A stretch of DNA of 64,000 nt, from contig CAYWIT010000015.1 in the NCBI GenBank assembly GCA_964458415.1, positions 3,192 to 67,191 on the forward strand, written 5' to 3'. Source of the stretch: an uncultured Rhodospirillaceae bacterium. Lineage in GTDB: Bacteria > Pseudomonadota > Alphaproteobacteria > Micavibrionales > UBA2020. Both the position numbers and the translations under genes were made by a program. Under the pieces are notes generated by a model. That model did no database searches. It was not told the origin of the DNA and saw only the letters and a program-made list of their open reading frames with translations. Below, in pieces: positions 1-64,000 of this stretch. Every line of letters starts with the position of its first letter. Position 1 is the first letter of the stretch.

Positions 1-1518
1 TTGATACCATGAGCTTTCGAAGAAAGTGTCAAAGGTGTCGGTTTCGCGTTCCGCCGCCCCGCCGCATTGCGGGCAGGCACAGTTTTTCCACGTGGGATGA
101 TTGGCAATCGGGTTTCCGGGTTTGGAGAAATCGACGTCTTCCGGCAGGCGCACCGGCAGGTCTTTTTCCGGCACGGGAACGATGCCGCAGCGGGGGCAAT
201 GGATGATCGGAATCGGGCAGCCCCAGTAGCGCTGGCGGCTGACGCCCCAGTCGCGCAGGCGATAAAGCGTGGTGCCCTGGCCTTTGCCGGCTTTTTCCAT
301 CCGGCAGATCACTTCGGCTTTGGCCTCCTCGACGGGCAGGCCGTTGAGAAAATCGGAATTATAAAGGCGGCCGGGGCCGGTATAGGCCTCCATATCGACG
401 GCGAAGCTTTTCGGATCGGCGCCTTCGGGAATGACGACAGGCAGGACTTCCAGCGCATATTTGCGGGCAAAGTCCAGATCGCGCTGGTCATGGGCGGGGC
501 AGCCGAAAATGGCGCCGGTGCCGTAATCCATCAGCACGAAGTTGGCGATAAAGATGCGCAGGGTCTTGTGCGCGATAAAGGGATGCTGCACGGCAAGGCC
601 GGTATCGAATCCGGTTTTCTCGCCGGCTTCCAGCACCGCTTCGGAAGTGCCGGTCCGGCGGCATTCGGCGATAAAGTCGGCAAGACCGGGGTTTTGCGCG
701 GCAAGGGCCGCCGCCAGCGGATGATCGGGGGAAATAGCGACAAAAGCGGCGCCGAACAGGGTATCGGGACGGGTGGTGAAAATCTCCAGCTCCGGCACGG
801 GACCGTCAATAACCGTGAATTTGAACTGCAAGCCCTGACTTTTGCCGATCCAGTTGTCCTGCATGATGCGGACCTTTTCCGGCCAGCCGTCCAGCTGGTT
901 CAGCCCGTCAAGCAGATCGTCGGCAAAAGCGGTGATCTTCAGAAACCATTGCTTGAGTTTGCGGCGCTCGACCGGCGCGCCCGAGCGCCAGCCGCAGCCG
1001 TCAACGACCTGTTCGTTGGCCAGCACGGTATTTTCGACCGGATCCCAGTTGACGAAGCTTTCCTTTTGGTAGGCGAGTCCGGCCTTGAGAAAGTCAAGAA
1101 AGAATTTCTGTTCATGCTTATAGTATTCCGGCGCGCAGGTGGCGATTTCGCGGTCCCAGTCGATGGCCAGACCCATGCGTTTCATCTGGCTTTTCATCAC
1201 CGCGATATTCTCATAGGTCCATTTGGCGGGATGGACGCCCTTTTCCAGCGCGGCGTTTTCAGCGGGCAGGCCGAAAGCATCCCAGCCCATCGGGTTCAGG
1301 ACGTTGAAACCCTGCGCGCGCTTGTGACGGGCGACGACGTCGCTGAGCGTGTAATTGCGGACATGGCCCATATGCAGGCGGCCGGAAGGATAGGGAAACA
1401 TCGCCAGCGTGTAGAATTTCTTCCTGTCCGCGGATTCCCGAACCGTAAAGCAACGGCGCTCTTCCCAGACTTTTTGCCATTTTGCTTCGGATTCACGGGC
1501 GTTATAACGGTCCTGCAT
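1..1518 (-). CDS. leuS: Leucyl-tRNA synthetase, 5' portion (runs off window start; not in ORF track)
   Basis: Manual reverse translation from ATG at 1518: [26 protein letters not shown]; reading at the window edge gives [15 protein letters not shown], a typical LeuRS motif; lies downstream of DUF3576 as is usual in Alphaproteobacteria. Confidence 0.96.
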
Positions 1519-1532
1519 GCGTTTTTGATCCT

Positions 1533-2135
1533 TCAGTTTTTATCACGGCCAAGCTGGGCGACGCGCAGTTCGCGCGCGCGGCTGAGAATGGTGTTCTCGA
1601 TATCCGTTGCCATCTGCGCCGGAATGGCGGTATCGCGCCAGCCGTTTTTCTCCTTGGTCTGTTTGAAAACGGCGACGCGCACGCCATCGGCACGCAACTG
1701 CTTGTCGAGGATATAGACATTGACCTTGAACCGCTCTCCGGGGGTTTCGGTATTTTCATACCAGTCGGTCAGGATGACGCCGCCAAACGGATCGGCCGTG
1801 GCAATCGGCATGAAAGAAATGGTGTCCAGCGTTGCGCGCCAGAGAAAGCTGTTGACGCCGATGCCCGAGGAACCCGCGCTGCTGTCGTCTTCTTTGCCGA
1901 ACAGGCGGCTGCCGAAAGTTTCCCCCGCGCCCCAGATGGTGTCGCGTTTCTCGTCGCTATAGACAATCTTGTCGGTTCCTTCGGGACGCGTGGGATAGCT
2001 GGCTTCCTTCTGGATTTTTCCGGCGCAGGCCCCCAGCGGCAGTGCGAAAAATGCCAGAACCAGAGCAGCTGTTAAAGAACGAGATATCCGTGACATATAT
2101 ATAACCCTCTTGATGTGTGTCATGCCGTATTTCAT
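1533..2135 (-). CDS. DUF3576 family lipoprotein (true start probably a later Met, e.g. MSRISRS)
   Basis: Lipobox LGAC; [18 protein letters not shown]...[12 protein letters not shown]...[18 protein letters not shown] signature; typical position upstream of leuS. Confidence 0.85.
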
Positions 2136-2306
2136 ACCATGTTTATCGCGGTATTCTCAATTTCTATTCGGATCAGGGGCTTGATATTGCAGCAGACGGC
2201 GTACCACAAGAATATGAAAAGAGGCCTTAAAAAATGATGGCAGGGTCAATATTTTTTTAATATCAAGGGGATATAAGGTGATATTCCAGAACGTCGCAGG
2301 ACGGGC

Positions 2307-2324
2307 TGTTGCGCCGATGCAACA
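2307..2324. promoter_or_regulatory. Perfect palindrome TGTTGC-N6-GCAACA upstream of porin; candidate regulator site
   Basis: tgttgc-gccgat-gcaaca in the divergent DUF3576/porin intergenic region. Confidence 0.35.
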
Positions 2325-2490
2325 CCGGCGTGGCAACGCATCGTCAGGATCGTTCCATCGGTTGACCGGAGGACGGGAACGGGGGTATTTCTTTGATGTA
2401 ACGGCGACGAGGGATGTTCCTAGCAGTCCTCGTTGCAAGTATCAAAAAACGCACTCAAAAATCTTTTTGGGGCAATTTGGAGGAAACACA

Positions 2491-3603
2491 ATGAAAAAAG
2501 TACTTCTCGCAGGTACCGCACTTATTAGCGCAGCGGTGATCTCGACTCCCGCTTCTGCTGAAATCAATCTTGACCTCGGTGGTTTTTTCCGTGGTTACGG
2601 CGTTTACTCTGACGATGATTCTGCTGCTGGCAATCTTCGTGAGTTTGACTTCCGCAAGCACACTGAAATCCACTTCTCCGGCGAAACCACGACAGACGCT
2701 GGTCTGACGGTTGGCGCGCACTATGAAATCGTTCTTGGTGTAGAAGATGCCCTTGGTCTTGACAATGACACAACCGACGAAGCTTACCTTTATGGTTCTG
2801 GCGGCTGGGGCCGTGTCAACTTCGGTACAGAAGATGGCGCTGCTTACCTGCTGCAGGTTGCTGCTCCTTCTGCTGACAGCAATGTTGACGGTCTGCGCAC
2901 TTACATTCAGGGCATCGAAAACACAGCACCTTTCGCTTTTGGTGTGCTGGAATACGACCATGCAGATTTCCAAAACACTGATCGTCTGACCTATCTGTCG
3001 CCGAAATTCAGCGGCTTCCAGGCTGGTGTTTCTTATGCTCCAGAAGCTGGCGAAAATGAGATCGGCAACAACCTTCAAGCTATGAACATAGATGACAATG
3101 CTGGCGATTACGAAGACCTGTGGGAAGCCGCTGCCCGTTGGGATGGCGAATTCGAAGGCTTCGGCATCAGCCTCGGTGCTGGCTACTCGAATGCTTCGGA
3201 TGAAGCAGAAGTTGCCGGTGTAACGGATGACATGGAAACATGGAACGTTGGTGCAAACGTTGCATTCCAGGGCTTCAGCCTTGGTGCTGCATACAAAGAC
3301 ACCAACAACGGTCTCGCCAACAATGGCGACACCACGACTTGGGTTGTCGGCGCTGGTTGGGACAATGGTCCATACCATGTTGGCGCAAGCTGGCTGCAGG
3401 CAGACATGGAAGATGGCTTCCATGGCGGTGTACTCGCTCAGGACTTCGAAGTTGAGCGTTTCACGGTTGGCGGCGGCTACACCTACGGCCCCGGCATGAC
3501 TTTCCGCGGCGCAGTCGCCTTCGGCGATACGGATGATTGGGGTGTTGCTGGCGATGGCCAGGACTTCACGCAAGTCACCGTCGGTACCGACGTACAGTTC
3601 TAA
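2491..3603 (+). CDS. Outer-membrane porin (alphaproteobacterial, Porin_4-like)
   Basis: SD GGAGG then MKKVLLAGTALISAAVISTPASA signal peptide; alternating beta-strand pattern; C-terminal Phe (GTDVQF); codon bias of a highly expressed gene. Confidence 0.92.
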   Translation: MKKVLLAGTALISAAVISTPASAEINLDLGGFFRGYGVYSDDDSAAGNLREFDFRKHTEIHFSGETTTDAGLTVGAHYEIVLGVEDALGLDNDTTDEAYLYGSGGWGRVNFGTEDGAAYLLQVAAPSADSNVDGLRTYIQGIENTAPFAFGVLEYDHADFQNTDRLTYLSPKFSGFQAGVSYAPEAGENEIGNNLQAMNIDDNAGDYEDLWEAAARWDGEFEGFGISLGAGYSNASDEAEVAGVTDDMETWNVGANVAFQGFSLGAAYKDTNNGLANNGDTTTWVVGAGWDNGPYHVGASWLQADMEDGFHGGVLAQDFEVERFTVGGGYTYGPGMTFRGAVAFGDTDDWGVAGDGQDFTQVTVGTDVQF

Positions 3604-3625
3604 TTCTCTTACCTGAGAATAGAAT

Positions 3626-3663
3626 AAAGAGGGGCGGCCCCATAAAGGCCGCCCTTTCTTTTT
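3626..3663 (+). terminator. Intrinsic terminator after porin
   Basis: GGGCGGCC-loop-GGCCGCCC followed by TTTCTTTTT. Confidence 0.85.
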
Positions 3664-3795
3664 GCGCCTTTTACACGCGACGGCCCTCAAGATAAAACTT
3701 TATATATTTCAAGGATTTACAATTTATTTTCCAAAAGTAATATATCGTAAAGCATTTTAAAACTATAATGGAAGGCAGAAAAGGGAAGGGCTCCT

Positions 3796-4224
3796 ATGGT
3801 GCGGCTGGCCATGATTGAAAATCTGAACGATCTGCGGGGTCATTTGACCGCCGGTTTTGCCGCGACGGCCTTGCAGGGGCGGTTCCTGACGGAGCTTGCG
3901 CCGGAGCAGCGCGCGCATGGGACGGGCCTGCTGCGGAATTTCGCAAGGGCCGGCGCCGTGGTGCTGGAACATGAATCAGCCTTCAGCCGCGCGGCGCGGG
4001 ATGATAACGGCCTGCTGCGGTATTTGCGCAGCAGCGAACATTTTGCGGCGCTGAAGAATTTCCGCGCTATCGGGGACGAACTGATCGGCTTGTCCTCTCT
4101 TACGGGCGGAGCCCTTGTGGATCAGGCCAGACAGAATGTCTCAAGGGTTATAGACCGGCCGGTCGCTGCCGGTCACGCGCCCCGTGCCGAAGGTGCCGGA
4201 AGACCAGCGGTTCAGAAGTTCTGA
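3796..4224 (+). CDS. Hypothetical protein
   Basis: 142-aa ORF after an AT-rich promoter-like gap, with GGAAGGG upstream; 3' end overlaps the PBP gene convergently. Confidence 0.55.
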   Translation: MVRLAMIENLNDLRGHLTAGFAATALQGRFLTELAPEQRAHGTGLLRNFARAGAVVLEHESAFSRAARDDNGLLRYLRSSEHFAALKNFRAIGDELIGLSSLTGGALVDQARQNVSRVIDRPVAAGHAPRAEGAGRPAVQKF

Positions 4225-6090
4225 GAATCCTTCTATTTCCGCGCCGTTTTCGTCTCTGGCGAAAAGCGGCGGCGGCACGGTGATGGATAGGGCGGGCTCC
4301 ATATAATCATGCCAGAGACGGGCGGGATATTTTCCGCCGGAAACACGGTCTGTCGGACTGTCGTCGTCATTGCCCATCCAGATTCCCGTGACCAGCTGAC
4401 CTGTATAGCCGATAAACCAGGCATCGCGGTAGTTCTGGGATGTTCCGGTCTTGCCCGCGACATGCCCGCGGGAAAGCTGGGCGGCCTGTCCGGTGCCGCG
4501 GGCGATGACCTGTACCAGCATCTGGTCGAGATCGCGGATGGCGGCGGCGCTGAAAAGACGCGGCGGCGGTGGCGCCTGCCGGCTGTAGAGAATGCGTCCT
4601 TCGCTATCTTCAATGGACAGCACGGCATAGGGCCAGACGGTATGGCCGCCATTGGCAATGGTGGTATAGGCGCCGGTCATGTCCAGCACGGTCGTTTCTC
4701 CGGCGCCCAGACCGGTGGAAAGCTCCGGCTTGAATTTCGTGGAAAATCCCAGCCGTTGTGTCACGTCGAGCAGGCGGGAAATCCCGATCTGGTCGAGCAA
4801 GCGCACGGTGGCGGAATTGAGCGAGAGGGCAAGTGCCGTCGTTAATGAAACCGGGCCGTAATATTTGCCGTCATAATTTTTGGGGCTGTATTTCCCCTTT
4901 GAAAACGGGGCGTCCTCGATCATGTCGCTTTTATCATAGCCCGCTTCCAGCGCCGCCAGATAGACAAAGGGCTTGAAGGCAGAACCGGGCTGGCGTTGGG
5001 CCTGGGTTGCGCGGTTGAACTGGCTTTGGGCGTAATCACGGCCGCCGATCATGGCAAGAACGGCACCGTCATAAGCCAGCGTGACAAGGCCCATTTGCGT
5101 GATACGGTCACTGTCCTGAATGGTGGCAAAAAGATTTTCTTCCGTCGTTTGCGCCAGAGCCTGCAGGCGTGGATCGAAAGTCGTGCGTACGACAAGACCG
5201 GTTTCGTTACCGGTAACAAAGCTGTCGATCTGGTCGATGACCCAGTCGGTGAAATAACGGTCGAGATTGCCGCTGCGGGATTCCGTCATGGACAGCTTGC
5301 TGCTTTGAAGGGTCTTTTTCGCGGCTTTTTCGGTCAGGTATCCGGCGTCGATCATGGCGCCGATGACCGTCTTGGCGCGGTTTTGCGCCTGTTTTGGATT
5401 GGCGGTCGGGGAATAGCGCGAGGGCGCTTTCAGAACGCCGGCCAGAATGGCGCTTTCCCACAAGGTGACATGCCGCGCGGGCTTGCCGAAATAGGTCTGG
5501 GCCGCGGCATCAATACCATAGGCGCCGGCGCCGAAATAGACACGATTGAGATAGGCCGCCAGAATTTCATCCTTGGAGAATTTCCGTTCGATCCAGAGCG
5601 CCATCAGAGCCTCCTGCACCTTGCGGCGGATGGTCTTGTCCGGCGTCAGAAAAAGATTTTTGGCAAGCTGCTGGGTAATGGTTGACCCGCCCTGCACCCA
5701 GCGGCCGGCGCGGATATTGACAGACATCGCGCGGGCCAGCCCGAAGGGATCGATGCCGATATGGCTGTAAAACCGCCGGTCTTCCGTTGCCAGCACGGCT
5801 TCGATCAGATGTTTCGGCAGCTCCGCGATGACGACGGTTTCGCCCTGCAATCCGCCGTAACGCGTGATCAGCGATCCGTCGCGGGCAAGGATGCTGATGC
5901 TGGTCTGGGTCTGGAGCGGCTTGACCTTGTTGACATCGGGCAAATCCCAGGTAAACCAGGTCAGCAACAAGACGCCCGCGGCCAGACCCCACAGGAAAAG
6001 GGGCCAGAAAAACCGGCGCAGCGATTTTACCGTCTTTCTGTGGCGGGGATTCTTCTTATTCTGGACAGGGGCTTTTTTTCGCGCGGGCAA
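4141..6090 (-). CDS. Class A penicillin-binding protein (PBP1A family transglycosylase/transpeptidase)
   Basis: N-terminal TM; TG motifs EDRRFYSH, GGSTITQQLAKN, RKVQE; TP motifs SAFK, SLN, KTG. Confidence 0.93.
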   Translation of the reverse strand: MPARKKAPVQNKKNPRHRKTVKSLRRFFWPLFLWGLAAGVLLLTWFTWDLPDVNKVKPLQTQTSISILARDGSLITRYGGLQGETVVIAELPKHLIEAVLATEDRRFYSHIGIDPFGLARAMSVNIRAGRWVQGGSTITQQLAKNLFLTPDKTIRRKVQEALMALWIERKFSKDEILAAYLNRVYFGAGAYGIDAAAQTYFGKPARHVTLWESAILAGVLKAPSRYSPTANPKQAQNRAKTVIGAMIDAGYLTEKAAKKTLQSSKLSMTESRSGNLDRYFTDWVIDQIDSFVTGNETGLVVRTTFDPRLQALAQTTEENLFATIQDSDRITQMGLVTLAYDGAVLAMIGGRDYAQSQFNRATQAQRQPGSAFKPFVYLAALEAGYDKSDMIEDAPFSKGKYSPKNYDGKYYGPVSLTTALALSLNSATVRLLDQIGISRLLDVTQRLGFSTKFKPELSTGLGAGETTVLDMTGAYTTIANGGHTVWPYAVLSIEDSEGRILYSRQAPPPPRLFSAAAIRDLDQMLVQVIARGTGQAAQLSRGHVAGKTGTSQNYRDAWFIGYTGQLVTGIWMGNDDDSPTDRVSGGKYPARLWHDYMEPALSITVPPPLFARDENGAEIEGFSELLNRWSSGTFGTGRVTGSDRPVYNP

Positions 6091-6096
6091 GGGGGA

Positions 6097-7287
6097 TCAG
6101 GCTGCCCTTTCCAGCGCCACAGCGACGGCTTCGCCGCCGCCGATGCAAAGGGAGGCCACGCCTTTTTTCAGGCCGCGTTTTTCCAGCGCGGACAGCAGCG
6201 TGATCAGGATACGCGCGCCGGATGCGCCGATCGGGTGACCGAGCGCGCAGGCGCCGCCATTGACGTTGACCTTGTCATGCGGCAGGCCGAGTTCTTTCAT
6301 GGCAGCCAGTGTGACCACGGCAAAGGCTTCGTTGATCTCGTACAGATCGACGTCTTTTGCGGCCCAGCCGGCTTTTTCCAATACTTTGCGGGTGGCGCTG
6401 ATCGGGGCGATGGTGAATTCCGCCGGTTTTTGCGCATGGCTGGCATGGGCGCGGATTTCCGCCAGAACCTTCAGGCCGCGTTTCTCGGCTTCGGATTTAC
6501 GCATCAAAATCAGCGCGGCGGCGCCGTCGGAGATGGAGCTGGCATTGGCGGCCGTGACGGTGCCGTCGGGCGTGAAGGCGGGCTTGAGCTGGGGGATTTT
6601 TTCCGGCTTGGCTTTTTTCGGGCTCTCGTCTTCACTCACCACCGTCTCGCCGCCGCGGGACTTGATCTTTACGGGGATGATTTCCGCGGAAAAATCGCCA
6701 TTCTTCGTCGCGTTTTGCGCGCGGGTCAGGGAGGCCAGGGCAAAATTATCTTGTTCCTCGCGGGTGATCTGGCATTTGCGGGCTGTATCGTCGGCGAAAA
6801 CGCCCATCAGGGTGCCCTTGTCATAGGCGTCTTCAAGGCCGTCAAGAAACATATGATCCTGTATCGTGCCATGTCCCATGCGATAGCCGCCGCGGGCCTT
6901 GTCGAGCAGATAGGGCGCATTGGTCATGCTTTCCATGCCCCCTGCGACCATGACCGCCGCTGTTCCGGCCAGAATGTTGTCATGCGCGAACATCACGGCT
7001 TTCATGCCGGAACCGCACATCTTGTTGACGGTGGTTGCCGGGCAGCCTTCCGGCAATCCGGCCTTGATCGCGGCCTGCCGTGCCGGAGCTTGTCCCTGTC
7101 CGGCGGGGAGGACGCAGCCCATGATCACTTCTTCCACATCATTGGCGGCGACACCGGCGCGCTGGAGGGCAGCCTCGATGGCGGCTTTGCCAAGATCGGT
7201 GGCGGTCAGGGCGCTGAGCTCGCCCTGAAATGCCCCCATAGGGGTACGGGCCATGCCTACGATAACGACGGGGTCAGTATTCTGCAT
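6097..7287 (-). CDS. Acetyl-CoA C-acyltransferase (thiolase)
   Basis: NKMCGSG, INEAFA, GHPIGASG, CIGGGEA motifs. Confidence 0.95.
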   Translation of the reverse strand: MQNTDPVVIVGMARTPMGAFQGELSALTATDLGKAAIEAALQRAGVAANDVEEVIMGCVLPAGQGQAPARQAAIKAGLPEGCPATTVNKMCGSGMKAVMFAHDNILAGTAAVMVAGGMESMTNAPYLLDKARGGYRMGHGTIQDHMFLDGLEDAYDKGTLMGVFADDTARKCQITREEQDNFALASLTRAQNATKNGDFSAEIIPVKIKSRGGETVVSEDESPKKAKPEKIPQLKPAFTPDGTVTAANASSISDGAAALILMRKSEAEKRGLKVLAEIRAHASHAQKPAEFTIAPISATRKVLEKAGWAAKDVDLYEINEAFAVVTLAAMKELGLPHDKVNVNGGACALGHPIGASGARILITLLSALEKRGLKKGVASLCIGGGEAVAVALERAA

Positions 7288-7377
7288 AAAAATCACTCCT
7301 GATGCTGCTTTGCACAAATATATACTGATTTAACCATGACCGCTTTTGAAAGCAACTGAAAACGGAATCTTGCCACT

Positions 7378-8745
7378 TTAAAGCGGGGTCGGGGGGGTGA
7401 TGAGCCCGTCACGGAAGGGATTTGTCAGAGCCAGTCTTCCGGTATTATGATCATTCTGCGCCGGAATGACCCATTGTGCGCGGTTAAAACAGCCGCAGCG
7501 GTGACAAAGCGGTGCCCAGTCCAAGGCGGTATAGCCGCAGTCATCGCAGACCCATTTCGGATCTGCCGGACTTTCCGCTGCAATTTCCAGCCATTCACGG
7601 GCTTTAGCTTCACTGCCGGTTTCAATCTGTTCAAGCTTTGCCAATTGCCGGTAATCCTGTGCCTGCAGCAGGTAATCACGGGCTTCGCGCCAAAGCCGTG
7701 CTTCCAGCGCCGCCGTTCCCAGCGCGCGCAAGCTGTCATGATGCTGGGGGTGGAGGTCATAGAGCTGTTTGATCCAGAGATAGCCGTCACGGCCGATATC
7801 ATAGGGGGACGTGGCTTTGCGGGGTTGCGGTTTCAGTCTCGTCCAGAATTCTGCCAGATCAGGATGGGGATTGGCTTGCCAGGCTTTCAGGATTGTCTTG
7901 AGGGCCTTGTGCCGCTTGTTGGCCTGCAGATAGGTGCGGCAAAGCCGCAAAGCGGCGGGCGTATAGGCCGGATCCAATGCAAAGGCCTGTTGTGCCAGTT
8001 TCTGTGCGGCGGGCAGGTTTCCGGTGGAAAAGGCTTCGTCGGCGCTTGCCAGCAACAAGGCCTGCTTGTGATGGAGGGCTTCTTTTGCCGGGAAGACGTC
8101 CAGCTTTGCAGCACGGGCCAGTATTTTCTCGGCTTGTTTCCAGTTGCGGTTGCGCGTTTCCAGATCAAAGAGCGTGCGGAGAACCCAGAGGCGCTTGGGC
8201 TGCATTTTATCCGCCTTGCGGGCCAGTTGCAGGGCTTCCGCAAAGTTTCCTTCCCGCAGCGTATCGGCAAGAAGGCCGCGCAAGCCGAAAAAGGCCGCGG
8301 TCTCATCTTCCAGCAGTGCGGCAAAGGCCCGCCGCGCGCCGGCAGGGTCACCATTGATCTGGCGCGACTGGGCTTCCAGCAATTGCGTGAGCGGCGCTTC
8401 CGGGATCAGGGATTTTGCCCGGCCGGAAAATTTTGCTGCATTGCGGGCATCGCCGGCGGCGATGGCGACCAGCCCGCGTGTGACGGCAAGATAGCCTTTT
8501 TCACGATTGGCGGTGTGACGATAGCGCCGGTAAACAGCGGGGACATTGACAATGGTGTGCCAGAAACGATAAGCAAGCGTCCAGAGAACCAGACCGGCAA
8601 GGAGAACGGCAAGGCTGAATCCGACCGAGGTTTCAATGGCATACCCCTGCCACAGGATTTCAACCGTGCCCGGCTGTTCCGCCAGCCAGACAGTAAGACC
8701 GACCAGAAGGGCTGTTTTCAGTAAAAACCAGATTGCCCGCAGCAT
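7378..8745 (-). CDS. hemY: HemY-like membrane-anchored TPR protein (heme biosynthesis-associated)
   Basis: N-terminal TM pair with GTVEILWQGYAIETS; TPR-like helices; C-terminal CxxC...CxxC; follows the hemD/mic60 gene as in alphaproteobacterial hem clusters. Confidence 0.85.
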   Translation of the reverse strand: MLRAIWFLLKTALLVGLTVWLAEQPGTVEILWQGYAIETSVGFSLAVLLAGLVLWTLAYRFWHTIVNVPAVYRRYRHTANREKGYLAVTRGLVAIAAGDARNAAKFSGRAKSLIPEAPLTQLLEAQSRQINGDPAGARRAFAALLEDETAAFFGLRGLLADTLREGNFAEALQLARKADKMQPKRLWVLRTLFDLETRNRNWKQAEKILARAAKLDVFPAKEALHHKQALLLASADEAFSTGNLPAAQKLAQQAFALDPAYTPAALRLCRTYLQANKRHKALKTILKAWQANPHPDLAEFWTRLKPQPRKATSPYDIGRDGYLWIKQLYDLHPQHHDSLRALGTAALEARLWREARDYLLQAQDYRQLAKLEQIETGSEAKAREWLEIAAESPADPKWVCDDCGYTALDWAPLCHRCGCFNRAQWVIPAQNDHNTGRLALTNPFRDGLITPPTPL

Positions 8746-8765
8746 TCAATCTTCCTTCTTAATTT

Positions 8766-11087
8766 TTAAGGCATGACGTAGGTCGGCGTTTGACCGTCCC
8801 GCATCGCGGGGGACATATACGGGACATTGCCGCCGGAACTACTCAGTGTATCCGTTATTGTACTGATCAGGCCCTCAAGGGAAAAGCCGGAAGTGGAGGA
8901 CATCTGCTCTAGCACGGTCTGGCTGAGGATTTCCGCGGTCTGGCCGGCGGCCATGCTGCCGGTGGCCTGTGCCATCCAAGGCGCGGCGGTTTCGGCGGGC
9001 GCCCCCTGCAGGGTTTGCAGCTCCTGCATGGCGGCAGTGACATCCCCCTGATCCAGCCGGAGCTGGGCGCGGGCGACGACGGCATCCACACTTTGTCCGT
9101 CGATGTCGTCAATGCGGCGGACCTTGACGAGCCGGTCCAGCCGTTTGAGCATTTCTTCCTGAACGGACAGGTCCTTGCCCTGCAGTTTGGCCATGACGAT
9201 ATCCGCTGCAATATTCTTGAATTCTTTTTGCAGCGTGCTGCGGCTCAGCACGCCGTTTTTAGCATAGGGCGTCAGGCGATCCAGCGCCTTTTGCAAAGCG
9301 GCGTTTTTTCCGGCCAGTTTGCGCATCAAAACCAGATCGTTCTGGAAGGGGCGCTCGCCGTTGACATTTTCCCTGAATTCGTTGAGTGCCAGCAACATGG
9401 CGGCGGCGCCGAGATCCTCGGGGGCGATATGGCCCATGATGGTGGACAGCGCGGGATCCTGCTTGCGGGCGACGGCCACAGCGGCATTCATGTCATCGGC
9501 ATTTCCGGAGCTCCCGGCGAGAATATCCTTCAGGCGGGCAACGGCATTCGTCAGGGCGCTGCGGCCTTCCGCTGTGCGTGAAAGGGTGTTGATATTCGTC
9601 AGCAATTGCAAAAAGGGCAGGGATTTATCGGCGACGCTGCCGACAGCCGAAATCTGGCTGCTGGCTGTATCGACCAGCGCGCCCGCTGTTTCCTTTACGG
9701 CTTCCGTGACATGGGAGAATTTCCCGATCTGGCTGCTGATTTTTCCGCTCAGCGAGGCCTGTTTTTCCTGAGCCTGCTGCATTTGCAAGATGCGTTCATT
9801 CATCTGCTTCATCTGTTCTTCCATTTGCTGCAACTGGGCATTGCGGCTTTCCAGCTCGAAATATTCCGGCGCCATTAAAAAAACACCGGCCAGAACGACG
9901 GGGATAAACAGGAAAGCGGCGGTCAGGACCGAGCGGTTGAAAAAGCGCCATTTTTCCGCGCGGATACGCTGTTGCTGGCGCTCTTCATAGGCGCGGCGGT
10001 CAAGGCCGGTGCGGCGGTCAGGACCGGCATAGGCGCTTGTGCGGACATGGCCTTTTTCATCCAGTGTCGTATGCTTCTGGCGGCGGTCATTGCTGCGGCG
10101 CCGTTCCTGAAACTCGCTTTTCCTTTGTTCCTGCGTTTTTTCGCTGTCATTCATTTTTTTATGTTCCAGTTTTTGAATTTTATCCAGATCGATGTTGTCT
10201 TCTGCCGCTGCCGTCAAAATGGCCCGTACCCGCGTTTCCGGGATCAGGCCGCGGTTTTTCCAGCCTTGCACGGTGGAAGCCGTGATGCCGAGGCGGTTGG
10301 CCAGTGGCCGGATGCCGCCAAAGGCGTCAATGACCGGGTCTGCAGGAAGGGCGGCTGCGGTAACGGTTCCGATGGCGGGGGAACGGAGAATTTCAAGCAT
10401 GGCTTCGAGATGCGGATTTTTTGCAATGCGAATTCCGGCCCAAGGCAGGGATTTCAGCTCTGCGGCGACGCGTTCGCTGATGCAGAGCGCTTCAAGCCCG
10501 CCGCTGACTCCTTTCAGATCCGGCCGTTGCAGCAGGCGCACGAAATTTGCGGCAGTGCGGGCGGAAAACAGGGTGACGACATCAATATCGCCTTCAATCA
10601 GGGTGCGGTCCGTTTCAGGAGGCATGACATCAAGATATTGCGCTTTGTAAACGGAAAGGCGTGTGACTTCTATTTCATCCGGGAGAAGGGCGGTGCCGAT
10701 ATCTTGCACCGTATCGGCGCCGCAGACGTGAAGAAGTTTTTTAAGATGGTACTCTTCCTTTTTGGACCGGATCAGGGTGATAACGTCATCGCTATCGCCC
10801 TCGGCTGAAAAAACGGTAGAGAAGCCGAGCCGTCCGGCAGCGAGAGCGGTTGTGTCGCCAACGGCGAAGACGATGAAATTACGTTCCCCCGTCCGCCGCG
10901 AAAAGAAATTTACCGCCTGCGCGCTGGTGAAAACAAGACCCTGAAAGGAATTAAGGGCGCTGTAGTCGGCGTGTATTTCCACATATTCCGTCATTGGCGC
11001 AATGAAGGTCTTGAAGCCTTCGCGGCGCAGCTTGTCGGCCAGTTCGTCAGCAAAAGGCTGCGGACGTGTGATAAGTACAGAGCGCAT
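8766..11087 (-). CDS. hemD: Fusion: uroporphyrinogen-III synthase HemD + Cro-like HTH + TM helix + Mic60/mitofilin-like (COG4223) domain
   Basis: N-term VLITRPQP, LVFTSAQAV, FAVGDTTA, TLFSARTA (HemD); VIDAFGGIRPLANRLGITASTVQGWKNRGLIP (HTH); one hydrophobic helix; coiled coil; C-term VVARAQLRLDQGDVTAAMQELQTL...PW (mitofilin-like). Confidence 0.82.
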   Translation of the reverse strand: MRSVLITRPQPFADELADKLRREGFKTFIAPMTEYVEIHADYSALNSFQGLVFTSAQAVNFFSRRTGERNFIVFAVGDTTALAAGRLGFSTVFSAEGDSDDVITLIRSKKEEYHLKKLLHVCGADTVQDIGTALLPDEIEVTRLSVYKAQYLDVMPPETDRTLIEGDIDVVTLFSARTAANFVRLLQRPDLKGVSGGLEALCISERVAAELKSLPWAGIRIAKNPHLEAMLEILRSPAIGTVTAAALPADPVIDAFGGIRPLANRLGITASTVQGWKNRGLIPETRVRAILTAAAEDNIDLDKIQKLEHKKMNDSEKTQEQRKSEFQERRRSNDRRQKHTTLDEKGHVRTSAYAGPDRRTGLDRRAYEERQQQRIRAEKWRFFNRSVLTAAFLFIPVVLAGVFLMAPEYFELESRNAQLQQMEEQMKQMNERILQMQQAQEKQASLSGKISSQIGKFSHVTEAVKETAGALVDTASSQISAVGSVADKSLPFLQLLTNINTLSRTAEGRSALTNAVARLKDILAGSSGNADDMNAAVAVARKQDPALSTIMGHIAPEDLGAAAMLLALNEFRENVNGERPFQNDLVLMRKLAGKNAALQKALDRLTPYAKNGVLSRSTLQKEFKNIAADIVMAKLQGKDLSVQEEMLKRLDRLVKVRRIDDIDGQSVDAVVARAQLRLDQGDVTAAMQELQTLQGAPAETAAPWMAQATGSMAAGQTAEILSQTVLEQMSSTSGFSLEGLISTITDTLSSSGGNVPYMSPAMRDGQTPTYVMP

Positions 11088-11188
11088 GATTCCCCACGGC
11101 GTTTCCCTTTTCTATCATGGGCTGCAGGCCGGCCGGGGTCAATGCCGCGGTGCGCTTTTCGCCTTATAATATTCCGGAAAAAGGGCGG

Positions 11189-12124
11189 TCAGAGGGGGGG
11201 GATTCTAAAGGTGATATTCTCTTTCGTCGTCATGACGGTTTGCAGTGTGACATCAAACAGTTTTCCGGCGCGGGAAATAACGTCCTGAACCAGCGCTTCC
11301 GGCGCCGAAGCACCGGCTGTAATCCCCAGAGTTCGGATGTCCCGGAAGCTTTCCCAGGGAATATCCTCCGCGCTGTCCGCGAGGAGGGCTCTTTTCGCGC
11401 CATAAGCGCGGGCGACTTCCACCAGACGGTTGGAATTGGAGGAATTGGCAGAGCCGATGACGATCAAAACATCCGATCTTTGTGCAATATCCTTGACGGC
11501 CAGCTGTCGATTGGTCGTGGCATAGCAAATGTCTTCCTTGCGGGAGGTGGTGATATCGGGAAACCGTTTTTTTAATGCCGCGACAATTTCCGCCGTATCA
11601 TCAAGGGACAGGGTCGTTTGTGTGATATAGGCGGGTTTGTCCATGGGGGAGAGGGCAAGATTTTCTACCTCAGCCGCCGTTTCGACAAGGATGACGGCGC
11701 CTTCCGGCAGCTGACCCATGGTGCCGACGACTTCAGGATGGCCCTTGTGCCCGATGAGCAGGATTCTGTGGCCCTGATGATAAAGATTTTCCGCTTCGCG
11801 GTGGACCTTGCTGACCAGCGGACAGGTGGCATCAATCTGGACAAGGCCCTGTTTTGCTGCCGTTTCCGGGATAATTTTGGCGACGCCATGCGCCGAAAAC
11901 ACAACGGGGGCGCCGGCCGGAACTGCGTCGAGTTCCTTGACAAAAACGGCGCCCTTGGCCTGGAGCATCGCCAGAACATAACGGTTGTGAACGATTTCAT
12001 GCCGGACATAAACAGGCGCGCCATATTTTTGCAGCGCCTGCTCGACGATGCCGATGGCGCGTTCGACGCCGGCGCAAAAACCGCGGGGACTGGCGAGAAG
12101 GATGGTCAGGGGTTGTTTGTTCAT
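11189..12124 (-). CDS. ispH: 4-hydroxy-3-methylbut-2-enyl diphosphate reductase
   Basis: [47 protein letters not shown] motifs. Confidence 0.97.
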
Positions 12125-12211
12125 GCGGAAAATATAAAGCGGAAGAGGGCTTGAGTCGAGCGGGCTTTCGGCAGTATGGTGTATGACCGGTAAATAATGG
12201 GAAGAAATGAC

Positions 12212-12715
12212 ATGAAAAAGGCAGTTTTTTCATTGATGGTCGCGTTGCTGCTGGGGGGTTGTGCCGTTACGGCTGAAGAAGGCGGTACGATGTGCCCTGC
12301 CGTGGGTTTATTGCGCGATGCCGATAAAATCGTCTTTTTCAAGGATGCAACGGGGAAAGAGCTTGCGCTGACGGTAGCGCTGGCAAATTTCTATGGCGGA
12401 TGTTCCTTGTCACGGAACAATCAGATGGTTTATAGCCTGAGCCTTGATTTTGCTGCCCTGCGGGCGGAGGGCGGTACAGAAAAACGCGTGGAAATACCCT
12501 ATTTTATTGCCATATTGTCGCCGACAGAAGAGGTCTTGCAAAGGGCGCGGTTTTCCACGATTATCGAAATCGACAACGCTGGAAAAGGCGTCAGTACGGA
12601 AGAACATGAATTGAAAATACCCATGCCGGATCCTGCGACTGCCGCCCGCTATGAAATTACCGCCGGGTTTATACTGACCCCGGATCAGCTTGAAGCCAAC
12701 AGGAGCAAAAAGTGA
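12212..12715 (+). CDS. Conserved alphaproteobacterial lipoprotein
   Basis: [17 protein letters not shown] lipobox; [10 protein letters not shown] motif; stop overlaps gmhA start. Confidence 0.75.
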
Positions 12716-13350
12716 CCTCAGCCCCCCTTGATCTGAACCAGTTCTGGATTTCCGAATTCGACGAACATGCCGCTGTCATGGAATCGACACGGGAAAATTT
12801 GCCGGAGGTTTTTGCACGTCTGCTGCAGACGGCGGAAGATACCATCCGTGCCGGCGGAAAAATTATTTTCTTTGGCAATGGCGGCAGTGCGGCGGACGCG
12901 CAGCATCTGGCGACGGAACTGACCGTGCGCTATCGCAAGGACCGGGCGCCGATTGCGGCGCTGGCGCTGACAACCGATACATCGGCGCTGACGGCGATCG
13001 GCAATGATTTTGGTTTCGATCATCTTTTCGCCCGGCAGCTGGCAGCGGTTGGCCGGCGGGGGGATCTGGTGATCGCGATTTCAACGTCCGGCAATAGTCC
13101 GAATGTTTTGCTGGCGCTGGAAGAAGCGCAGCGTCTTGGGATTACAACGGTAGGCTTCACCGGTAAAACGGGGGGAAAAATGGCGGGACGTTGCGATATT
13201 TTGCTTAATGTTCCGTCAACGACCACGGCCCGCATACAGGAAATGCACATCACTTTGGGCCAGATGCTTTGCGGGGCGCTGGAAATCAGGCTTGGCCTTG
13301 TTTCCGAAGAGGGTAATGATGCGGCAACAGCCAAGGCGGCAGTCGCCTGA
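12712..13350 (+). CDS. gmhA: D-sedoheptulose-7-phosphate isomerase (SIS domain)
   Basis: GNGGSAADAQH, TAIGNDFGF, ISTSGNSPN, RIQEMH motifs. Confidence 0.95.
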   Translation: MTSAPLDLNQFWISEFDEHAAVMESTRENLPEVFARLLQTAEDTIRAGGKIIFFGNGGSAADAQHLATELTVRYRKDRAPIAALALTTDTSALTAIGNDFGFDHLFARQLAAVGRRGDLVIAISTSGNSPNVLLALEEAQRLGITTVGFTGKTGGKMAGRCDILLNVPSTTTARIQEMHITLGQMLCGALEIRLGLVSEEGNDAATAKAAVA

Positions 13351-13364
13351 GACGGAGATAAACT

Positions 13365-13613
13365 ATGGCAAAAGAAAATAGCGCGCTGGAGAATTTAAGT
13401 TTTGAAGAGGCGCTGGCGGAGCTGGAAAAAATTGTCCGGCAGCTGGAAAGCGGGGCAGCGGATCTTAAGGCTTCGATTGAATCCTATGAGCGCGGCATGG
13501 CGCTGAAATCATTTTGCGAGTCACGCCTGAAAGAAGCGCAAAGCCGGATCGAGAAAATCACGGCTGTCACCGAGGGCCGCGCTGTAACGGAACCCTTCAG
13601 TCTTTCTGAATAA
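13365..13613 (+). CDS. xseB: Exodeoxyribonuclease VII small subunit
   Basis: [19 protein letters not shown]...YERGMAL...[10 protein letters not shown]; upstream of ispA. Confidence 0.95.
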
Positions 13614-13715
13614 TGCTTAAAAACCTTCCCCTTTTGGGCGCGGATCGGGTATAACTGAACACAGAAAATTAGCGATCAGCTTTTCGATAAATTTTTTGAT
13701 GCAAGGGGATACCGA

Positions 13716-14621
13716 ATGCCATCACCACGCGAGGCCTCGCCGAAACTCCAGCAGGCGATGGAGGATTGTAGGGAAAATGTCAACCGCACCATGGTTAGTC
13801 TTCTCCCGGAGACGGATCTTGCCGAAGCGCCCCTGTTCGAGGCCATGCGCTATGCCGTGCTTTCGGGCGGAAAAAGATTGCGGCCTTTTATGGTGATGGA
13901 AGGCGCGCGCGTTTTCGGCGTGGATAACGGTCGCGCGCGGCGCGTGGCGGCGGCGGTTGAATTCGTGCATGCCTATTCTCTGGTGCACGACGACCTGCCC
14001 GCAATGGATAATGCGGAAACAAGGCGCGGCAAACCTTCCCTGCACAAGGCCTATGACGAGGCAACGGCCATTCTGGCGGGGGACGCGCTGATGACTCTGG
14101 CCTTCGAGGTTCTTTCCAATCCGGAAACGCATGAGGACCCGCGCGTGCGGATCGAGCTTGTTTCCAATCTGTCCAGCGCCTCTGGGATGCACGGCATGGT
14201 CGGCGGGCAGATGCTCGACATGATCGGGGAAAAACAGGAATTTGACGTCGGCACGATCAGCCGCCTGCAGCGGCTTAAAACCGGTAAACTCATTGCGTTC
14301 TGCTGCGAAGCGGGGGCGATTCTCGGTCGGGCCAATCCGGCCCATCGTCAGGCGCTGCGGAATTACGCGCACGATCTCGGGCTGGCCTTTCAGGTGACGG
14401 ACGATTTACTGGATGCCGAAGGCAATCCGGCGATGATGGGCAAACCGACCAATCAGGACAGCAAAAAGGCAACCTTTGTCACGGCGATGGGCCGCGAACA
14501 GGCCCGCATGCGCGCGGAAATGCTGGTGGAACAGGCGATTCGCCATCTGCACATCTTCGATGACGGGCGCGTGGATTTGCTCAAGGATCTTGCCCATTAC
14601 GTGCTGGAGCGGCGGGTATAG
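13716..14621 (+). CDS. ispA: Farnesyl diphosphate synthase (polyprenyl synthetase)
   Basis: GGKRLRP, HDDLPAMD, RRGKP, GMVGGQ, LKTG, FQVTDDLLD motifs. Confidence 0.95.
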   Translation: MPSPREASPKLQQAMEDCRENVNRTMVSLLPETDLAEAPLFEAMRYAVLSGGKRLRPFMVMEGARVFGVDNGRARRVAAAVEFVHAYSLVHDDLPAMDNAETRRGKPSLHKAYDEATAILAGDALMTLAFEVLSNPETHEDPRVRIELVSNLSSASGMHGMVGGQMLDMIGEKQEFDVGTISRLQRLKTGKLIAFCCEAGAILGRANPAHRQALRNYAHDLGLAFQVTDDLLDAEGNPAMMGKPTNQDSKKATFVTAMGREQARMRAEMLVEQAIRHLHIFDDGRVDLLKDLAHYVLERRV

Positions 14622-15037
14622 GCCGCCAGCGCTTGCAAGACAAAAGGCGCAGAATTTTCCGCAGTGATTTTGTGGGGAGGTAGCCAGAGGCAGCCGGCGC
14701 TATCGTCGGTGCCGTTTGATATTTCTCTGGGGGTTCCGGCGATGGTCGTTAGATAAATGCAACCGATATGGCGCAAAACTATCATTTCTTCTTTTCTGCA
14801 GTGGGGATAGAGCGTACTAAAAGTCCCCAGTTGCTGCATATTCAGGACGGTACAGTCCGTTTCTTCAAGGACTTCGCGGCACAGGGTTTGTTCTAAAAGC
14901 TCGTGCGCCTCCATACTGCCGCCGGGGAGGTCGTATAGGCCTGTATAACAACCGAGCGCTTTTTTAATTAAAAGAATACAGCCATCAAGTGGGTGGACAA
15001 TCAGGGCATAAACACCGAAATGTGACTCATAGGACAT
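14597..15037 (-). CDS. NUDIX hydrolase
   Basis: Nudix box GGSMEAHELLEQTLCREVLEET. Confidence 0.85.
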   Translation of the reverse strand: MSYESHFGVYALIVHPLDGCILLIKKALGCYTGLYDLPGGSMEAHELLEQTLCREVLEETDCTVLNMQQLGTFSTLYPHCRKEEMIVLRHIGCIYLTTIAGTPREISNGTDDSAGCLWLPPHKITAENSAPFVLQALAAYTRRSST

Positions 15038-15049
15038 TGGCTGGCGACA

Positions 15050-15517
15050 TTAATGATTTCTATCGAGACGGAGCGGTTTGAAAGCCTTGATCGGGCGGAA
15101 AATTTCTGCCTGAAAGGCGCGGCTGATTTCTTCATCGCGGCACCGCTTCCTGAGGGCGGCTTTTTCTTCGTGCATCTCCTCGATGGTTTTTGCGAAATTT
15201 TTGTAATGGTGAAGGCTGGCGATATCAAGAACGCTCTTGCCATCACGGTTCAGGGCTTCGGGTCTGGCGCCTTTTTCCAGCAGGTGGTCAATGACCGGGA
15301 GCTGGCCGTAACGCGCCGCCCACATCAGGCCTGTCCAGCCGTTGCCGTAGCTGAGGGTGGCATCGGCAGCATCCGGATAACGTTGGAGAAAGCCTTGGAT
15401 ATAGTCAAGATTGCCGCACATCGCGGCAATGGCGAAATAGCGCGTTTCATCGTTGGAGGGGCGCTTGTCGGCGGCCTTGTCGAATTCCGGCTGTAAATCG
15501 GTATCGTGAAAGGTCAT
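15050..15517 (-). CDS. Small ankyrin-repeat protein with basic C-terminal tail
   Basis: GWTGLMWAARYGQLPVIDHLLEKGA and GKSVLDIA repeats; ends FQAEIFRPIKAFKPLRLDRNH. Confidence 0.8.
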   Translation of the reverse strand: MTFHDTDLQPEFDKAADKRPSNDETRYFAIAAMCGNLDYIQGFLQRYPDAADATLSYGNGWTGLMWAARYGQLPVIDHLLEKGARPEALNRDGKSVLDIASLHHYKNFAKTIEEMHEEKAALRKRCRDEEISRAFQAEIFRPIKAFKPLRLDRNH

Positions 15518-15650
15518 GACGAGTCTCTACATAAATAAAAACATGCATTATGTTACCACAATGCTAGCATAATTGAAAGAAAAATATGGCCTTATCTTCC
15601 CTTTAAAATTTTCCAAAATAAGTATATAACAACGGGAAAAGGATGAAAAC

Positions 15651-17570
15651 GTGCCGCAAACTCCATTTCTGGATCAGGTTGACCTTCCTGCCGACATTAG
15701 AAAACTGGACAGAAAAGATCTGCCCGGACTGGCGGATGATGTGCGCCGTGAAATGGTCGAGGCGGTTTCGATCACCGGCGGACATCTTGGTGCCGGGCTG
15801 GGTGTGGTCGAGCTGACCGTTGCGCTGCATTATATCTTTAATACGCCGCAGGACCGGCTGATCTGGGATGTGGGTCATCAGGCCTACCCGCATAAAATCT
15901 TAACCGGGCGGCGCGATCGTATTCGGACGCTGCGCCAACCGGAAGGCTTGAGCGGATTTACGAACAAAAGTGAAAGTATCTATGATCCCTTTGGAGCGGG
16001 CCACAGCTCGACGTCGATTTCTGCCGGATTGGGGATGGCGGTTGCGGCGGGATTGGCGGCGCAGGAAAATAAAGTTATCTGTGTGATTGGCGATGGCGCG
16101 ATGAGCGCCGGCATGGCCTATGAGGCGATGAATAATGCCGGCCATTTGAAAAGCCGGCTGATTGTGATTCTGAATGACAATGACATGTCGATTGCGCCGC
16201 CGGTCGGCGCGATGAGTGCTTATCTTTCGCGCCTGATTTCCTCCAAGCCGTTTTTGGGGATGCGCGAGTTGGGCAAGAAAGTGACCGGAAAATTGCCGCC
16301 GCCGCTGCAAAAGGCGGCCCAACGGGCGGAAGAATACGCGCGGGGCATGGTGACGGGCGGCACCTTATTCGAGGAACTGGGATTTTATTATGTGGGTCCG
16401 ATCGACGGGCATAATCTTGATCATCTTTTGCCCGTGCTTGAAAATGTGCGGGACAGCAATCATGATGGCCCGATTCTCGTTCATGTCGTGACAAAAAAAG
16501 GCCATGGCTATTCTCCGGCCGAGAAGGCGCCGGATAAAATGCATGGCGTTACGAAATTTGATGTCGTGACGGGGGCGCAAAGCAAGCCAAAAACAAATGT
16601 CCCCAGCTATACGGGCATTTTTTCCGAGAGCCTGTTGCAGGAAGCGCGGCTTGATGACAGGATTGTCGCCATTACCGCGGCGATGCCGGCGGGCACAGGG
16701 CTGGATGCTTTTGCCAAAGAATTTCCTGATCGCTTTTTTGATGTCGGCATTGCCGAACAGCATGCGGTGACTTTTGCGGCGGGATTGGCCAGCGAAGGGT
16801 TTAAGCCGTTTTGTGCGATTTATTCAACGTTTTTGCAGCGCGCCTATGACCAGATCGTGCATGATGTCGCGTTGCAGCGCTTGCCGGTGCGTTTCGCGCT
16901 GGATCGGGCCGGACTTGTCGGGGCTGACGGCGCCACCCATGCGGGGGCTTTTGATATTGCCTATCTGGGCTGTGTGCCGAATATGGTGTTGATGGCAGCC
17001 GCAGACGAAGCCGAATTGAAACATATGGTGGCGACGCAGGTTGCTTATGAGGCGGGGCCATCTGCGCTGCGTTATCCGCGCGGCGAGGGAACCGGTGTGA
17101 CACTGCCGGAAAAAGGCCTGCCGCTTGAAATTGGCAAAGGCCGGATTGTGCGTGAGGGAACAAAAATTGCCTTGCTGAGCTATGGCACGCGGCTGGCAGA
17201 ATGTCTGCTGGCAGCGGATCAGCTTCAGACCATGGGGCTGTCAACAACGGTGGCGGATGCGCGTTTTGCCAAGCCGCTGGATCAGGATCTCGTCGCGCGG
17301 CTGGCGCGGGAACATGACGTTCTGTTGACGGTGGAGGAAGGGGCGATGGGGGGATTTGGCGCTTTTGTGCTGCATTATCTGGCACAGGCGGGCAGGCTGG
17401 ATAGCGGGCTGAAGATCAGGACTTTGACTTTGCCGGATATCTTTATCGAGCAGGGTCTCCCGCAGAAACAATACGAGCAGGCGGGTTTGAACGCCGTGCA
17501 GATTGTTATGACGGCTTTGGCGGCGCTGGGTCGCGGAGAACAGGTTTGTTCTGGTGAGAAGGCCTTTTAA
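15651..17570 (+). CDS. dxs: 1-deoxy-D-xylulose-5-phosphate synthase
   Basis: [64 protein letters not shown] motifs. Confidence 0.97.
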
Positions 17571-17618
17571 GCCGTTTTTTTTCAGCAATACAACATTGAT
17601 TTCATTATAGATTTTCGC

Positions 17619-17648
17619 TTGACGGCGGCTTTAAAAATATGCTATAAT
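17619..17648 (+). promoter_or_regulatory. Near-consensus sigma70 promoter TTGACG-N18-TATAAT with extended TG
   Basis: ttgacg 17619-17624; tgc-tataat 17640-17648. Confidence 0.6.
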
Positions 17649-17667
17649 TATGAAAATTAAGGTGCAT

Positions 17668-18642
17668 ATGTTTACTAAACTAAAAAATACCTTCAGCCAG
17701 ATCATCAACGGTTCGCATAAAGCGTGCCGCGTGGAGATCATGCGCAATCTTTCCGTGCTGCCGGAGGGCAAAGCGCTGATTGATCTTGCCGCGCAAAACG
17801 GCATCGCCATTCATGTGGTCGGGGAGCTGGGGGGATTGCACGGCCTGTTTGAGAAAGATGCGGTCTATGTGCTAAATACCGGCAATCCCGCCAAAATGAC
17901 TTTGACGCTGGCGCACGAGTTGCACCATGCGCGACAATTCGCGGAAATGGGAATAGCCGATCCCTGCGCGCCCTTGTCTTCTGAAGAAATCCGATCCTTG
18001 CATATTCAGCGGCTGATGATCGAGGCGGATGCCTTTACGACGGAAGCCATGCTGGCGCTCCGGTTTCTGAAAGCGGGCCAGCTTGCCTATCTTAAATGCA
18101 TTCTCGAATCAAACGCGCCGCCCTATACCGTCATGCAGGATTTTTTTGCAGCAAGGCCTTATGGCGCGGATACGGACGAAGCCTCTTACCGGCGCGCTTT
18201 GTTTACCGAGGTGATGTTGCGGGGGCTTCCCCATTATAAGAGCGGTTATTTTTCTTCCCTTGCGGGAGCGGTAAAAAAATCTGATTTACAGGGCCTGCGG
18301 GAAGAACGGGGAAAAGCGTCTCAACGCGTTTCCGGTTTTCCGCTTCCTGCCGGAATTGCCGTTTCATATGGATTTGCAGCGGCGGGAGAAACGTCTGTGC
18401 GGGCACTTTCCACGGCGTTTTTGCAAACGCTGCCGGTCTGGGAACGAAAAACGTTGCGCTTGATAGAACAGGTGGTGACACGGGCGGAGAGGGTAACGGA
18501 AATGGAATTCCGGGTTCTGCGTGACGAAATTGTCCGGCGGTGTGAAGAGCATAGTATGGAAGAGGACCCAAATTATTCATTTTCACCGTCACGACGGCGC
18601 ACACAGGCGCAACACAAAATCCGGCAACGGACAACTCTATAA
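17668..18642 (+). CDS. Putative HExxH zinc metallopeptidase-like protein (recalled as DUF6782-like)
   Basis: TLTLAHELHHARQ, with downstream EADA; SD-like AAGGTG before ATG at 17668. Confidence 0.6.
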   Translation: MFTKLKNTFSQIINGSHKACRVEIMRNLSVLPEGKALIDLAAQNGIAIHVVGELGGLHGLFEKDAVYVLNTGNPAKMTLTLAHELHHARQFAEMGIADPCAPLSSEEIRSLHIQRLMIEADAFTTEAMLALRFLKAGQLAYLKCILESNAPPYTVMQDFFAARPYGADTDEASYRRALFTEVMLRGLPHYKSGYFSSLAGAVKKSDLQGLREERGKASQRVSGFPLPAGIAVSYGFAAAGETSVRALSTAFLQTLPVWERKTLRLIEQVVTRAERVTEMEFRVLRDEIVRRCEEHSMEEDPNYSFSPSRRRTQAQHKIRQRTTL

Positions 18643-18646
18643 TAAA

Positions 18647-19981
18647 TCAGGTTCCGGCGACGGTCATGCCGTCAATGCGCAGCGTCGGGGCGTCGATGCC
18701 ATAGCGGTGTGATAGATCATTGGCTGGCGCCAGATTCATCCACATCTCCAGAATATTTCCGGCAATGGTCATTTCGCTGACAGGATATGCGATCTTGCCG
18801 TTTTCGATCCAGAAACCGCGGGCCCCGCGGCTGTAATCACCGGTAACAATATTGGCGCCCGACCCCATCATTTCCGTCACGAAAAACCCCTCTTCAATCT
18901 CGGCGACAAGTTCTTCCGGTGATTTTGGCCCAGGGAGCATGTAAAAGTTTGCAGGACGCGGTGACGGGGGCGCGCTGGTGCCACGGCTGGCGTTTCCGGT
19001 GGAGCGCAGGCCGAGCTGCCGGGCCGAGGCAAGATCCAGCAGCCATCCGGTCAGAACGCCGTTCTCAATAATGGTGCGCTTGCAAGGCGCAAGGCCTTCC
19101 GCGTCAAAAGGATGAGAGCGGGCCCCGCGTCGTAGAAAGGGATCGTCGATAATGCTGACATTATCCGGCATTATTTTCGCGCCCATTTTGTCCTTGAGCA
19201 GGGTCGTGCCGCGGGCGACGGCGCCGCCGGAAATGGCGCTGGCAAGCGAGCCGATCACACCGCCGGAAACACGGTTTTCGAAAATAACGGGCAGTTGGCG
19301 GGTTTTGCCTTTGCGGGGGTTCAGGGCGCGGACCGCACGAGTCCCCGCCGCGTGGCCGATTTCTGCGGCGGAGCGCAGGTCCTTGAAAAAGGTGGTTGAA
19401 TCAAAATCATAATCGGTTTCCATGGCAGTGCCGGTGCCCGCAATGATCGAGACGGAGAGGTTGAAGCCCGATGACGAAAAACCGCCTTTAAAGCCGTTGG
19501 TGGCCAGATAAAAAACGGCTTCCTGACCTTGGCTGGCTTCTGCGCCATCCGAATTTGTCACGCCACTGACAGCGCGCGCCGCATTTTCTGCTTCATCGGC
19601 CAGCGCATTCATTTTTTCAATGGAGAGTTCGGTTGAATCATAGAGGTCCAGATCAGGGAGGCTGGTGGCCAGCTCGTTTTCCGCGGCAATGCCGGCAAAG
19701 GGATCCTCCGGAACGGCCCGGGCCATGGTGACAGCGCGTTCGGCCATGAAAAACAAGGCGTCTGGCGCAATATCCGCCGAGGACACGATGGCCTGCCGCT
19801 GTCCGACGAGCACGCGTAATCCCACTTCCGATTCTTCGGATCTGGTCAGCGATTCCTGTTTTCCCAGACGGCGCGTCACGGCCAGGGAAGTGGATTCGCA
19901 AAGGACAATGTCGGCAGCATCGGCGCCAAGCGTTTTTGATTTTTTAAGGATGTCTTCGAGTAGCTGAAACCGTGTTTCCAT
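18647..19981 (-). CDS. pmbA: TldD/PmbA family protein (PmbA-like)
   Basis: DDPFLRRGARSHPFDAEG, GDYSRGARGFWIENG, EMTIAGN motifs. Confidence 0.92.
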   Translation of the reverse strand: METRFQLLEDILKKSKTLGADAADIVLCESTSLAVTRRLGKQESLTRSEESEVGLRVLVGQRQAIVSSADIAPDALFFMAERAVTMARAVPEDPFAGIAAENELATSLPDLDLYDSTELSIEKMNALADEAENAARAVSGVTNSDGAEASQGQEAVFYLATNGFKGGFSSSGFNLSVSIIAGTGTAMETDYDFDSTTFFKDLRSAAEIGHAAGTRAVRALNPRKGKTRQLPVIFENRVSGGVIGSLASAISGGAVARGTTLLKDKMGAKIMPDNVSIIDDPFLRRGARSHPFDAEGLAPCKRTIIENGVLTGWLLDLASARQLGLRSTGNASRGTSAPPSPRPANFYMLPGPKSPEELVAEIEEGFFVTEMMGSGANIVTGDYSRGARGFWIENGKIAYPVSEMTIAGNILEMWMNLAPANDLSHRYGIDAPTLRIDGMTVAGT

Positions 19982-20817
19982 CAGGAATTGTCCTCTATGG
20001 CCGCCAGCGGCACATGGCGCTCCGCATGTTTGGCGCCCTGCGGTATTTCAACGAGGGTGAGCTGCAAACAGGGCGCTGATTTTTTATTCTCGAACGTCCG
20101 GTAAAATTTATCGAGAACCTCGGAGAAGCGGTTAATGGCGTCCAGCGGTTCTGTTTCGTATTGGGGGCGCTGGAGAAGAATCGCGAATTCATGGCGCCCC
20201 AGTCGGCCGATAACGTCAGATTGGCGGCGCATGAAGGTCATTTTTTCAGTGAGTTTCTGGACGATGTCCGTAAAGGCGTCTTCACCGGCCTCCGCGACAA
20301 TTTCCTGATGGTTGACCAGAGCGATAAAGACAATCAGGCTGCGCTCGCCATAGCGAAAGGCGCGGTCAAGGGCGGAAAGAAAGAGCTGGTTGAAAGCGGC
20401 CTTGCCGATCATGCCGCCTTCGGAATGGACATTATCGACGCGTGCCAGCTGACGATTGATTTCAAGCAGGCGTTCGGCGTTGCCGATTTTGAGCTCAAGG
20501 TCCTGCGAGGAAAGCGGCTTGTTGAGGACTTCGTTGGTTCCCGCCAGAATGGCATCTTCGGTCGAGGCGGTTTTTGAAAGCAGCAGCAGGTAGGGCTTGA
20601 TTTCGGAAGAAATATTTTTCGTGACGGCAAAGACGACTGGCTTGGCTTCGCTCAAAGGGGCGGGGTCTATCATGATGCAATCGAAACCGCCGTTTTGCAG
20701 TTTTTCAAAGGCCGCCTGCTTGTTGGGTTCGGCAACGGCCTCATGCCCCTTTGCGTTCAGCTTCGAAATCAGAAGCTGATTGGTTAAGGCCTCGCGGTCA
20801 ATGACAAGCACCTTCAT
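19981..20817 (-). CDS. Receiver-domain protein with degenerate GGDEF domain
   Basis: KVLVID...DCIMID...KP receiver; RQSDVIGRLGRHEF (RxxD retained, GGDEF replaced by GRHEF). Confidence 0.8.
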   Translation of the reverse strand: MKVLVIDREALTNQLLISKLNAKGHEAVAEPNKQAAFEKLQNGGFDCIMIDPAPLSEAKPVVFAVTKNISSEIKPYLLLLSKTASTEDAILAGTNEVLNKPLSSQDLELKIGNAERLLEINRQLARVDNVHSEGGMIGKAAFNQLFLSALDRAFRYGERSLIVFIALVNHQEIVAEAGEDAFTDIVQKLTEKMTFMRRQSDVIGRLGRHEFAILLQRPQYETEPLDAINRFSEVLDKFYRTFENKKSAPCLQLTLVEIPQGAKHAERHVPLAAIEDNS

Positions 20818-20906
20818 AAGGTTATCCCCTTTATCCCCCTGATACTTTAGAAAAAACGCGGCCCGAGGCCAATGAAAAAGCGATATTTCTATTCATAATT
20901 GATAGA

Positions 20907-20936
20907 TTGACAAATACGATGGATTGCCTTAAGAAT
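20907..20936 (+). promoter_or_regulatory. Sigma70-like promoter of tRNA-Leu/rnd
   Basis: TTGACA-N17-TAAGAAT about 50 nt upstream of the tRNA. Confidence 0.55.
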
Positions 20937-20983
20937 CCTGCATCCATGATCTGGCAGGGAATTACCGCCCCGCCGGAGCAAGG

Positions 20984-21068
20984 GCCCAAGTGGCGGAATT
21001 GGTAGACGCGCAGGTTTCAGGTACCTGTGGGGCAACCCGTGTAAGTTCGAGTCTTATCTTGGGCACCA
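20984..21068 (+). tRNA. tRNA-Leu (CAG), CCA encoded
   Basis: GCCCAAG/CTTGGGC acceptor stem, GGTAGAC D-loop, CAGGT-TTCAGGT-ACCTG anticodon arm, long variable arm, GTTCGAG T-loop, 3' CCA. Confidence 0.96.
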
Positions 21069-21111
21069 TTGGATAGGTATTTAACAGTCTGGTTTCGGAA
21101 TTTGAATTTCT

Positions 21112-21723
21112 ATGGCAGTAACCCTGCATACAGGCGATCTTCCTTCCGGGCTTGATCTTGGAAAATGCGTAGCAATTGATACGGAAACCATGGGATTGAA
21201 CCCCGTGCGGGACCGCCTTTGCCTTGTCCAGCTTTCTTCCGGCGACGGAAATGCGCATCTGGTCAAATTTGACGGCAAGAGTTATGACGCACCTCATCTG
21301 AAGAAATTGCTGTCAGATGTGACGGTGACAAAGCTTTTTCACTTTGCACGCTTTGACGTGGGGATCATGCAGCAATACCTGAATGTACGGACGACACCGA
21401 TTTACTGTACAAAAATTGCTTCAAAACTGACCCGTACCTTCACCGATCACCATAGCCTGAAGACGCTGTGCAAGGATCTGCTGGGGGTCGAGCTGGACAA
21501 GCAGCAGCAGTCTACGGACTGGGGCGGCGCAACATTGACGCCGGCGCAGATGGATTATGCGGCCTCGGACGTACTTTATCTGCACCGGCTCAAAGCGGCG
21601 CTGGATGCCATTTTGGCACGGGAAGGACGGGAAGGGTTGGCGCAGGCTTGTTTTAATTTCCTGCCGTATCGGGCGCAGCTGGATCTGGCGGGCTGGGGCG
21701 AAGAGGATATTTTCGCGCATTAG
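21112..21723 (+). CDS. rnd: Ribonuclease D-like DEDDy 3'-5' exonuclease
   Basis: AIDTETMGL, LFHFARFD, YCTKIASKL, KQQQSTDWG, YAASDV motifs. Confidence 0.9.
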   Translation: MAVTLHTGDLPSGLDLGKCVAIDTETMGLNPVRDRLCLVQLSSGDGNAHLVKFDGKSYDAPHLKKLLSDVTVTKLFHFARFDVGIMQQYLNVRTTPIYCTKIASKLTRTFTDHHSLKTLCKDLLGVELDKQQQSTDWGGATLTPAQMDYAASDVLYLHRLKAALDAILAREGREGLAQACFNFLPYRAQLDLAGWGEEDIFAH

Positions 21724-21964
21724 ATTTTGAGCCGAATGCTCAGACCGGCTTGTCTTAACAAGCATAACTTCAATCGCATAAGTCATGGAGAAAATAGCGC
21801 TATGTAAAAGTATGGCGCGGCAAGAAATCCCGTATTTTATTGGGCTTTATTAGACTACATACATTTTTGTTGCAGGCTTAACACTTTATTCATGATCTTG
21901 TGGTCTATAATGGGATTATCTACCAGATATAGTTGTCAAGTTACTCACCCCGAAGGAGGTCACT

Positions 21965-22570
21965 ATGGCGGCACCAATGATAGAAACGGATCTCATCGCC
22001 TATAACTTCAATCTGGAAACAAAAGATTTCATGGCTCAAATTGCGGACCTGCCACGCTCTCCGCTGGTGGGGCAAAGCTTCTTGCATGAGCTTGCGCGTG
22101 AAGGGGATATTCTCAGTGCGGAGATTATTTTCGAGGCGGGAGCCAGCATAGATTTACCGGATGACGAGGGGCGGCGCCCTTTGCATGAGGCGGCGGGGGC
22201 CGGTCAGCTGGAGATGGTGGCTTTTTTGCTGAAAGGCGGGGCTATCCTTGATGCGCCGATACATCCTTTTGGGCATACAGCCCTGTGGCTGTCGGTCAGG
22301 CAGGGGCATTATACTGTGGCCCGCTATTTAATCGAACAGGGCGCACGGCTTAATGTCGCCGATCGTCTGTCCGGACAGGGCTTGCTGCATCTTGCGGCGA
22401 CGGCGGGGGATATTAAAATGGCGGGAATCTTGATTGCGGCGGGGATCGACGTTTTTCATGAAGACGGGCGCGGGCAGACAGCGCGGGATTACGCGGCGCG
22501 CGGGGGGCACAAGCCGTTGGAAAAAATTCTGCTCAAGGTGATGTATCATCAGGCTTGTTATGGCGCATAA
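21965..22570 (+). CDS. Ankyrin-repeat protein (about 4 repeats), convergent with the lysis cassette
   Basis: GQSFLHELA, GRRPLHEAAGAG, GHTALWLS, GQGLLHLAA, GQTARDYA. Confidence 0.85.
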   Translation: MAAPMIETDLIAYNFNLETKDFMAQIADLPRSPLVGQSFLHELAREGDILSAEIIFEAGASIDLPDDEGRRPLHEAAGAGQLEMVAFLLKGGAILDAPIHPFGHTALWLSVRQGHYTVARYLIEQGARLNVADRLSGQGLLHLAATAGDIKMAGILIAAGIDVFHEDGRGQTARDYAARGGHKPLEKILLKVMYHQACYGA

Positions 22571-22773
22571 AAATAACCCGGGCATATTTCAAGCCAGAGC
22601 GCATTGTTGATATCTGCGGCGTGGCGCGTTTTCTCGGTATCCGCCGAAGAAGTGTAAACAGGCCGATAGAGGCTGCAAAAGTCACCGCGTGAATCTTTGG
22701 CGCACCCGTTTTGCATAGTCAGCGTCATGCTGCAAACGATCATGAACAGCCAGCGCTTTTTTGACAGCAGCAT
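22558..22773 (-). CDS. Putative outer-membrane spanin (Rz1-like lipoprotein)
   Basis: Signal-like N-term with GC, then DFCSLYRP...NNALWLEIC; overlaps the upstream i-spanin-like gene out of frame; lipobox atypical (MQNGC). Confidence 0.6.
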   Translation of the reverse strand: MLLSKKRWLFMIVCSMTLTMQNGCAKDSRGDFCSLYRPVYTSSADTEKTRHAADINNALWLEICPGYFYAP

Positions 22774-22891
22774 TGATTTCTTCCTCCTTGCCGGCGCGCT
22801 CTGCGGTTTTTCCTCCCCTGAAAGAAATCAGGACAAGAAAGCCCGTCAGGAACAAAAAAAACAGCATTCCGATAAAAATGAAACCTGTCAT
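22682..22891 (-). CDS. Putative inner-membrane spanin (Rz-like)
   Basis: N-terminal TM followed by a charged helical segment; ATGA-coupled to the holin-like gene. Confidence 0.6.
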   Translation of the reverse strand: MTGFIFIGMLFFLFLTGFLVLISFRGGKTAERAGKEEEINAAVKKALAVHDRLQHDADYAKRVRQRFTR

Positions 22892-23079
22892 TTAACGGCA
22901 TCCTTGCTGAAGGCGGCGATCAGTCCGGCGAGGGCCATGCCGAGGGCGATAACGGATTCCGTCTGCTCCGGCGAAAGCGTCAGGCCCAGCGCCACAAAAA
23001 GCGACGTCAGGCCCAGCCACGTCGAGCGTTCCTTGGCGCGGGAGGTTAGGTAGGCAATGAAAATCCTGAAAGTAAACAT
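22888..23079 (-). CDS. Putative holin
   Basis: 63 aa, two hydrophobic helices (ERSTWLGLTSLFVALGL; VIALGMALAGLIAAF), between endolysin-like and spanin-like genes. Confidence 0.65.
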   Translation of the reverse strand: MFTFRIFIAYLTSRAKERSTWLGLTSLFVALGLTLSPEQTESVIALGMALAGLIAAFSKDAVK

Positions 23080-23116
23080 GCAGGGCTCCTGTTGAAATCA
23101 GATCATGGGAAGGTCC

Positions 23117-23551
23117 TTAAAAGGAACGAATGGCTGCGGCGTAAAGTTCGTCGGGATACCATGCGGCAGGGTATCCTGCGGGCGGCGCGCCGTTTTCCTG
23201 TCGGATAATGGCGCGACAGAGCAAGGTCATTATCGTCGGGTTTGATAAATCGAGTTTGTCGCGCCGTCGGACACCGAGAGCGCGACAGACGGTGTGGATA
23301 TAATGATCCGTCGCATTTTCATGCGGCGGCGCATAGCGGTTGATAATGGTCTCGATTGTATCAAGGCCGTATTTGGCATGATAGGTCATCAGCGTTTTCA
23401 TCAGGGCGCGTAGCCCGAAAATCGCCTCGGAAAATTCAACAAAGGCGGGATCCGTCTGAACAGGCTTTTGACCGAGCCAGCGAGTTTTTGTCAGGCGCAG
23501 GTTACCCGGATTGTGATTGCGGATCCCGCGTGGCAGGAAGAGAGCAGCCAT
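23117..23551 (-). CDS. Putative endolysin (RNxNPGN lysozyme-like family, often labelled 'structural protein P5')
   Basis: PRGIRNHNPGNL...F..F.....GLRA...L..Y...YGL.TI..II.RYAP..EN.T..YI; SD GAGGA. Confidence 0.7.
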   Translation of the reverse strand: MAALFLPRGIRNHNPGNLRLTKTRWLGQKPVQTDPAFVEFSEAIFGLRALMKTLMTYHAKYGLDTIETIINRYAPPHENATDHYIHTVCRALGVRRRDKLDLSNPTIMTLLCRAIIRQENGAPPAGYPAAWYPDELYAAAIRSF

Positions 23552-23561
23552 GATCATGTCC

Positions 23562-23792
23562 TCAATTGTGTTTTTGGCGCAGGAGTTGTTCAATTCGCAA
23601 AATGCCGTCATTTAAATGCTCCAGATGTTGTTCCAGCGCTGCCAGTCTTTCGGCAGTGTGTTCGTTATGACTGATCCATTTCTCGATATGTTCGACGCGC
23701 TTTGTGATGGACGCGGCCCACCATACGGTCGTGACAAGGTGGATGCTAAGCGTAATGGAAAGGGTGATAAGTCCGATAATGTCGCCGGGCAT
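23562..23792 (-). CDS. Small membrane protein with coiled-coil tail (lysis-cassette associated)
   Basis: N-terminal TM followed by heptad-rich C-term; overlaps or abuts neighbours. Confidence 0.6.
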   Translation of the reverse strand: MPGDIIGLITLSITLSIHLVTTVWWAASITKRVEHIEKWISHNEHTAERLAALEQHLEHLNDGILRIEQLLRQKHN

Positions 23793-23794
23793 GA

Positions 23795-25141
23795 TTAAAG
23801 TTCCGCGTCGAAGTCAACGTAGTTTGCGGCACCGGTCGCCAGGGAGAGCGCATAGCTGTGGTTCGCGGTAAACCCTGTTTTTCCAGTGGCAATCGTCACG
23901 CCATTGGCATCAGCTTGCCCGGCGGTAATGTCGCCTGTTGTCAGGGAAATGCTGGCGCCGTTTCCTATGGCGGAAAGACCGGCGGCGGTGACCACGGGAT
24001 TGGCGCGCATTTTAACCGGGGCGGGCACGATAAATCGTGCAGCGGCGGTTGCCGTGGCGAGACCGCCGCCGATAACCGGCGCTGTTCCCGAAAGGCGCTG
24101 GTGGCGCAAAAAATAGCGTTTGCAAAGAATCTCCGTGACGGCGGCCGGCAGGTATTCGTATTCAGTCGCGTTTGCGCCAAGCTGGAGCTGTACATCGGAG
24201 ATATAAACGCTGTCATTCACCGTTCCGTCCCCGTTGTCGATCCAGATCAGAACGGCGATATTGCGGGTATTTGCCGTATCCAGATAGATGTTCTCGATTT
24301 TAAAAGTCTGGTAGCTGTTGGTGAGGGCAAGATTTTCCGGTGTGTTCTCATAGGTTGCCCCGGCAATCAGGATCGGATTGGTGCCTTCTGCGCCCCAGAC
24401 GCTGATCATATCGCTGGTGACAAGGTCGTCGCTGCCGGCGGACCAGGCAATGACGGCGGCCCGTAAGGTATCGACAGTGGCGTTGGCGGAGCCTTTGCGG
24501 GCCTTGAATGACAGGGAAACCGCCCCGCCGATAATGGCTTCGGCCTGCCGGGTTTCAACTATTTGCAACAGACCGCATTTTTTATTCGCCGTTTTGACAT
24601 CCAGACGCAAGGCGGCAGAGCTTCCGGGAGGTATGGTGCTTAAATCCTGTGCAAGATCGGTAATGTTGTTTCCGTCCGAAAGCAGCACCCATCTGTCGAA
24701 GGTATAGGTATCGTCGTTATTGGGCGGAACAGTCGTGCTGGTAAAAGCAGTGCCGCGCTGGCCGATGCGAAAATCGCCGTTAACAATGATGTTGCGGCAA
24801 AAAAACCCTTCGCTGGCCAGCAGATCGAAACTCGGCAGATTTGGACCTGATGTTCCTACTGTCTTAATCGCCGCATCGCCAAGCGCGCTGCCGTCCCGAT
24901 AGGGGATAAACTGGTTTGTCGCGGCATTGACGGAGCCGCAGATCATCCAGTCCGCGCCGTCGTGGATTTTTAAAAGCCAGGGCGTGGCGGCGTCGTCAAG
25001 CCAGACTGTTCCGGACTCGGCATAGGCGGGCGCCGTGGCGCCCTTGTGGTGGTTGAGTAGGGCCTGCTTGCCGTCATTGTCTTCCTGACGGTAGACCAGA
25101 CCGCTTTTGTTGGCTCCGATAACGGGGTTTGCCTGTGTCAT
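23795..25141 (-). CDS. Tail fibre / receptor-binding-like protein
   Basis: N-term ALLNHHKGATAPAY...VWLD attachment segment; RNIIVNGDFRIGQRG...YTFDRW domain; C-term LCKRYF...MRANPVV...DAEL typical of phage fibres; follows J-like gene. Confidence 0.75.
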   Translation of the reverse strand: MTQANPVIGANKSGLVYRQEDNDGKQALLNHHKGATAPAYAESGTVWLDDAATPWLLKIHDGADWMICGSVNAATNQFIPYRDGSALGDAAIKTVGTSGPNLPSFDLLASEGFFCRNIIVNGDFRIGQRGTAFTSTTVPPNNDDTYTFDRWVLLSDGNNITDLAQDLSTIPPGSSAALRLDVKTANKKCGLLQIVETRQAEAIIGGAVSLSFKARKGSANATVDTLRAAVIAWSAGSDDLVTSDMISVWGAEGTNPILIAGATYENTPENLALTNSYQTFKIENIYLDTANTRNIAVLIWIDNGDGTVNDSVYISDVQLQLGANATEYEYLPAAVTEILCKRYFLRHQRLSGTAPVIGGGLATATAAARFIVPAPVKMRANPVVTAAGLSAIGNGASISLTTGDITAGQADANGVTIATGKTGFTANHSYALSLATGAANYVDFDAEL

Positions 25142-25171
25142 TTCATCCTCCTATGCTGTGAAATATATCGG

Positions 25172-28100
25172 TTAGACGGCTTCGCCGTAGCCTTGGGCGA
25201 GGTAGTCAAAGGTGCGGGAAATTCCCGTGCCGGAACTATTGAAGAACTGGATGCTGAATCCGGCGGCCGTCTGGGCGGTAATGGCGTAGTAATCGCCGCT
25301 TTGCATGTTTTGCGCGGTGATGGACAGGGCGGGAACGGCACGGAAGGGGCGGTCAAAAGCAACGGCACTACCGGTTATCGCCGCTGTGATGTTTCCAGCT
25401 CCGGCAGTCCGGTCCGGCATATCAATATTGATGCGCAGTCGTGACAGGGCGGGTGTGACGTTGGCGGCATAACTTTGGATGATAACGCGGAACTCATAGG
25501 CGCGGGCGGTATAGTCGCCCACCACAAAAGGCATCCAGGGTGTCCAGTCTGGTCCGGCGCCGGGATTGTCCTTTGTTGTGCGGAGCTGCAACCCAACGGA
25601 CCAGAGGGAAGGATCAGCGGCTTCGTCAAAGCTTTCCAGCGCGTCGATATTGTCGCGATTGTCGATCGTTCCGTTCAGATCAAGGCCTTCAACAAGAAGG
25701 TCCGCCGTCAGGCGGGAGGTATAGACGGCTCCCAGATCCGCCGTATTGGCAAAATTATAAATGCCCGACGATAACAGGCCGGCATCACCGATATCCACGT
25801 TGACGGTATTGTCAATATTTTCCCAGTTATCAAGGCTGTCTATGCCATTCAGCTGCAGCAGAGGGCCGCTTCGTTCCAGCCCGTCGCGTGTTCCGGCAAA
25901 GGCGCTGTCCTCGCTGACGGTCAGGATTGCGTTAAATCCGCTCAGGGCGGCAATAGTGGAAGTGACCTGCGCGGCGGTTGCGCTCATGCGGCCGCCGGTA
26001 TCGACGGCCTTAAGAAAATAGGTGCCGACCGCCGCAGGAATGCCGAGTGAACTGGAATCCATGGCAATGCGTGAAACGATATCCACGGCGCTGCTCCAGT
26101 TTGCGCCGGTGATAGCGGGTGAAAACCGCAGCACATAATGGCTGAGATCAGGATCGGTGACGGGCATCCAGGAGAGATAAGCCGTTTGCCCGAGAATATT
26201 GAGGGTTACATTTTCGATGTCCGAGGGCAGTGCCGTTGTTCCGGTGACGCGATGGCCGGAGATTGCAAGCGGGGATGAATGCGCCCCTGCTGACGTTATA
26301 TAACGGATCTGCAGGTCATAGCTTTCTCCTTCCGTAACGTCCGTCACGGAAATCCTGTTTTGTGTCCGGCCCAGAATTTCGGCGGGGCGAAAAGACGTTT
26401 CATCGGCGGCCCGGATCAGAACCTCGGTATCAAGAAAGGATGAAAATGCCGGAGGCTGCAGGGTGACAAGAATGCGGCTTGTCAGTGATCCGTCGGTCTG
26501 GCGAATCAGAACCTCCTCGCCGGACTGGATTTGCGACAAAACCGGCGTGGGCGGCCGCTGCATGTCGGACGGCATGGTGATCTGGCTGGAGAAAGCGGGG
26601 ATGGCGCCGTTTCCGGCGTCATGGACTGCCGGGGCGGCATCAACGCAAACAATCCGCGCGCTCAGGTTTGATTGCGGTTCGATGGATTTGACGATCAGTT
26701 CGACGCTCTCGCTGCCGCTCTCGCCGAAAATGACCAGATCGCCGGCATGTGGCGCTTCCGTAAGAGGAATCGGCGTCGCGAGGGATAAAGTGGAAGACCG
26801 TCCTTCTTCTGTTGTAACGGAAAGGAGGAGGGAGGTGCCATCAGTTTGACGGATGCGCAGGGCATAATTTTTTCCGGCCGCCATTGTCATTTCCGCGTCC
26901 AGAACAAGGCCGGTAGCCAGCGCCGGTGCCTCGCCATTGTCGATGACGGTTTTGACGCGGGCGCCGGCGAGTCCGAACAAGGGGACATCGTGGCTGAAAC
27001 GGATCAGGTCGCCGCGTGTGCAAACGATATGCTCGATGTCCGTATAAAATATATAATTTTCTGGCCGCAATTTTGCCGTGGCGATGTGATAGCGCCCGTC
27101 CTGCCAGGCCTGCTCTGCGGAGGTAACGCCTGTCAGGGAAAGAGAGTCATAGCGAAGCGCGGTTGTTTCATCATAGCCGTCGTCAAAAACCAGCCGTTCG
27201 TCCTGCAGCCAGCCTTTCTCGCGATTGATAAAGCGGACGCGCAGGGCATGCGGGATGTCGTCAAAGGATTTTTGTCCCTGAAAGCGAAAAGTATTTCTCG
27301 GGGTAAAGTGCTGTACTGGAATGGTTTGCAGCCTGTCTTCAACCACCGTCCATTTTCCGTCCTGCAGGGCCGGGCTGGCCCGGCCAGCGGCAGCAACGTC
27401 CTGAAGAACTTCCTGTACGGAGATATCGTAGTCGATGATGGCGTTAAATTCGCGTTCCGTCGCCGCGCAGGCCTCATGCCAAATCCTGATTTTTTCAAGG
27501 TCAAGACGGCTGTCGGCAAGAGGGCGCGCATTGGCCTTTCCCTGCAGGACATGGCGGAAAAGTGCCGCCGGATTGGCTGTAACCTGTTCCACCCAGGCGG
27601 TGCCGTTCCAGTCCGGAAGAATGGAATGGACCACGCCATTAAACCGGTCAATCAGGCCGTTCAGCTGATCCGTGGCGCGGATGCGCAGGGCCGTCATCGC
27701 AATTCCGGTCATTTTGACGGGGGTGGCGCTGCGAATGGTGCGGAGCGCTGTCCAGACCGTTTCATCGAAAGTATTGTCGTCTGTAGCGTCCTTTGTCAGG
27801 CGGCGAATTCTGACATCGTATTGTCCCTTGGCAACGCGGAAGCTCACGGATTTCCGCAGCGCGGAGGATTGCTTGGCGGAAACCAGCAGCCCGGTAAATT
27901 GCAATCCGCCCGCGGCGATGTCGATTTTATCTGCGGTTGTTGCCGGCGTCGCCAGAAAATCCCCTGCCGTTTGAAAGCTTGCGCCAAAAAGACTGCTTTT
28001 GCGTTCATCGGTGATTTTTGAAGCAGGGATGACGGCTGCGTCGCCGGATTGACGCTCTACCCGCGCAATGGCCAGAAAGCCTTTTGGCACTGCGGGCGGC

Positions 28101-29266
28101 GAGGCTTCTTTCTTATCCAGCCCGACACGGAAAGGGACGCCCTGAAGAATTTTACAAGCGCCGCTGGCAGGGTCGAGTACGATACGATCGATACGGCGGA
28201 CGGGGTAGCTACGATTTGCGCGGATATAGGGGGACGGTCGCGGAAAATTTCCCTGAACGGTCGCTGCAATGGCTTTATATCCGGTGGCGGGTGCGCTCCA
28301 GTCGTTTGTTCCGGTCGGGGCGCACTGGATTTCCAGCTGTATGGTGGCGGTGGTTTTGGCATTAGCGGCATTGAATTTGAACAATCCGCGCGGCAGCGTG
28401 ATATCCAGCGAGATTTCCTCGGCATCGGCTTCGGTCGTGCGCGTGATAAAGCCGTCAGCCTTGCGCAGGCCGACCTGCAAATCGTTTTGCAAAACGCTGT
28501 TCGTATAAAGGGTCAGTGGCGTGTCGTTCTCATAGCCAAAACGTGTTTCGATTTCAATATCGTCAAAATCGGCAAGCGGCGTCTCGCCGATCTTGAGATC
28601 GTTGATATGAAGCGGGCCGTATCCCCAGATGAACAGCATGCGCAGATATTGATCTTTGCCGACGGTTTCCGTGTAGGGCAGGGCCCCTAGGGGGGGAACC
28701 ATTCTGTGCTGGCCCAGAACGTGCGGCACCCGGCCAAAGGGAACCGCCTGATTTCGGGCGCCCTGAATAAACAGGGAGGGACTTTCCTTGCCAAGGGCGG
28801 AGAATCTGGGACGGGCAGGCGGGGCCAGCGCGTTCAGGGCCAACCGGCCTAGAAGATTGACGCCGGTTGTAATCAGCCGGCCTGCACCGATGCCAAGGAA
28901 GGTTGTGCCGGCAGAAACGCCCAGCGCGCCGGAAATACCGGCAGCCAGCGCGGGGCTGGCGGCCAGAATAGCAAGAGAAAGAACGGTGCGGAGCGGGTTT
29001 TTTCCGCCACCCCCGCCGCCCATGGGCACCATGCGCAGGCTCAGGGTTGTGCCGGCCTTGGGGTAAATGCGCGCGAGATGGTTATTGGGCAGGGCATGGC
29101 CGTCAAGAAAGGCGTGAACATGGCGGCGGAGCAGGGGGTCCGGCTGAAACAGGCGAATCATCTCCGCAACGGATTTACCGGTTGCGATCTGACGGTGAAT
29201 GCGTTCCACGGCGAAAGGATGCGTGGCTGCCGTCACGGCAAAAAAATTATTCGTCGGGTTGTTCAT
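25172..29266 (-). CDS. Central tail fibre / host-specificity protein J-like with N-terminal lambda gpI-like domain
   Basis: 1364 aa; N-term ubiquitin-like segment ending PMGGGGGGKNP; PFGRVPHVLGQHRMVPPLGA; FnIII-like repeats; ends FDYLAQGYG. Confidence 0.85.
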   Translation of the reverse strand: MNNPTNNFFAVTAATHPFAVERIHRQIATGKSVAEMIRLFQPDPLLRRHVHAFLDGHALPNNHLARIYPKAGTTLSLRMVPMGGGGGGKNPLRTVLSLAILAASPALAAGISGALGVSAGTTFLGIGAGRLITTGVNLLGRLALNALAPPARPRFSALGKESPSLFIQGARNQAVPFGRVPHVLGQHRMVPPLGALPYTETVGKDQYLRMLFIWGYGPLHINDLKIGETPLADFDDIEIETRFGYENDTPLTLYTNSVLQNDLQVGLRKADGFITRTTEADAEEISLDITLPRGLFKFNAANAKTTATIQLEIQCAPTGTNDWSAPATGYKAIAATVQGNFPRPSPYIRANRSYPVRRIDRIVLDPASGACKILQGVPFRVGLDKKEASPPAVPKGFLAIARVERQSGDAAVIPASKITDERKSSLFGASFQTAGDFLATPATTADKIDIAAGGLQFTGLLVSAKQSSALRKSVSFRVAKGQYDVRIRRLTKDATDDNTFDETVWTALRTIRSATPVKMTGIAMTALRIRATDQLNGLIDRFNGVVHSILPDWNGTAWVEQVTANPAALFRHVLQGKANARPLADSRLDLEKIRIWHEACAATEREFNAIIDYDISVQEVLQDVAAAGRASPALQDGKWTVVEDRLQTIPVQHFTPRNTFRFQGQKSFDDIPHALRVRFINREKGWLQDERLVFDDGYDETTALRYDSLSLTGVTSAEQAWQDGRYHIATAKLRPENYIFYTDIEHIVCTRGDLIRFSHDVPLFGLAGARVKTVIDNGEAPALATGLVLDAEMTMAAGKNYALRIRQTDGTSLLLSVTTEEGRSSTLSLATPIPLTEAPHAGDLVIFGESGSESVELIVKSIEPQSNLSARIVCVDAAPAVHDAGNGAIPAFSSQITMPSDMQRPPTPVLSQIQSGEEVLIRQTDGSLTSRILVTLQPPAFSSFLDTEVLIRAADETSFRPAEILGRTQNRISVTDVTEGESYDLQIRYITSAGAHSSPLAISGHRVTGTTALPSDIENVTLNILGQTAYLSWMPVTDPDLSHYVLRFSPAITGANWSSAVDIVSRIAMDSSSLGIPAAVGTYFLKAVDTGGRMSATAAQVTSTIAALSGFNAILTVSEDSAFAGTRDGLERSGPLLQLNGIDSLDNWENIDNTVNVDIGDAGLLSSGIYNFANTADLGAVYTSRLTADLLVEGLDLNGTIDNRDNIDALESFDEAADPSLWSVGLQLRTTKDNPGAGPDWTPWMPFVVGDYTARAYEFRVIIQSYAANVTPALSRLRINIDMPDRTAGAGNITAAITGSAVAFDRPFRAVPALSITAQNMQSGDYYAITAQTAAGFSIQFFNSSGTGISRTFDYLAQGYGEAV

Positions 29267-29287
29267 TTTTTTTGTCGTTAGAAAGAT

Positions 29288-29701
29288 TCAACGCAAGGGG
29301 CTGTAGCGATAGAAACCGCTGATCCGCCGGCTCCAGCGGTTTTCACGGTAACGTTCAATGACGCTGTTGATATTCCATTCGATATGCAGCATCTGGCCAT
29401 CGCCAAGGACAAGACCGACATGCATGGGCTGGCCATTCAGTCGCAGGAGAATCAGGTCGCCAAGAATTTCCGTGTCGGCAGGAATGGCTTGCCAGAGAAG
29501 GGCTTCCCTTGTGATCAGTGCGCCAATACGGGCGGTTTCCGTTGTGCGGTCATATTCATGGACATAAGAGGGCAGGGCTATGCCGAATTGCTCTGCCAAA
29601 ACCAGTCGTGTCAGACCCCAGCAATCAAGCCCGCTGCGGTCCCGGCCATGATCCTTGAAGGGCAGTCCGATATAATGTCCTGCCCAGAATGGAATGGGCA
29701 T
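29288..29701 (-). CDS. NlpC/P60 tail-associated peptidase (lambda gpK-like)
   Basis: YIGLPF...GRDRSGLDCWGL (catalytic Cys), HVGL, MLH. Confidence 0.9.
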   Translation of the reverse strand: MPIPFWAGHYIGLPFKDHGRDRSGLDCWGLTRLVLAEQFGIALPSYVHEYDRTTETARIGALITREALLWQAIPADTEILGDLILLRLNGQPMHVGLVLGDGQMLHIEWNINSVIERYRENRWSRRISGFYRYSPLR

Positions 29702-29723
29702 GGAGGCTGTGCTTTCTGGAATT

Positions 29724-29757
29724 GAAAAACCCGCCGGATTGCTCCAGACGGGTTTTC
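29724..29757 (-). terminator. Intrinsic terminator inside tail operon
   Basis: Minus strand: CCCGUCUGGA-GCAA-UCCGGCGGG then UUUUU; GNRA loop; flanking A/T tracts make it potentially bidirectional. Confidence 0.75.
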
Positions 29758-29782
29758 AGAAGAATAAAGGTAAAGAGTTGTG

Positions 29783-30067
29783 TCAGCTCATCATGCCGGT
29801 TGTTGGTTTGACGGTGCGGGATTGTGCCGGTTTCATTTCAGTGGCCGTGGAAGACAATTTGGCAACATAAGACTGGAATTTTTCCGGATTTGTTTTATCT
29901 GGATTAGCGGCGACATAGTCATTCATGCCCTTGATGGTGGCTTGCGCGTTTTGCGAGAGGCCGCCGCGGGTATCTTCTCCAATCAGGGAAAGGGATCCCA
30001 GCAGGTATTTCCCCGCCTCTGTATTGGTTGCACCGCTAACGAATTGCGATTTGATACCACCGTTCAT
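29783..30067 (-). CDS. Hypothetical 94-aa protein, moron-like insertion
   Basis: SD GGAGGG; AT-rich upstream gap (30121-30236); own terminator; no virion-protein features. Confidence 0.6.
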   Translation of the reverse strand: MNGGIKSQFVSGATNTEAGKYLLGSLSLIGEDTRGGLSQNAQATIKGMNDYVAANPDKTNPEKFQSYVAKLSSTATEMKPAQSRTVKPTTGMMS

Positions 30068-30236
30068 ATTTCAAGCCCTCCAGCCCGTCGTTTGCTTACG
30101 GGACAGTTTCAAACTGTTTGATTAACCGCCCGATTATTAGCTTATTTTTACTACTTTATCCCAGTTTTTTAAATTTTACCATAAGAAAAATAAACAAAAT
30201 ATGAATACTATGAAAAAAGTGTGTTACCTCAAGATG

Positions 30237-30710
30237 TTAGAATAACCCCGGGAACAGGCTGGGAGAGAAGCTTGCCGCTGGAAAAGGCTCTGTTGTGAAG
30301 TCTTCAAGCGTCAGATTCCCGGCAACAACTTGCGAATCGTAGGTGACGTCGGTCAGGCGAAAATCGGTAAATGCGGCTTCGACGGTTTCCGGTTCCGCGG
30401 CACGGACAATCTCGATCAGAACGGAAGGCGAGGACGTCAGGCTGCGGACCGCCGCCACAATCTGGCGATCAATATTGTCAATGACCAGATGGGCGCGTGG
30501 AGTCCTGTTATCGTCATCATCCGGCAGGCTCAGCTCAAAAGGAAAGGGAACAAAGCTGTTGCCGCGGCTGAGGGTGATGACGGCATCGCTCGTGACGCGG
30601 AGGGGCTCCGTCAGGGCTTCATGGGAAAGCGTGAGCAAAATCAGAAAGGCTTCGCTGGTCTCGGGCGCATAGAGCGCCTGCCGGGTGGAGAGAGTAATAT
30701 TGCGGCTCAT
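30237..30710 (-). CDS. DUF1833 family tail-tip protein (lambda gpL-like position)
   Basis: LILLTLSH...LRVTSD...F.PFPFELSLPD...LVIDNIDR...P.V.IEIV.A.EP.TVE. Confidence 0.8.
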   Translation of the reverse strand: MSRNITLSTRQALYAPETSEAFLILLTLSHEALTEPLRVTSDAVITLSRGNSFVPFPFELSLPDDDDNRTPRAHLVIDNIDRQIVAAVRSLTSSPSVLIEIVRAAEPETVEAAFTDFRLTDVTYDSQVVAGNLTLEDFTTEPFPAASFSPSLFPGLF

Positions 30711-31057
30711 GGCAAAATCTCCAGAGAGAGAAGAACGCGGTAATAGGAACCGTTGACGGCAGCATATTCCGGCGGATTGATGAACCTGCAGGACAGCGTG
30801 TCCCCCGTTCGCGGATGGCTAAAGTCAAAGGCCAGCGCTCCACCCGAGAGCGTCGTGGTATAAAAATTGTCAAGAATGCCTGCCTGCGCGCTGTTCAGAA
30901 GGTATCCGAAAGAAATTTTGCGGATGGCCGCCGTTGTCCGTTGCCGGACTTTTGCTGGCCCTTGCTCCATCTCGGTACGCAGAACGGTGGCAGGGAGGGT
31001 TTCATGAAAATTGTCGAGCAGCGGTGAAACGGGCAGCGTAGCAGGCCATTGTGGCAT
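30707..31057 (-). CDS. Distal tail protein-like (lambda gpM position)
   Basis: WPATLP...LRTEMEQGPAKVRQRTT...FY...L.GG.L.F.F.HP motif; directly follows tape measure. Confidence 0.7.
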   Translation of the reverse strand: MPQWPATLPVSPLLDNFHETLPATVLRTEMEQGPAKVRQRTTAAIRKISFGYLLNSAQAGILDNFYTTTLSGGALAFDFSHPRTGDTLSCRFINPPEYAAVNGSYYRVLLSLEILP

Positions 31058-31069
31058 AGACTATTCTCC

Positions 31070-31558
31070 TTATCGGCCGGTCAGATCTGGGGCCAGCCCA
31101 AAAAGGGAGCGCAAGACGCCGGAAGTCTGACGGCCGCGCAAAAGACTGTTGGCCACCATTTGGTCAATTGTAATCTCCAGATATTTTCTGTCATCCGAGG
31201 TAGAAAGTTCACGTGCCGTTACGCTTGTCTGGGTATTGTTATTGATGACCACAGTGATCCCGCCATCGGCACCTCCGGCAGTCCGGCCGTTTTGCGGCAG
31301 CGGAAGACCAAGGATAGCGCTGATCACATGAGGAAGTTCGTGCCGTGCAACGCCGTCCAGGGTGCCGGCGATAATATCCCGTTCGGGTTTTCGCGGGGCC
31401 GTTGATTGTGCGGCGGACAGGGATTGCGTCAGCGCTTTGAAAAGCGGATGAAGTCCGTTTTCGGCCAGACCGCGCAGCGATTCCTGCAGGGCGCCGGTTT
31501 TATCCTTCATGTCGTCGAGGGCCCGGGAAAGGCTATTCGTTTCTTCAGACAGCGGCAT
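31070..31558 (-). CDS. Very short tape-measure-like protein (162 aa)
   Basis: Position after tail chaperones; helical N-term; C-term VVINNNT...ITIDQMVA...FGL....GR typical of lambda-type TMP C-termini. Confidence 0.7.
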   Translation of the reverse strand: MPLSEETNSLSRALDDMKDKTGALQESLRGLAENGLHPLFKALTQSLSAAQSTAPRKPERDIIAGTLDGVARHELPHVISAILGLPLPQNGRTAGGADGGITVVINNNTQTSVTARELSTSDDRKYLEITIDQMVANSLLRGRQTSGVLRSLFGLAPDLTGR

Positions 31559-31773
31559 TATATATTTCCTTTATGTTCCGGATTGTCAGGAAAGCGGTGC
31601 ATCAGCGCTTGCAGCGTGGACAGCGGTGGCGGGCGGCCGCCGGATTCATTTTGCGTGTGGTAGCGGCGGAATCCGGCCAGCGCATCGCGGATATCCTCTA
31701 GGCTCGCGTCCTGCATGACGGTTTTTGGTGGCCAGCCCAGAACACCCATCATAAATCCGCGGAGGCCCCTCAA
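31558..31773 (-). CDS. Tail assembly chaperone 2 (RcGTA g10.1-like)
   Basis: GVLGWPP......ASLEDI..AL.G and LQALM.RFPD motifs. Confidence 0.7.
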   Translation of the reverse strand: MRGLRGFMMGVLGWPPKTVMQDASLEDIRDALAGFRRYHTQNESGGRPPPLSTLQALMHRFPDNPEHKGNI

Positions 31774-31796
31774 ATCGCTCTGGCGGCCCGGGCTGC

Positions 31797-32120
31797 TCAG
31801 CGCTCCCCCGGCGGGGAGACCCCTATTTCCTGCAAAGGGGAAATCAGCTGGACAAGGATTTGTGCCAAAAGAACGGGAGCGGTTACAGGCGGACGCCCCA
31901 AAAAAAATTCTGCCAGCGCCGTCTTTTCAATTTTTGCACCGGTCAGGAGATAGACGTCATGCAGGATATCGATAATTTCCGTCAGGGGCAGGGCCTGTTT
32001 GGCCAGCTGCTCTGCCAATAGAAAAACATTGCCGTTGTCCTGTTCCAGACGGGAGACAAGCGCCAATGTTGTGTGCAGCATGATCTGTCCGTCCGGCAGG
32101 GGAAGCTTCAGAGCGTTCAT
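31797..32120 (-). CDS. Tail assembly chaperone 1 (GTA gp10-like)
   Basis: L.LHTTLALVSRLEQ..G.VF.LAEQL pattern; between tail tube and TMP. Confidence 0.7.
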   Translation of the reverse strand: MNALKLPLPDGQIMLHTTLALVSRLEQDNGNVFLLAEQLAKQALPLTEIIDILHDVYLLTGAKIEKTALAEFFLGRPPVTAPVLLAQILVQLISPLQEIGVSPPGER

Positions 32121-32122
32121 GG

Positions 32123-32539
32123 TCAGGCTCCCGGTGTAAAGCTGCCGTTGCCGCTGCGCAGCAGCGTCAGGCTAAATGCTTCGAGACCCTCGGCGCTGCC
32201 GCTGCGGGCATAGGCGTCGATGACAAAGGCGGCTTGATAATTGTCCCCGTTGGGGAAGAAAAGAGCGTAGTTTTTGACGCTGCGGTCAAAAGCTGCGGCG
32301 CGCAGCAGCTCTTCGGCCGCGCTGTCCTTGAAAAGTCCGTCAAGGGCAATTCTCAGGCTTTGTACGCCGGCATCGGCAATGAAGTGCTGGATGCCGCCGC
32401 TGTCCATTGTTGTTCCGTCCGCAGGCGCGTTGTTCAGGCTGATCGAAGCCGTGCGGGCGGCGCCGATCGTCGTGAATATTTCCGGGGAACCGCCATCGCC
32501 GATTTTGAGCAGAAGGTCGCGGCCTTTTTGTAGGGACAT
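32123..32539 (-). CDS. Major tail tube protein, TP901-1 family (RcGTA g9-like)
   Basis: QKGRDLLLKIGDG...F.TIG..R...I...AG....I...GLFKD.AAE. Confidence 0.9.
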   Translation of the reverse strand: MSLQKGRDLLLKIGDGGSPEIFTTIGAARTASISLNNAPADGTTMDSGGIQHFIADAGVQSLRIALDGLFKDSAAEELLRAAAFDRSVKNYALFFPNGDNYQAAFVIDAYARSGSAEGLEAFSLTLLRSGNGSFTPGA

Positions 32540-32551
32540 GGATATACTCCT

Positions 32552-32965
32552 TTAAAGCGGGTCGAGGATGATGCGGAAACGCAGGATTCCGTGGCGGGTC
32601 GCGCCGTCACTTTCCAGCAAGGTTGCGGCCTCAAGGGATTGGCAAAGAACCAATTGATAAGCGTCTACGGGAAAATCCGCGTTTTCCAGAGCCGCCGCAA
32701 TGGCGGCCATTATATTCTGAATTTCGGCAAAACCATAATAACGGCTATAGCTATGGATATTAAGATGAATATCATGACTGGTTCCGTTCTGGGTCCTGAG
32801 CGCGGTTTGCGTCATTTCTCCCAAAGCGACATAAGGAAATTCCGTACCGGCAGGCACATGGTCAAGAATGCTGGCGGTGCCGGCGGCAAGAAGCGCCGTC
32901 AGCGGGGCGTTTGTAATCAGGCGGTCATAAACGGCGCTCTGAAGATTGGAAAGCGGGGCTGTCAT
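32552..32965 (-). CDS. Tail terminator, DUF3168 (RcGTA g8-like)
   Basis: LQSAVYDRL...D.VP....FPYV.LGE...HG.LRFRI. Confidence 0.85.
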   Translation of the reverse strand: MTAPLSNLQSAVYDRLITNAPLTALLAAGTASILDHVPAGTEFPYVALGEMTQTALRTQNGTSHDIHLNIHSYSRYYGFAEIQNIMAAIAAALENADFPVDAYQLVLCQSLEAATLLESDGATRHGILRFRIILDPL

Positions 32966-33038
32966 GATATCTGGCCTTTGAAAGTTTGGTAAAAACGCTT
33001 ATTTTTAAACAAGGTTGTTTTATTGTCCGGAGGGCTTC

Positions 33039-33740
33039 ATGGCAAAGCGCTACTTTTTTCAGGGTCTGCTTGTGGCGGCAGCCCTTTCGTTTTTTTCAGT
33101 CAATAGCGCCTGGGCCAGTTTTGAACAGGGCAAGGAGGCCTATGAACGCAAGAACTGGCAGCAGGCTATTTATTATCTTCGCCCGCTTGCCGAATCCGGC
33201 GATGCGCGCGCCATGATTGTTTTGGGCAACATGTATAGTCAGGGCCTTGGCGTCGCGCAGGATGACAAAGAGGCCTTTTCGCTTTACCTCAAAGCTGCAA
33301 GATTGAATCATCCGGATGCCATGGCTGCTGTTGGCGCGATGTACCAGCAGGGGCGTGGAACAGCCAAAAATCTGAAATACGCTCTGGGGTGGTATGGCCG
33401 CGCTGCACAAGCCGGGCAAAATGCCGCGGCCACTCTTTACGCCATGCTTCTTTACAGGGGAAACAGAAGCGATGACAAGGCGCAGGAATTAATCCCCGAT
33501 CATGTTGAATCCTATAAGTGGTTTACGATTGCCGCCCGTCAGACGCAGAATAAAAAAACGCAGGCTACATTGCGGCAGATGGCAAGCAAGGTGGCGGAGA
33601 ACCTCGCCCATGCGGATATTGCCAAAGCGGATAGTGCGGCGACGGTATGGAAGCCTGTTGCCACGGAAGCCCTCGGCCCTTTTCCAGAGGAGGCTGATTC
33701 TGCCGCAGAGGATTCTAAGGCGCCCTTACCTCCGCAATAA
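33039..33740 (+). CDS. Secreted Sel1-repeat protein, antisense within the virion operon
   Basis: SD GGAGG; signal peptide ending AWA; repeats A...LG.MY..G.GV.QD..EA...Y..AA..G. Confidence 0.85.
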   Translation: MAKRYFFQGLLVAAALSFFSVNSAWASFEQGKEAYERKNWQQAIYYLRPLAESGDARAMIVLGNMYSQGLGVAQDDKEAFSLYLKAARLNHPDAMAAVGAMYQQGRGTAKNLKYALGWYGRAAQAGQNAAATLYAMLLYRGNRSDDKAQELIPDHVESYKWFTIAARQTQNKKTQATLRQMASKVAENLAHADIAKADSAATVWKPVATEALGPFPEEADSAAEDSKAPLPPQ

Positions 33741-34041
33741 TAACCAGATATTCCAGACGGCTGTCGCGCGGAAGAAGCGAGATAATATTATAAATCCGTG
33801 TCCCGTCGGTCAGCCGCATGTCGGTCGTGATATCAACGCGGTGACGGATGATAATGCGATGTGTGGCGCGCGTGGCAATCTGCCGGAAGCGAAGTTCCTC
33901 CCGAAAAGTCAACGGTGCAATTTCAGCAAAGACTTCCGGATCAGCGGGAATGTCCTGCCAGCTCACGGCGAAGCCGCCGCTGCTGTCGGGCGTCCTGATT
34001 TCGCGCTGGACGGTCAGGCGTTCGCGGAGCCGGCCGATCAT
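33715..34041 (-). CDS. Head closure / head-tail adaptor (SPP1 gp16-like, RcGTA g7-like)
   Basis: MIGRLRERLTVQ....TPD..GGF...W...THRIIIRHR.D....MRL. Confidence 0.9.
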   Translation of the reverse strand: MIGRLRERLTVQREIRTPDSSGGFAVSWQDIPADPEVFAEIAPLTFREELRFRQIATRATHRIIIRHRVDITTDMRLTDGTRIYNIISLLPRDSRLEYLVIIAEVRAP

Positions 34042-34676
34042 GACAGCCCCATTCTTTTAAAGGGTTGAAACATGTTCTGTGCGCCGGAAGTGGCGAGGGC
34101 CGTTGCTGCTTCATCGCCGCGGTGCGTGTAAAGATGGGCCGCCAGCTGGCGGATTCCTTGACGCAGGGCAGCCGGAATTTTTTCCGGTGTCGCGCCATAT
34201 CCGGCCCTGAACTGGATCTCGATGCCGCTGGCATTTCTGCCCGGCGTGGGCGGGCTTATGCCGGATTTCAAGACAATCCGCCCCGGGATTCCGGCATTGT
34301 CGGCAAAATAGGATGCGGCGGGATATTCCGTTGCGGTATTGTCTTCCGCGTAAATATTGATGCGGATCACGGAGACAAGTGGCGGGTGAGGCAGCACAAG
34401 AACCGAGGGGGCTGAAAGCCGCGCGCCTTCGCGCAGCCCGTCCCACCAAGATTCGCAGGCTTTGCCGGGCCAGCAGTCTAGATAAAGGCTATAGCTGCGG
34501 GTAATCAGCGCGCAGCCCGTAAATTGCTCGCAACTCTGCCGCGCGGCAGCGATCAAACCGGCCAGCAGGTCGTTATCGGTATCATGGTTCAGGCGCAGGT
34601 GATTTTTTAAATCGTCCAGCGTCACCGGCTCGGCGCCGGGAGCAAGGGTTTCCACAAGGCGGCAGGGGGCGGTCAT
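34038..34676 (-). CDS. Head-tail connector (gp6-like, RcGTA g6-like)
   Basis: EPVTLDDLKNHLRL...LI.AAR...E..TG.ALITR...IEI.F.AGYG...P.ALRQ.I..L.AH.Y..RG. Confidence 0.9.
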   Translation of the reverse strand: MTAPCRLVETLAPGAEPVTLDDLKNHLRLNHDTDNDLLAGLIAAARQSCEQFTGCALITRSYSLYLDCWPGKACESWWDGLREGARLSAPSVLVLPHPPLVSVIRINIYAEDNTATEYPAASYFADNAGIPGRIVLKSGISPPTPGRNASGIEIQFRAGYGATPEKIPAALRQGIRQLAAHLYTHRGDEAATALATSGAQNMFQPFKRMGLS

Positions 34677-34699
34677 GATACTTCTCTTGAAACAGGTTT

Positions 34700-34742
34700 A
34701 AAAAAAGAGGGTGAGAGCGGGCATGTACTGGCCCCCACCCTC
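34700..34742 (-). terminator. Intrinsic terminator after head-decoration gene
   Basis: GAGGGTG...CACCCTC arms with inner GGGC/GCCC; A7 tract on plus strand gives a U-tract on the minus strand. Confidence 0.65.
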
Positions 34743-34765
34743 AGGCGCAGGTGGAGGTCGTCAAA

Positions 34766-35215
34766 TCAGGCATTGTCAACGGGGGTTTCATGAGCCATGC
34801 CTTTGAGCGCCAGCATCGCAATCGGGCCGCCCGTTGCAAGGGAAATGGGGGTTGCGGTCACCTTGACAAAACGCTTGCCGCCACGATATCCGATAACATG
34901 ACGCTTGTTTTCCTTGCCTGAGGCATCAATGCTGGCAAACACACCGGAAGACAGGCCTGTAAAGTTCAACACGTCTTCATCGCTGCAAGCGGCATAGGCG
35001 CCAGGAGCGCCGGAGCCGTCATCGTCGGCCTGTTCGATTTTGAGATCGATACGTACTGATGCGCTCAGGGTATCGGCAATATTGCCGACGGCGACGACGA
35101 TGGCCAGATCCTCGAATCCCTGCAGGTCAATATCGCCGGAGTTCAGGGCGGCGGCCTGAATCGTCTGGGGGTTGAGCGGCTGGGCAATCACGACATTATT
35201 CACGATGTTATGCAT
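34766..35215 (-). CDS. Capsid-associated decoration/spike-base-like protein
   Basis: Follows the major capsid; IDLQGFE...IGYRGGKRFVKV motif common in genes downstream of alphaproteobacterial HK97 capsids. Confidence 0.65.
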   Translation of the reverse strand: MHNIVNNVVIAQPLNPQTIQAAALNSGDIDLQGFEDLAIVVAVGNIADTLSASVRIDLKIEQADDDGSGAPGAYAACSDEDVLNFTGLSSGVFASIDASGKENKRHVIGYRGGKRFVKVTATPISLATGGPIAMLALKGMAHETPVDNA

Positions 35216-35240
35216 GAAAAATCCTTTCATTTATGCGTTA

Positions 35241-35355
35241 AAAAGGCTGCGGGGGGATACCTTTTCGCGGTTTTTTAAACCGGAGGCGGGAGGGGCGCCC
35301 GCATGGAAAAAGCATCCCCCGCAGCGGCGCGCCCGGTTTGGGGAGACGGCGCGCC
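35241..35355 (-). terminator. Branched RNA structure / terminator after major capsid gene
   Basis: Long closing stem GCTGCGGGGG (35246) / CCCCCGCAGC (35325) enclosing two hairpins, U-tract on minus strand, plus a GGCGCGCC...GGCGCGCC hairpin. Confidence 0.55.
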
Positions 35356-35368
35356 AATCAGTTTAGGT

Positions 35369-36673
35369 TCAGGCAACGGCGAATTTCATCAGCTTGATAG
35401 CTTCAAAATTCACGACGTCGCCGCCGACGCGTTTTGTCGTGTAGAACTTGACATACGGCTTGGCGGTGAAACTGTCGCGCAGGATGCGGGTTCCCTGACG
35501 ATCAACGATCTGATATCCGGCATTGAAATCGCCGAAAGCGATCGAAAGGCTGTTGGCTGCAATCGCCGGCATGTCCTCCGCTTCCATGACGTTGAACCCG
35601 AGCAGCGTGCCGCCCTGTTTCATCTGGAAGTCCGGCTGCCAGAGATAGTTTCCGGCCGTATCTTTCAGCTTGCGGACTTCGGCGAGGGTGGTGCGCTTCA
35701 TCATAAAGACGGCATTTTCGCGATAGGCGGATTTAAGGCCGAAGACAAGGTTGATCAGGGCATCACCCGGGTCTGTTGCGGCAAAGGCGCCGGCGGCACC
35801 GGAGGGGAGCTGCTCGATCACGGAAAATCCTGCAGCGCTGGGTGTTCCCGCGGCATAAGTCAGGAAACCGCGGGGCTTGCGTACGCCGTTTCCGCTGACA
35901 AAGGCCTCGTTCTCCATGCGGGTGAATTTTTCCGCGATTTTTCCGGCCAGCCATTCTTCGACGTTAAACAGGGCATCGTCGAGAAGTTTTTGTGTGGCGC
36001 GGGGCTCGGCATATTGTTCGTGAACGGGAATGCGGTATTCGCCGATTTTCGGTGCGGCGGTTTCCGTCCGGGTTTCCGTTTCCCCGACCCATCCGGAGGA
36101 GGCTTCATTGAGATCGTTAAAGCCCTCCAGAGCGTCCGTGCCAATAGTCAGGACATTGGCGACCTGCCGCAGCGGGGATGTTTCGCGCACCAGCGCGGCG
36201 ATACGTCCGGACATGTCCGGCGTGACGGCATAACCGCCATCGGGGTCCGAGCCGACGGCAAGAGCCTTGACCTCGTCGATAGCCGAACCTGCATTGTTCT
36301 TGCGCAGGTAATTGCTGAAAGAGGATTTATACTGGCGATAGGCATCAATGCCGAGCTCGCTCTGGCTATGGCCCTTGCGTTCCAGCAGGAAGGCCTCGGC
36401 TTCTTTCCATTCATCGCCGCCCATGCCGCGCGGCGAACGGCCCAGAGCGGTTTCAATCTGGTCAACACGGCGTTTGGCGGTGTCAGCGGCGTCAATCGCG
36501 CGGCTGATTTCGCTGTTCAGGCGGTTCACCTTCATTTCCGTCAGGGGATCGGCGGCGCCGCGGCGCTCGATTTCGCGCAAACGCTGGTCGTTGGCGTCCT
36601 TGAATGATTCAAAAGCGCGGCCAAGGTCATAAACCGTGGAACGTACGTCCGGATTACGGGTGTCATTTGTCAT
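35369..36673 (-). CDS. Major capsid protein, HK97 family (RcGTA g5-like)
   Basis: N-terminal coiled-coil scaffold; DGGYAV...SPLRQVA; PRATQKLLDDALFNVEEWL; AFVSGNG..KPRGFL; KPYVKFYTTKRVGG. Confidence 0.96.
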   Translation of the reverse strand: MTNDTRNPDVRSTVYDLGRAFESFKDANDQRLREIERRGAADPLTEMKVNRLNSEISRAIDAADTAKRRVDQIETALGRSPRGMGGDEWKEAEAFLLERKGHSQSELGIDAYRQYKSSFSNYLRKNNAGSAIDEVKALAVGSDPDGGYAVTPDMSGRIAALVRETSPLRQVANVLTIGTDALEGFNDLNEASSGWVGETETRTETAAPKIGEYRIPVHEQYAEPRATQKLLDDALFNVEEWLAGKIAEKFTRMENEAFVSGNGVRKPRGFLTYAAGTPSAAGFSVIEQLPSGAAGAFAATDPGDALINLVFGLKSAYRENAVFMMKRTTLAEVRKLKDTAGNYLWQPDFQMKQGGTLLGFNVMEAEDMPAIAANSLSIAFGDFNAGYQIVDRQGTRILRDSFTAKPYVKFYTTKRVGGDVVNFEAIKLMKFAVA

Positions 36674-36699
36674 GATGTGTCCTTTTGTAAGGGGGTGAT

Positions 36700-37389
36700 T
36701 TAATTTCCGGCCAGTCGCCGGAGCGTCTCCGTCAGCGCCGTAATGGCGTGAAGGTCGTCATCGTCTCCGCTTGCAGCCGCTTCCCGCGGCAGGAGGGATT
36801 TGTAGCCAAAGGAGAGAAGCCCTTTGGCTTGTTTGCGGCTCAGGCCTGCTTCCCGCAGGAAGGCCTCAAATTCACGTTCGGTGGGAACCCCTCCGGCGGC
36901 AAATGCCGATTTGACGCGCAGGATTCGTGCCGCGTCATTGGCCGGAAAGGTGACCATGGAAACCTCCAGCAGCGCGATATCCGTCAGGATACGCACACCG
37001 GATTTTTCGTCGAAATGGGATTCTCTTGTCCTGTAACCGATCGAGAGGCCGGTGACGACATTTTCGCGCAAAAGCTTCCAGGCCTCTTTTGCCCGCGGGA
37101 TATCATTGATAAAAAGCTCCCCCTTGACAAAAAGGCCGTGATTGTCCTCATGCATGTCCCGCCATGCTCCCAGCGGCTCCCGTATGTCATGCTGCCAGAG
37201 CAGCGGGGGCAATCTGTGCTCCGTCCTGAATTCCTGCAGGCTCTTGCTGAAAGCGCCTGGCGCAATCCTGTCGTGGACGGCATCGGTCATGTCAAAGACC
37301 GAGGCATATCCTTCAAAGACACCGGTTTCGGCAATGAATTTCAGTTCAAGCGGACTGTCAAAATGCGGATAAGAAAACAGGGATGTCAT
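36700..37389 (-). CDS. HK97-family prohead protease (RcGTA g4-like)
   Basis: FEGYASVF..D...D.I.PGAF, LLWQHD, GLSIGY, LLEVSMVTFPAN. Confidence 0.95.
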   Translation of the reverse strand: MTSLFSYPHFDSPLELKFIAETGVFEGYASVFDMTDAVHDRIAPGAFSKSLQEFRTEHRLPPLLWQHDIREPLGAWRDMHEDNHGLFVKGELFINDIPRAKEAWKLLRENVVTGLSIGYRTRESHFDEKSGVRILTDIALLEVSMVTFPANDAARILRVKSAFAAGGVPTEREFEAFLREAGLSRKQAKGLLSFGYKSLLPREAAASGDDDDLHAITALTETLRRLAGN

Positions 37390-37413
37390 ACAAGGCGCCT
37401 TTTCAGTGGAGTC

Positions 37414-37758
37414 TCAGGAAATAACCGGATCAATTTGAATCGGCCCTTCGGCAACGATCAGTCCGTCGCCGTTTTTCGTGATTTTAAGCTGGGCGAAAAA
37501 AACGCCGCGCAGAGGGCTGCCTTCCGCGGCAAGCTCCGCTGTATTGAAAGTGACAGAGGCGATATTGCCGGAAAGCGTTATGCCTGCGGTCTGCGTTTTT
37601 GTCACAAGTGCGGGTTCATCGGCATGGCGGGCAATTTTGTAAGTCGCTTCCGCGCCGTCAACGGGAACGGCGAGGCCGTTTTGATCGGTAATGGTAAAGA
37701 CAATATTGACCGGCTCCCCGCTTTTGGCGGAAATCAGGTTGTGTTTGATGCTGTGCAT
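37414..37758 (-). CDS. Ig-like / BppU-like virion accessory protein
   Basis: SD GAGG; SGE...I.FTITD..G..VP..GA.ATY.I pattern; beta-rich. Confidence 0.55.
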   Translation of the reverse strand: MHSIKHNLISAKSGEPVNIVFTITDQNGLAVPVDGAEATYKIARHADEPALVTKTQTAGITLSGNIASVTFNTAELAAEGSPLRGVFFAQLKITKNGDGLIVAEGPIQIDPVIS

Positions 37759-37766
37759 AAAGCCTC

Positions 37767-37985
37767 TCAGAACGAAATGGTAACGGGAATATTCTCGTCT
37801 TTGGAATAAAGCGCCTTTGCCGTTGTTGTGGCGGCAAAACACGCGGTATTGGCAGCGGTCTTGTCGAAAACTGCTTTGAGCGCAAAAACGCGATGGTGCA
37901 GGTAAAACGGCAGATCTGCCAGAGGGGAGATAGCAGTTCCTTCACTGCCGCCGACCGGCATGGTGCCAATGGCAAATCCTGGCAT
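37767..37985 (-). CDS. Small hypothetical virion-associated protein
   Basis: N-term MPGFAIGTMPVG resembles the G-F-x-P starts of small phage structural proteins; SD AAAGGA; tight packing. Confidence 0.5.
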   Translation of the reverse strand: MPGFAIGTMPVGGSEGTAISPLADLPFYLHHRVFALKAVFDKTAANTACFAATTTAKALYSKDENIPVTISF

Positions 37986-38009
37986 GGTTGATCCTTTAGG
38001 CCTGATGTT

Positions 38010-39074
38010 TTATGCGATCCAGGTATATGAACTGCCGGTTGTTCCGCCGCCACCGCCTGTGGGAAAGTCTATGGCGGAGATCAGGAGCCCGACCGCGGCG
38101 ATCCTTGTTGTGTCGTCAGTCCAGTCGCCTGTTCCCGTGGGGTCCTTGGCGCTGGTATAAAAACCGCGCACCCCATGCGTGTCTTGCGCCCGTATTGCGG
38201 CGCTGGCGTATTCACGGTAATAAAACGACAGGTTTGTAGCGGATGAAGGCTCGACGGCGATTCGATAATCGGTATTCGCCGAAAGCGCGACTTCTGCCGT
38301 AAAAAGCCGGTAGTTGAGCGTTCCTGTCGCGGTAACTGGCGTGTTGTCATCGTTTGTTACCGCAGCCAGCACCGTTACCCCGTCGGAATCGTACAGCTTT
38401 ATGACGGCAGGTCCGTCAAAGTCAGCAACGACCCATATTCCACTGGCTTTTGCGGCGTAGGGAATGTTGATAACGTTTCCGATAACGTCTGGCGTCGAGG
38501 TGTTGTTATAGGTTGCAAGGTAATTTGTGCTTCCTACGCCATGAATTCCCTCCATCGGGTAATATCCGTTGGTGGAAAAGTAGAGCGCGGCGACAATGCC
38601 GGCAGCTGTGAAAGAGGCCCAGGACGTTGTATATGCGGACAATGTGGGAAAGCCGAGCTTGTCAAATTCGGAACCGGTGGAATAATGTATTTGTCCGGCA
38701 AAAGTTCCGCTGCCTCTGGTGATGACGACCGCAAATATATCTCCAGCCGTCAATGCCGCACCAGCGGTCAGCGTTACTTCAAACCATGTATTATCGTCGG
38801 TGGCGTTGATTGTTTGCGTTACATTGGTATTGGTTCCCCAAAGCGTGCCTGTCGGAAATCCGCTGCTGTCAACGGTCTCGATTCTGATATCAAGATCGCC
38901 GCTTGTCGTCACTGTTTTGGTAAAAAAGCCGACTTTGGTCAGGGTGTCTGTAACGGGGGCATTAAATATGAAAGCTGTCTTTTCACCATCGGCGTCAATT
39001 GTGGTATTTCCCAGTGACGGAATGCCCCCCATGGCTTTGGGAATTTCCAACCCGTAAATGGTCTGATACGTCAT
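38010..39074 (-). CDS. Beta-rich fibre/spike-like virion protein (354 aa)
   Basis: T/G/A/S-rich with two similar halves (TLTAGAALTAGDIFAVVI; EVALSANTDYRIAV); ends GGGGGTTGSSYTWIA; visibly lower GC. Confidence 0.6.
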   Translation of the reverse strand: MTYQTIYGLEIPKAMGGIPSLGNTTIDADGEKTAFIFNAPVTDTLTKVGFFTKTVTTSGDLDIRIETVDSSGFPTGTLWGTNTNVTQTINATDDNTWFEVTLTAGAALTAGDIFAVVITRGSGTFAGQIHYSTGSEFDKLGFPTLSAYTTSWASFTAAGIVAALYFSTNGYYPMEGIHGVGSTNYLATYNNTSTPDVIGNVINIPYAAKASGIWVVADFDGPAVIKLYDSDGVTVLAAVTNDDNTPVTATGTLNYRLFTAEVALSANTDYRIAVEPSSATNLSFYYREYASAAIRAQDTHGVRGFYTSAKDPTGTGDWTDDTTRIAAVGLLISAIDFPTGGGGGTTGSSYTWIA

Positions 39075-39173
39075 GCTGTTGCCTCGATTTCAAATTTGAA
39101 GGGCCGGTCATTGCCGCCAACGGCTATAAAATTCCGGCGGCGCATTCTGCCGAAAATTTCAGGAGGGTATAGA

Positions 39174-40373
39174 TCATGTTCGCGTTCCTTTCACAATGAC
39201 TGAAACTTTCGTCACGGTTGTCGCGCTATCGACGTTAAAGGCGATGACATCACCGGCAGAGACGGCTGTCGTCCATGTGGAAAGGGCATTATCCTGATTT
39301 TTCTGCGCGGAGGAAAGCGTCGGCTTTTCTGTGCCGGCAATCGTGTCGGCCGCCGTCGGCGGAAAGTTGGCGTAGCTATCTTTCCAGACATCGATAATAA
39401 TTGAGCCGGGTTGATCGGCGAGGATATCCCATCCCGTGACAGTCATCGCGTAGGGAACTGTAATATAGCCTTTCACGCCTGTCGTAATCGCGGTGCCGCC
39501 GCCATCGATCGTGATGCCGAACGCCGCAGCCAGAACATTGCCTGAAGCCGAAATTGTCGGGTTTCCCGAGACGCCATCTCCGTCCGAAACTGCAATCCCC
39601 GCGCCAGCAGTAATTGTGCGGCCGGTAAAGGTATCGGTGGCGATCTGTGTCAGCAATCCGCTTGCACTATGGGCGGCCAGCGCAGTCAGGGTAGCGTCGG
39701 CGGGCTGGTACACGCCGTTGTGGTTATGCGCCGCAGCGGCATAGCGGGCATCGGCATCCGCCCGCGTCGGGATATCGCTTGCGTTCGCAACGCCCATCAG
39801 GCGTTTGGCGAAGATATCCGCCGCTGTTTGCTCTATCAGGCCAGCTGTTGCGTCAAGCCCTGCCAGAGAGGTCAGGGTTGTATCCGCGGCCTGCTTGGCG
39901 GCAAGCAGGGTATCTGTTTGCGGGGCGGTGTAGTAATTGACGGCATTTTGTGCCGCCATGGTGCCGGCATCGCTGATCTGAGCCAAAAGATGCGTGTGGC
40001 CCAGAGAGGCTTTGCCATCAAGGGCGGCCTGCAGTCCGGAGACGCTGGGAATACTGAGGGGCAAAATAGCCTGATATTGCGTAGGGATATCGTTTATCGC
40101 CTCTTTTTCACCGGCAGAAAAATTGACAGCGGTGCCGCTGTTGCTCGAGGCTATGATAGTATCACGGGCAAGGGTCGTCGCATCCTGCAAGTGCCCGGTT
40201 CCGATCTCCCATTCAGACGCCGTTGTATGGCTGATGAAATAGAAGAACATATCGCTGCCGCCGGTACCAAAGGCCTGATAAAAGGATTGCCGGCCTGCCA
40301 GCGCGGATAGGGTGATATTCCCCGCTCCTTCCGAGGTTGTGCGTTGATGCACAAGGTTTGATATCAGTGCCAT
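39174..40373 (-). CDS. Modular fibre-like virion protein (399 aa)
   Basis: N-term MALISNLVHQRTT..G.G.ITL...EWEIG.G...TL.RDTI..SSN.G.AVNFSAG.K (widespread phage fibre N-domain); internal repeat; C-term GITIDGGG.AITTG.KGY domain. Confidence 0.7.
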   Translation of the reverse strand: MALISNLVHQRTTSEGAGNITLSALAGRQSFYQAFGTGGSDMFFYFISHTTASEWEIGTGHLQDATTLARDTIIASSNSGTAVNFSAGEKEAINDIPTQYQAILPLSIPSVSGLQAALDGKASLGHTHLLAQISDAGTMAAQNAVNYYTAPQTDTLLAAKQAADTTLTSLAGLDATAGLIEQTAADIFAKRLMGVANASDIPTRADADARYAAAAHNHNGVYQPADATLTALAAHSASGLLTQIATDTFTGRTITAGAGIAVSDGDGVSGNPTISASGNVLAAAFGITIDGGGTAITTGVKGYITVPYAMTVTGWDILADQPGSIIIDVWKDSYANFPPTAADTIAGTEKPTLSSAQKNQDNALSTWTTAVSAGDVIAFNVDSATTVTKVSVIVKGTRT

Positions 40374-40420
40374 AGCGGGGTCCTTGTTTTTCCAGCGGGT
40401 GTTTTGCTTGGGCTCTTGGC

Positions 40421-41629
40421 CTAGCCGAGGTTGTCGCCGCCCTTCAGGGGGGGCAGGCCGAATTTTTCTCTTTTTTCGTTAACCGTCATAAATCCGGCGC
40501 TTGATATTTTTTCCCAGTAACGATCCCGCCGCGGCGCCAGCGCCTCGATTGCGTCCAGATCAAAATCAAGAACAAGATTTTCACCGAATTTTGGCGCCAG
40601 CCAGCCGTTGAATTCGTCACGGATATGGCCCAGCAGGGGCAGCACGGCATCATCGAAGAGCGCCAGACGGGCTTGTTCAAAGTTGGCAAAGGTCAGCGAG
40701 CCGTCAATGCCGATAAGTTGGGGCGGAATGTGAAAGGCCAGCGCGATTTCGCGTGCCGAGCCGTCCTTGCCGGCGAGCCAGTCCATTTCCTTTGGCGAGA
40801 GGGACATTTCCCGCCAGTCCAGCCCGCCTTCAAGAACAAGCGGGCGGCCGGCATTGGCGGAGCCTGAAAAATACTGTTCGAGTTCCGCCTTCAGGGTTTG
40901 CCGTTGTGCTTCTGTCAGGCTATCCGGAGAATCCGGATGGGCGGGGTTAAAGACCAGTGCGCCGGAGGGGCGTCCGCTCATCTGCAAAAGCGCGGCGTTC
41001 CATTTCGCGGCATCATTATGCTGGTCGATACTAATGGCCGCGGCCTCCAGCGGGCTCATCCCGTACCAGTCGTCCAGCGGATGGAAAGCTTTTAAATGCA
41101 GGATTTCAGCCTGTCCGGTCAGCGGGCTGGCCGGAAATTCAACGGTTCTTCCGCCAGCCTGATAACGGTAGGAAGCTGGCAAACCGTGATTGCCGGGCAC
41201 AATACGCATCCGGTCCGGGCGCAAGGCCCAGAGTTCAAGCGGCGGGCCGCCGCCGGGGCTGACAGCTTCGATATAGCTGTTTCCGGAGATCAGGTAAAAT
41301 CCAGCCAGCGCTTCAAAGAACTCGGCCCGTGCTTGCAGTGGATTGGGCCGTGCCAGCAAGGAAAGCAGGGGGTGGTCTGTTAGTCTTGTTTTTGTTTCTC
41401 CGCCGGTTTCAAAAAGCCGCCAGGGAACAGAGGCCAGATTCTGGCTGATCAGCTTGATACAGCGATAGGCGATGACGTTTTTCTGGAAGCCTTCCTCGGC
41501 AAGCCGGTCGTACTGGCGCGGCGTGAAGCGGGCCTGCCGCGTACCCAGTTGTACCAGTAAAGGGCCGGTCCGGCTGGCTTTGGCTTCGCGCCGTAAGAAA
41601 CGGTCAAAAGGATTGAAGGCGCGCGTCAT
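40421..41629 (-). CDS. Portal protein, HK97 family (RcGTA g3-like)
   Basis: EEGFQKNVIAYRCI; HPLL.LL.RPNP; LRPDRM; LHLKAFHPLDDWYGMSPL; RPSGAL; GIDGSLTFANFEQAR. Confidence 0.96.
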   Translation of the reverse strand: MTRAFNPFDRFLRREAKASRTGPLLVQLGTRQARFTPRQYDRLAEEGFQKNVIAYRCIKLISQNLASVPWRLFETGGETKTRLTDHPLLSLLARPNPLQARAEFFEALAGFYLISGNSYIEAVSPGGGPPLELWALRPDRMRIVPGNHGLPASYRYQAGGRTVEFPASPLTGQAEILHLKAFHPLDDWYGMSPLEAAAISIDQHNDAAKWNAALLQMSGRPSGALVFNPAHPDSPDSLTEAQRQTLKAELEQYFSGSANAGRPLVLEGGLDWREMSLSPKEMDWLAGKDGSAREIALAFHIPPQLIGIDGSLTFANFEQARLALFDDAVLPLLGHIRDEFNGWLAPKFGENLVLDFDLDAIEALAPRRDRYWEKISSAGFMTVNEKREKFGLPPLKGGDNLG

Positions 41630-41648
41630 GAATGTCTCCTTTGGAAAA

Positions 41649-43085
41649 TCAGCCTCCCCAGACGCGGGGGCCGTTGTGGGGTCGTTGCGACAGCAGCAGA
41701 TCCGTTATCGCCCAGACCCGTGCATCGACGCGGTCCGGGCTTTTGCCGTTGATAGCCGGATTAAAGCGGCACAGCTGGTCTTCCAGCTGCGGGAAATGCC
41801 CTGCATGGTGAATACGTCCATCGGCGTCGAGGGCGGCCACCGGTTCCGCGCGTATAATTTTCCCGCGGCTGGCATGAACGGCTTTGTAGGAAACAGCGGC
41901 GTCAAAGCTGCGCAAGGTATGCGCGACAAGATCGCCGCCCTGATTGACTTCCGCGACAACGCGGTCCGCCTGATAAATGTGGTAGGCCTCAATGATGCGG
42001 CGCGCCCATTCCGCCGGGGCATAGGTGCCGCTCAGATCGGCCAGAATATAGGCATGGTCGTCCGTGCCGAGACCTGCCACGATAATTCCCGTTTCGTCGC
42101 TTTTCTCATGGCTGGTGACAGCGGGATCCACCGCGACAATGATGCGGCGGAATTCCGGCAGGGCGTGGGAAGGGCGGCGGTTGCGGTCAAGCATGTCACG
42201 GGTCCAGAGCGCGCCGGGGGCAGCGGAATCGAAAGCTTCTTCCACCGTTGCGGGGTATTCGCGGCGAAAGGTCCAGATATTGCCAAGTTCGGATATTTTA
42301 ATCTGCCGCCAGAACATCTGGGCCGGATCAAGACCGAATGTTTCCGCATAGCTGCGCTCTTCCGGGGTCAGCTGGAAATCCGCGGGGGGCATCCTGCGGT
42401 ATTCGTCCTGCCAGAACCAGGGCACGAAGATAAAGCGAAAGCTGGAAGCGTTATGCAGCGCGTCCTGCGCCAGCGTGTAGAAAAATCCCGCGTCCCCCGC
42501 AGAGGTGCTCTCCAGAATGATCTCAGTGTCCGGCAGATCCGGCACGGCTTGCAGAATGCCGGAAATATGTTCCTCGGCGTGGGGCCAGAAGGCGACTTCC
42601 GAGCCGTGAAAATACTGCAAGGTGGCGGATCTGCCGATGCCCTGCGCGCGGGCGGTGCCGACGGAATAGCCACTGTCTAGCCGGTCAAAAACAAGCTCCC
42701 GGCTGTTGGCAAGAGAGGTATGCGGCCGCACGGGAACGGGGCAGTGGTCATGGAACCGTCGTGCGATCTGGTAGATATTGCGCGAAGCTTCCTCCAGATG
42801 CGTGAGGATAAAAGCCCGCACGCCCTTGCGGTGGCTGACTTTCCAGTAAAAGCGGGCCTCGACATAGGTCGAGCAGCCCTGCTGCCGTCCTTTCAGGATA
42901 ATGGCACGGATGCGGCCCTCCTTCTGCAGCTGTTCCTCAAGGGCCCGGTGAATGAATTGCTGGGCCGTATTGAGGGCAAGCGGCAGGATCTGGCCATTTT
43001 TACTGCGGATCTTCAGGCATTTTTCGGCGTAGTGGACAAAGTCGTTTTTTAGCCGCTGGCGGAGCCGGCGTTCCCGGAGGTTCAT
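41649..43085 (-). CDS. Terminase large subunit (apparently chimeric ATPase + GTA-type nuclease)
   Basis: Walker A region LKGRQQGCSTY; Walker B FHGSEVAFW; EST coupling motif; nuclease IVAVDPAV...DETGII...AEVNQGG...RAEPVA...SPDRVDA. Confidence 0.93.
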   Translation of the reverse strand: MNLRERRLRQRLKNDFVHYAEKCLKIRSKNGQILPLALNTAQQFIHRALEEQLQKEGRIRAIILKGRQQGCSTYVEARFYWKVSHRKGVRAFILTHLEEASRNIYQIARRFHDHCPVPVRPHTSLANSRELVFDRLDSGYSVGTARAQGIGRSATLQYFHGSEVAFWPHAEEHISGILQAVPDLPDTEIILESTSAGDAGFFYTLAQDALHNASSFRFIFVPWFWQDEYRRMPPADFQLTPEERSYAETFGLDPAQMFWRQIKISELGNIWTFRREYPATVEEAFDSAAPGALWTRDMLDRNRRPSHALPEFRRIIVAVDPAVTSHEKSDETGIIVAGLGTDDHAYILADLSGTYAPAEWARRIIEAYHIYQADRVVAEVNQGGDLVAHTLRSFDAAVSYKAVHASRGKIIRAEPVAALDADGRIHHAGHFPQLEDQLCRFNPAINGKSPDRVDARVWAITDLLLSQRPHNGPRVWGG

Positions 43086-43098
43086 GGGTGAAATCCTG

Positions 43099-43389
43099 TT
43101 ATTCCAGCAGGCCCAGCGCTTCTTCATGCGGCGCGCCATCGATTTCGGGCGCGGTGCGGCGGGCGGCTTCCGAAATATCCGGCAGTGTTTTTTTGAGCAG
43201 GGCCAGCGCCGCGCTGACCTGTGTCGAGGTCATCTCTTTCTTGCCGAGAACATGTTGTTCCAGCGCTTCGATCAGGGCATGCACATTGATTTTGTCACGC
43301 AGGTTTTTTTCGGGGGTCTTTTTTTTCGGGGATTTTTTCAGGCGTCGCGTCGCCGGACGCCTTGTTTTGGAGTCTTTTTTTGCGGGCAT
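43099..43389 (-). CDS. Putative terminase small subunit
   Basis: Immediately upstream of terL; basic N-term; L..HVLG..EMT.TQV.AA..LLKKTLPD motif. Confidence 0.6.
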   Translation of the reverse strand: MPAKKDSKTRRPATRRLKKSPKKKTPEKNLRDKINVHALIEALEQHVLGKKEMTSTQVSAALALLKKTLPDISEAARRTAPEIDGAPHEEALGLLE

Positions 43390-43454
43390 GGGAAATGGGG
43401 AATGAGGGTATAAAAAACGCGGCATCCGAAGGAAATCCGCGTGGTGTCTACATT

Positions 43455-43513
43455 TGCTCATTTACAATTCTTGAGCATGAATAAATCATGCCAGAAATGA
43501 TCCCGGCCGTCAA
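43455..43513 (-). promoter_or_regulatory. Putative promoter of the virion cluster with overlapping inverted repeats
   Basis: Minus strand TTGACG (43513-43508)-N17-CATGAT (43490-43485); GCATGA-N5-TCATGC (43475-43491) and TGCTCA-N11-TGAGCA (43455-43477). Confidence 0.5.
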
Positions 43514-43555
43514 GAAGAAAAATCGATTTCAATTTTTATTTTCCGGACGCTTGCG

Positions 43556-44083
43556 CTACTGCGCCTGTTTCAGGGCCTCTTCCATTTTTTCTGCTGCTGG
43601 TTCTTTTGTCGCGGCGTTCTCCGGCGCGGTGCCTTCTGCCGTGCCTTCTGCCGTGTCATGGGCCGTGCCGGCAGGGGCAGGGGCAGCTGCGGGAGTTTTC
43701 GCTTCTTGTTTGGCGGCCCTCTTCCCCTTGGCGTCCTTCATCCGTTGGATTTTTATCAGGCGGTCATGACACAGGGTATAAGCATCATAGGCATACATGT
43801 AACTGGCACAGGGGTCTGTGATTTTCTGCGTGCTGTCATTCGTTGCGGGCAATGGGGCGGCTGCAGCGGGGGCGGTTACAGCGGGGGCGGCTGCAGGCGG
43901 ATTTTCGACTGGGTTTTGCGGTGTAGGGGTTTTTTCTCCGCCGCTATATCCGGAATAACCGGCGGCGCTTTGGGATTGACCCGGGCCACCGTAATTCTGG
44001 GCGGGGGCCGCCGCAGACAGTGAAATTGCCAGCAGGCAGCAAAGAACCGGAAAAATAACGCGCACGTCCATTAAGGCCTCCAT
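43556..44083 (-). CDS. Secreted Pro/Ala-rich hypothetical protein
   Basis: Signal peptide; low-complexity arms around a small two-Cys helical core (DPCASY...TLCHDR). Confidence 0.7.
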   Translation of the reverse strand: MEALMDVRVIFPVLCCLLAISLSAAAPAQNYGGPGQSQSAAGYSGYSGGEKTPTPQNPVENPPAAAPAVTAPAAAAPLPATNDSTQKITDPCASYMYAYDAYTLCHDRLIKIQRMKDAKGKRAAKQEAKTPAAAPAPAGTAHDTAEGTAEGTAPENAATKEPAAEKMEEALKQAQ

Positions 44084-44134
44084 ATTTCTTTTTATTCTCG
44101 CATAATGTTATTAAGAAGTCCCCAATTCCGGCGC

Positions 44135-44650
44135 TTAATGATTGTAAGCGGATGAATTCAAAGCGGGTTTCCTCCCTGAAGGGGGAGCTGGCGCAGGGGC
44201 GGGCGGTGCCGCGGCGGCTGTTTCTTTATCCGGTACGGCAGCTTTTTCACCCTGCGGCTTTTGCGGGGAGAATCCGGTTTCCCGGGTTTTATTCTGGACG
44301 CGTAAAAAATTGCGGGGACCTTCCGCGACGGGCGCGCCTTGCCCGTCCGTCTGTCCGTTTTCGCCGGTTTTTGCGCTGCGCTGCTTTTGTTCCTGCTGCC
44401 GCAGGCGTTGCTGACATTCCTGATAAGGCTTGTCAAAGTGGAGCCGGATTTCTTCCGCTGAATCGGGGGGGAGTTTTTTCAGGCAACCCTCGACCGAGGT
44501 GACAACCAGACTGCCGCTGCCGGTAGCTTCTTCGGCGGGCAACGGGATTATCTGGGCGTTTTCCGTTTCGGTACCGACAGCGCTTCCCGTCTGAAAAATC
44601 AGAATGATCGCTATAAGAGCCGGCAGATATCGTGTTTTATCGCGGTGCAT
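44135..44650 (-). CDS. Secreted hypothetical protein
   Basis: Signal peptide; two-Cys core (EGCL...YQECQQR); Pro/Ala-rich tail; start 1 nt from the upstream ankyrin stop. Confidence 0.7.
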   Translation of the reverse strand: MHRDKTRYLPALIAIILIFQTGSAVGTETENAQIIPLPAEEATGSGSLVVTSVEGCLKKLPPDSAEEIRLHFDKPYQECQQRLRQQEQKQRSAKTGENGQTDGQGAPVAEGPRNFLRVQNKTRETGFSPQKPQGEKAAVPDKETAAAAPPAPAPAPPSGRKPALNSSAYNH

Positions 44651-44651
44651 G

Positions 44652-46946
44652 TTATCCCATGCGCGGGGGTTTGAGGTTTTTACGCGCGGCCGGGCTGGTC
44701 CCTTGTCCGCCCAGCTTTTGCAGGGCCTCGATCATGATGGCGGCGCTGTCCTGCTGGTTGTTTTTCATCGCGGCATGCAGGGGCGTTTCGCCGGCTTTAT
44801 TGGTTATAGACAGGGGGGCCGCCTTTTTGTTGACAAGATAATCAACGACCATTTTGCGGCCGTTTTGCGCCGCGATGTGTAACGGGGTATCGCCATTGTT
44901 GTCTTTTGCATTGATGTCGGCCCCTGCCGCGATCAACAGGGAGAGGATATGCGGGTCCTCGCGCGTGGCGGCATAGTGCAGGAGAGTCCAGTTGTTGTGG
45001 TCGCGGAATTGATCCGGATGCATCTTTTGATGTTTCATATGGTTGATCAGGGTATGGGCAAGCCCGCCATGATCATAAAGGATGGCAAGGTGGATGGGAA
45101 AAAGGCCGTGTTTTCCGGGCAGCGCCGGATTGGCGCCCAGCTCGAGCAGCTTTTCCACCGGCATCTGCAGGCCCTTGCGGGCGGCGATATGCAGGGGGGT
45201 TTCCCCCTCGTTTTGCGACAGGGCGTTCCAGTCGATCTGGGCGGGGGAAAGCTTTTCTGCAAAAACGTCCAGCAGGCGGGTGCTGGCGGCATCGGCGATG
45301 TGATGCACGGCCGCCCAGCCGTCTTCGTCATGAACCCAGGGGTCGGCGCCGCGTTGCAGCAGGAGGGCGGCGGCGTCCGGTTTCTCGCGGCGGCAGGCGT
45401 TGATCAGCGCCGTCCGGCCTTTGTTATCCTGCGCGTCAATATCGAAGGGGGCCAGCGCCAGAAGGTCCCCGATCAGATTTTCCGAACCGTTGCGTGCCGC
45501 GTGATGCAGGGCGTTCCGGCCATAGCGGTCCTTTTTCAGGATATCGGCGCCGGCCTTGTGGAGAAGGGTGACAGCGGCGCGTTCGCCGGCGGTGGCGGCG
45601 GCCAGCAGGGGCGTAAGCCCTGCGGGGGTTCTGTCCGGCTCGTCAATTCTGGCGTTATACCGGATCAGCAGCAGCATGGCGTCCTTGTAGCCGCGGAAAG
45701 CCGCCAGATGCAGTGGGGCGTATTTTGTTTCCAGCGCGGGAGAGATATCGGGACTGGCGCCGCGCAGCAGCATATGGGCGATCAGTTCCGGTTTGTCGTC
45801 ATAGCTATAGCTGTAATGATCCATGGTGATGTCAAGGGGACGCTGGCCGAATTCGTTGAGCGCGTTCGGATTGGCGCCGACATCAAGGAGAGATTTCGCC
45901 TTGCCTGTTTCATTGCGGCCGCAGGCCTCGTGCAGGGCGGTCTGTCCGCTGCCGTCAACGGCGTTCAGGTCCATGCCGGCGGCATAGAGCGTGAGCAGGA
46001 CTTCATCGTAGTTTTTATTATTGATGATATGCGCCAGCGGCACCTTGTTGTCGGTGCTTTGCGGGCTTTTTTCAATGTCGATGCCCAGCTTGATCAGGCG
46101 GCGGATCATGCCGAGCGTGCCGTTTTCCGCCGCAATAAAAAGACCGTGCCGGTTTTTATTGTCGCGGCTGTTGATGTCGCTACCGGCCTGAACCAGCATT
46201 TCGGCAATGTCCGGATGGTTGAAATTGATGGCGGAGAGGAGCGGTGTAAATCCCTCGTGATAGGTTTTGTGAATGTTCAGGCTGGTTTTTACTTCCGGTA
46301 TTTCCAGCAGGATCTCGACGCCTTTGGTAAATCCCGCTTCGGCAGCAATGTGCAGCGGTGTTCTCAGCTCGTCGGTCCGCAGCAGCGGTTGCGCTCCCCT
46401 TGCCAGCAACAGGATCAGGGCATCTTCGTTTTTCAGCTGGGCGGCGAGGTGCAGCGCCGTTTTTCCATTCCAGTCCGCCTGATCGATATCAACGCCGAGA
46501 TTGACAAGATAGGGGATCAGGTCATTGCGGCTTTTTTCGATGGCGACATGAAGCGCTGTGCGCTTGTTGTCGGGGTGCGATTCCGGCCTTGCGCCGAGAC
46601 TTTGCAGATAGTCGAGAAACCCGATATCCGCCCCTTCCTGCAGCGCCCATTCAAAAGGCGAGAGCCCGTCGCCGTCTCTGGTTCGGAAGGTCGCGTTTTT
46701 TTCCAGCAGGGTTTCGATGGCACGGGTATCGCGGGCGCTGATGGCCGTATACAACGGTGTCTGGCCGTTATAGTCGGGCTGGTTCGGGTTGGCGCCGATT
46801 CGCAGCAGTTTCTGGAGGCCGTCAAAATCGCCTTTCAGCAGGGCGAGATGCAAAGCGGTATGTCCGTTTTGATCGAGCGGAGCATTGATCCCCTTGCCGG
46901 TGTTGCGGCGGGGCTTGGGGTCAAAGTCAAAATCATCGTAAGACAT
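44652..46946 (-). CDS. Large ankyrin-repeat protein (about 20 repeats)
   Basis: Many G.T.LH.A repeats throughout; ends ARKNLKPPRMG. Confidence 0.93.
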   Translation of the reverse strand: MSYDDFDFDPKPRRNTGKGINAPLDQNGHTALHLALLKGDFDGLQKLLRIGANPNQPDYNGQTPLYTAISARDTRAIETLLEKNATFRTRDGDGLSPFEWALQEGADIGFLDYLQSLGARPESHPDNKRTALHVAIEKSRNDLIPYLVNLGVDIDQADWNGKTALHLAAQLKNEDALILLLARGAQPLLRTDELRTPLHIAAEAGFTKGVEILLEIPEVKTSLNIHKTYHEGFTPLLSAINFNHPDIAEMLVQAGSDINSRDNKNRHGLFIAAENGTLGMIRRLIKLGIDIEKSPQSTDNKVPLAHIINNKNYDEVLLTLYAAGMDLNAVDGSGQTALHEACGRNETGKAKSLLDVGANPNALNEFGQRPLDITMDHYSYSYDDKPELIAHMLLRGASPDISPALETKYAPLHLAAFRGYKDAMLLLIRYNARIDEPDRTPAGLTPLLAAATAGERAAVTLLHKAGADILKKDRYGRNALHHAARNGSENLIGDLLALAPFDIDAQDNKGRTALINACRREKPDAAALLLQRGADPWVHDEDGWAAVHHIADAASTRLLDVFAEKLSPAQIDWNALSQNEGETPLHIAARKGLQMPVEKLLELGANPALPGKHGLFPIHLAILYDHGGLAHTLINHMKHQKMHPDQFRDHNNWTLLHYAATREDPHILSLLIAAGADINAKDNNGDTPLHIAAQNGRKMVVDYLVNKKAAPLSITNKAGETPLHAAMKNNQQDSAAIMIEALQKLGGQGTSPAARKNLKPPRMG

Positions 46947-47037
46947 GTGCTGCCTTTTCAAAAAATATCGCGGATTTTTTGCCAGAGGCAAAAGTTTACC
47001 GGCTGTATTTTTAATGCGCTGTAATCAGAAGGTTATT

Positions 47038-48252
47038 TTAGGGATGTCGGCTGGGAACGTCTATAGTCTTCTTCCCGGCTATTTTGAGCTGTTGCAACGC
47101 AGCAAGCTCCGCCAGCTGCAGCCGGGCGGTTATGGAATTTTGCGGGCCGTGAATTTTGCCGGAGAGCTGGTAGGCGGTTTCACCGGCTTTTGATTGCAAA
47201 AGGGGATCGGCCTTGAAACGCAACAGCAGATCGACAACATCAAGCTGGCCATGAGTGACGGCCATGTGCAGCGGCGTGGAAGATTGTCCCGGCTGGTTTG
47301 GATCGGCGCCGTGTTCCAGCAGATAAGCAATGGCCTTCAGTGGGAGCCGTTCGATAAGGGCACAGTGCAGCGGAAACCAGTGATAGCTGTTTGGCAGATT
47401 GATAATGTCCGGCCTCCGCGCCAGCAGCAGGTCTGTTAAAGCATACTCCTCCAGCCGGAGCGCTGCCAGCAAAGGTGTTTTTCCGGGGTTGCCCGGGCTG
47501 AAGGCGGGATCGGCGTGATATTCGAGCAGCAACGCGGTAGAGGCGGTGTTCCGTCCTTCAATGGCCGAGACAAGCGGCGAGGAAAAGTTGTTCTGGCCCG
47601 GAACACCGCTATCCGGATTGGCTCCGGCGTCCAGCAGCAGTTTCATCAGTTCGGTATTCCTGCGCAAGGTGGCATGGTGAAGCGCTGAAAAAGGACTGTT
47701 TTTGGCGCGCAGGTTCGGATCTGCGCCGGCTTCCAGCAGCGCTGCCACGCAAGAGGCAGAACCACAGGCGATATAATGGAAGAGCAAGGGCGTGTGCATA
47801 TCATCCATGCCGTCCGGATCGGCGCCGGCTTCCAGCAGGGCGGAAACAATGGCTTCCTCGACGGGGTCGGGCAAGGGGCTGCTCTCGGGAACATAAATGC
47901 GGTTTTGCGCATAGGCACGCACACAGGCAAGAAGCGAGATTCCGGTTTCTGTCTCGTATTTTCCGACATCGGCGCCGGCTCGCAGCAGGGCATTGATAAC
48001 CGGAAGATCCTGATTTTTCACGGCGGCGGACAGCGGAGAATCGTTGCCGGCATCGCGACGATTGATCAGGGCGCCTGCGGCAACCAGCTGCGCCACCTGT
48101 CCGGCGGCAAGCTGTTCGCGCCGGACAAGATAATGAAAGGCCGTGGTGTTTTCACGGGTGCAAACGGCATTGGGGTTTTCAAGCGCTGTTGCAAAAGAAA
48201 CCGTCTGAAAAATATTTTTAAGGGAAGGGACGGACATGAACGGCCCCTTCAA
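47038..48252 (-). CDS. Ankyrin-repeat protein
   Basis: SPLSAAV, SALHHAT, SPLVSAI, TPLHMAV repeats. Confidence 0.9.
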   Translation of the reverse strand: MKGPFMSVPSLKNIFQTVSFATALENPNAVCTRENTTAFHYLVRREQLAAGQVAQLVAAGALINRRDAGNDSPLSAAVKNQDLPVINALLRAGADVGKYETETGISLLACVRAYAQNRIYVPESSPLPDPVEEAIVSALLEAGADPDGMDDMHTPLLFHYIACGSASCVAALLEAGADPNLRAKNSPFSALHHATLRRNTELMKLLLDAGANPDSGVPGQNNFSSPLVSAIEGRNTASTALLLEYHADPAFSPGNPGKTPLLAALRLEEYALTDLLLARRPDIINLPNSYHWFPLHCALIERLPLKAIAYLLEHGADPNQPGQSSTPLHMAVTHGQLDVVDLLLRFKADPLLQSKAGETAYQLSGKIHGPQNSITARLQLAELAALQQLKIAGKKTIDVPSRHP

Positions 48253-48740
48253 AGTCTGCTGATATAGGCGAGCGGCTTTTTGATCCGGATATTGCGTTGC
48301 AGGGAGGCATCAAAGCTATGTGGTTTTTTCTGGGCCGCCTCATAATGCGCCCGTCGTAAGACGCGGGACATTTTTTCGTTATGGCAGTCCTCTGCAATCA
48401 TCAGGGCGTTTTTTTCATCGTCACGGGTCAGATTGATATCGCTGCCCGCGGCGATTATTCTTTCTGCGGTGTTAAAGCTGTCGCGGCATTTGGCCAGCAG
48501 CATCAAAGGCGTCTCCTGCCGGTTGTTGCGGGCGTTAATATCAGCTTCAAGGCCCAGTAGCGTTGCGACGGTGAGGGCAAAGCCTTCGCCGGCAGCGAGA
48601 TGGAGAGCGCTGTTGCCTTGCGGGTCGCGGGCGTTCAGATCGGCGCCATCGCTAAAAAAGCCGAGCAGGGATTCAAAATCCCCGCGCTTTGCGGCGGCGA
48701 GAAAACTGGCATTCAGAGAGGTCTTTTTTGTCTTTGTCAT
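48249..48740 (-). CDS. Small ankyrin-repeat protein with basic C-terminal motif
   Basis: GNSALHLAAGEG, ETPLMLLA; ends FDASLQRNIRIKKPLAYISRL. Confidence 0.85.
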   Translation of the reverse strand: MTKTKKTSLNASFLAAAKRGDFESLLGFFSDGADLNARDPQGNSALHLAAGEGFALTVATLLGLEADINARNNRQETPLMLLAKCRDSFNTAERIIAAGSDINLTRDDEKNALMIAEDCHNEKMSRVLRRAHYEAAQKKPHSFDASLQRNIRIKKPLAYISRL

Positions 48741-48937
48741 TTTTGACCAAGGCCTTCTTTTCTCAGAATCTGTCTTTTCATCGGATAAAACACTTATAAT
48801 TGCATTTACCGGACAGGGCAATTATAATTATGTTATGATATTATGTCTATGAATATTAATATATACTTGATTTATAATGATATTTTTGAATATCATAGAT
48901 CTGGCGAAAGCAAATAACGGGCAAGGAGGAAACAGCC

Positions 48938-49618
48938 ATGCGCTTGAAAGAACGGGGGAATGCGATGTTTCTTGTCCTGATCGGGGTGGCTTTATTTGCG
49001 GCGCTGATTTTTGCCATTGCCGGTGATCGTGGGGATTTGCAGGGCACGCTGGGAGAAGAAGAAGCCCGGCTGGTTGCCAGCGAAATGATTCAATATGGCG
49101 ATTCGCTGCGGCTGATAACGGCAAAGATGCTGCGGGTGGGCGGCGTGGCGGATACGAATACGGCGGGTCATGGCATCCTGTTCTCCGCCCAGAGCGCCCA
49201 TGCCGATTACGGTGTGGCAGGGGCGCAGCCGACAACGGAAATCTTCCATGCTTCCGGCGGGGGGGCGTCTTATCAGGCCCCGCCAGCGGGGGCCTGTCCG
49301 GCGGCTTGCGCCTACGAGTTTACCGGACAGCTGAATATCACGGGGGTCGAGACGGCATCGAAATATGAACTGGCGATGATTCTTTCCGGGGTTGATTCCA
49401 AAGTATGCCAGTATATCAACAGCATTCAGCAGCGGGGCTGGTCCACTATTCCTGTCGGAGCGCTGATAACGCTGGAGCGTTTTGACGGCACAAATTACGG
49501 CGATACCGGCGGCGGCAACACGCTTACGCTGGCGGCTGGTTTTACGGGGTTGCGTTCATTTTGTTACGAGATGATGTCCGGCGCCAATGTTTTCGTGCAT
49601 GTGCTGCACGGGCGCTGA
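48938..49618 (+). CDS. PilX/minor-pilin-like protein (G|N-hydrophobic N-terminus, no E5)
   Basis: MRLKERG|NAMFLVLIGVALFAALIFAIA; Cys pairs in globular domain; paralog at 59715-60431. Confidence 0.6.
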   Translation: MRLKERGNAMFLVLIGVALFAALIFAIAGDRGDLQGTLGEEEARLVASEMIQYGDSLRLITAKMLRVGGVADTNTAGHGILFSAQSAHADYGVAGAQPTTEIFHASGGGASYQAPPAGACPAACAYEFTGQLNITGVETASKYELAMILSGVDSKVCQYINSIQQRGWSTIPVGALITLERFDGTNYGDTGGGNTLTLAAGFTGLRSFCYEMMSGANVFVHVLHGR

Positions 49619-49620
49619 GT

Positions 49621-51285
49621 CTAATCAAAAAAATCGTTGTTGTGGCGGCGCGGCGTGGACCGGCGCTTGGGCTGGTAACGAATGCCCTTTTTCTGCAGGT
49701 GTTTCTTGAACTGCTCGGAGATCCCCGTCTGTGACAGCGAAAAGGCGAAATCGTAAGCGGTCATGCCCCGGCTGTCCCTGATCAGGGGATCGGCATTATG
49801 TGCGAGCAAAGTGTTGACGATCGTCTCGGGATGATAGCCGTTGAGAATGGCAAGATGCAGCGGGGTCCGGCCCAGATGGTCCTGCGCATCGGGGGAAGCG
49901 CCGTGGCGCAGGAGAATTTCGGTCTCCACCTCAAGCCCCCTTTCCGCCGCGATATGGAGGGCTGTTGACTTTTCTTCTCCGACGACAGCATTCGGGTCGG
50001 CTTTGTTTTTCAACAGGGCCGTGATCAGGGCGAAGCGCCGCTGGCGCAAAGCCAGATGGAGCGGAGCAAGGCCGTTGGCGGCGGCGATATTGGGATCGGC
50101 GCCCTGTTCAAGGAAGACGAGCGCCGGAACGATATTGTGTTCAAGCGCGGCGGTCATCAGCGGGGTATAGCCGGTTTTGTCCTGAACATTCAGTTCGGCG
50201 CCAGCCGCGATCAGGTCGGCAATGGTGCGCTCCTGAATCTGCGCGGTGCAGAAATGCAATACCGCCCGCCCCTGACCGTCCAGCGCCTTGGTATCGACGC
50301 CGGCTGCCAGAAGGATTTTGACAATCGCGTCATTTCCGCGATAGGCCGCCGTCATCAAGGGAGTCCGGTCCGCGCCATCCCGGGCCTCGGGATCGGCGCC
50401 ATTTTCCAGCAGCATGGTCGCCATCAGCGCGTTGTTATTGCGGATGGCGAGATGCAAAAGCGGCAGCGGGGATGGCGGGTGCGATTTCGCAGTGTCGCCG
50501 CCGCGGGAAATCAGCCGCTGCGCCAGCGCGATATTGTCCGTTTGCACGGCGTCATGAATGGCGGTCATCCCGTTTTTATCGGTGAGATTGATCAGGGCGC
50601 CGTGTTCGGCCATTTTCAGGACGAGGGCATCCTTCTTTTTCGCGGCGGCGAGATGCAGGGGCGAGCGGCCTTCGGTGGTGACGGCATTGACCAGTGCCAC
50701 GGCCTCGGTGCCGAGGAGGTATTCGGCCACGTCGGTATTTCTCTGCAAGGCCGCGAAATGCAGGGCGGTGGCGCCGTTCCGGTCGGCAGAATAGATGTGG
50801 ACCCGCTCGAAGAGGAAGGCTTCGACGATATCCAGCGTGTTGTTCTCGCAGGCGAGCAGAAAGGGCGTCATGCCGCGGCCATCGGGCAGATCGGGGTTGT
50901 CCACGGCCTGCAAAAGGCGCCTGACGATGGCGATGCCGCTTTGTGTGGCGGCCAGATGCAACGGCGACTGGCCCGTCTGGTCGGCTTTTTCTGCGCCAGC
51001 CCCGGCAGAGAGAAGAAGATCTATAAGCGTTATATCGTTCAGCAGAACGGCGTGATGCAGCGCGGTTTTTCCCGTCTTGTCGGTTTTATCAGGATCAGCC
51101 CCGGATTTTAGAAGTTTGACCAGCAAATCGGCATCGCGTCCCTGCACGGCGGCGATAAGTTTGGTCTGGCCGGTGTCGGCGTTGACGATGCCATCGGGGG
51201 CGGCTTCGTTGAACTGATTCCTTGCGCTGGCAGGGTTTTCGGAGCTTTGTTTGGCCCGACGCTTCGCATTCCGGTTAAATTGCAT
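49621..51285 (-). CDS. Ankyrin-repeat protein (about 14 repeats)
   Basis: GKTALHHAV, GQSPLHLAA, GATALHFAA, RTPLMTAA, etc. Confidence 0.93.
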   Translation of the reverse strand: MQFNRNAKRRAKQSSENPASARNQFNEAAPDGIVNADTGQTKLIAAVQGRDADLLVKLLKSGADPDKTDKTGKTALHHAVLLNDITLIDLLLSAGAGAEKADQTGQSPLHLAATQSGIAIVRRLLQAVDNPDLPDGRGMTPFLLACENNTLDIVEAFLFERVHIYSADRNGATALHFAALQRNTDVAEYLLGTEAVALVNAVTTEGRSPLHLAAAKKKDALVLKMAEHGALINLTDKNGMTAIHDAVQTDNIALAQRLISRGGDTAKSHPPSPLPLLHLAIRNNNALMATMLLENGADPEARDGADRTPLMTAAYRGNDAIVKILLAAGVDTKALDGQGRAVLHFCTAQIQERTIADLIAAGAELNVQDKTGYTPLMTAALEHNIVPALVFLEQGADPNIAAANGLAPLHLALRQRRFALITALLKNKADPNAVVGEEKSTALHIAAERGLEVETEILLRHGASPDAQDHLGRTPLHLAILNGYHPETIVNTLLAHNADPLIRDSRGMTAYDFAFSLSQTGISEQFKKHLQKKGIRYQPKRRSTPRRHNNDFFD

Positions 51286-51324
51286 GGGCCCTCCTGTCCT
51301 TGATTCAGACCATGTGTTTGTCGG

Positions 51325-52392
51325 TTACGGTCTGTGCTTGCGGTAGTTTTTCTCAAAGAATTTTTGCTCGGCCAGAGCTTCGGCTTCCTTGAGCAGGGCG
51401 TAATGGTTGACCATATGAGAATGGTCGGCAAGGCGCGCGGCGGTCCGGTTAAAGGCATCTGTCAACAGCGGATCGGCGCCGGAATTGAGCAATAGGCGGA
51501 TGACTTCAAGGCCGCCGTTTTTTGTAGCGGCCCGCATCAGCGCGGTTTCGCCATTTCCCGGCAGACGCCGGATATTGGTTTCGGCGCCGGCGTCGAGCAG
51601 CATGCGAACCAATATCAAGTTTCCGTCACCGGCAGCAAGCATGAGCGGCGTCAGGCCCGCCTCTGTCACGGCGTTGACGTCTGCGCCGGCTTGCAGCAGT
51701 TGCTGGACGGTGGTGGAACGGCCGCTCTGTACGGCGTAATGCAGGGCGGTCATACCGCTGCCGGACTGCGGCTGGTCCAGTTCGGCGCCGGCTTCCAGCA
51801 GGCGGGCGATAATGATCCCCTGATTTTGCTGGGCCGCCAGTTGCAGGGGCGTCAGGCGTTCGGGGCCGGATTCCATATCCAGAAAAGCGCCGGCGGCGAT
51901 CAACGGGCGGACGCATTCGCTGCGGGACATTTTTATCGCGATGTGGAGGCAGGACAGACCTTCGAATTTTCCTTCCGGCGTGACGCCGATCTGGTTGACG
52001 AAGATATCGGCATGGTTTTCCAGCAGGGTTTTGACGACTTTGTCCTGTCCGGTGTAGACCGCCAGAAAAAGGGCGTTGAAGCGGCGCTGGCTGTCGATGT
52101 CGAAAAACATCTCGCTGCCGAGATCGAGAAGGCATTTCACCAGACGGGAATTGCCGGAGGTGATGGCAACGCCGAGGGGCGTCATGTCCTTTTTATTGCG
52201 GATATCGATATTGGCGCCCAGCTCCAGCACGGCTTCGCGTACAAGTTCCGGCGGCGCGTCGGTGCGGCACAGTTCGTGCAAATAGGTATTGCCGTCCATA
52301 TAGAGTGCGGCGTTGACTTGCGCGGCGGCGGGCTTCGACAAACCAAAATATCTTTTTTCTGGGAGCACGGCGCCTCCTTCGCGGGTCTGCAA
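51325..52392 (-). CDS. Ankyrin-repeat protein
   Basis: GNTYLHELC, MTPLGVAI, GMTALHYAV, LTPLMLAA, ETALMRAA. Confidence 0.92.
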   Translation of the reverse strand: MQTREGGAVLPEKRYFGLSKPAAAQVNAALYMDGNTYLHELCRTDAPPELVREAVLELGANIDIRNKKDMTPLGVAITSGNSRLVKCLLDLGSEMFFDIDSQRRFNALFLAVYTGQDKVVKTLLENHADIFVNQIGVTPEGKFEGLSCLHIAIKMSRSECVRPLIAAGAFLDMESGPERLTPLQLAAQQNQGIIIARLLEAGAELDQPQSGSGMTALHYAVQSGRSTTVQQLLQAGADVNAVTEAGLTPLMLAAGDGNLILVRMLLDAGAETNIRRLPGNGETALMRAATKNGGLEVIRLLLNSGADPLLTDAFNRTAARLADHSHMVNHYALLKEAEALAEQKFFEKNYRKHRP

Positions 52393-52455
52393 TCAAAGTC
52401 TTGCGTTAGAGGCATTATTACCCATCTGCCTCTTCATTCAAAGCCGTTTTTGGTA

Positions 52456-53898
52456 TTAAAAGGTCCAATGACCGTTGTCAGAAGGTCTGGCCTTGGCGAT
52501 GTGCTGCATTTTTTTGCTTTGCCGGACATGAAGGGCTTTTTCCAAAAGACCGATAATCTCTTCCGTTCCCTTTGTTCTGCGGGCATGGGAAAGGGCGGAG
52601 CTGTTTGCGGCATCGCACAATGCCGGATTGGCGTTCCGCTGGAGAAGCAGCGCCACGCCCTGTGTATTTCCGGCGCAGACGGCGGTGATCAGGGGCGTTT
52701 TCGCATCTTGTGTATTACGGGCGTTGACATGGGCGCCTTGCTGCAGCAGTTGCGTCAGGATGTCATGATCTTTCCGGCGCAAGGCATGAAAAAGAGGCGT
52801 ATCGCCGTTTTTGTCATGGATCTCCAGCTGGAGCGGATATTGCAGCAGCGCCTGCAGGGATTTTTTGCCGTCGGCGGCCTGAATGGCGGCATGTAACGGC
52901 GCCATCCCTGAAAGGGGGGAGAGGATATCCGGATCGGCACCGGCTGCGAGCAGGCAGGTAATGATTGCCGCGCGGGCGGCTTCGTCCCGGATTTCGGAAG
53001 CGGTGATGGCGGTCATCAGCGGCGTCTCTTTTCCGGCGGCGGGTTTGTTCAGGTCGGCGCCGGCCTGAACAAGCAGGCGGACGATTTCCGGATCGGCGCC
53101 AAGAATGGCTTTCTCCAGCGGGGTTTCGCCGGTATCATCGGGCTTGTTGACCAGCGCCCCTTTTGCGATCATTTTGCCGACGGCGGCTGTTTCACCGCGC
53201 TCGATGGCCAGATGAAAGGCATTGCGTTTGCTTTCGTCCGTATCGGCATAAAAATCATTTAGACCGTCGATGACGCCGGGGTGGTCCAGCAACATGGCGG
53301 TGATTTCCGGCTGCCGCCTTGAAATGGCGATCAGGAGCGGGGTCGCGCCGTTGTTCGTGCGTTCATTGGCATCGGCGCCGGCGGCAAGCAAAGCGGCCAC
53401 GGCGGGCGCCTTGCCCTTTTCCGTGGCGCGGTGGAGCAGCGTCCAGCCATTAATGTGGTGTCCGGGGATAAAGCCGCCCAGCCGCGCCAGCAGGATAACT
53501 GCATTATTGCTGCCGTAATTGACGGCGTCTTCCAGCGGGGTGCGGTCGGGATTCCCGTCCTTGCCGCGCGTCGGCGTGGCGCCGGATTCGATCAGCAGGG
53601 TAATCATTTCCGCCAGATTGCCGCGCGCCGCGATATGCAGGGCGGTATTCCCGTTTTTATCATAGGCGTTCGGATCGACACCTTCCGCCAGCAGGGCGCT
53701 CACATCCTGCAACCTGTTGTTCTTTACGGCTTTGAAAAAGGCGAGGGTCGCCGGAGAGGGGTCTTTTTCCGGGGTATCGGGTTTTGTGCCGAGGTTGCGG
53801 TTGCTTGTCCGGTTGAAAGCGCCGGTAATATTATCAACAGCTTTTTCAAAGCCGTTGCGGTGGTCTTCTTTCGGTGTGTTGTCGTCATTCAGGCTCAT
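52456..53898 (-). CDS. Ankyrin-repeat protein
   Basis: GNTALHIAA, GWTLLHRA, GATPLLIA, GETPLEKA, GDTPLFHA. Confidence 0.93.
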   Translation of the reverse strand: MSLNDDNTPKEDHRNGFEKAVDNITGAFNRTSNRNLGTKPDTPEKDPSPATLAFFKAVKNNRLQDVSALLAEGVDPNAYDKNGNTALHIAARGNLAEMITLLIESGATPTRGKDGNPDRTPLEDAVNYGSNNAVILLARLGGFIPGHHINGWTLLHRATEKGKAPAVAALLAAGADANERTNNGATPLLIAISRRQPEITAMLLDHPGVIDGLNDFYADTDESKRNAFHLAIERGETAAVGKMIAKGALVNKPDDTGETPLEKAILGADPEIVRLLVQAGADLNKPAAGKETPLMTAITASEIRDEAARAAIITCLLAAGADPDILSPLSGMAPLHAAIQAADGKKSLQALLQYPLQLEIHDKNGDTPLFHALRRKDHDILTQLLQQGAHVNARNTQDAKTPLITAVCAGNTQGVALLLQRNANPALCDAANSSALSHARRTKGTEEIIGLLEKALHVRQSKKMQHIAKARPSDNGHWTF

Positions 53899-54027
53899 GG
53901 AGCCGTGCCCTTTCCCTCGGGGAAAAACTGAAAACCAGCGCTCTTTTCATATAAGGGCATAAGTAGCATAACAACGGGCAAGCCGCAAGGCTGCCATTAT
54001 TTTACATATTTAATAATTGCGGTAATA

Positions 54028-54573
54028 TTACTGTGGTGCTGGTGGTTTATGCCGCTGCAAGGAAGCGGTGTTTTGACCGTTGGCTTGTTTCATCGCCATA
54101 TATTCTTTCAGTTTTTCTGCTGCAGCGGTGTTTTCCTCCCAGAGCTGCATGTAATTCCGCGGGCTCCAGCCATGGCCATCGGTTTTGTCGCCATCGGCGC
54201 CAGCCTTGATCAGCAGCGCGATAATCTCTTTGCGGCAGCGCAATCCGCCCGATAAAGCGGCGGCATGCAGCGGAGTCCAGCCCTTGCCGTTATCGCTGTT
54301 GACATCGGCGCCAGCCTTGATCAGGGCTTCCACAATATCCGTTTCGCCCCAATAGGCAGCGATGTGCAGCGCAGTCAGGCCGCGGGCGTCTCGGGTCTCT
54401 GGATCGGCGCCGTTTTTCAGCAGGCGTTTGACTTCGTTCAGGCTGCCCTGCCGCACGGCTTTGAGAAGGCGTGTTTCACCGTGGGCATCCTTGTTGTTGA
54501 TGCCGCGCCCCGTCAGCGTATTAAAAAGATTGTTTAAACCTGGCATCCCAAACCCCATCTCAGAATAATGCAA
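54028..54573 (-). CDS. Small ankyrin-repeat protein (start probably at MPGLNN)
   Basis: GETRLLKAV, GLTALHIAAYWG, GWTPLHAAA. Confidence 0.9.
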   Translation of the reverse strand: MHYSEMGFGMPGLNNLFNTLTGRGINNKDAHGETRLLKAVRQGSLNEVKRLLKNGADPETRDARGLTALHIAAYWGETDIVEALIKAGADVNSDNGKGWTPLHAAALSGGLRCRKEIIALLIKAGADGDKTDGHGWSPRNYMQLWEENTAAAEKLKEYMAMKQANGQNTASLQRHKPPAPQ

Positions 54574-54719
54574 AGTTGAAATATCGGCAAACGCACAGCT
54601 TGTATTCTGCGCTCCAGAATAGGGGCGGGGGCTTTAAAAAAGGATTAATCCGGCAGGATATGGGGGCAATAAAGGGGCGGGCATACCAGCGCTGGAAAAA
54701 ATAAAAGTTTTTATCGCAA

Positions 54720-55454
54720 TTAGAATCTGTATTTTTCTTTTCGATATTTATATTTCAGCGCGATTTTTTTCAATTTCAGATACTCTTTCTTATAGGGTTT
54801 CGTGCTGTAGGTGGAAAAATATGTTCGCAGTTCGGTGGTGCCGGAGGTGCTGGTGGCGATTGTTTTATGCAGGGAAATTTCTTTATGGCGTCGGGCAAAA
54901 GCGCGGTTATTTAAAAAAACCTGCTCCGTCTTTTTATTTTTTGCAAATTGAAAGGCGGTTTCCCCGGTTCTTGTTTTCAGGTCAAAATCAGCGCCGTGCT
55001 GCAATAAAACAGCTGCGCTTTGTGCCGCATCGCGCCAGGCTGCATAATGCAGGGCGGTAAAGCCGGATTTGCTTTTCCGGTCCAGCAGCACAAGCGGTTG
55101 CAGACATATCAGCGTGGTGGCCGTGGCATTGTTGCGGGCGGCGGCCACCATTAACGGAGATATGCCATAGCTGTTCTCGAAATCGGGCAAAACGTCGTTG
55201 CGCGCGAGCAGGGATTTTAATTCTGCATGTTCCCCGAGGTAGATCGCCGCCATGATTTTTACCGCAGGGCTTTTGTCGTCAAGGCCCGCGCAGAAAAAAG
55301 GCTTTACCGCTTTCCACGGCAGCTGCGCGACCAGCGCGTTTATTTCAAAACGCAGATGTTCCTGAACGGAAAGCGGCCGTCGAACGGAGGGGGAAGAGAA
55401 AGAGCGCGCCATAAATTTTGCTTTGCGAGTCGATATTGTACCGGCCCGCATCAT
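54720..55454 (-). CDS. Ankyrin-repeat protein with very basic K/Y-rich C-terminus
   Basis: GISPLMVAA, GFTALHYAA, GETAFQFA; tail KKEYLKLKKIALKYKYRKEKYRF. Confidence 0.8.
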   Translation of the reverse strand: MMRAGTISTRKAKFMARSFSSPSVRRPLSVQEHLRFEINALVAQLPWKAVKPFFCAGLDDKSPAVKIMAAIYLGEHAELKSLLARNDVLPDFENSYGISPLMVAAARNNATATTLICLQPLVLLDRKSKSGFTALHYAAWRDAAQSAAVLLQHGADFDLKTRTGETAFQFAKNKKTEQVFLNNRAFARRHKEISLHKTIATSTSGTTELRTYFSTYSTKPYKKEYLKLKKIALKYKYRKEKYRF

Positions 55455-55505
55455 CGCAGATTATCCATAAGGCGTCAAGTGGGGTGACATTAACCGGCCC
55501 GGATC

Positions 55506-56477
55506 TTATTTATCTGCCGATTCCGTTAATGCGCTCAGGGTTTTTGCTTCAAACAGCTTTTCGTTATCCGCCATAAAAGCCTCAAGGCTCTGGTGCGGGG
55601 CGATACTGGCCAGATAAGGTTTCAGGGTCGTGGGGTATTCCGCCATATCGTTGAAATCCTGCGCATCGACCAGAGACATGAGGAAGATGCCGGCCAGCAG
55701 TCCGCCGGAAAAACAACCGGCCCAGAGCAGGCGGCGTTTTTGCGTCATCGGGGTCGCCAGAGAGAGTGACCCATAAACCAGAAAAACCATCAGGAGCAGG
55801 TTGGCGGTATAATTTGCCGCCGACGCGATGCTGCTTTTGGTGCTCAGAAAATCAATGCCGGACTGGACAACATCAAACAGGGTTGAAAGCAGGATGTAGA
55901 AGCTGGCCAGCGCGAGATGGCCCATAAAAAACGATTTGTTGCGCATCAGGCGGCTGACACCGGCCCAGACGCCGGCCCAAACCAGCACAACGGCAAAAAC
56001 CGCGGCGGCCGTCAGGGTTGCTGTTCGCAGGGCGTTCTCTTCAAAGATCTCCAGCCAGCTCCAGCCGGTGACAGCGGCGAGCGCCGCCGCAAGAAGGAGA
56101 TAGGCGGCGGCAGGGCGGGCCAAGGTCAGAAAGAACGGTGTGGATTTCACGAGCGGCAGAGGGGCCGCGACGGGGTGATGCGGGGCGAAAAAACGAATTT
56201 CCGTCTGGCCGATGCGGATGACGTCACCGGATTGCAAGGCATGTTTTTCCACAAGGCGCCGCTGCGTGTTGATTGTGATGTCTGAATCTGCGAGGTTGTA
56301 AACTTTCCAGCCGTCAGCGTCATGCTCAATGCGCAGATGCGCGGCGGAGATGTGCGGATCGTTCAGGATAATATCATTATGATAGCCGCGCCCGATGGAG
56401 AGGGGAAAGTTCTCCACGGCTTTGTAGGCGACGGACCGGTCGTCGGCGGGGCTCAGGATTTCAAGAACCAGTTTCAC
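55506..56477 (-). CDS. FHA-domain multi-pass membrane protein
   Basis: SIGRGYHNDIILNDPHISAAH (FHA), L.SGDVIRIG; about 5 TM helices. Confidence 0.85.
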   Translation of the reverse strand: MKLVLEILSPADDRSVAYKAVENFPLSIGRGYHNDIILNDPHISAAHLRIEHDADGWKVYNLADSDITINTQRRLVEKHALQSGDVIRIGQTEIRFFAPHHPVAAPLPLVKSTPFFLTLARPAAAYLLLAAALAAVTGWSWLEIFEENALRTATLTAAAVFAVVLVWAGVWAGVSRLMRNKSFFMGHLALASFYILLSTLFDVVQSGIDFLSTKSSIASAANYTANLLLMVFLVYGSLSLATPMTQKRRLLWAGCFSGGLLAGIFLMSLVDAQDFNDMAEYPTTLKPYLASIAPHQSLEAFMADNEKLFEAKTLSALTESADK

Positions 56478-57988
56478 CGGCCACCTCCGGAAACGGCAGC
56501 CAGCAGCGGTTCCGCCGGCGGCCGGATTTCATGAAGAAAGCGGTCCGTGAACTGGAGCGCGTTTTCCTTGGTGACGCCTTGCAGCTGGAGCGTGATGAAG
56601 GTGCCTTTTTTTTCTGAGCCGACGGCGGCGATAAAGACCTGTGTATCGTAGAGGGCCGGATATTTAATATAGCGGCGCAGGCAGAAGGAGGCCTTCCAGC
56701 GTTGGCCAGCCATGTCGACGAAACGGTTGTTGCAGGCGAAGTTGGTCACTTCGCTTTCGCTGACTTTTTGCCAGGGCGTGTTGAGGGCGCCGTACTGTGA
56801 CTGGTAATAGCTGTAAAACCGGGGCAGATTGATCTTGTCCTTGCCGGTCAGGTCGCCATAGCCGAAAGAGTAGATTCCGCTGGTCAGGTCGCTGTCCAGA
56901 AACAGCTGGTCTTCATTGCTGCAGGTCGAATAAAAATGCAGCCATGGATCTTTTTCCTCGTGGGCGGGGCCGCCCCAGCATTTGAATGCGGGATGAATCC
57001 GTCCCGGCACCATGAAGCCGCCGAAAGAAACGGATTCCCACGGGGCCGTCAGCAGCCGGTCGATATTTTTTTTCTGGCTGCTGACCAATTGCTGCTCGAT
57101 ATTTTTTTTCGAGAGCGCCGTGAAGTCGTAATCTTCCGGCTGTTTCAGGTAGTCCACCAGCAGCAGGCGCAAAGGTTCCACCGGAACAAGAAAGCCGATC
57201 TGGTTGCCGCCGGTTTGTACATTGATGCCGACAACCCGGCCATTATGGTCCAGCGCCGGCCCGCCGCTCATGCCGGGATTGATCGCGCCAGAAAAATGGA
57301 TTTTATCGATCAGGGTTTCGCGCGAGTAGCCGTTATAGGTGCCTTCGACAATGGTAAAGCCGATGTCGTGGGGGTTGCCAAGGGAAAAAAGTTTGACGCC
57401 CTTGGGGAGTTTTGATTGCCCGAGCTCGACAAAAGTTTTTCCGGGCTTGTCCATCCGCAAAATGGCCAGATCATGGGTCACGTCGGCAATCAGGATTTTA
57501 AGCTTGCCCCTTTCGCCTTTGTCGTGGAGGAATTCAAGCCGGTTGGCCTGCGGCCGTTGGAGCATTTCGGCAATGACGTGATAATTGGTGGCGAGCAAAC
57601 CGTCATGGGTGAACTGGAATCCGGTGCCGATGCTGTTCTTCTTGCCGGAGGCAAGGTCGATCACCTGCACCTGATAAATGGCGTCGCCGAAAGATTCATA
57701 AACGCGCTGCGCTTCGTCGGTGATCGGTGGCTTTGGCGGTGTTTCGACAGGGGTGGATTCAATGGGGACGGGTTCCGCGGCAGGGGATATTTTCCCGATT
57801 GTCGTTGTCAGCAGGAACAGCAAAACAGAACCGAAGATGACCGTGACGGACGCGCAGCGCATTGTTTCCCAACCCCTTATTTTGTCATTGTGCGGCGTCA
57901 TTTCTTTTTTGGCAAGTTGTGTGCGTGCGAGCGCTGAAAAATGCCATATTTTACAGAAATGCACAAAAGCGCCGCGGCATGATAACAT
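56474..57988 (-). CDS. Secreted trypsin-like serine protease with Cys-containing C-terminal domain (true start probably a later Met)
   Basis: TNYHV, DLAIL, INPGMSGGP catalytic triad; overlaps the FHA gene (GTGA). Confidence 0.88.
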   Translation of the reverse strand: MLSCRGAFVHFCKIWHFSALARTQLAKKEMTPHNDKIRGWETMRCASVTVIFGSVLLFLLTTTIGKISPAAEPVPIESTPVETPPKPPITDEAQRVYESFGDAIYQVQVIDLASGKKNSIGTGFQFTHDGLLATNYHVIAEMLQRPQANRLEFLHDKGERGKLKILIADVTHDLAILRMDKPGKTFVELGQSKLPKGVKLFSLGNPHDIGFTIVEGTYNGYSRETLIDKIHFSGAINPGMSGGPALDHNGRVVGINVQTGGNQIGFLVPVEPLRLLLVDYLKQPEDYDFTALSKKNIEQQLVSSQKKNIDRLLTAPWESVSFGGFMVPGRIHPAFKCWGGPAHEEKDPWLHFYSTCSNEDQLFLDSDLTSGIYSFGYGDLTGKDKINLPRFYSYYQSQYGALNTPWQKVSESEVTNFACNNRFVDMAGQRWKASFCLRRYIKYPALYDTQVFIAAVGSEKKGTFITLQLQGVTKENALQFTDRFLHEIRPPAEPLLAAVSGGGR

Positions 57989-58090
57989 AATTACAATTTT
58001 GGTCTTTAAAACTGCCCGAAATGAATATGGTGCATGGACTCGGTTTCCAGAGCATGGTAGGTTTTTTTACTCAACAAGCCGTTTTGGCAT

Positions 58091-59521
58091 TTGTGCCGCA
58101 GGATCGGGATCGTGAAAGATTTTTTTTACAAAACGATCAGGTATTTTCAAAGTCCTCCCGATGAAATCGGGGAGGGGGGCTATACCCGCTTGCAGCAGGC
58201 GATCCTGCAAAACAATGTTAAAAAAGTCAAAGCCCTGATCAAGGCCGGCGCCGATCCCAATCTGCGGGGCAACCTGCTGTTCCCGCCGCTGCATTATGCG
58301 CTGGACAAGGATCGGCATGAAATTGCCCTGCTCCTGCTTTCGGCTGGAGCGGATGTCAATTTGCAGGATGGCGAGGGAAGAACGCCGCTTTATCATGCCG
58401 CCGCACAGGGACAGGAAGGGTTTGTCCGCGCCCTGCTGAAGATGGGCGCGCATCCCGATACGGCGGATTATTCCGGCAAGGCGCCGTTGCATGTTTTATC
58501 CTCGGCACTGCCGGAGCTCGTCGCCGTTTTTGCCAAGCATGGCGCCAACCTCAATGTGCAGGACGCGGCGGGGGATACGCCCCTGCATGTTCACCTCGAT
58601 AAAACGCAAATGGCAGAGGGTCTGTTGTCCGCAGGCGCCAATCCGAACCTGAAGAACAGAAAGGGGCTTTCCCCTTATATGATTCTGCTGGAAGACGAGT
58701 GGGGTGGACGGCGGCAGCAAACCCTGCAGATGATGCTGGATCGGGACGCGGATCTGGGCTCTACCAATCAGCTGGGGGAAACGGTTTTGCATCTGGCGGC
58801 ACGGCTGGAAATGCGCGATGCTTTTAACAAGGCCTTCGAGCGGTGCGAGCTTTCCGTGCGCGATGCGTCCGGAAATAATGTGCTGCACGCGCTGGTGCGC
58901 CGCCAGAACCTTTCGATGATGGAGCGGGTGCTGAAACGCGCGCCGGATTTGCTCCACCAAAAAAATACTGCCGGACTGACGCCGCTGGGGGAAGTGGCGC
59001 GCCGGGCTGGACGTCCTCTGGGGCTGACGGACGGGCTGATGGCCGCGGCCCGTTTTCTGATTTCTTCCGGCGCCGATCCGTCAGCGCAGGATCAGGAGGG
59101 CCGGACGTTATTGCATCATGCGGTCAAGCATGACCACTTTGATTTTATCCGCTTCCTGATGGAAAAAAGAATTAATCCCGATGTCAGGGACAATCAGGGG
59201 CGGACGGCTTTGCACTTCGCTATCGACAAGGCGCATGAAGAGGGGCGGCTGGATATGCTGGATCTTCTTCTCGATCTGGGCGCCGATCCGGATCTGACGG
59301 ATGACCGTGGCTGGACGGTTCTCGACCGGCTGGCGGAAATGGGCGACCGGGACAGTCCGGCGGTCCAGCGGATCATCGTGGCGGGCGGGCAGTATAAAAA
59401 GCAATTGCCGCTGCATCCTGAACTGATGCGGAAGCGGACGGCAGGAGACAGGACGGAAATCGACAAGTCGCCCTTGTCGCGCAAACCGGCCTTCGGCAAA
59501 GATGCGGGGCCGCAGCCTTGA
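58091..59521 (+). CDS. Ankyrin-repeat protein
   Basis: GYTRLQQAI, PPLHYAL, GRTPLYHAA, GETVLHLAA, GRTALHFAI. Confidence 0.92.
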   Translation: MCRRIGIVKDFFYKTIRYFQSPPDEIGEGGYTRLQQAILQNNVKKVKALIKAGADPNLRGNLLFPPLHYALDKDRHEIALLLLSAGADVNLQDGEGRTPLYHAAAQGQEGFVRALLKMGAHPDTADYSGKAPLHVLSSALPELVAVFAKHGANLNVQDAAGDTPLHVHLDKTQMAEGLLSAGANPNLKNRKGLSPYMILLEDEWGGRRQQTLQMMLDRDADLGSTNQLGETVLHLAARLEMRDAFNKAFERCELSVRDASGNNVLHALVRRQNLSMMERVLKRAPDLLHQKNTAGLTPLGEVARRAGRPLGLTDGLMAAARFLISSGADPSAQDQEGRTLLHHAVKHDHFDFIRFLMEKRINPDVRDNQGRTALHFAIDKAHEEGRLDMLDLLLDLGADPDLTDDRGWTVLDRLAEMGDRDSPAVQRIIVAGGQYKKQLPLHPELMRKRTAGDRTEIDKSPLSRKPAFGKDAGPQP

Positions 59522-59709
59522 AAAACCGGATTGTATTTTTGCAGGTGCGCTGTTTGCTGTGGTGGCGGGATTGTCGGGGAGCGACGGCGGTCGAATACGT
59601 GCTGCTGGCTTCAGCGGTTGCCGGCGCGATTGCGGCCAGTTTTTTCCTTCTTGGTGACAGTGTTGTGGCCATGTTTGACGGCGCTGCCGAAGCCATGGCG
59701 GAGCCCTGA
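59518..59709 (+). CDS. Flp/type IVb pilin
   Basis: RDCRG|ATAVEYVLL motif (G, E5, Y6) followed by a hydrophobic helix; TTG start overlaps the ankyrin stop. Confidence 0.75.
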   Translation: MKNRIVFLQVRCLLWWRDCRGATAVEYVLLASAVAGAIAASFFLLGDSVVAMFDGAAEAMAEP

Positions 59710-59714
59710 TCTTT

Positions 59715-60431
59715 TCATCCCGGCAGCAAGACCGCATAAAAGCCGTACAGCTTGGGATCGCCATTGTATACGACGCAGGACATGGCGATACTGACGCAAT
59801 CCGCGCAAGTGACTTCATCCAGAGTTACTGCGGTCGGGGTTGCGGCTGTATCTTCAAAAAGAGAAAAAAAGTCGGGGGCGTTTCTGACGGCTGGGATTGC
59901 CGTTGTCCCGCGGAGGGTCTGGTTGATACGCTGGCAATATTCCAGTGAACTGACCTGTGCTGTAAAGAGAATATCGCCGGTGGTCACATTTGTTGGCCCG
60001 ACATCCTTGACGATGGAGCCGGGATTGATCCTGAAATTATAGGCAACTGTGCTGCTGGCGGAGGCGTCGCCGGTGGCGGTCATCTGGACGATTCCGCCGC
60101 CCAGCGGATGGTAGATTTTCAGCCGGTGCGGCGCGATGTTATAGGCGGCATCCGATACGCGGGCCAGGGAAATATCCGCATAGAGCGTTGCCGGATCGGC
60201 GATACCTTCGGTCATTTGCTGGACAGCGGCGGCAAGCGTGCCGACATAGCCCAGCATCTGCGAAATCTGGGCATCGCTGGCCGTACGGTCGGCGGCAGAA
60301 GTGCCCTGCTCGCTTCCCTGCGAGAGCATAAAGGTCAGGCCGGCGACAATCATGATGGCAATAAAGACAATGAACAGGACATTTCCCTGTTCGTGCCGGT
60401 GCTTGATTTTTACAGGTGCTGATTCGCGCAT
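59715..60431 (-). CDS. PilX/minor-pilin-like protein, paralog of 48938-49618
   Basis: HEQG|NVLFIVFIAIMIVAGLTFML; KIYHPLGGG, YCQRIN match EIFHASGGG, VCQYIN of the paralog. Confidence 0.6.
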   Translation of the reverse strand: MRESAPVKIKHRHEQGNVLFIVFIAIMIVAGLTFMLSQGSEQGTSAADRTASDAQISQMLGYVGTLAAAVQQMTEGIADPATLYADISLARVSDAAYNIAPHRLKIYHPLGGGIVQMTATGDASASSTVAYNFRINPGSIVKDVGPTNVTTGDILFTAQVSSLEYCQRINQTLRGTTAIPAVRNAPDFFSLFEDTAATPTAVTLDEVTCADCVSIAMSCVVYNGDPKLYGFYAVLLPG

Positions 60432-60466
60432 ATCTTCCCCCCAGTTTGATTATAGACGATCCCGCC

Positions 60467-60495
60467 TTGACAACCAACATAGGATTATGTATATT
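60467..60495 (+). promoter_or_regulatory. Sigma70-like promoter TTGACA-N17-TATATT
   Basis: Directly read upstream of ATG 60532. Confidence 0.55.
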
Positions 60496-60531
60496 ATCCC
60501 CCAGTCAACTGATTACAGGTGGGTAAAAATC

Positions 60532-60936
60532 ATGCAAATAACTGGAAAACAACAAAAAAATAAACACCAGATGAAAGGCAGCCTGGCAGCCCAGTTCCGC
60601 TGGGAAATGATCCTGGGACAGCTGCGGCGTGAAACCGGCGGCGCGGAGTTGCTGCAATTCGCGCAGCAGGCGGGGATCAAAATGATGTTTGATGTTTCTC
60701 TGCCGGCAAAAGTTCCGGCTCTGACCTTTGTGCGTGAATCGCGTTTGCCGCAAAATCAGGAAAAGGGCACGGTGATTTTGTTGAATCCACAGGCAACCGA
60801 GGCCGTTTTGTCCAGAGCGATTCTGGAGAAGCTGCATTTTTGCCGGTTGGCCTCCTTGCCGACGGGATCCGCTGCGCAGACAGCGGCGCGGCAAAGCAAG
60901 CTGAAGTCTGGCAATGAATCCGCTCACAAAAAATAA
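60532..60936 (+). CDS. Hypothetical protein resembling the N-terminus of the 17668 metallopeptidase but lacking HExxH
   Basis: L....GGAELLQFAQQAGI vs L....EGKALIDLAAQNGI; ILEKLHFCR vs LAHELHHAR. Confidence 0.5.
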   Translation: MQITGKQQKNKHQMKGSLAAQFRWEMILGQLRRETGGAELLQFAQQAGIKMMFDVSLPAKVPALTFVRESRLPQNQEKGTVILLNPQATEAVLSRAILEKLHFCRLASLPTGSAAQTAARQSKLKSGNESAHKK

Positions 60937-61321
60937 GTCCGGTTTTGCCGTTCTTGATCAACGCCCCAGCCGGAAGGTTTTTGCGCTGGAGGATATTCTT
61001 GCGGTGACGACGGGATTATCCTTGTCTGCGGCGGGGGCCGGTGCGGTAGACGGGGTGGTGGGGTTTATCACCGAGACGGAGCCCTGTTCGGAAAATACCG
61101 CAGAATATATTTCCGCCGCGCGGACCTGCCTTGCGGAACAACTGCCGTTCTTGCAACAGCTGGATTTACGCGCGCTTGCCGCGCAGGTCAGAACATCACC
61201 GGCGCAAATGGATCTGCATGTAAAAATCTGGGTGGAAAAGCAAAGCCATTTATACGGTGCCGCGCATCAGCTCTTTTCAGCGCCGCGCTGGCAGCGGATC
61301 AAAAACAGCCATAAATTATAA
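60914..61321 (+). CDS. Hypothetical protein resembling a small phage-associated family (recalled as DUF7736-like)
   Basis: F.L.DIL.VTTG...V..++.F+T......L.EQLPFL pattern; recognition from memory only. Confidence 0.45.
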   Translation: MNPLTKNKSGFAVLDQRPSRKVFALEDILAVTTGLSLSAAGAGAVDGVVGFITETEPCSENTAEYISAARTCLAEQLPFLQQLDLRALAAQVRTSPAQMDLHVKIWVEKQSHLYGAAHQLFSAPRWQRIKNSHKL

Positions 61322-61341
61322 GCAGCGCGCAAGCGGAGGAA

Positions 61342-62136
61342 TTACAGGATATCCCCGCCGGGTTTTGGCGCGGGCGCGCTCGGAGCTGGCGGTGCGACAG
61401 TCTGGCTGTTCTTGGCTTCCAGTTCGGCTGTCAAATTGGCGGGCGTAAAGAAGCTGTGGAACTTTGAAGCGACCTTGTCGATCATGGACAGCACATAAAT
61501 GCCGGCAATGGCGCTCATGATGTCTTCGGCTACCGGTTTGTAATCGTCGTGGTGTTTGGCGGCTTCTCTTTTCTTTTCCGCTTCTTTTTTTAGTTTGGCG
61601 GCTTTATTGAATAAAGCGGCCGCTTTTTTCTGCTCGAGCATGGCTGCCAGATCATAATTTCCTTTGGCGCGCGCCATTTCAGCCGCTGCCGGACTGCTGG
61701 GGTCTGTGACTCCGTTGTCCGCGTAGTGGTCAACCAGAAGTTTGGCAATGCTCAGATTGCCGCCGGATGCAGAGAATATCAGGGCGGTCAATCCGGCGTG
61801 GTTTTTCAAAAGTGGATCGGCGCCTGCGGCCAGCAAAACATCAACGATTTTTTCGTGATTTTCGTGCACGGCAAACATCAGGGCGGTATTGCCTTCCGCA
61901 TCACGGCTGTCGGGTCTCGCGCCCCGGCGCAGAAGATCGCGCACGGCGTCTACCTTACCGGCGTGAATCGCCGCAAAAAGTTCTGCCCCCAGCCGCCCCG
62001 GCTTCTCCGCTTGGTGTTCTGCGTTCTCGTTAAAAGCCATTATGAGTGAACCCGCCATGTTTCTTGCGTTATCCTTGTAATTTTTTCTGATTTTACAAGA
62101 TAAGGCCAGTATATAATATATTTCTCCGCGAGTCAA
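61342..62136 (-). CDS. Ankyrin-repeat protein with coiled-coil and Pro-rich tail (true start probably 62058 or 62040)
   Basis: GNTALMFAV, GLTALIFSA; ends PPAPSAPAPKPGGDIL. Confidence 0.85.
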   Translation of the reverse strand: MTRGEIYYILALSCKIRKNYKDNARNMAGSLIMAFNENAEHQAEKPGRLGAELFAAIHAGKVDAVRDLLRRGARPDSRDAEGNTALMFAVHENHEKIVDVLLAAGADPLLKNHAGLTALIFSASGGNLSIAKLLVDHYADNGVTDPSSPAAAEMARAKGNYDLAAMLEQKKAAALFNKAAKLKKEAEKKREAAKHHDDYKPVAEDIMSAIAGIYVLSMIDKVASKFHSFFTPANLTAELEAKNSQTVAPPAPSAPAPKPGGDIL

Positions 62137-62235
62137 AAAATATGGATAATATTATATTATCCAATTGATTAATATGAGTTATTTTTAATTTTATTTTCCA
62201 CTTTGCAGGTGATAGGGCTTCTGTTACAAAATGTT

Positions 62236-63000
62236 ATGATCAAAGCCATTTTCATCGATATGGACAATACACTTATTGAAACGCAGCTGTTGTATGCAGA
62301 GGCGCATCTGGGGCTGGCGCGGTTTATTGCCGATCTGGCGCCGCATGATGTCGAGGCGATTATCGGCCAGCTCAAGAAGACCGAGGTAGCCTTGTTTCCG
62401 GCCTATGGCTATAGCGCGGAACTGCTGCCACAGGCTTTCGAGGAAACGCTCCGGCATTACGTGCGTGATGCCGCGCCCGATGAAATCAGATATGTCCGTG
62501 ATCTGGCCAATACGGTTTTCCGGACGGAAGCGGCGCTGAAAGACGGCGTGGCCGAGGCGATTGAGTGTCTGGCTGACCATTTTCCGCTCTATCTGGTGAC
62601 GGTCGGGGATCTCAAAGTGCAAAACGACCGTATCGCGGCGCTGCCTTTCCGGCACCTTTTTGCCGGAACTTTTGTCGTCAGCGAAAAAGATAAGGAAGCC
62701 TACAGCCGCATTCTCGAGGCGGTGGTGCTGGAGCCGCACGAAGTGATTATGATCGGGGACAGCATCCGTTCCGATATTATCCCGACGGTCAGTCTGGGCA
62801 TGGCGGCGATTTATATCAAGGCGGATAACTGGCATGCCCACGAAATACAGGGCCATGGCTTGCCGGAAGAGGGGGTTATTCACCATGCCCATTTGCTGGA
62901 TGCGGCACAGGACGTGATTCGCACCCATATTGCAAAACCGGACGCGCCGGAAAATACGCTCCGCGCGCAGCCGCGCCCCCCAAAACCGCCCGTTCTGTAA
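62236..63000 (+). CDS. HAD-superfamily hydrolase
   Basis: FIDMDNTL (motif I), LVTVGD (II), K (III), MIGDSIRSD (IV). Confidence 0.9.
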   Translation: MIKAIFIDMDNTLIETQLLYAEAHLGLARFIADLAPHDVEAIIGQLKKTEVALFPAYGYSAELLPQAFEETLRHYVRDAAPDEIRYVRDLANTVFRTEAALKDGVAEAIECLADHFPLYLVTVGDLKVQNDRIAALPFRHLFAGTFVVSEKDKEAYSRILEAVVLEPHEVIMIGDSIRSDIIPTVSLGMAAIYIKADNWHAHEIQGHGLPEEGVIHHAHLLDAAQDVIRTHIAKPDAPENTLRAQPRPPKPPVL

Positions 63001-63016
63001 GAATTTCCGCAATATA

Positions 63017-63045
63017 TTGACAGAATACAGAAAACGACCTATTGT
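63017..63045 (+). promoter_or_regulatory. Sigma70-like promoter TTGACA-N17-TATTGT
   Basis: Directly read after the HAD gene stop. Confidence 0.5.
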
Positions 63046-63210
63046 CCTGAAAGCCTGACAGCACAGGACAGGGGGATTCTGCCTGTCGGTCATTGATCAA
63101 CGGTCAGGGATTTGTGATGGCAAAGGGAGCGGGCTTCAGAGAAGAACCCGTCATCCCAGAAACGAAAGAAACTTACCATCATGATGCGTAACGAATAAAG
63201 GAATTTGGTC

Positions 63211-64000
63211 ATGTCGTTTTCGTCATTGTCGCTGGCTTTCAAAAAACAGTATGTCCGCGTTTTTGACGGAAAGGGTGACTGGAAAAAGGTCACGGCGGCG
63301 ACGGCGCTGATTCTGGGGACGCCGCTCATTCTGCCGATGACGGGAGAAGAGGCGCTTTCGCCGGAGCGGGCCGCGGGGACCGGCGCACAGCATTATCAGG
63401 CCCTGCAACAGGAAATATCCCAGCTGGCGCAAAACCATAAGAAAACCCATGCCGAATTTCTCGAGGCCTATAATCTGTCCCAGCAATTATTGATCGCGCC
63501 GGAAAACAAAAAACTGGCCACGCAGACCGAACAGGCGGATTTGCTTTACCGGCAGCATGAAGAAGTCTTGCGGGATCACGTAACGCAGTATCGTAACCGG
63601 ATATTGCTGGTCGAGGGGATTTCCGAAGCGGATGCTGTCGAGCTGGTGCGCAAGGCGGAGCTTGCTACTGACTATACTTTTTTTCCGGCGTGGGGCGACG
63701 GAACATGGCATAAAAATTTCCGCCATCTGGACGAATGTCAGGCCGCCATTGTCGATAACAGGGCGGCCAAAGAAATCGCGCAGCAAGCGGAAAATGTAAT
63801 GACGTGCATGGCGGAAAAAAGAAGTGAAGAGGGTGACAGGAAAATGGCGGTGGGGCTTGCGGGAATGGCCGGTGCCGGTCTTTCAGTGGGCTTGCTGACG
63901 ATATTCGGTACAATAGCGCGAAACGGGATCCCACGGCATGAGCGCCGGTTGCGCGCTGAACTGGCCGCACGGGAAGAGCGGAAAAAGAAAAAAGCGGACA
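63211..64000 (+). CDS. Hypothetical membrane protein, runs off window end (not in ORF track)
   Basis: SD AAGGAA; manual translation MSFSSLSLAFKKQYVRVFDGKGDWKKVTAATALILGTPLILP... open to 64000, with two hydrophobic segments. Confidence 0.7.
   Translation, partial: MSFSSLSLAFKKQYVRVFDGKGDWKKVTAATALILGTPLILPMTGEEALSPERAAGTGAQHYQALQQEISQLAQNHKKTHAEFLEAYNLSQQLLIAPENKKLATQTEQADLLYRQHEEVLRDHVTQYRNRILLVEGISEADAVELVRKAELATDYTFFPAWGDGTWHKNFRHLDECQAAIVDNRAAKEIAQQAENVMTCMAEKRSEEGDRKMAVGLAGMAGAGLSVGLLTIFGTIARNGIPRHERRLRAELAAREERKKKKAD

Follow-up and report, generated by a model that had tools for sequence, protein, structure and literature searches.

An intact, probably GTA-like virion-gene cluster conserved among Micavibrio-like bacteria

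The 64 kb of contig CAYWIT010000015.1 that we analysed (hereafter, the window), from the genome of an uncultured Rhodospirillaceae bacterium (GCA_964458415.1), carry a virion-gene cluster on the minus strand at 22558-44083, comprising ~30 genes that all share one orientation apart from an antisense Sel1 gene. The cluster is intact, has no life-cycle genes of a phage, is conserved across species, is under purifying selection and resembles its host in composition. We lean towards the interpretation that it is a domesticated, GTA-like prophage remnant that has been kept by the host lineage. Given that a complete virion set without replication or integration genes recurs in dozens of species, the cluster is a credible, albeit unproven, candidate for a new gene-transfer-agent lineage. 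We infer that it would produce particles, that these would carry host DNA rather than that of the element, and that host regulators would control it.

Gene content of the cluster

The initial annotation proposed a series of head, neck, tail and lysis genes in a Micavibrio-like genome. The host assignment stood, and family matches bore out the series on the minus strand, so that transcription would run from ~43461 to 22558. The genes and their conserved neighbours are given below in that direction.

44652-54573, minus: co-oriented ankyrin-repeat array, conserved 5' neighbours (Ank families down to 1e-95)
44135-44650, minus: secreted Cys-motif protein, 171 aa, paralogue of the following gene
43556-44083, minus: secreted Ala/Pro-rich Cys-motif protein, 175 aa, directly upstream of terS
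43099-43461, minus: putative small terminase (terS), assigned by position
41649-43139, minus: large terminase (terL) with mosaic domains (Terminase_6C 7.9e-18; PHROG terL families)
40421-41629, minus: portal (PF04860 1.9e-84)
37414-40373, minus: variable four-gene interval (399, 354, 72 and 114-142 aa), fibre-like or virion-structural cargo
36700-37389, minus: prohead serine protease, S78 (PF04586 2.8e-33; TIGR01543 6.1e-35)
35369-36673, minus: HK97-fold major capsid (PF05065 4.2e-84; TIGR01554 4.8e-108; 70-84% identity to relatives)
34766-35230, minus: conserved 154-aa protein after the capsid (phrog_5707 3.6e-13)
34038-34676, minus: head-tail adaptor, gp6/TIGR02215 connector (PF05135; TIGR02215 3.3e-37)
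33715-34041, minus: head closure protein (PF05521 2e-20)
33015-33740, plus: secreted Sel1-repeat protein, antisense within the cluster (PF08238 3.2e-17; signal peptide)
32552-32965, minus: tail terminator/completion protein, gp17/DUF3168 (PF11367 9.5e-28)
32123-32539, minus: tail tube (PF06199 8.2e-24)
31558-32120, minus: two chaperone-position genes, 107 and 71 aa, assigned mostly by position
31070-31558, minus: short tape-measure-like protein, 162 aa (position and weak PHROG match)
29288-31057, minus: tail-tip assembly genes (phrog_384; phrog_396; PF08875; PF00877)
30237-30710, minus: within these, DUF1833, gpL-like (phrog_396; PF08875 4.7e-17)
29288-29701, minus: also within these, NlpC/P60 peptidase, gpK-like (PF00877 7e-15)
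25172-29266, minus: TipJ-related central tail-tip/host-specificity protein, 1364 aa (NF040662 4.1e-58; PF24801; PF13550)
23795-25141, minus: tail fibre, 448 aa (phrog_4492, tail fibre, 5.6e-35)
22558-23792, minus: lysis cassette (endolysin family match; small ORFs read from sequence)
23117-23548, minus: within it, endolysin (phrog_873 3.8e-50; PDB 7q47, 9vvp)
21965-22570, plus: conserved 3' neighbour, a convergently encoded ankyrin protein of 201 aa (Ank families 1e-22)

The gene called terS has that name by its position only; it is conserved in 25 loci and had no match in Pfam, NCBIfam or PHROG. Its true start is probably near 43389, giving a product of 96 aa; a 99.4%-identical relative has a 1-bp indel at 43418, and its terS is called as 96 aa. 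Both secreted Cys-motif genes upstream are probably part of the cluster unit. The 43556-44083 gene has no family match, and a gene whose product shares its motif takes the corresponding place before terS even where the ankyrin genes are missing; the 44135-44650 protein, in which a signal peptide, a C-x(n)-C motif and a basic tail were read from the sequence, has no Pfam or PHROG match and has relatives in 14 loci (tblastn). The suggestion of a swapped terminase ATPase was supported, in that the ATPase and nuclease domains of terL have different relatives: residues 26-340, the N-terminal ATPase domain, share 46% identity with terL proteins of podophages, the group with a portal at 50-55% matches the C-terminal half only, and no phage protein gives >80% coverage.

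Two labels of the initial annotation needed correction. Among the "four fibre genes" between portal and protease, fibre or virion-structural matches were found for 39174-40373 only (a weak PTR match, phrog_10330, phrog_35197 and a tail-fibre family), while 37414-37842 matches phrog_1084. Among relatives the size of this interval varies from 0.3 to 2.8 kb; it is mostly unconserved and has a dN/dS of 0.29. The putative "decoration" gene at 34766-35230 encodes a conserved protein, found in 34-37 loci, whose family is of unknown function and which had no PDB match. The Sel1 gene occupies an identical place on the opposite strand in 28 loci of the family.

In the tail region, 31797-32120 has a weak, below-threshold match to PF11836 (GTA-gp10; 1.2e-3), and the C-terminal part of the tape measure, which is 105-162 aa long across the family, weakly matches the end of the TMP family phrog_1538 (5e-4). 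The proposed lambda-type tip and linked lysis genes were both upheld. The tip block encodes a 116-aa minor tail protein, the DUF1833 protein, a conserved 94-aa protein of unknown function and the NlpC/P60 peptidase, followed by the TipJ-related protein; in one relative, the N-terminus of the latter weakly matches Lambda_tail_I. The fibre is 266-448 aa long among relatives. The lysis cassette, which has an identical layout in the relatives examined, comprises a 76-aa membrane and coiled-coil protein, the endolysin, a 63-aa holin-like protein with two TM segments, a 69-aa TM protein and a doubtful overlapping 71-aa ORF.

Such an operon could build and release small but complete siphovirus-like particles without replication, excision or lysogeny of its own. 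A host signal would start transcription upstream of terS; TerS and TerL would package DNA by way of the portal into HK97-fold procapsids, which would be matured by the S78 protease. The adaptor, closure and terminator proteins would couple the head to a very short tail, its length set by the ~160-residue tape measure, shorter than that of RcGTA, whilst the lambda-type tip (the gpM-position protein, gpL-like DUF1833, gpK-like NlpC/P60 and TipJ) and the variable fibre would bind and open the recipient envelope. Holin and endolysin would lyse the producer cell.

Chromosomal surroundings

The left flank (1-20.8 kb) consists of housekeeping genes, and the right flank (44.6-62 kb) of the ankyrin array with FHA and trypsin-like genes. 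The 64-kb window yielded no integrase, repressor, recombinase or replication gene, in keeping with the initial description of an intact, self-contained cluster with no such genes within ~20 kb on each side. The right-flank ORFs without a Pfam match, and 17650-18642, had no PHROG match either, and we found no repeat of the tRNA-Leu region suggestive of att sites. Nor was an integrase or replication gene seen in the downstream flanks of five relatives, and in none of ~45 loci do replication or lysogeny genes adjoin an intact cluster.

We regard the ankyrin array as a neighbour of the element, not as a demonstrated member of it. Its orthologues keep their order in 22-26 loci, with ~40% identity over the full length for the 779-aa ankyrin protein. 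In a tree of terL, portal and capsid, the loci that have the 779-aa gene at their flank group in a single large clade, in agreement with joint inheritance of the cluster and the chromosomal genes beside it. A ~200-aa ankyrin gene lies past the lysis genes, on the opposite strand, in L164, L165, L166, L171 and L172. Where the ankyrin genes are missing, terS is abutted by the host genes sdhA, rpsA, tilS, priA or that for an ECF sigma factor, and, as read by eye, by uvrA, sdhB or cmk. Ankyrin content is also found elsewhere in the genome (15050-15517).

Distribution, divergence and alternative explanations

The cluster is not confined to one strain. It occurs in the same order in 37 other species-level Micavibrio-like genomes and in viral-catalogue contigs, and in three independent samples of its own species it has the same context (L001 is 99.36% identical to the window across 13.4 kb). 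Of the 49 related loci, defined by a portal identity of at least 62%, 37 belong to species-representative genomes and 12 to IMG/VR, each to a different assembly; gene order, antisense Sel1 and a short tape measure are retained in them. Identities to relatives are 64-72% for the portal, 58-68% for terL and 65-84% for the capsid, compared with 65-72% for the housekeeping protein PmbA, in a comparison that includes the matched genomes L032, L024 and, linked by label only, probably L021. On these figures, divergence of the cluster proteins is about that of PmbA. Cluster and host flank have the same GC content (0.562), that of the ankyrin array is 0.564, and the codon-usage cosine is 0.97-0.98.

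On a wider scale, the cluster does not keep one chromosomal position. The exo-GGDEF-PmbA block of three relatives lies next to kpsF-lptCAB-rpoN rather than the cluster, in GCA_046314385.1 portal and PmbA are on separate contigs, and there are at least three types of downstream context. Damaged copies occur in a few relatives: L033 has no terminase, L028/L171 has no NlpC, J or fibre gene, and in L172 J is split. An integrase-family fragment lies 4.5 kb upstream in L033, and a CI/LexA-like HTH-S24 gene 4 kb downstream in L165. The distance matrices of the cluster genes show only a moderate correlation (Spearman 0.05-0.77). We counted the varying context, the damaged relatives, the moderate correlation, the HTH-S24 gene, the integrase-family fragment, the listing of such contigs as viral by IMG/VR and the fact that no regulator of the cluster was identified against the GTA-like reading.

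Apart from the damaged copies and the regulator, these points would fit a less probable, though serious, explanation, namely that this is an ordinary temperate siphophage family of Micavibrio-like bacteria, represented here by an active or recently inactivated prophage and spread by infection, not descent; its lysogeny and replication modules would then be missing through loss, be located past the ankyrin array or be provided by a helper in trans. A portal and capsid that are equally close to real phages and RcGTA fit as well. Linked lysis genes, together with a fibre and a cargo interval that vary, are equally typical of active phages. However, the flanks are clean for 20 kb on both sides within the window, host housekeeping genes abut the cluster, the composition is that of the host, and the best 80 genome loci come from 80 different assemblies. 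Moreover, since divergence is that of a housekeeping protein, across hosts 65-72% identical in that protein, spread by infection would presuppose a phage-host association of implausible breadth and age, and the linkage of particular ankyrin orthologues and of the antisense Sel1 gene to the cluster persists across the whole range of divergence.

That linkage, kept over family-level divergence by the 5' ankyrin array, the 3' ~200-aa ankyrin gene and the internal Sel1 gene, could also mean that these genes are functionally coupled to a phage-derived particle that serves contacts with a eukaryotic host or with prey instead of DNA exchange. Such an arrangement would loosely resemble that of Wolbachia phage WO, in which a eukaryotic association module lies beside the virion genes. 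An ankyrin-rich genome, a type IV coupling protein near the locus of one relative, and the possibility of repurposing raised for GTA genes kept in endosymbionts (George et al. 2022, PMC9254644) are compatible with such a role. We consider it improbable, as the argument is one of linkage and the virion genes are kept in L005, L007 and L025, which have no ankyrin neighbours, and in L094 and L095, which have no Sel1. Furthermore, purifying selection acts on terminase, portal and lysis genes alike, which suggests particles that are filled with DNA and released by lysis. Finally, a functionless, decaying cryptic prophage preserved by chance is, despite the few damaged copies, very unlikely, given ~30 intact genes, both in the window and in the majority of the 24 loci with sequence extending 10 kb downstream of the portal, a within-species dN/dS of 0.13 for the core (terL, portal, protease, capsid), and order and reading frames kept across such divergent hosts.

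Comparison with known systems

With lambda-like and alphaproteobacterial temperate siphophages the cluster shares the tip order (gpM-gpL-gpK-gpI-gpJ), with NlpC/P60 and a TipJ-family protein, and a lysis cassette that ends the late operon; the capsid is 44.5-45.5% identical to those of Azospirillum phage Cd and Bradyrhizobium phage ppBeUSDA76-1. Unlike these phages, it has no early, immunity, integration or replication region, sits amid host genes in dozens of species, and has a tape measure of 162 aa instead of many hundreds. Phage WO likewise has ankyrin-repeat genes adjoining virion genes, a likeness of gene arrangement that some branches of the present family do not share; WO itself is a complete temperate phage and encodes a recombinase.

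The partial GTA clusters of Rickettsiales and Holosporaceae endosymbionts also have GTA-like head genes under purifying selection, in eukaryote-associated Alphaproteobacteria beyond the classical GTA clade (PMC9254644); the ankyrin and Sel1 content of the window hints that its organism may have a eukaryote association too. Those clusters usually have no tail parts, and their terminase may be unlinked (PMC9254644), whereas a full tail, tip, fibre and lysis cassette are present here.

RcGTA (g1-g15; PDB 6TBA and related) is likewise encoded by a head-tail operon in the chromosome, with neither replication nor lysogeny genes, and shares with the cluster the order from terminase to tape measure, the TIGR02215-type adaptor, a short tape measure (~216 residues for a 49-nm tail) and conservation in many species. 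The likeness to RcGTA noted initially holds in that its chains are the best solved-structure matches of portal (3.6e-95), capsid (3.8e-83), tube (3.7e-13), terminator (2e-3) and, weakly, adaptor (1e-2), but it is no closer than real phages (portal 44.8% identical versus 46.5-47.5% for the best phages). Its lysis genes are located elsewhere in the genome, unlike the linked cassette here, and it has neither the extra portal-protease genes nor the antisense Sel1 gene. RcGTA-type clusters have been reported in Rhodobacterales, Caulobacterales, Rhizobiales and Sphingomonadales, a clade that does not include the present host (PMC5721377, PMC6821227). We rejected membership of the RcGTA clade with swapped parts: the baseplate genes, including homologues of the RcGTA distal tail, hub and megatron proteins, are absent, their place being taken by the lambda-type tip, the terL ATPase domain is of another type with other relatives, and the portal is no nearer than those of phages. 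The cluster is thus a separate phage-derived lineage and not a derivative of RcGTA.

Gene content of the cluster

The virion cluster lies on the minus strand, with transcription running from about 43461 to 22558, and family searches backed most entries of the gene list proposed in the initial annotation.

Genes of the virion cluster, in order of transcription (window coordinates, strand, identity and match)
43099-43461, minus: putative small terminase (terS), assigned by position
41649-43139, minus: large terminase (terL), matched in the Terminase_6C domain only
40421-41629, minus: portal (PF04860, 1.9e-84)
36700-37389, minus: S78 prohead protease (family search)
35369-36673, minus: HK97-fold capsid (4.2e-84)
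34766-35230, minus: conserved gene after the capsid
34038-34676, minus: gp6/TIGR02215 adaptor (family search)
33715-34041, minus: head closure (PF05521)
33015-33740, plus: secreted Sel1-repeat protein with a signal peptide, antisense within the cluster
32552-32965, minus: gp17/DUF3168 tail terminator (family search)
32123-32539, minus: TP901-1-type tube (family search)
31558-32120, minus: two chaperone-position genes (g10-type match weak, 1.2e-3)
Minus: tape-measure-like protein, 162 aa
30237-30710, minus: minor tail protein (DUF1833/phrog_396)
29288-29701, minus: NlpC/P60 peptidase (family search)
25172-29266, minus: TipJ-related protein (J), 1364 aa (NF040662, 4.1e-58)
23795-25141, minus: tail fibre (family search)
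23117-23548, minus: endolysin, with small membrane proteins around it

Several assignments had to be narrowed. Four fibre genes had been placed between portal and protease; the gene at 39174-40373 gave fibre-like and virion-structural matches, and the other three gave none. The supposed decoration gene (34766-35230) is conserved, but that role was not backed, and we treat its product as a conserved protein of unassigned function. The terS assignment has no support beyond position; moreover, the actual start lies downstream of the annotated one, giving 96 aa, as shown by a 1-bp indel at 43418 relative to L001, a copy of the locus in the same species that is 99.36% identical to the window over 13.4 kb. 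The proposed tape measure survives as a 162-aa protein whose C-terminal part weakly resembles the end of a tape-measure family (5e-4). The terS, terL, protease and four interval gene products had no sequence match in the PDB.

The claims of a lambda-type tail tip and of linked lysis genes fared better. The tape measure is followed, in order, by a 116-aa phrog_384 protein, the DUF1833/phrog_396 protein, the NlpC/P60 peptidase and J, and the endolysin lies among small membrane proteins at the end of the cluster. Judged by these protein families, the tip is lambda-type, with equivalents of gpM, gpL, gpK, gpI and gpJ; the gpI-like part is a weak match only, in the N-terminus of J from one relative, and the gpM Pfam family had no match among the tail-tip proteins of the cluster.

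Long ORFs at 35303-36607 (plus) and 36748-37809 (plus) are shadows antisense to the capsid and protease genes, and the ORF at 67-1716 (plus) is likewise a shadow, with a junk-like sequence and no family match. Antisense shadows recur in relatives and swell naive ORF lists; unmatched ORFs in relatives were therefore assessed after masking them.

Related loci and chromosomal setting

One genome per species was scanned with the portal as query, and portal relatives were found in 188 genomes. The best 37 of these 188, with portals 62-72% identical to that of the window, are nearly all metagenome-assembled genomes (MAGs) labelled Micavibrio, Bdellovibrionales (under which NCBI places Micavibrio), Rhodospirillaceae or Alphaproteobacteria, and 12 IMG/VR contigs fall in the same family. 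The locus was found, among others, on CBIHNF010000001.1 (2.2 Mb) and JAQSDV010000004.1 (1.35 Mb) and in GCA_046314385.1. The cluster is thus not confined to one strain, being present in 37 other species-level genomes. Translated searches with all window proteins gave an identical gene order across the family, including the antisense Sel1 gene, the conserved gene after the capsid, the DUF1833/NlpC/TipJ tip and the lysis cassette. Tape-measure equivalents are 105-157 aa long in the three relatives with gene calls that were inspected, and the portal-protease interval of relatives, 0.3-2.8 kb long, holds variable cargo. Directly after the portal, many relatives have a GTA-gp10-type chaperone paralogue (PF11836, 28.4 bits) that is absent from the window.

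This paralogue was seen at 11197-11508 in the related locus L010 and in 28 other loci. At three loci it is followed by a 259-aa tape-measure-like gene (L025, 11744-12508; L033, 7253-8032; L093, 4595-5347), and these loci lack the usual post-tube chaperone and tape-measure genes, which suggests a relocation of the pair. Pseudogenised orthologues, which the initial annotation counted against a maintained element, took the form of damaged copies in a few relatives: the terminase is absent from L033, L028/L171 has lost NlpC, J and fibre and has a split protease, J is split in L172, and the capsid and protease matches of L031 are partial.

The flanks of the cluster within the window contain no genes of a phage life cycle. 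The first 20.8 kb are housekeeping only (porin, PBP1, thiolase, hemY/hemD, ispH, xseB, ispA, dxs, pmbA and a GGDEF response regulator), and between the tRNA-Leu gene and the cluster lie a 3'-5' exonuclease gene and then an ankyrin gene for a 201-aa protein, which faces the cluster in convergent orientation. Upstream of terS, beyond two Cys-motif genes, at least 11 ankyrin-repeat genes extend out to 62 kb, broken by one FHA gene and one trypsin-like protease gene.

Features flanking the cluster (window coordinates, strand, identity)
20984-21068, plus: tRNA-Leu(CAG), 1.5 kb from the 3' end of the cluster
43556-44083 and 44135-44650, minus: two tandem secreted Cys-motif paralogues (Cys-x(n)-Cys, then a Lys/Arg-rich stretch)
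55506-57988, minus: FHA gene (YscD-like cytoplasmic domain) and trypsin-like protease gene

Family searches of both flanks bore out the statement that 20 kb to the left and to the right of the cluster are free of integrase, repressor, recombinase and replication genes. The marks of an integrated temperate prophage are absent from the 64-kb window, in which no integrase, transposase, immunity repressor, replication module or att repeats were found. A search across the window for att-like repeats of the tRNA-Leu region returned chance matches of at most 12 bases, no partial copy of tRNA-Leu(CAG) occurs elsewhere in it, and an Rfam search of the window gave nothing beyond tRNA. Flank ORFs without a Pfam match had no match to a PHROG phage family either, and the last gene of the window had no exact match among recorded sequences. 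Known regulators of GTA production include GafA/GafYZ and CtrA; no regulator gene was recognised among the genes of the 64-kb window. Base composition does not set the cluster apart (GC 0.562, the housekeeping flank also having 0.562 and the ankyrin array 0.564), nor does codon usage, which is the same throughout cluster and flanks (cosine 0.97-0.98).

The relatives agree on the missing genes. No life-cycle gene lay beside an intact cluster at any relative locus inspected. In the window and in these relatives alike, the particle genes are chromosomal and lack accompanying genes for replication, integration or immunity. Downstream of the cluster, five relatives have ankyrins, TetR, an M48 peptidase, clpB, gyrB and recF and no integrase or replication genes; one of the five has an HTH-S24 repressor-like gene 4 kb downstream. 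At loci without ankyrin neighbours, ordinary host genes adjoin terS, identified by Pfam as sdhA and a 5'-nucleotidase gene (L005), rpsA (L022), tilS (L023), priA (L025) and genes for an ECF sigma factor and a phosphopantetheinyl transferase (L007); reading by eye added sdhB, cmk, mscS and uvrA. In three relatives the exonuclease-GGDEF-PmbA block is followed by kpsF-lptCAB-rpoN and not by the cluster, and in one of the three the portal is on a different contig from that block. Compared with these relatives, the window genome therefore has the cluster and its ankyrin neighbours at another position in the chromosome.

Some neighbours are nonetheless shared. About half of the family loci have the same ankyrin orthologues in the same order 5' of terS, with a 779-aa ankyrin protein about 40% identical over its full length, and these loci form one large clade, including the window, in a tree of terL, portal and capsid. 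In each of the five relatives inspected downstream, the lysis genes are followed by an oppositely oriented ankyrin gene encoding about 200 aa. The antisense Sel1 gene between the head-closure and tail-terminator genes is kept in 28 related loci and absent from L094 and L095. A Cys-motif gene lies 5' of terS in nearly all related loci, ankyrin-less ones included; the two window paralogues (43556-44083 and 44135-44650) had no family match. To our mind, the most intriguing feature of the cluster is that ankyrin and Sel1 genes accompany it so steadily.

The genome is very rich in ankyrin-repeat genes, with the array at 44652-62136 mostly co-oriented with the virion genes and others (15050-15517 and 21965-22570) scattered among housekeeping genes; such richness suggests a bacterium that deals with eukaryotic cells. 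In the window the FHA and trypsin-like protease pair lies 12 kb upstream of terS, whereas in L171 (19260-20450) it is found past the lysis genes, at a distance of about 9 kb; these opposite sides would suggest local rearrangement of a shared neighbourhood rather than independent insertion. Beside the cluster in L037 (2218-4785), L036 (3524-5536) and L038 (1434-4490) we observed a type IV secretion coupling protein and giant DUF4116-repeat proteins, whose C-terminal part looks glycosyltransferase-like by eye and which, if so, would be effector-like.

Divergence, selection and competing readings

The housekeeping protein PmbA served as a yardstick of divergence. Window PmbA is 72% identical to its nearest well-sampled relatives and 82% to one short contig. 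In GCA_046314385.1, the assembly that carries L032, identities to the window are 71% for PmbA, 67% for portal, 80% for capsid and 64% for terL; the corresponding values in CBIHNF (L024) are 65%, 67%, 81% and 65%, and in what is probably the MAG of L021, joined by a shared 'Patescibacteria group' label only, PmbA and portal are both 68% identical. By this yardstick, the divergence of the virion proteins is similar to that of the host enzyme.

The same species with the same locus was recovered in three independent sequencing runs (SRR32672039, SRR11845633 and SRR33312803). Between the window and L001, dN/dS is 0.13 for terL, portal, protease and capsid, a value resting on small counts (8 non-synonymous against 19 synonymous changes). 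The variable interval genes give 0.29, and the ankyrins 0.07. Single-gene distance matrices agree moderately, and the small proteins are too noisy to separate descent from transfer. Maintenance in the host lineage is favoured by the occurrence in 37 species-level genomes, PmbA-like divergence, the dN/dS of 0.13 and identical GC, and is opposed by the variable wider context and the moderate gene congruence.

On balance, we lean towards a GTA-like particle operon that Micavibrio-like bacteria have domesticated. It would form a lineage apart from RcGTA, marked by its lambda-type tip, its linked lysis genes and a very short tail. An intact, conserved cluster under purifying selection and without life-cycle genes speaks for the GTA-like reading of the initial annotation; the variable context speaks against it, and descent from the GTA ancestor was not supported. 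An ordinary or defective prophage family is a less likely explanation, given that integration, immunity and replication genes are missing, and stays a real alternative because the wider chromosomal context varies. Quite improbable in our estimate is the most elaborate version, an independently domesticated GTA lineage ancestral to a large Micavibrio-like clade, which would have co-evolved with the ankyrin arrays and Sel1 and whose particles would serve eukaryote or prey association besides or instead of DNA exchange. A tailocin was rejected on the presence of capsid, portal and terminase, a cf-PICI or other satellite on the full tail and tip set and the lack of integrase and replication genes, and a Mu-like transposable phage on the lack of a transposase.

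If the cluster is a phage family instead, it is a widespread and undescribed one, whose constant ankyrin and Sel1 company calls for explanation. If it is GTA-like, it would represent a further independent domestication of a tailed phage, with a different tail tip and terminase, in dozens of Micavibrio-like species, and a mechanism of gene exchange in poorly known predatory or host-associated bacteria.

Comparison with RcGTA and phages

Head, neck and tube homologues (g2-g10) follow the RcGTA order, g10 through the weak chaperone match, and among solved structures RcGTA chains are the best matches for portal (3.6e-95), capsid (3.8e-83), tube (3.7e-13), terminator (2e-3) and adaptor (1e-2), a ranking that reflects the small number of such structures. 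For the portal, identity is 44.8% to RcGTA, the one GTA sequence compared, vs 46.5-47.5% to the best phage portals; for the capsid, Azospirillum phage Cd gives 45.5%, the highest value among phages. No match to the RcGTA chains g12 (distal tail), g13 (hub) or g15 (megatron) was obtained at E up to 0.1, nor were RcGTA baseplate-type Pfam or NCBIfam families found; DUF1833 and TipJ-related proteins stand in their stead. The initial match to the RcGTA cluster hence holds for gene order and for head, neck and tube homology, and fails for the baseplate and for the portal, which is no closer to RcGTA than to phages. In line with the claim of a swapped terL ATPase, this domain is 46% identical to podophage terminases; a second alphaproteobacterial cluster group (portal 50-55%) shares the nuclease half of terL only.

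Other MAGs, Micavibrio-like or belonging to Rhodospirillaceae or Kiloniellaceae, carry that second head-tail cluster type (L041-L083, e.g., L049 and L060). Portal identity is 50-55% to the window and up to 53% to RcGTA; this type has a different terL N-terminal domain and no ankyrin or Sel1 neighbours.

RcGTA-like clusters have been reported in one alphaproteobacterial clade only, with Micavibrio outside it and carrying small clusters at most (Shakya et al., 2017, PMC5721377; Kogay et al., 2019, PMC6821227); this is clade 4 of Kogay et al. (2019), and partial clusters are described in Rickettsiales and Holosporaceae endosymbionts (PMC9254644). The host of the window falls outside the GTA clade, its nearest relatives being labelled Micavibrio, Bdellovibrionales and unclassified Alphaproteobacteria. 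The most likely reading of these sequence comparisons is that the cluster would be a lineage separate from RcGTA. The RcGTA tape measure has about 216 residues, with a tail of 49 nm (PMC7296036), and the 162-aa protein of the cluster is shorter still; its length has no bearing on how much DNA the head could hold. Should the GTA-like reading be correct, comparison with RcGTA could reveal whether such elements repeatedly acquire traits like a short tape measure, the loss of life-cycle genes or a composition resembling that of the host.

Follow-up and report, generated by a model that had tools for sequence, protein, structure and literature searches.

The large terminase (TerL) gene of the window (the whole 64,000-nucleotide stretch of DNA analysed here) probably encodes an intact and unexceptional member of a large and old TerL family whose two domains are of different ancestry. 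The N-terminal half is an A-type ATPase, which elsewhere accompanies P22- or SU10-type portals, and the C-terminal half is a b-type nuclease of the family to which the nucleases of RcGTA-like TerLs belong. Between the two, similarity switches from one set of relatives to the other within about five residues, far beyond chance. The features on which this account is based are listed in Table 1.

Table 1. Positions in the window of the TerL gene, its parts and the neighbouring genes
Feature	Position	Strand	Remarks
terS-like gene	43099..43389	-	96 aa from MPAKKD...; longer ORF to 43461; putative TerS, from position and conservation
TerL, large terminase	41649-43085	-	478 aa + stop; PF17289 (Terminase_6C) at aa 318-461; PHROG TerL families
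ATPase module, A-type	42231..43085	-	aa 1-285; closes with EYPATVEEAF
Deviant Walker A, K65-G-R-Q-Q-G-C-S-T73	42867-42893	-	motif by position
Walker B / catalytic Glu, H160-G-S-E163	42597-42617	-	covers aa 157-163; motif by position
Coupling motif, E192-S-T194	42504-42512	-	motif by position
Junction (DSAAP)	42216..42230	-	aa 286-290; between last ATPase helix and nuclease; similarity switch
Nuclease module, b-type, RNase H-like	41652..42215	-	aa 291-478
Likely catalytic D320	42126-42128	-	by analogy
Likely catalytic E379	41949-41951	-	by analogy
Likely catalytic D451	41733-41735	-	by analogy
Likely catalytic D454	41724-41726	-	by analogy
HK97-type portal	40421..41629	-	PF04860 at 1.9e-84; TIGR01537 portal_HK97; 62-70% identity in AB loci (those with both TerL halves), 38-45% in RcGTA-like clusters
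Remaining co-linear head-tail cluster	23117..40373	-	Pfam, PHROG and NCBIfam matches
399-aa fibre-like gene and 354-aa orphan	within 23117..40373	-	
S78 protease	36700-37389	-	
HK97 capsid	35369-36673	-	
Connectors	within 23117..40373	-	
Tail tube	32123-32539	-	
Candidate tape measure	within 23117..40373	-	162 aa
DUF1833; NlpC/P60	within 23117..40373	-	
TipJ-like protein	25172-29266	-	1364 aa; FNIII-A_GpJ domain
Two genes without assignment	within 23117..40373	-	

The TerL gene lies between the terS-like gene and the portal gene. Its reading frame extends to an ATG at 43139, which would give 496 aa. The start at 43085 was chosen from the lengths of homologs, which are about 478 aa long (mostly 476-482), and from the position of an AGGA that stands 9 nt ahead of this ATG, directly past the terS stop at 43099-43101. 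A preliminary description of this DNA had read the gene as a chimera of a non-GTA ATPase half and an RcGTA-type nuclease half, and all the motifs on which it relied are found in the 478-aa product. These are, in the N-terminal part, LKGRQQGCSTY (aa 64-74), GTARAQGIGRSATLQYFHGSEVAFW, IILEST, FVPWF and EYPATVEEAF (aa 276-285) and, in the C-terminal part, PGALWTRDML, RIIVAVDPAV (aa 314-323), DETGII, AEVNQGG, RAEPVAAL and SPDRVDA. An AlphaFold2 model of the protein (pLDDT 86) has the canonical two-domain TerL fold. Its closest PDB folds are the TerLs of T4 (gp17), PhiV-1, HK97, Sf6 and D6E, a placement made by fold search only, as searching the PDB with the sequence or with profiles gave no meaningful match.

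The discordance between the halves is seen most directly when loci are grouped by BLAST with the protein divided at aa 288. Both halves are matched in 11 loci (N half 60-68% identity, C half 60-67%). The N half alone is matched in about 40 loci (A-only, 41-59%), with no C-half match better than E=2, while the C half alone is matched in 10 loci (B-b, 45-54%), where the B-type (GRGxGKT) N halves give nothing except a 50-residue match in phage phiA005 (E=0.28). Neither family matches the opposite half of the protein by BLAST (E>0.1), and matches in A-only loci stop at aa 285-288, those in B-b loci starting at aa 289-291. When identity is followed in sliding windows of 20 residues, that to A-type TerLs drops over aa 281-300 from 45-60% to 10-25%, and that to GRGxGKT-type TerLs climbs there from 0-5% to 55-65%. 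The GALWTRDMLD right past the junction is identical in the viral contigs L159 and L181. Thus, the junction lies where the preliminary description had put it, at about nt 42230 (aa 285/286) in the domain linker, and separate searches with each half do find discordant nearest relatives outside the protein's own family.

On the N-terminal side, aa 1-285 share 41-59% identity with A-type ATPases (Walker A KGRQQGxST) of phages and prophages with P22 or SU10 portals, the motifs and EYPxxxxEAF included. For instance, these are found in Pseudoalteromonas phage vB_PspP-H6/1 (gp03), Vibrio phages such as 1.182.O, Escherichia phage PTXU04, and prophages of Methylobacterium, Bosea, Endozoicomonas and Lysobacter. 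The portals of these phages are large and of P22 or SU10 type, in contrast to the HK97 type here. The ATPase half is 49% identical to the H6/1 TerL, whereas the nuclease half has no match there; the protein is thus not an A-type (H6/1-like) podophage TerL in both domains. Their nucleases are of three further types that give no BLAST match to the TerL studied here. Altogether, at least four nuclease types, mutually unrelated by BLAST, are paired with the A-type ATPase, and the EYPxxxEAF hinge is therefore a recurrent exchange point. For this comparison, TerLs were separated at the hinge by BLAST-anchored splitting, since a split by regular expression missed many sequences. The ATPase motifs were assigned by position against those of T4 gp17, which we take to be their equivalents; the modelled ATPase domain superimposes on that of gp17 with an rmsd of 3.2-3.3 Å over about 280 columns. 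In Walker A, a Cys occupies the canonical Lys position and the Lys sits upstream. Nevertheless, K65-GRQQGCST, HGSE163 and EST194 show no variation among 46 family members.

On the C-terminal side, PF17289 is matched at 7.9e-18 in a Pfam search, and fold search places the domain with the G20c nuclease and RuvC. D320, E379 and D451 are unchanged across the 46 family members, and a catalytic role of the acidic residues is likely by analogy. Residues 291-478 share 45-60% identity with nucleases of GRGxGKT-type TerLs. The nearest of these outside the family are in viral IMG/VR contigs (L157-L164 and L181, 57-60%); others are in Roseobacter phage CRP-6 (50%) and Erythrobacter RcGTA-like clusters. 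The viral TerLs, whose ATPase is B-type (GRGFGKT), have the DPA...DETG signature in common with the protein and, in the IMG/VR contigs, an identical GALWTRDMLD, but no other gene of the cluster is shared with them except the fibre-like gene in CRP-6. As stand-ins for the true RcGTA TerL (g2/rcc01683; Rhodobacterales, Sphingomonadales), Erythrobacter RcGTA-like clusters with g12/g13/g14 hallmark domains (L065-L071) were used; their nucleases are homologous over the full length of about 180 aa at 50-54% and share GALWTR, VAVDP, AExNQGG, RAEPVAAL, HFPQLEDQ and SPDR.DA. Homology extends to the adjoining HK97-type portal, S78 protease, capsid and tail tube, at 32-44%. By contrast, their ATPase is of another family, with GRG(F/A)GKT instead of KGRQQGCST. 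In effect, PF03237 (Terminase_6N) is matched by the Erythrobacter L066 TerL and not by the one studied here.

Two residues of the nuclease loop are considered GTA-specific, Pro282 and Cys292 in RcGTA numbering, with Ala and Thr as the viral states (PMC7947584). The TerL has Ala322 and Thr332 (VDPAVTSHEKSDETG). All AB proteins (those with both halves) and all viral b-type proteins agree with it, whereas DPP...CG, with Pro and Cys, is present in every locus with RcGTA-like head genes. Thus, of the characteristics of RcGTA-type TerLs (group 3, Esterman et al. 2021), the protein has the homologous nuclease and lacks both the GRGxGKT/Terminase_6N ATPase and the Pro/Cys pair. The earlier reading of the C half as RcGTA-type is right as to the nuclease family, but the loop residues and the closest relatives are viral. 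Between the nuclease profiles a1 and b, identity is only 20% (E=7e-5).

The gene upstream of TerL also appears to go with the ATPase. Its ATG is at 43389, the coordinate at which the stretch singled out in the preliminary description ends, and its product contains HVLGKKEMTSTQVSAALALLKKTLPD. The protein has a Lys/Arg-rich N-terminus, a conserved helix HVLGxxEMTxTQVxAALxLLKKTLPD and a C-terminal HE(D/E)AL..LE, with no match in Pfam, PHROG or NCBIfam. A homolog stands directly upstream of TerL in 17 of 26 AB loci; of 120 A-only loci from the pattern scans, 3 have one inside or close by, and of 36 B-b loci none does. In other phage contexts the family adjoins TerLs with an A-type ATPase (L075, L130, L183 and L185) or lies about 2 kb upstream of one (L100), and in L184 a member stands beside a third TerL type. 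The suggested association of the small gene with the N-terminal ATPase family is supported, although L184 and the low count in A-only loci speak against it. The TerS of RcGTA (gp1) is reported to bind to the ATPase domain of TerL but not to its nuclease (PMC6854486), and this provides a rationale for the co-transfer of terS and ATPase.

The hybrid architecture is widespread. At least 120 independent clusters at 90% identity, drawn from NCBI, JGI, ENA and Logan assemblies, show it, and so do 11 GTDB species genomes and 15 IMG/VR contigs. Each of the 120 best homologs listed is nearly full-length (60-99% identity), and the complete cluster recurs with unchanged gene order in 11 Micavibrio-like genomes. 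The fusion is therefore ancient: it predates the divergence of the Micavibrio-like genomes and is not a local event. Consequently, the proposal that terS and the ATPase were replaced in this genome is not upheld, and an effect on packaging specificity or processivity is hypothetical. The chimera holds in a restricted sense: the halves are of discordant ancestry outside the family, while inside it both have the same nearest homologs. The junction itself, for which related genomes were searched, is present across the family. A more distant protein with the same domain combination (L088, about 52% identity) is encoded on a phage-like contig of 57.9 kb that also carries replication genes and a TerS of classical type. 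Among cultured phages, there was no match covering 80% or more of TerL. In neighbour-joining (NJ) trees of each half, the core AB clade has 70-76% bootstrap support, and the deep nodes have less than 50%, too little to fix the direction, place or number of fusions. All A+b proteins pooled are not monophyletic (0-2.5% support), and there may thus have been several fusions or later re-swaps.

The 11 genome loci, like about 10 from IMG/VR, share an ordered series of genes for TerS, the two-part TerL, portal, protease, capsid and tail, and the upstream genes as well; the order of the cluster is kept in the Micavibrio-like loci L005-L014, L020 and L077-L083. This 20-kb cluster is probably a conserved domesticated or defective phage element. 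No integrase, replication, lysogeny or lysis genes were found in or beside it. Prophage boundaries were not found either: the tRNA-Leu end has no att-like repeat, and the repeats detected are ankyrin repeats. The cluster always adjoins an array of ankyrin-repeat genes. By the functional definition, GTA particles package host DNA at random and are unable to transmit the cluster that encodes them. Features that serve as proxies for a GTA are the missing integrase, replication and lysis genes, the kept order and neighbours, and the 162-aa candidate tape measure. A GTA function of the cluster is possible.

It is also possible, though rather unlikely, that the cluster is a decaying prophage remnant whose TerL no longer packages DNA. 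The lack of nearby integrase, lysis and replication genes and a TerL without GTA-specific residues are compatible with decay. Nevertheless, all reading frames are intact across the 20 kb, order and neighbours are kept among genomes whose TerLs are 60-68% and capsids 79-83% identical, and 46 homologs show no change at any motif residue of the ATPase or the nuclease.

Less probable still, and distinctly unlikely, is an RcGTA-type GTA cluster in which phage DNA replaced terS and the ATPase part of terL in place, the rest being native. Such an event would explain why the discordant block is contiguous and at the left end of the cluster, and why everything to its right has RcGTA-like homologs: besides the nuclease (48-54%), these are portal (38-45%), protease (38-47%), capsid (38-44%) and tail tube (32-34%). 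The nuclease, however, is closer to viral contigs that share no other cluster gene, and it has Ala/Thr where loci with RcGTA-like head genes all have Pro/Cys. The tail tip, like terS, differs as well. The tail module is lambda/TipJ-like and not RcGTA-like, with DUF1833 and TipJ here against DUF2460 and DUF2163/BR0599 (Gp84_N/BR0599) in L066; the two have only PF13550 and NlpC/P60 in common. In domain searches, the RcGTA hallmark tail genes g12 (DUF2460), g13 (DUF2163 / Phage_BR0599) and the g15-type megatron were not in the cluster. In L086 the same hybrid TerL goes with head genes that have diverged much further (portal 39%, capsid 36%), and the hybrid gene therefore moves as a unit. Finally, only small clusters of RcGTA homologs have been reported in Micavibrio (PMC5721377).

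Unequal rates of the two domains in one vertical TerL lineage, with no recombination, are a very improbable source of the discordance. Faster evolution is often ascribed to nuclease domains, and rate differences were left as an alternative for Xanthomonas phage PBR31, where ATPase and nuclease of TerL have different nearest relatives and horizontal transfer of gene parts was suggested (Evseev et al. 2024, PMC10975493). That study concerned a single phage with other partner families (an Sf6-like ATPase) and held no family-wide or junction-level analysis. Here, by contrast, the pattern is reciprocal (A-only loci match at 41-59% in the N half but not in the C half, B-b loci at 45-60% in the C half but not in the N half), with the switch within 5 residues; the profiles of the A and B ATPases hardly align (hhalign E=0.29), and four nuclease types occur on one ATPase family. 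A recent chimera or assembly artefact peculiar to this genome or contig, for which the sharp junction speaks and nothing else, is refuted by the spread of the architecture and by the equal divergence of the two halves among family members.

The fusion of two domains of different ancestry probably arose by one crossover in terL, presumably in a phage, at the hinge past the last ATPase helix (EYPxxxEAF / GALW), well before the Micavibrio-like divergence. This would have joined terS and an A-type ATPase to a b-type RNase H-like nuclease. In the resulting motor, the small basic TerS would recruit TerL via the ATPase domain, the ATPase would translocate DNA, and the nuclease, whose acidic residues are intact, would, with the motor seated on the HK97-type portal, make the initiating and the headful-type terminating cuts. 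Such a swap may be tolerated because the break falls between two self-contained folds. TerS-ATPase contacts would then remain on one side of the break, and nuclease-head contacts may remain on the other, although the comparison of portals does not support the latter. In effect, nuclease type was considered as a tracker of portal family, with portal docking behind the swap, and no strict fit was obtained, given that b-type nucleases accompany three portal families (PF04860, PF06381 and DUF4055). The rationale that the nuclease stays with the head is consequently weak.

TerL is a standard marker for phage phylogeny and packaging strategy and is usually handled as one gene. With a large family whose halves differ in ancestry, whole-gene TerL trees can mislead, as can calls of a 'GTA-like terminase' from the C-terminal Pfam domain alone, and domain-split analysis is therefore needed. 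Literature searches found no systematic study of TerL domain exchange beyond the PBR31 remark (PMC10975493), and no description of a Micavibrio GTA. The hybrid TerL is no sign of anything unusual done by the source genome itself. The conserved phage-derived cluster of Micavibrio-like bacteria is a candidate for GTA activity. More speculatively, and with considerable doubt, these predatory Alphaproteobacteria might have a GTA-like particle system of their own, domesticated separately and inherited vertically, that combines a podophage-type TerS and ATPase with an RcGTA-family nuclease, and the EYPxxxEAF hinge might serve tailed phages in general as a point of recurrent exchange, at which DNA-recognition modules are combined anew with head modules. 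The hybrid family is also a natural experiment on which contacts must remain together, and in it TerS appears to stay with the ATPase.

The two halves of the window's large terminase (TerL) have discordant relatives, and the switch between them falls at the junction proposed in the preliminary description, near nt 42230. This is the codon boundary aa 285/286, directly after EYPATVEEAF; all other motifs quoted there were likewise found in TerL or the small gene upstream. No cultured phage record covers at least 80% of the protein. The best matches, to Pseudoalteromonas phage H6/1, Vibrio phages and E. coli phage PTXU04, span aa 8-322/348 at 35-46%; the last 177 aa are matched at 45-53% by another set of phages (Roseobacter CRP-6, Brevundimonas, Synechococcus, Pan1 and Streptomyces mu1/6). 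For instance, the nuclease behind KGRQQGAST and ...EYPMNAAEAF in H6/1 TerL is unrelated, and the TerLs of CRP-6 and phiA005 have GRGWGKT / GRGFGKT followed by a window-like nuclease.

When the query was split at aa 288 and scanned over 185,579 species genomes, three clean groups emerged, two phages included. Both halves were matched in 11 Micavibrio-like or unclassified alphaproteobacterial loci (N half 60-68%, C half 60-67%). The N half alone was matched in about 40 loci (Methylobacterium, Bosea, Endozoicomonas, Lysobacter and others; 41-59%), with no C-half match better than E=2. The C half alone was matched in 8 loci and 2 phages (45-54%), with no N-half match save 50 residues in phage phiA005 (E=0.28). 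In 20-residue windows, the switch in similarity is complete across aa 281-300. In profile-profile comparisons, A-type ATPases (Walker A KGRQQGxST) and B-type ATPases (GRGxGKT) gave E=0.29, and a1 and b nucleases gave E=7e-5 at 20% identity, so the parent families lie far apart. Unequal rates as the cause of this discordance are ruled out by the reciprocal half-matching pattern. The chimera is real, and sharper than could have been known from the preliminary description.

TerL lies in an ORF at 41649-43139 (-), and its homologs are about 478 aa long (mostly 476-482). An AGGA precedes the ATG at 43085 by 9 nt, and this ATG is just past the stop of the upstream small gene (43099-43101); thus, the shorter gene in the table was adopted. 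The end coordinate in the preliminary description, 43389, is likely the start (MPAKKD...) of the upstream 96-aa terS-like gene. No solved structure is detectable for TerL by sequence search. AlphaFold2 gives a standard two-domain TerL fold (pLDDT 86), and the best PDB fold matches of this model are T4 gp17 and the PhiV-1, HK97, Sf6 and D6E TerLs. Walker A is deviant, with Cys at the expected place of Lys and K65 upstream. Nevertheless, the motif residues and the acidic residues of the nuclease are all invariant, and so the enzyme is probably active. It would recruit TerS through its ATPase domain and may cut by a headful mechanism.

Features of the window
Feature	Coordinates	Strand	Remarks
TerL	41649-43085	-	Homolog lengths, AGGA, start codon
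Ankyrin-repeat genes (at least 11)	44652-55454 (-), 58091-59521 (+), 61342-62136 (-), 21965-22570 (+)		
Two proteins upstream of terS	43556-44083, 44135-44650	-	Apparent hydrophobic N-terminal leaders (by eye)
399-aa fibre-like protein	39174-40373	-	Weak PTR repeat match; C-terminus matches PHROG virion structural families
354-aa protein	38010-39074	-	Between portal and protease, as is the 399-aa gene
Candidate tape measure, 162 aa	31070-31558	-	Sole candidate in cluster
tRNA-Leu(CAG)	20984-21068	+	Near distal cluster end
DNA_pol_A_exo1 3'-5' exonuclease	21112-21723	+	Near distal cluster end

The C half had been described as RcGTA-type. It does belong to an RcGTA-related family, but on the viral side, as viral contigs (L157-L164 and L181) encode its closest relatives (57-60%) and have nothing else in common with the window cluster. 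A genuine RcGTA-like cluster from Erythrobacter, L066 (DUF2460, Gp84_N and BR0599, NlpC/P60, TerL with Terminase_6N and 6C), has the nuclease (53%), portal (38%), protease (38%), capsid (42%) and tube (33%) in common with the window. Pro282 and Cys292 mark GTA TerLs, whereas viral TerLs have Ala and Thr (Esterman et al., PMC7947584). In the analysed set, DPP...CG occurs exactly in loci with RcGTA-like head genes (L065-L071, L167, L177, L179 and L180), as opposed to all others; DPA...ETG is found in the window TerL, in every member of its family and in the viral b-type proteins. This separation has no exception where the motif was found, and is an independent check of the published two-residue marker. 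The GGRGAGKT motif, given in the preliminary description for RcGTA-type TerLs, is indeed present in L177 and L180, two of the loci with the GTA signature. In L066, NCTSP_N, a TIM-barrel tail-sheath-like domain and DUF2460 (g12) occur together in a single 883-aa ORF (16209-18860), perhaps by true fusion, perhaps as an artefact of ORF calling.

Of 7824 homologs scored, the best 120 are all near full length, with 60-99% identity. In addition, the whole cluster is present in the same order in the 11 genome loci and in about 10 contigs from IMG/VR (terS 37-64%, portal 62-70%, capsid 79-83%), along with tail genes and, upstream, the two secreted proteins and ankyrin genes. Thus, the fusion is older than the divergence of these genomes; TerL was simply inherited here, and the fusion is neither local nor recent. 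Joint replacement of terS and the ATPase domain holds as deep family history, but fails if taken to have happened in this genome or in an RcGTA-type GTA.

Exchange at the hinge seems to have happened repeatedly. A-type ATPases form a single BLAST cluster joined to four nuclease types unrelated by BLAST. Further proteins with an A-type ATPase and a b-type nuclease (hybrids) occur in L087-L089 (N 58%, C 43%, DUF4055 portal) and L090-L091 (N 50%, C 40%); the 57.9-kb contig L088 also encodes a methyltransferase, DnaC-like helicase loader, classical TerS and different capsid. Neighbour-joining trees of both halves support the core hybrid clade at 70-76%, and monophyly of all hybrids at 0-2.5%. Strict tracking of portal family by nuclease type was not seen.

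The terS-like gene had been associated with the N-terminal family, and it does tend to accompany A-type ATPases, though not exclusively. By HMM, it is directly upstream of TerL in 17/26 hybrid loci, adjoins it in 2/120 loci matching the N half only (a third copy is ~2 kb upstream, in L100) and appears in 0/36 B-type loci. A database search gave about 150 relatives, all without a name, three distant ones of which were inspected. In L183 and L185, the relative precedes an A-type TerL with an H6/1-like nuclease (followed in L183 by a P22-type portal). In L184 (4001-5702), by contrast, the TerL that follows it is of a third type (Walker A GGARGGGKT), and a P22-type portal comes next; the family is therefore not bound to a single ATPase family. 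The co-occurrence agrees with a report that TerS of RcGTA binds the ATPase domain of TerL and not the nuclease (PMC6854486).

Phage PBR31 is the one case for which domain-level transfer within a TerL has been suggested (PMC10975493), and the RcGTA homologs of Micavibrio are reported to form small clusters only (PMC5721377). A literature search found no systematic description of the hybrid family or its junction.

In the co-linear head-tail cluster (~23.1-43.5 kb, -), the terS-like gene comes first and TerL second. Next are the genes for the HK97-type portal, fibre-like protein, 354-aa orphan, S78 protease and HK97-fold capsid; then come those for connector, head-completion and tail-completion proteins, the tail tube and the candidate tape measure, and after these DUF1833, NlpC/P60 and a 1364-aa TipJ-family protein. 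The fibre-like protein has homologs in CRP-6, L170 and some sister loci; the 354-aa protein has no homolog among the fetched loci and no family match. The candidate tape measure is 46-66% conserved across several sister loci and, if correct, would imply a very short tail, like that of RcGTA. No integrase, replication, lysogeny or recognisable lysis genes were found within or beside the cluster, and no att-like repeat was seen; the tRNA-Leu end likewise has neither integrase nor att-like direct repeat. The two genes upstream of terS, whose products have low-complexity Ala/Pro-rich regions, may be part of the element, as many sister loci retain them together with the cluster.

The flanks are an ankyrin-repeat array on one side and tRNA-Leu, the exonuclease and housekeeping genes on the other. 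Eight ankyrin genes form a same-strand array immediately upstream of the cluster. Such genes also precede terS/TerL in Micavibrio-like L005-L013, L020 and L077-L083, so this association is conserved. Past the array, genes for an FHA-domain protein and a trypsin-like protease (55506-57988, -) are flanked by ankyrin genes.

What the first reader, a model, noticed from the sequence alone, without database searches (positions are those of the whole stretch)
44652..55454. Array of eight co-oriented, divergent ankyrin genes abutting the GTA-like cluster (12 in window; cluster flanked on both sides)
Seen: eight minus-strand ankyrin genes (about 160-770 aa), none with a signal peptide or obvious catalytic domain, lie immediately upstream of and co-oriented with the virion operon. 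Others lie at 15050, 21965 (directly beyond the lysis end), 58091 and 61342. Established: ankyrin expansions mark host-associated bacteria; phage WO carries an ankyrin-rich eukaryotic association module; Bdellovibrio Bd3460 is an ankyrin self-protection protein. Inference: an effector or immunity repertoire whose linkage to a GTA-like element could promote its spread or reflect co-regulation.
Basis: partly seen in the sequence, partly recalled or inferred. Interest (0 to 1): 0.7.

Follow-up and report, generated by a model that had tools for sequence, protein, structure and literature searches.

The report
Ancient ankyrin genes bracketing GTA-like cluster
Eight real ankyrin-repeat genes sit just upstream of a phage-derived, gene-transfer-agent-like particle locus, and this pairing has been inherited together across a whole clade of uncultured Micavibrio-like bacteria, although what the ankyrin proteins do remains untested.

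Summary
Eight minus-strand ORFs at 44652-55454 are ankyrin-repeat proteins, and four more lie elsewhere in the window. None has a Sec-type N-terminus or a catalytic domain.

The array is not a recent expansion. Paralogues share only 25-31% identity. ANK1, ANK4, ANK5 and ANK6 have 1:1 orthologues (36-44% identity) in the same order, 5' of the TerS/TerL end of the same head-tail-lysis cluster, in about 17 related loci. Those loci come from uncultured Micavibrio-like Alphaproteobacteria. The ANK gene beyond the lysis end is conserved too.

ANK1 and TerL distances co-vary (r=0.80). No integrase was seen in the flanks examined. This points to vertical co-inheritance with a domesticated RcGTA-like element, not spread by it.

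The proximal unit is ANK3-ANK2-ANK1 plus two small secreted proteins. It has its own promoter-like site and ends at a conserved intrinsic terminator in the TerS leader.

Some relatives have the cluster without ANK1. One relative keeps both ANK flanks around a deleted cluster. The ANK genes therefore look accessory rather than structural.

All the ANK proteins carry basic, proline-rich C-terminal tails, a possible shared export or targeting signal. Function is inferred only, and no RNA data exist.

The parts
54720..55454 (-). ANK8 (244 aa, >=2 repeats, very basic C-tail). Distal array member with no clear orthologue seen in relatives.
   Evidence: Pfam Ank_2 E=1.3e-10; tails; repeats
54028..54573 (-). 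ANK7 (181 aa, 3 repeats; C-terminus ...RHKPPAPQ)
   Evidence: Pfam Ank_2 E=1e-40
52456..53898 (-). ANK6 (480 aa, >=10 repeats). Orthologues at 36-44% in L009, L011, L012, L014, L015 and L143. A population recombination breakpoint lies at 53,500 inside the gene.
51325..52392 (-). ANK5 (355 aa, >=7 repeats). Orthologues at 36-43% with a conserved tail ...SYKK(Y/F)RP.
49621..51285 (-). ANK4 (554 aa, >=13 repeats). Orthologues at 38-41% (340-390 bits versus about 140 for the next window paralogue).
48938..49618 (+). Non-ANK gene interrupting the array: 226 aa with an N-terminal TM helix, paralogue of 59715-60431. Convergent with ANK4 and divergent from ANK3. An orthologue (50%) lies divergent from ANK1 in L142.
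48821..48849 (-). Best sigma70-like promoter match in the region (TAGACA-17-TATAAT, 11/12), in an AT-rich gap upstream of ANK3. Proposed start of the ANK3-ANK2-ANK1-hyp171-hyp175 unit.
   Evidence: sequence; consensus match only
48249..48740 (-). ANK3 (163 aa from ATG; 1-3 repeats). Orthologue in L005 (34-35%).
47038..48237 (-). ANK2 (399 aa from ATG; >=9 repeats). Orthologues in L005 and L143 (31-36%).
44652..46946 (-). ANK1 (764 aa, >=16 detectable repeats, room for about 21). Belongs to a narrow orthologue family (about 66 clusters, 754-797 aa, 34-45% identity). It lies immediately 5' of the cluster in about 17 loci. Conserved N-terminal FDFD motif and C-terminal K-P-P-x-P tail.
44135..44650 (-). 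hyp171: small signal-peptide, Pro/Ala-rich protein with a Cys pair. Its ATG lies 1 nt after the ANK1 stop. In relatives the starts overlap by 1-4 nt (L008, L011, L014, L017, L035, L141, L142).
43556..44083 (-). hyp175: second small signal-peptide protein, with a conserved C..Y.LC.DRL core. Present in most relatives.
43485..43513 (-). Weak promoter-like site (TTGACG-17-CATGAT, 9/12) upstream of the hairpin
   Evidence: consensus match only
43412..43441 (-). Intrinsic-terminator-like hairpin (CGCGGAUUUCCUUCGGAUGCCGCG) plus U6, 22 nt upstream of the TerS-like start. Conserved in at least 16 related loci, including loci without ANK1.
   Evidence: A1, R1; 7 of 9 pairs show compensatory changes; non-training hits in L141, L063, L066, L068, L069
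43099..43389 (-). TerS-like small basic protein (start taken at M25). Family motif R(D/E)KINV.ALI.ALEQHVLGEKEMTATQVSAALALLKK.LPD.
   Evidence: assignment rests on position before TerL only; no Pfam or PHROG hit
23117..43139 (-). RcGTA-like head-tail-lysis cluster. In order: TerL, portal, variable fibre-like genes, S78 protease, HK97 MCP, connector, head completion, tail completion, tail tube, TAC, short TMP-like (162 aa), gpM/L-like, NlpC/P60, TipJ-like (1364 aa), fibre, small TM protein, endolysin.
33015..33740 (+). Sel1-repeat protein with a signal peptide, on the opposite strand inside the cluster. Conserved at this position in more than 12 relatives.
21965..22570 (+). ANK beyond the lysis end, on the opposite strand. 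Orthologues in the same position in L148 (63.5%), L149 (64%) and L141 (56%).
55506..57988 (-). Co-oriented upstream neighbours: a trypsin-like protease (56474-57988) and an FHA plus multi-TM protein (55506-56477), overlapping by 4 nt. Not seen within the 10 kb upstream flanks of relatives.
15050..15517 (-). Scattered ANK gene among housekeeping genes
58091..59521 (+). Scattered ANK gene (476 aa)
61342..62136 (-). Scattered ANK gene (264 aa)

Best explanation
The array is an old, vertically inherited set of distinct ankyrin genes. It brackets a domesticated, RcGTA-like phage-derived particle locus in a clade of uncultured Micavibrio-related Alphaproteobacteria.

Shown. Each main member (ANK1, 4, 5, 6; also 2 and 3 in a subset) is its own orthologue group, kept in the same order at the 5' (TerS/TerL) end of the cluster. 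A further ANK gene is kept at the 3' (lysis) end. ANK1 co-diverges with TerL. The proteins have no Sec signal and no catalytic domain. They share basic, Pro-rich C-terminal tails.

Inferred from sequence. ANK3-ANK2-ANK1 and two small secreted proteins form one tightly packed unit, because the ANK1 stop abuts the next start. The unit has its own promoter. It ends at a conserved intrinsic terminator that sits in the leader of the TerS-TerL operon. The ANK genes would therefore be expressed independently, and any transcription entering the particle genes from upstream has to read through that terminator.

Inferred function. The ANK proteins are cytoplasmic or non-Sec-exported protein-binding adaptors or effectors. 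They act as an accessory ('moron'- or EAM-like) module fixed at the borders of the element, not as parts needed to build particles. The basic tail is the best candidate for a shared export or targeting signal. The likely targets are another cell's proteins (a grazer's or a prey's) or the bacterium's own partners.
For: ANK identity and absence of a signal peptide.

Old paralogy versus clear orthology. ANK1 orthologues score 450-560 bits, against 100-140 bits for the next-best window ANK.

Synteny from the TerL side.

Synteny from the ANK1 side, which is unbiased by TerL: one search shows about 66 orthologue clusters followed by a sharp score drop. Searches show ANK1 followed by hyp171-like, TerS-like and TerL in all three contexts examined.

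3' flank ANK orthologues.

Co-divergence: NJ trees and Mantel r=0.80, p~5e-4.

A domesticated rather than mobile element. No integrase, repressor or replication genes occur in the window or in relatives' flanks. No att repeat lies at the nearby tRNA-Leu. Depth is flat and there are no excision joints in five metagenomes. Genes are intact across more than 25 loci at 62-82% identity. The cluster's divergence is similar to that of housekeeping Dxs, which is 75-77% in the same contigs. Gene order and families are RcGTA-like. The TMP-like gene is short at 162 aa.

Operon anatomy.

Conserved terminator.

Separability of ANK1 and the cluster. Intact clusters occur without ANK1 in L003, L016 and L038. 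ANK1 is intact beside a degraded cluster in L142. Both ANK flanks are intact around a TerL'-endolysin' deletion scar in L141.

Basic C-tails: net +3.1 versus +0.14 in non-ANK window proteins (p=5e-5). In relatives the values are +3.5 (n=50) versus 0.04 (n=195).
Against: No expression, localisation or interaction data exist. No RNA run holds this sequence.

Gene order in this clade is conserved for unrelated housekeeping genes as well. Retained adjacency alone does not prove a functional link.

The L141 deletion looks recent, because the fragments are still open reading frames. Survival of ANK1 there is weak evidence for particle-independent selection.

Promoters are consensus matches only.

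The terminator could equally be a plain insulator or an antitermination site.

The cultured relative M. aeruginosavorus is reported to have only type I and type II secretion (PMC3189940). A type-IV-like reading of the basic tails therefore has no known machinery behind it.

GTA activity of the cluster is not demonstrated.
Confidence: 0.55

Rival explanations
1. The ANK proteins, at least ANK1 with hyp171 and hyp175, are functional parts of the particle system. They could be regulators, assembly chaperones or scaffolds, or cargo/ejection proteins co-produced with the virion genes. In the cargo case the basic tails would target them to DNA or to the capsid interior.
For: The genes are co-oriented and immediately 5' of TerS/TerL. 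The position is conserved in about 17 loci. ANK1 is translationally coupled to the next gene. ANK1 length is tightly conserved at 754-797 aa. ANK1 and TerL co-diverge. The tails are basic. There is no room for a promoter between the hairpin and TerS, so particle-gene transcription must start upstream.
Against: Intact clusters lack ANK1 in L003, L016 and L038. ANK1 persists beside degraded or deleted clusters. A conserved terminator separates the units. No PHROG or Pfam virion-related family hits any of these genes. Known GTAs (RcGTA, BaGTA, Caulobacter) use no ankyrin component; this last point is from background knowledge.
Confidence: 0.15
2. The array is an immunity or self-protection repertoire. 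One version is Bd3460-like protection against the bacterium's own cell-wall or predatory enzymes. Another is ANK-type immunity proteins of polymorphic toxin systems. The ANK gene next to the endolysin and NlpC/P60 would guard against the cluster's own lytic enzymes.
For: The clade is labelled Micavibrio-like, i.e. bacterial predators. ANK genes flank a locus that encodes an endolysin and an NlpC/P60 peptidase. Bd3460 sets a precedent (PMC4686830). A periplasmic Sel1 protein is conserved inside the cluster.
Against: None of the 12 ANK proteins has a signal peptide, so none can meet periplasmic enzymes. No toxin or effector gene is adjacent. PADLOC gives only generic ANK-repeat matches. Large 500-760 aa solenoids are unlike known small immunity proteins.
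Confidence: 0.1
3. The whole block is an active or recently active temperate phage carrying ANK 'morons', analogous to the phage WO eukaryotic association module. On this view the array spreads horizontally with the phage.
For: IMG/VR lists related contigs that include ANK1 and ANK4 as viral (L062, L067). A tRNA-Leu lies 2 kb beyond the lysis end. Strains that are 3-8% divergent in the flanks share a near-identical block of about 37 kb (16.2-53.5 kb) covering the cluster and ANK1-5.
Against: No integrase, excisionase, repressor or replication genes occur in the window or in relatives' flanks. No att repeat was found. The near-identical block ends inside host genes (Dxs and ANK6). In one strain (X2) it extends to 4.5 kb, as expected for ordinary homologous recombination. 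Depth is flat and there are no excision joints. Trees are congruent with vertical descent. No isolated phage is close.
Confidence: 0.07
4. The adjacency is purely historical. A phage integrated next to an ANK-rich chromosomal region in the clade's ancestor, and slow genome rearrangement has kept the two together without any regulatory or functional relation.
For: Unrelated housekeeping synteny (thiolase-PBP1-IspH-SIS-XseB-IspA-Dxs) is equally conserved in the same genomes. ANK genes are scattered elsewhere in these genomes too. A terminator insulates the two units. ANK1 and the cluster can each be lost separately.
Against: The cluster's distance to Dxs changed from 24 kb to about 110 kb in relatives, while the ANK1-TerS junction stayed intact. 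Both borders of the cluster carry conserved ANK genes. Orientation, tight spacing and the absence of a promoter-sized gap before TerS suggest at least transcriptional interplay.
Confidence: 0.2

Closest known systems
Phage WO eukaryotic association module (EAM) of Wolbachia
   Same: Both are clusters of ankyrin (and other eukaryote-like repeat) genes attached to the edge of a tailed-phage structural gene set in an alphaproteobacterium, and both are conserved as a module across relatives (PMC9203015).
   Different: WO is an active temperate phage with an integrase, in an obligate intracellular host. Its EAM also carries latrotoxin-CTD, PRANC, OTU and similar domains. Here the element has no integrase or replication genes. 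The host occurs in wastewater, soil and sediment metagenomes. Only ANK and Sel1 repeats are present, and inheritance looks vertical.
RcGTA-type gene transfer agents of Alphaproteobacteria
   Same: The gene order matches: TerS-like, TerL, portal, S78 protease, HK97 MCP, connector, head completion, tail completion, tube, TAC, short TMP, distal tail, NlpC/P60, large Phage-tail_3 protein. Several Pfam and TIGRFAM families are shared. There is no lysogeny module. The cluster is conserved clade-wide.
   Different: The cluster lies outside the clade in which large RcGTA-like clusters were reported; Micavibrio was scored as having only small clusters (PMC5721377). The distal tail is lambda-like (DUF1833, TipJ/FNIII-A_GpJ). 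Extra fibre-like genes follow the portal. An internal opposite-strand Sel1 gene and ANK genes on both borders have not been described for any GTA in the literature searched. Packaging of host DNA is untested.
Sponge 'Ankyphage' ANKp
   Same: An ankyrin protein encoded next to terminase, portal and capsid genes, proposed to act on eukaryotic cells (10.1101/608950).
   Different: ANKp is small (about 190 aa), has an N-terminal signal peptide and sits on free phage genomes. The proteins here are 163-764 aa, lack signal peptides, occur as multi-gene arrays and are chromosomally fixed.
Bdellovibrio Bd3460 ankyrin self-protection protein
   Same: An ankyrin protein in a bacterial predator, encoded next to a cell-wall hydrolase (PMC4686830). 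ANK_21965 lies next to the endolysin end.
   Different: Bd3460 acts in the periplasm on DD-endopeptidases. None of the window ANKs has an export signal.
Type IV-secreted ankyrin effectors (e.g. Anaplasma AnkA, Legionella/Coxiella Ank proteins)
   Same: They have no Sec signal, carry large ANK solenoids, and have a positively charged extreme C-terminus resembling VirB/D4-type translocation signals (background knowledge; tails measured).
   Different: No T4SS is visible in the window. The cultured relative is reported to lack one (PMC3189940). The host is not known to be eukaryote-associated. No sequence orthology exists beyond generic ANK repeats.

Membership tests
Ankyrin-repeat proteins (Pfam clan Ank) | Tandem ~33-residue repeats matching the Ank/Ank_2 profiles above the gathering score | tested here: met
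   All 12 proteins exceed the cut-offs. A self-built repeat HMM finds 1-16 repeats per protein.
RcGTA-type GTA | Head-tail structural cluster with RcGTA gene order and homologous families | tested here: met
   TerL, portal, Peptidase_S78, HK97 MCP, Phage_connect_1/TIGR02215, Phage_HCP, Tail_completion_gp17, Phage_tail_2, Phage_TAC_11 (weak), NLPC_P60 and Phage-tail_3 are present in that order. The g12/g13-specific DUF2460 and DUF2163 families and GTA_TIM were not detected.
RcGTA-type GTA | No integrase, replication, lysogeny or regulatory phage genes; not excisable | tested here: met
   None in the window or in relatives' flanks. No att repeat. Flat depth and no excision joints.
RcGTA-type GTA | Vertical inheritance and purifying selection across a host clade | tested here: met
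   Intact orthologous clusters occur in more than 25 loci at 62-82% identity. Divergence is comparable to Dxs from the same contigs. dN/dS was not computed.
RcGTA-type GTA | Particles package random host DNA in pieces too small to carry the cluster | not testable with these tools
   Requires particle purification and sequencing. The short TMP-like gene (162 aa) says nothing about capsid size.
RcGTA-type GTA | Control by CtrA/GafA-type host regulators | tested here: inconclusive
   A single TTAA-N7-TTAA box at 54634-54648; 0.54 are expected by chance. No GafA-like gene was sought.
Phage WO-type eukaryotic association module | Eukaryote-like gene module carried within an active temperate phage genome (integrase, att sites) | tested here: not met
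   No integrase or att site.
Phage WO-type eukaryotic association module | Multiple eukaryote-like domains adjacent to phage structural genes | tested here: met
   ANK genes lie on both borders and a Sel1 gene lies inside the cluster. Only these two repeat types are present.
Ankyphage ANKp / Bd3460-type exported ANK proteins | N-terminal signal peptide (secreted or periplasmic) | tested here: not met
   Maximum hydrophobic 12-mer <=1.2 (1.8 only in the doubtful TTG extension of ANK3), versus 2.4-3.6 for true exported neighbours. SignalP itself was not available.
T4SS-translocated ANK effectors | Positively charged C-terminal translocation signal | tested here: inconclusive
   The tails are significantly basic and Pro-rich, but no translocation assay or signal model was applied.
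T4SS-translocated ANK effectors | A T4SS encoded in the same genome | not testable with these tools
   Only 64 kb of the genome is available. M. aeruginosavorus is reported to lack a T3SS and a T4SS (PMC3189940).
Known anti-phage defence systems (PADLOC) | Match to a system-specific protein set | tested here: not met
   Only generic ANK-repeat regions of PDC-M72A, 'Ankyrin' and MzaA matched. No partner genes were found.

The most novel reading that the evidence does not exclude
The ANK proteins may be a payload of the particle system. In one version, long and easily unfolded ANK solenoids carry basic C-terminal tails that load them with DNA into GTA-like capsids for delivery into recipient cells. 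In the other version they are released en masse when the particle-producing subpopulation lyses. Either way, a domesticated phage would serve as a protein-effector delivery or release device, gated by read-through of the conserved terminator.
Probability: 0.06. Interest if true: 0.9.

Novelty: new variant of a known kind. Interest (0 to 1): 0.55.

Why it matters
Ankyrin modules attached to phage structural genes are so far known from obligate symbionts (phage WO) and sponge phages, and they are read there as tools for dealing with eukaryotic hosts.

Here a comparable module is fixed on both borders of a domesticated, GTA-like element. It occurs in a free-living or predatory alphaproteobacterial clade that lies outside the lineage where large RcGTA-like clusters were recognised.

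If the linkage is functional, it would point to an unrecognised accessory layer of GTA-like elements, such as regulation by read-through or effector release on lysis. It would also give a defined, conserved gene set to test: ANK1, hyp171, hyp175 and the terminator.

If the linkage is only historical, the locus still documents an RcGTA-like cluster in Micavibrio-related bacteria. It also documents an ancient, orthologue-structured ANK repertoire with a shared basic C-terminal tail, which may mark an unknown export route.

Tried and rejected
- **Transcription evidence.** No RNA run holds the sequence. Three metatranscriptomes from a study whose metagenome contains the strain gave zero coverage.
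- **att sites.** No repeat of 12 nt or more of the tRNA-Leu region occurs elsewhere in the window.
- **CtrA boxes.** One full box was found, which is not above chance.
- **Known defence systems.** PADLOC gave only generic ANK hits.
- **Function of hyp171, hyp175, TerS-like, the 226-aa and 238-aa proteins.** No Pfam hit even at E<=1, and no PHROG hit.
- **Exact look-up of the window's TerL in the contig index.** Not on record.
- **Closest isolated phage.** None is closer than 46% over the ATPase half of TerL.
- **Conserved chromosomal position relative to Dxs.** Rejected. The cluster is 24 kb from Dxs here but about 107-117 kb away in two relatives. A third contig with the same length as L014's contig turned out to be a different contig.
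- **'Block transfer of cluster plus array between strains'.** Considered after finding a near-identical block of about 37 kb in strains that diverge elsewhere. Rejected as specific evidence. The block ends inside host genes. Its left end differs between strains. The right breakpoint is shared by all four metagenomes, so it is most simply a single recombination event in the window's lineage.
- **Greedy longest-ORF gene calling.** It mis-called antisense ORFs in several loci, for example the ANK_21965 orthologue in L148. It was replaced by tblastn.
- **Structure prediction.** Not run. ANK solenoids and low-complexity secreted proteins were judged unlikely to give discriminating folds.

Full report

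Yes. The eight minus-strand ORFs between 44652 and 55454 all match the Pfam ankyrin families far above the gathering scores (Ank_2 E-values from 1e-10 to 2e-95). After choosing plausible ATG starts they encode proteins of 163-764 aa. A self-built repeat HMM detects at least 16, 9, 1, 13, 7, 10, 3 and 2 repeats in ANK1 to ANK8.

No other domain reaches a Pfam cut-off. None of the twelve proteins has a hydrophobic N-terminal segment. The maximum 12-residue Kyte-Doolittle mean is <=1.2, or 1.8 only in ANK3's doubtful TTG-start extension. The signal-peptide proteins next door score 2.4-3.6.

Two details need correcting. First, the array is split by an opposite-strand, non-ANK gene (48938-49618, 226 aa, N-terminal TM helix). 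That gene is convergent with ANK4 and divergent from ANK3 across an AT-rich gap. The gap holds the best sigma70-like match of the region (TAGACA-17-TATAAT). Second, ANK1 does not touch the virion genes. Two small secreted proteins, a hairpin and a TerS-like gene lie between them.

**2. The neighbouring cluster**

Positions 23117-43389 (minus strand) encode, in order:
- a TerS-like protein, TerL and portal;
- two variable fibre-like proteins;
- an S78 protease, an HK97 major capsid protein, a connector and a head-completion protein;
- a tail-completion protein, tail tube and tail assembly chaperone ('GTA-gp10' family, weak hit);
- a very short tape-measure-like protein (162 aa);
- gpM- and gpL-like proteins, an NlpC/P60 peptidase and a 1364-aa TipJ/Phage-tail_3 protein;
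- a fibre, a small TM protein and an endolysin.

This is the RcGTA gene order, and several families are shared with RcGTA.

The rest of the window carries ordinary alphaproteobacterial housekeeping genes: PBP1, thiolase, HemY, HemD-Mic60-like, IspH, IspA, Dxs and PmbA. There is no integrase, repressor or replication gene. A tRNA-Leu lies 2 kb beyond the endolysin, but no repeat of it exists elsewhere in the window.

No isolated phage is close. The best TerL match is 46% over the ATPase half.

**3. Who carries it**

The window sequence is nearly identical to contigs from wastewater, sludge, river, soil and sediment metagenomes.

The nearest TerL relatives (62-70% identity) are MAGs labelled Alphaproteobacteria, Micavibrio sp., Rhodospirillaceae or 'Bdellovibrionales'.

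The window's Dxs is 75-80% identical to Dxs proteins from the same large contigs that carry the related clusters. The housekeeping block thiolase-PBP1-IspH-SIS-XseB-IspA-Dxs is syntenic in those genomes. The relatives are therefore genuine genomic relatives, and the cluster has diverged about as much as a housekeeping gene.

**4. Is the array linked to the cluster in relatives?**

A blastp/tblastn map of 36 related loci was built. It shows the order ANK6-(an extra 434-aa ANK)-ANK5-ANK4-(ANK3-ANK2)-ANK1-hyp171-hyp175-TerS-TerL in L005, L007, L008, L009, L011, L014, L015, L035, L067 and L143. ANK1 alone is visible on the shorter flanks of L001, L004, L010, L017 and L062.

These are true orthologues. 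ANK1-type proteins score 450-560 bits against ANK1 but only 100-140 bits against the next window ANK. ANK4, ANK5 and ANK6 behave the same way. Window paralogues share only 25-31% identity with one another. The array is therefore old and differentiated, not a recent tandem burst.

An independent search from ANK1 gave the same picture. It found about 66 orthologue clusters of strikingly constant length (754-797 aa, 34-45% identity). The score then drops sharply to generic eukaryotic and bacterial ANK proteins. All three ANK1-anchored contexts examined are followed by hyp171-like and TerS-like genes and TerL, intact or as remnants.

ANK1 and TerL trees are broadly congruent. Their pairwise distances correlate with r=0.80 (Mantel p~5e-4).

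The ANK gene beyond the lysis end (21965-22570) also has orthologues in the same place and orientation, in L148 (63.5%), L149 (64%) and L141 (56%). L148 carries two more ANK genes further on and no integrase.

Both borders of the cluster are therefore conserved ANK territory.

**5. Separability**

The link is not obligatory. L003, L016 and L038 have intact clusters with 5-10 kb of upstream sequence (about 5 kb in L003). They carry no ANK1, hyp171 or hyp175. Host genes such as an ECF sigma factor and a PPTase lie there instead. L013 and L023 keep only a hyp171-like gene.

The converse also occurs:
- L142 has an intact ANK1 next to a cluster that has lost its portal and has a shortened TerL.
- L141 is a clean deletion scar. 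TerS is followed by a TerL fragment (residues 31-162), which abuts an endolysin fragment (residues 21-132). Intact orthologues of ANK1 and ANK_21965 flank the scar.

The L141 deletion looks recent, so it is weak evidence. Taken together, though, these cases argue that the ANK genes are not needed to maintain the particle genes, and the particle genes are not needed to maintain the ANK genes.

**6. Transcriptional anatomy (sequence-based inference)**

Within the proximal unit the genes are tightly packed. The ANK1 stop (TAA) is followed after one base by the ATG of hyp171. In L008, L011, L014, L017, L035, L141 and L142 the two genes overlap by 1-4 nt.

Both hyp171 and hyp175 have signal peptides, Pro/Ala-rich low-complexity regions and a short conserved Cys-pair core.

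A GC-rich hairpin sits between hyp175 and the TerS-like start: CGCGGAUUUCCUUCGGAUGCCGCG followed by U6, at 43441-43412. It lies 22 nt before the ATG at 43389.

The same hairpin with a U-run, usually preceded by an A-run, lies 5-45 nt upstream of the TerS-like gene in at least 16 loci. These include loci without ANK1 and the L141 scar. Seven of its nine pairs show compensatory changes. A covariance model built from 12 copies recovered non-training copies in L141, L063, L066, L068 and L069.

No promoter-sized gap follows the hairpin. Particle-gene transcripts must therefore start upstream of it, either at a weak promoter-like site (43513-43485) or in the ANK operon, and then read through. This resembles a lambdoid PR'-tR' late leader.

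It also means the ANK unit is normally insulated from the virion genes. Simple co-transcription is unlikely, but regulated read-through is possible. No RNA data could be found to test this.

**7. A shared tail**

The last 20 residues of the 12 ANK proteins are markedly basic. Their mean net charge is +3.1, against +0.14 for 50 non-ANK window proteins (Mann-Whitney p=5e-5). They are also somewhat Pro-rich.

In relatives the contrast is +3.5 (n=50) versus 0.04 (n=195).

Each orthologue group keeps its own version of the tail:
- ANK1: K-P-P-x-P;
- ANK5: SYKK(Y/F)RP;
- ANK4: PKRYN...GG;
- ANK6: PKAPRP.

Some conservation at the extreme end of ANK1 may reflect the overlapping start region of hyp171. 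The feature nevertheless spans unlinked ANK genes.

From background knowledge, positively charged C-termini are typical of VirB/D4-type translocation signals. However, the cultured relative M. aeruginosavorus is reported to have only type I and type II secretion (PMC3189940), and the window shows no secretion genes.

The tail is recorded here as a candidate shared export or targeting signal, nothing more.

**8. Population data**

Contigs from four further metagenomes (X2, X3, X6, X7) were laid on the window.

They are 0-1% different between about 16.2 and 53.5 kb (X2: from 4.5 kb). Outside that interval they are 3-8% different. A sharp shared breakpoint lies at 53,500, inside ANK6.

The block ends in host genes, and its left end differs between strains. 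I therefore read it as ordinary homologous recombination. The window/X1 lineage carries a divergent right-hand segment comprising the ANK6 N-terminus, ANK7, ANK8, FHA-TM and the trypsin-like protease. This is not mobilisation of the element.

Depth is flat across the cluster and its flanks, and no excision joints are seen. The cluster and array are present in every strain.

**9. Comparison with known systems**

Four known systems come close:
- **Phage WO eukaryotic association module.** It also places an ANK-rich module at the edge of phage structural genes in an alphaproteobacterium (PMC9203015). WO is an active temperate phage of an intracellular symbiont, with many more domain types.
- **Sponge Ankyphage ANKp and Bdellovibrio Bd3460.** Both are small exported ANK proteins (10.1101/608950; PMC4686830). 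The signal-peptide criterion fails here.
- **RcGTA-type elements.** The cluster itself fits these by order, families, lack of a lysogeny module and clade-wide conservation. Micavibrio was previously scored as having only small clusters of RcGTA homologues (PMC5721377). Packaging of host DNA is untested.

Full-text searches for ankyrin with 'gene transfer agent', and for ankyrin or 'gene transfer agent' with Micavibrio, found no description of this arrangement. PADLOC recognises no defence system.

**10. Verdict**

The best-supported reading is an old accessory ANK module co-inherited with a domesticated GTA-like locus. The module is transcriptionally upstream of that locus but insulated from it. 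It encodes non-Sec protein-binding proteins with a common basic tail.

Whether these proteins are effectors, immunity proteins or regulators remains open. A direct role in building particles is disfavoured by the separability data. Spread by the element is disfavoured by the phylogenies and by the lack of mobility genes.

I classify this as a new variant of a known kind (phage-associated ankyrin modules and GTA-like elements), of moderate interest.

Noticed in passing
window 33015-33740 (+): A Sel1-repeat protein with a clear signal peptide is encoded on the opposite strand inside the virion cluster, between the head-completion and tail-completion genes. It is conserved at exactly this position in more than 12 relatives (40-48% identity) but absent from L064. 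It could be a periplasmic self-protection or exclusion factor.
   Followed up: partly
window 43412-43441 (-); L001, L003, L004, L005, L013, L016, L017, L023, L038, L062, L063, L066, L141, L143: A conserved terminator-like hairpin with a U-run (often preceded by an A-run) lies immediately upstream of the TerS-like gene, with compensatory base changes. It may be an antitermination or read-through control point for the particle genes.
   Followed up: yes
L003:15848-15895, L012:20723-20770, L016:21125-21169, L018:11174-21, L062:15032-15080, L142:21573-21621, L148:9430-9481; window gap 29701-30237: The same covariance model picks up a second hairpin class (18.5-27.2 bits; E 0.0037-0.64, so only some hits are significant) between the DUF1833 (gpL-like) and NlpC/P60 genes in relatives. 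The window has an unexplained 536-nt gap at that position but no hit.
   Followed up: no
window 53500 (inside ANK6), and about 16.0-16.3 kb (inside dxs): The strain-level mosaic has a sharp switch from 0% to about 10% divergence at 53,500, shared by four metagenomes. ANK7, ANK8, FHA-TM and the trypsin-like gene belong to a divergent haplotype. Smaller divergent patches lie at about 29.1-30.7 kb (NlpC/P60 region) and 32.2-33.0 kb.
   Followed up: partly
window 48938-49618 (+) and 59715-60431 (-): Two paralogous proteins (31% identity over 107 aa) have a pilin-like N-terminal hydrophobic helix, a conserved C..IN motif and no family hit. The first splits the ANK array. Its orthologue lies divergent from ANK1 in L142.
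   Followed up: partly
window 38010-40373 (-): A variable insert lies between portal and protease. It comprises two fibre- or spike-like proteins (399 aa with a PTR/virion-structural C-terminus, and 354 aa with no hits). It is absent in L003 and replaced by a protein of about 615 aa in L004, L005 and L143. This recalls GTA head spikes.
   Followed up: no
window 55506-57988 (-): A trypsin-like serine protease with an N-terminal TM segment overlaps by 4 nt with an FHA-domain protein carrying several TM helices. The pair is co-oriented with the array and directly upstream of it. The protease domain weakly matches the protease part of PADLOC 'RT-Protease_XI'.
   Followed up: no
window 8766-11087 (-): A single 773-aa ORF combines a HemD (uroporphyrinogen-III synthase) domain, an HTH-like stretch and a C-terminal mitofilin/Mic60-like domain. 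It sits next to hemY, the alphaproteobacterial Mic60 neighbourhood.
   Followed up: no
L004, L005, L007, L008, L019, L143 (between hyp175-like and TerS-like genes): Several relatives carry an extra opposite-strand ANK gene (257-307 aa) inserted between the secreted-protein genes and TerS. The window lacks it.
   Followed up: no
L141:4105-4933: A TerL N-terminal fragment directly abuts an endolysin fragment. This marks a single deletion of about 19 kb covering the whole particle cluster. TerS, the hairpin and both flanking ANK genes are left intact.
   Followed up: yes
window 20984-21068 (+): A tRNA-Leu (CAG) lies 2 kb beyond the lysis end, followed by a DnaQ/RNase D-like 3'-5' exonuclease gene (21112-21723). 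No att-like repeat was found.
   Followed up: yes
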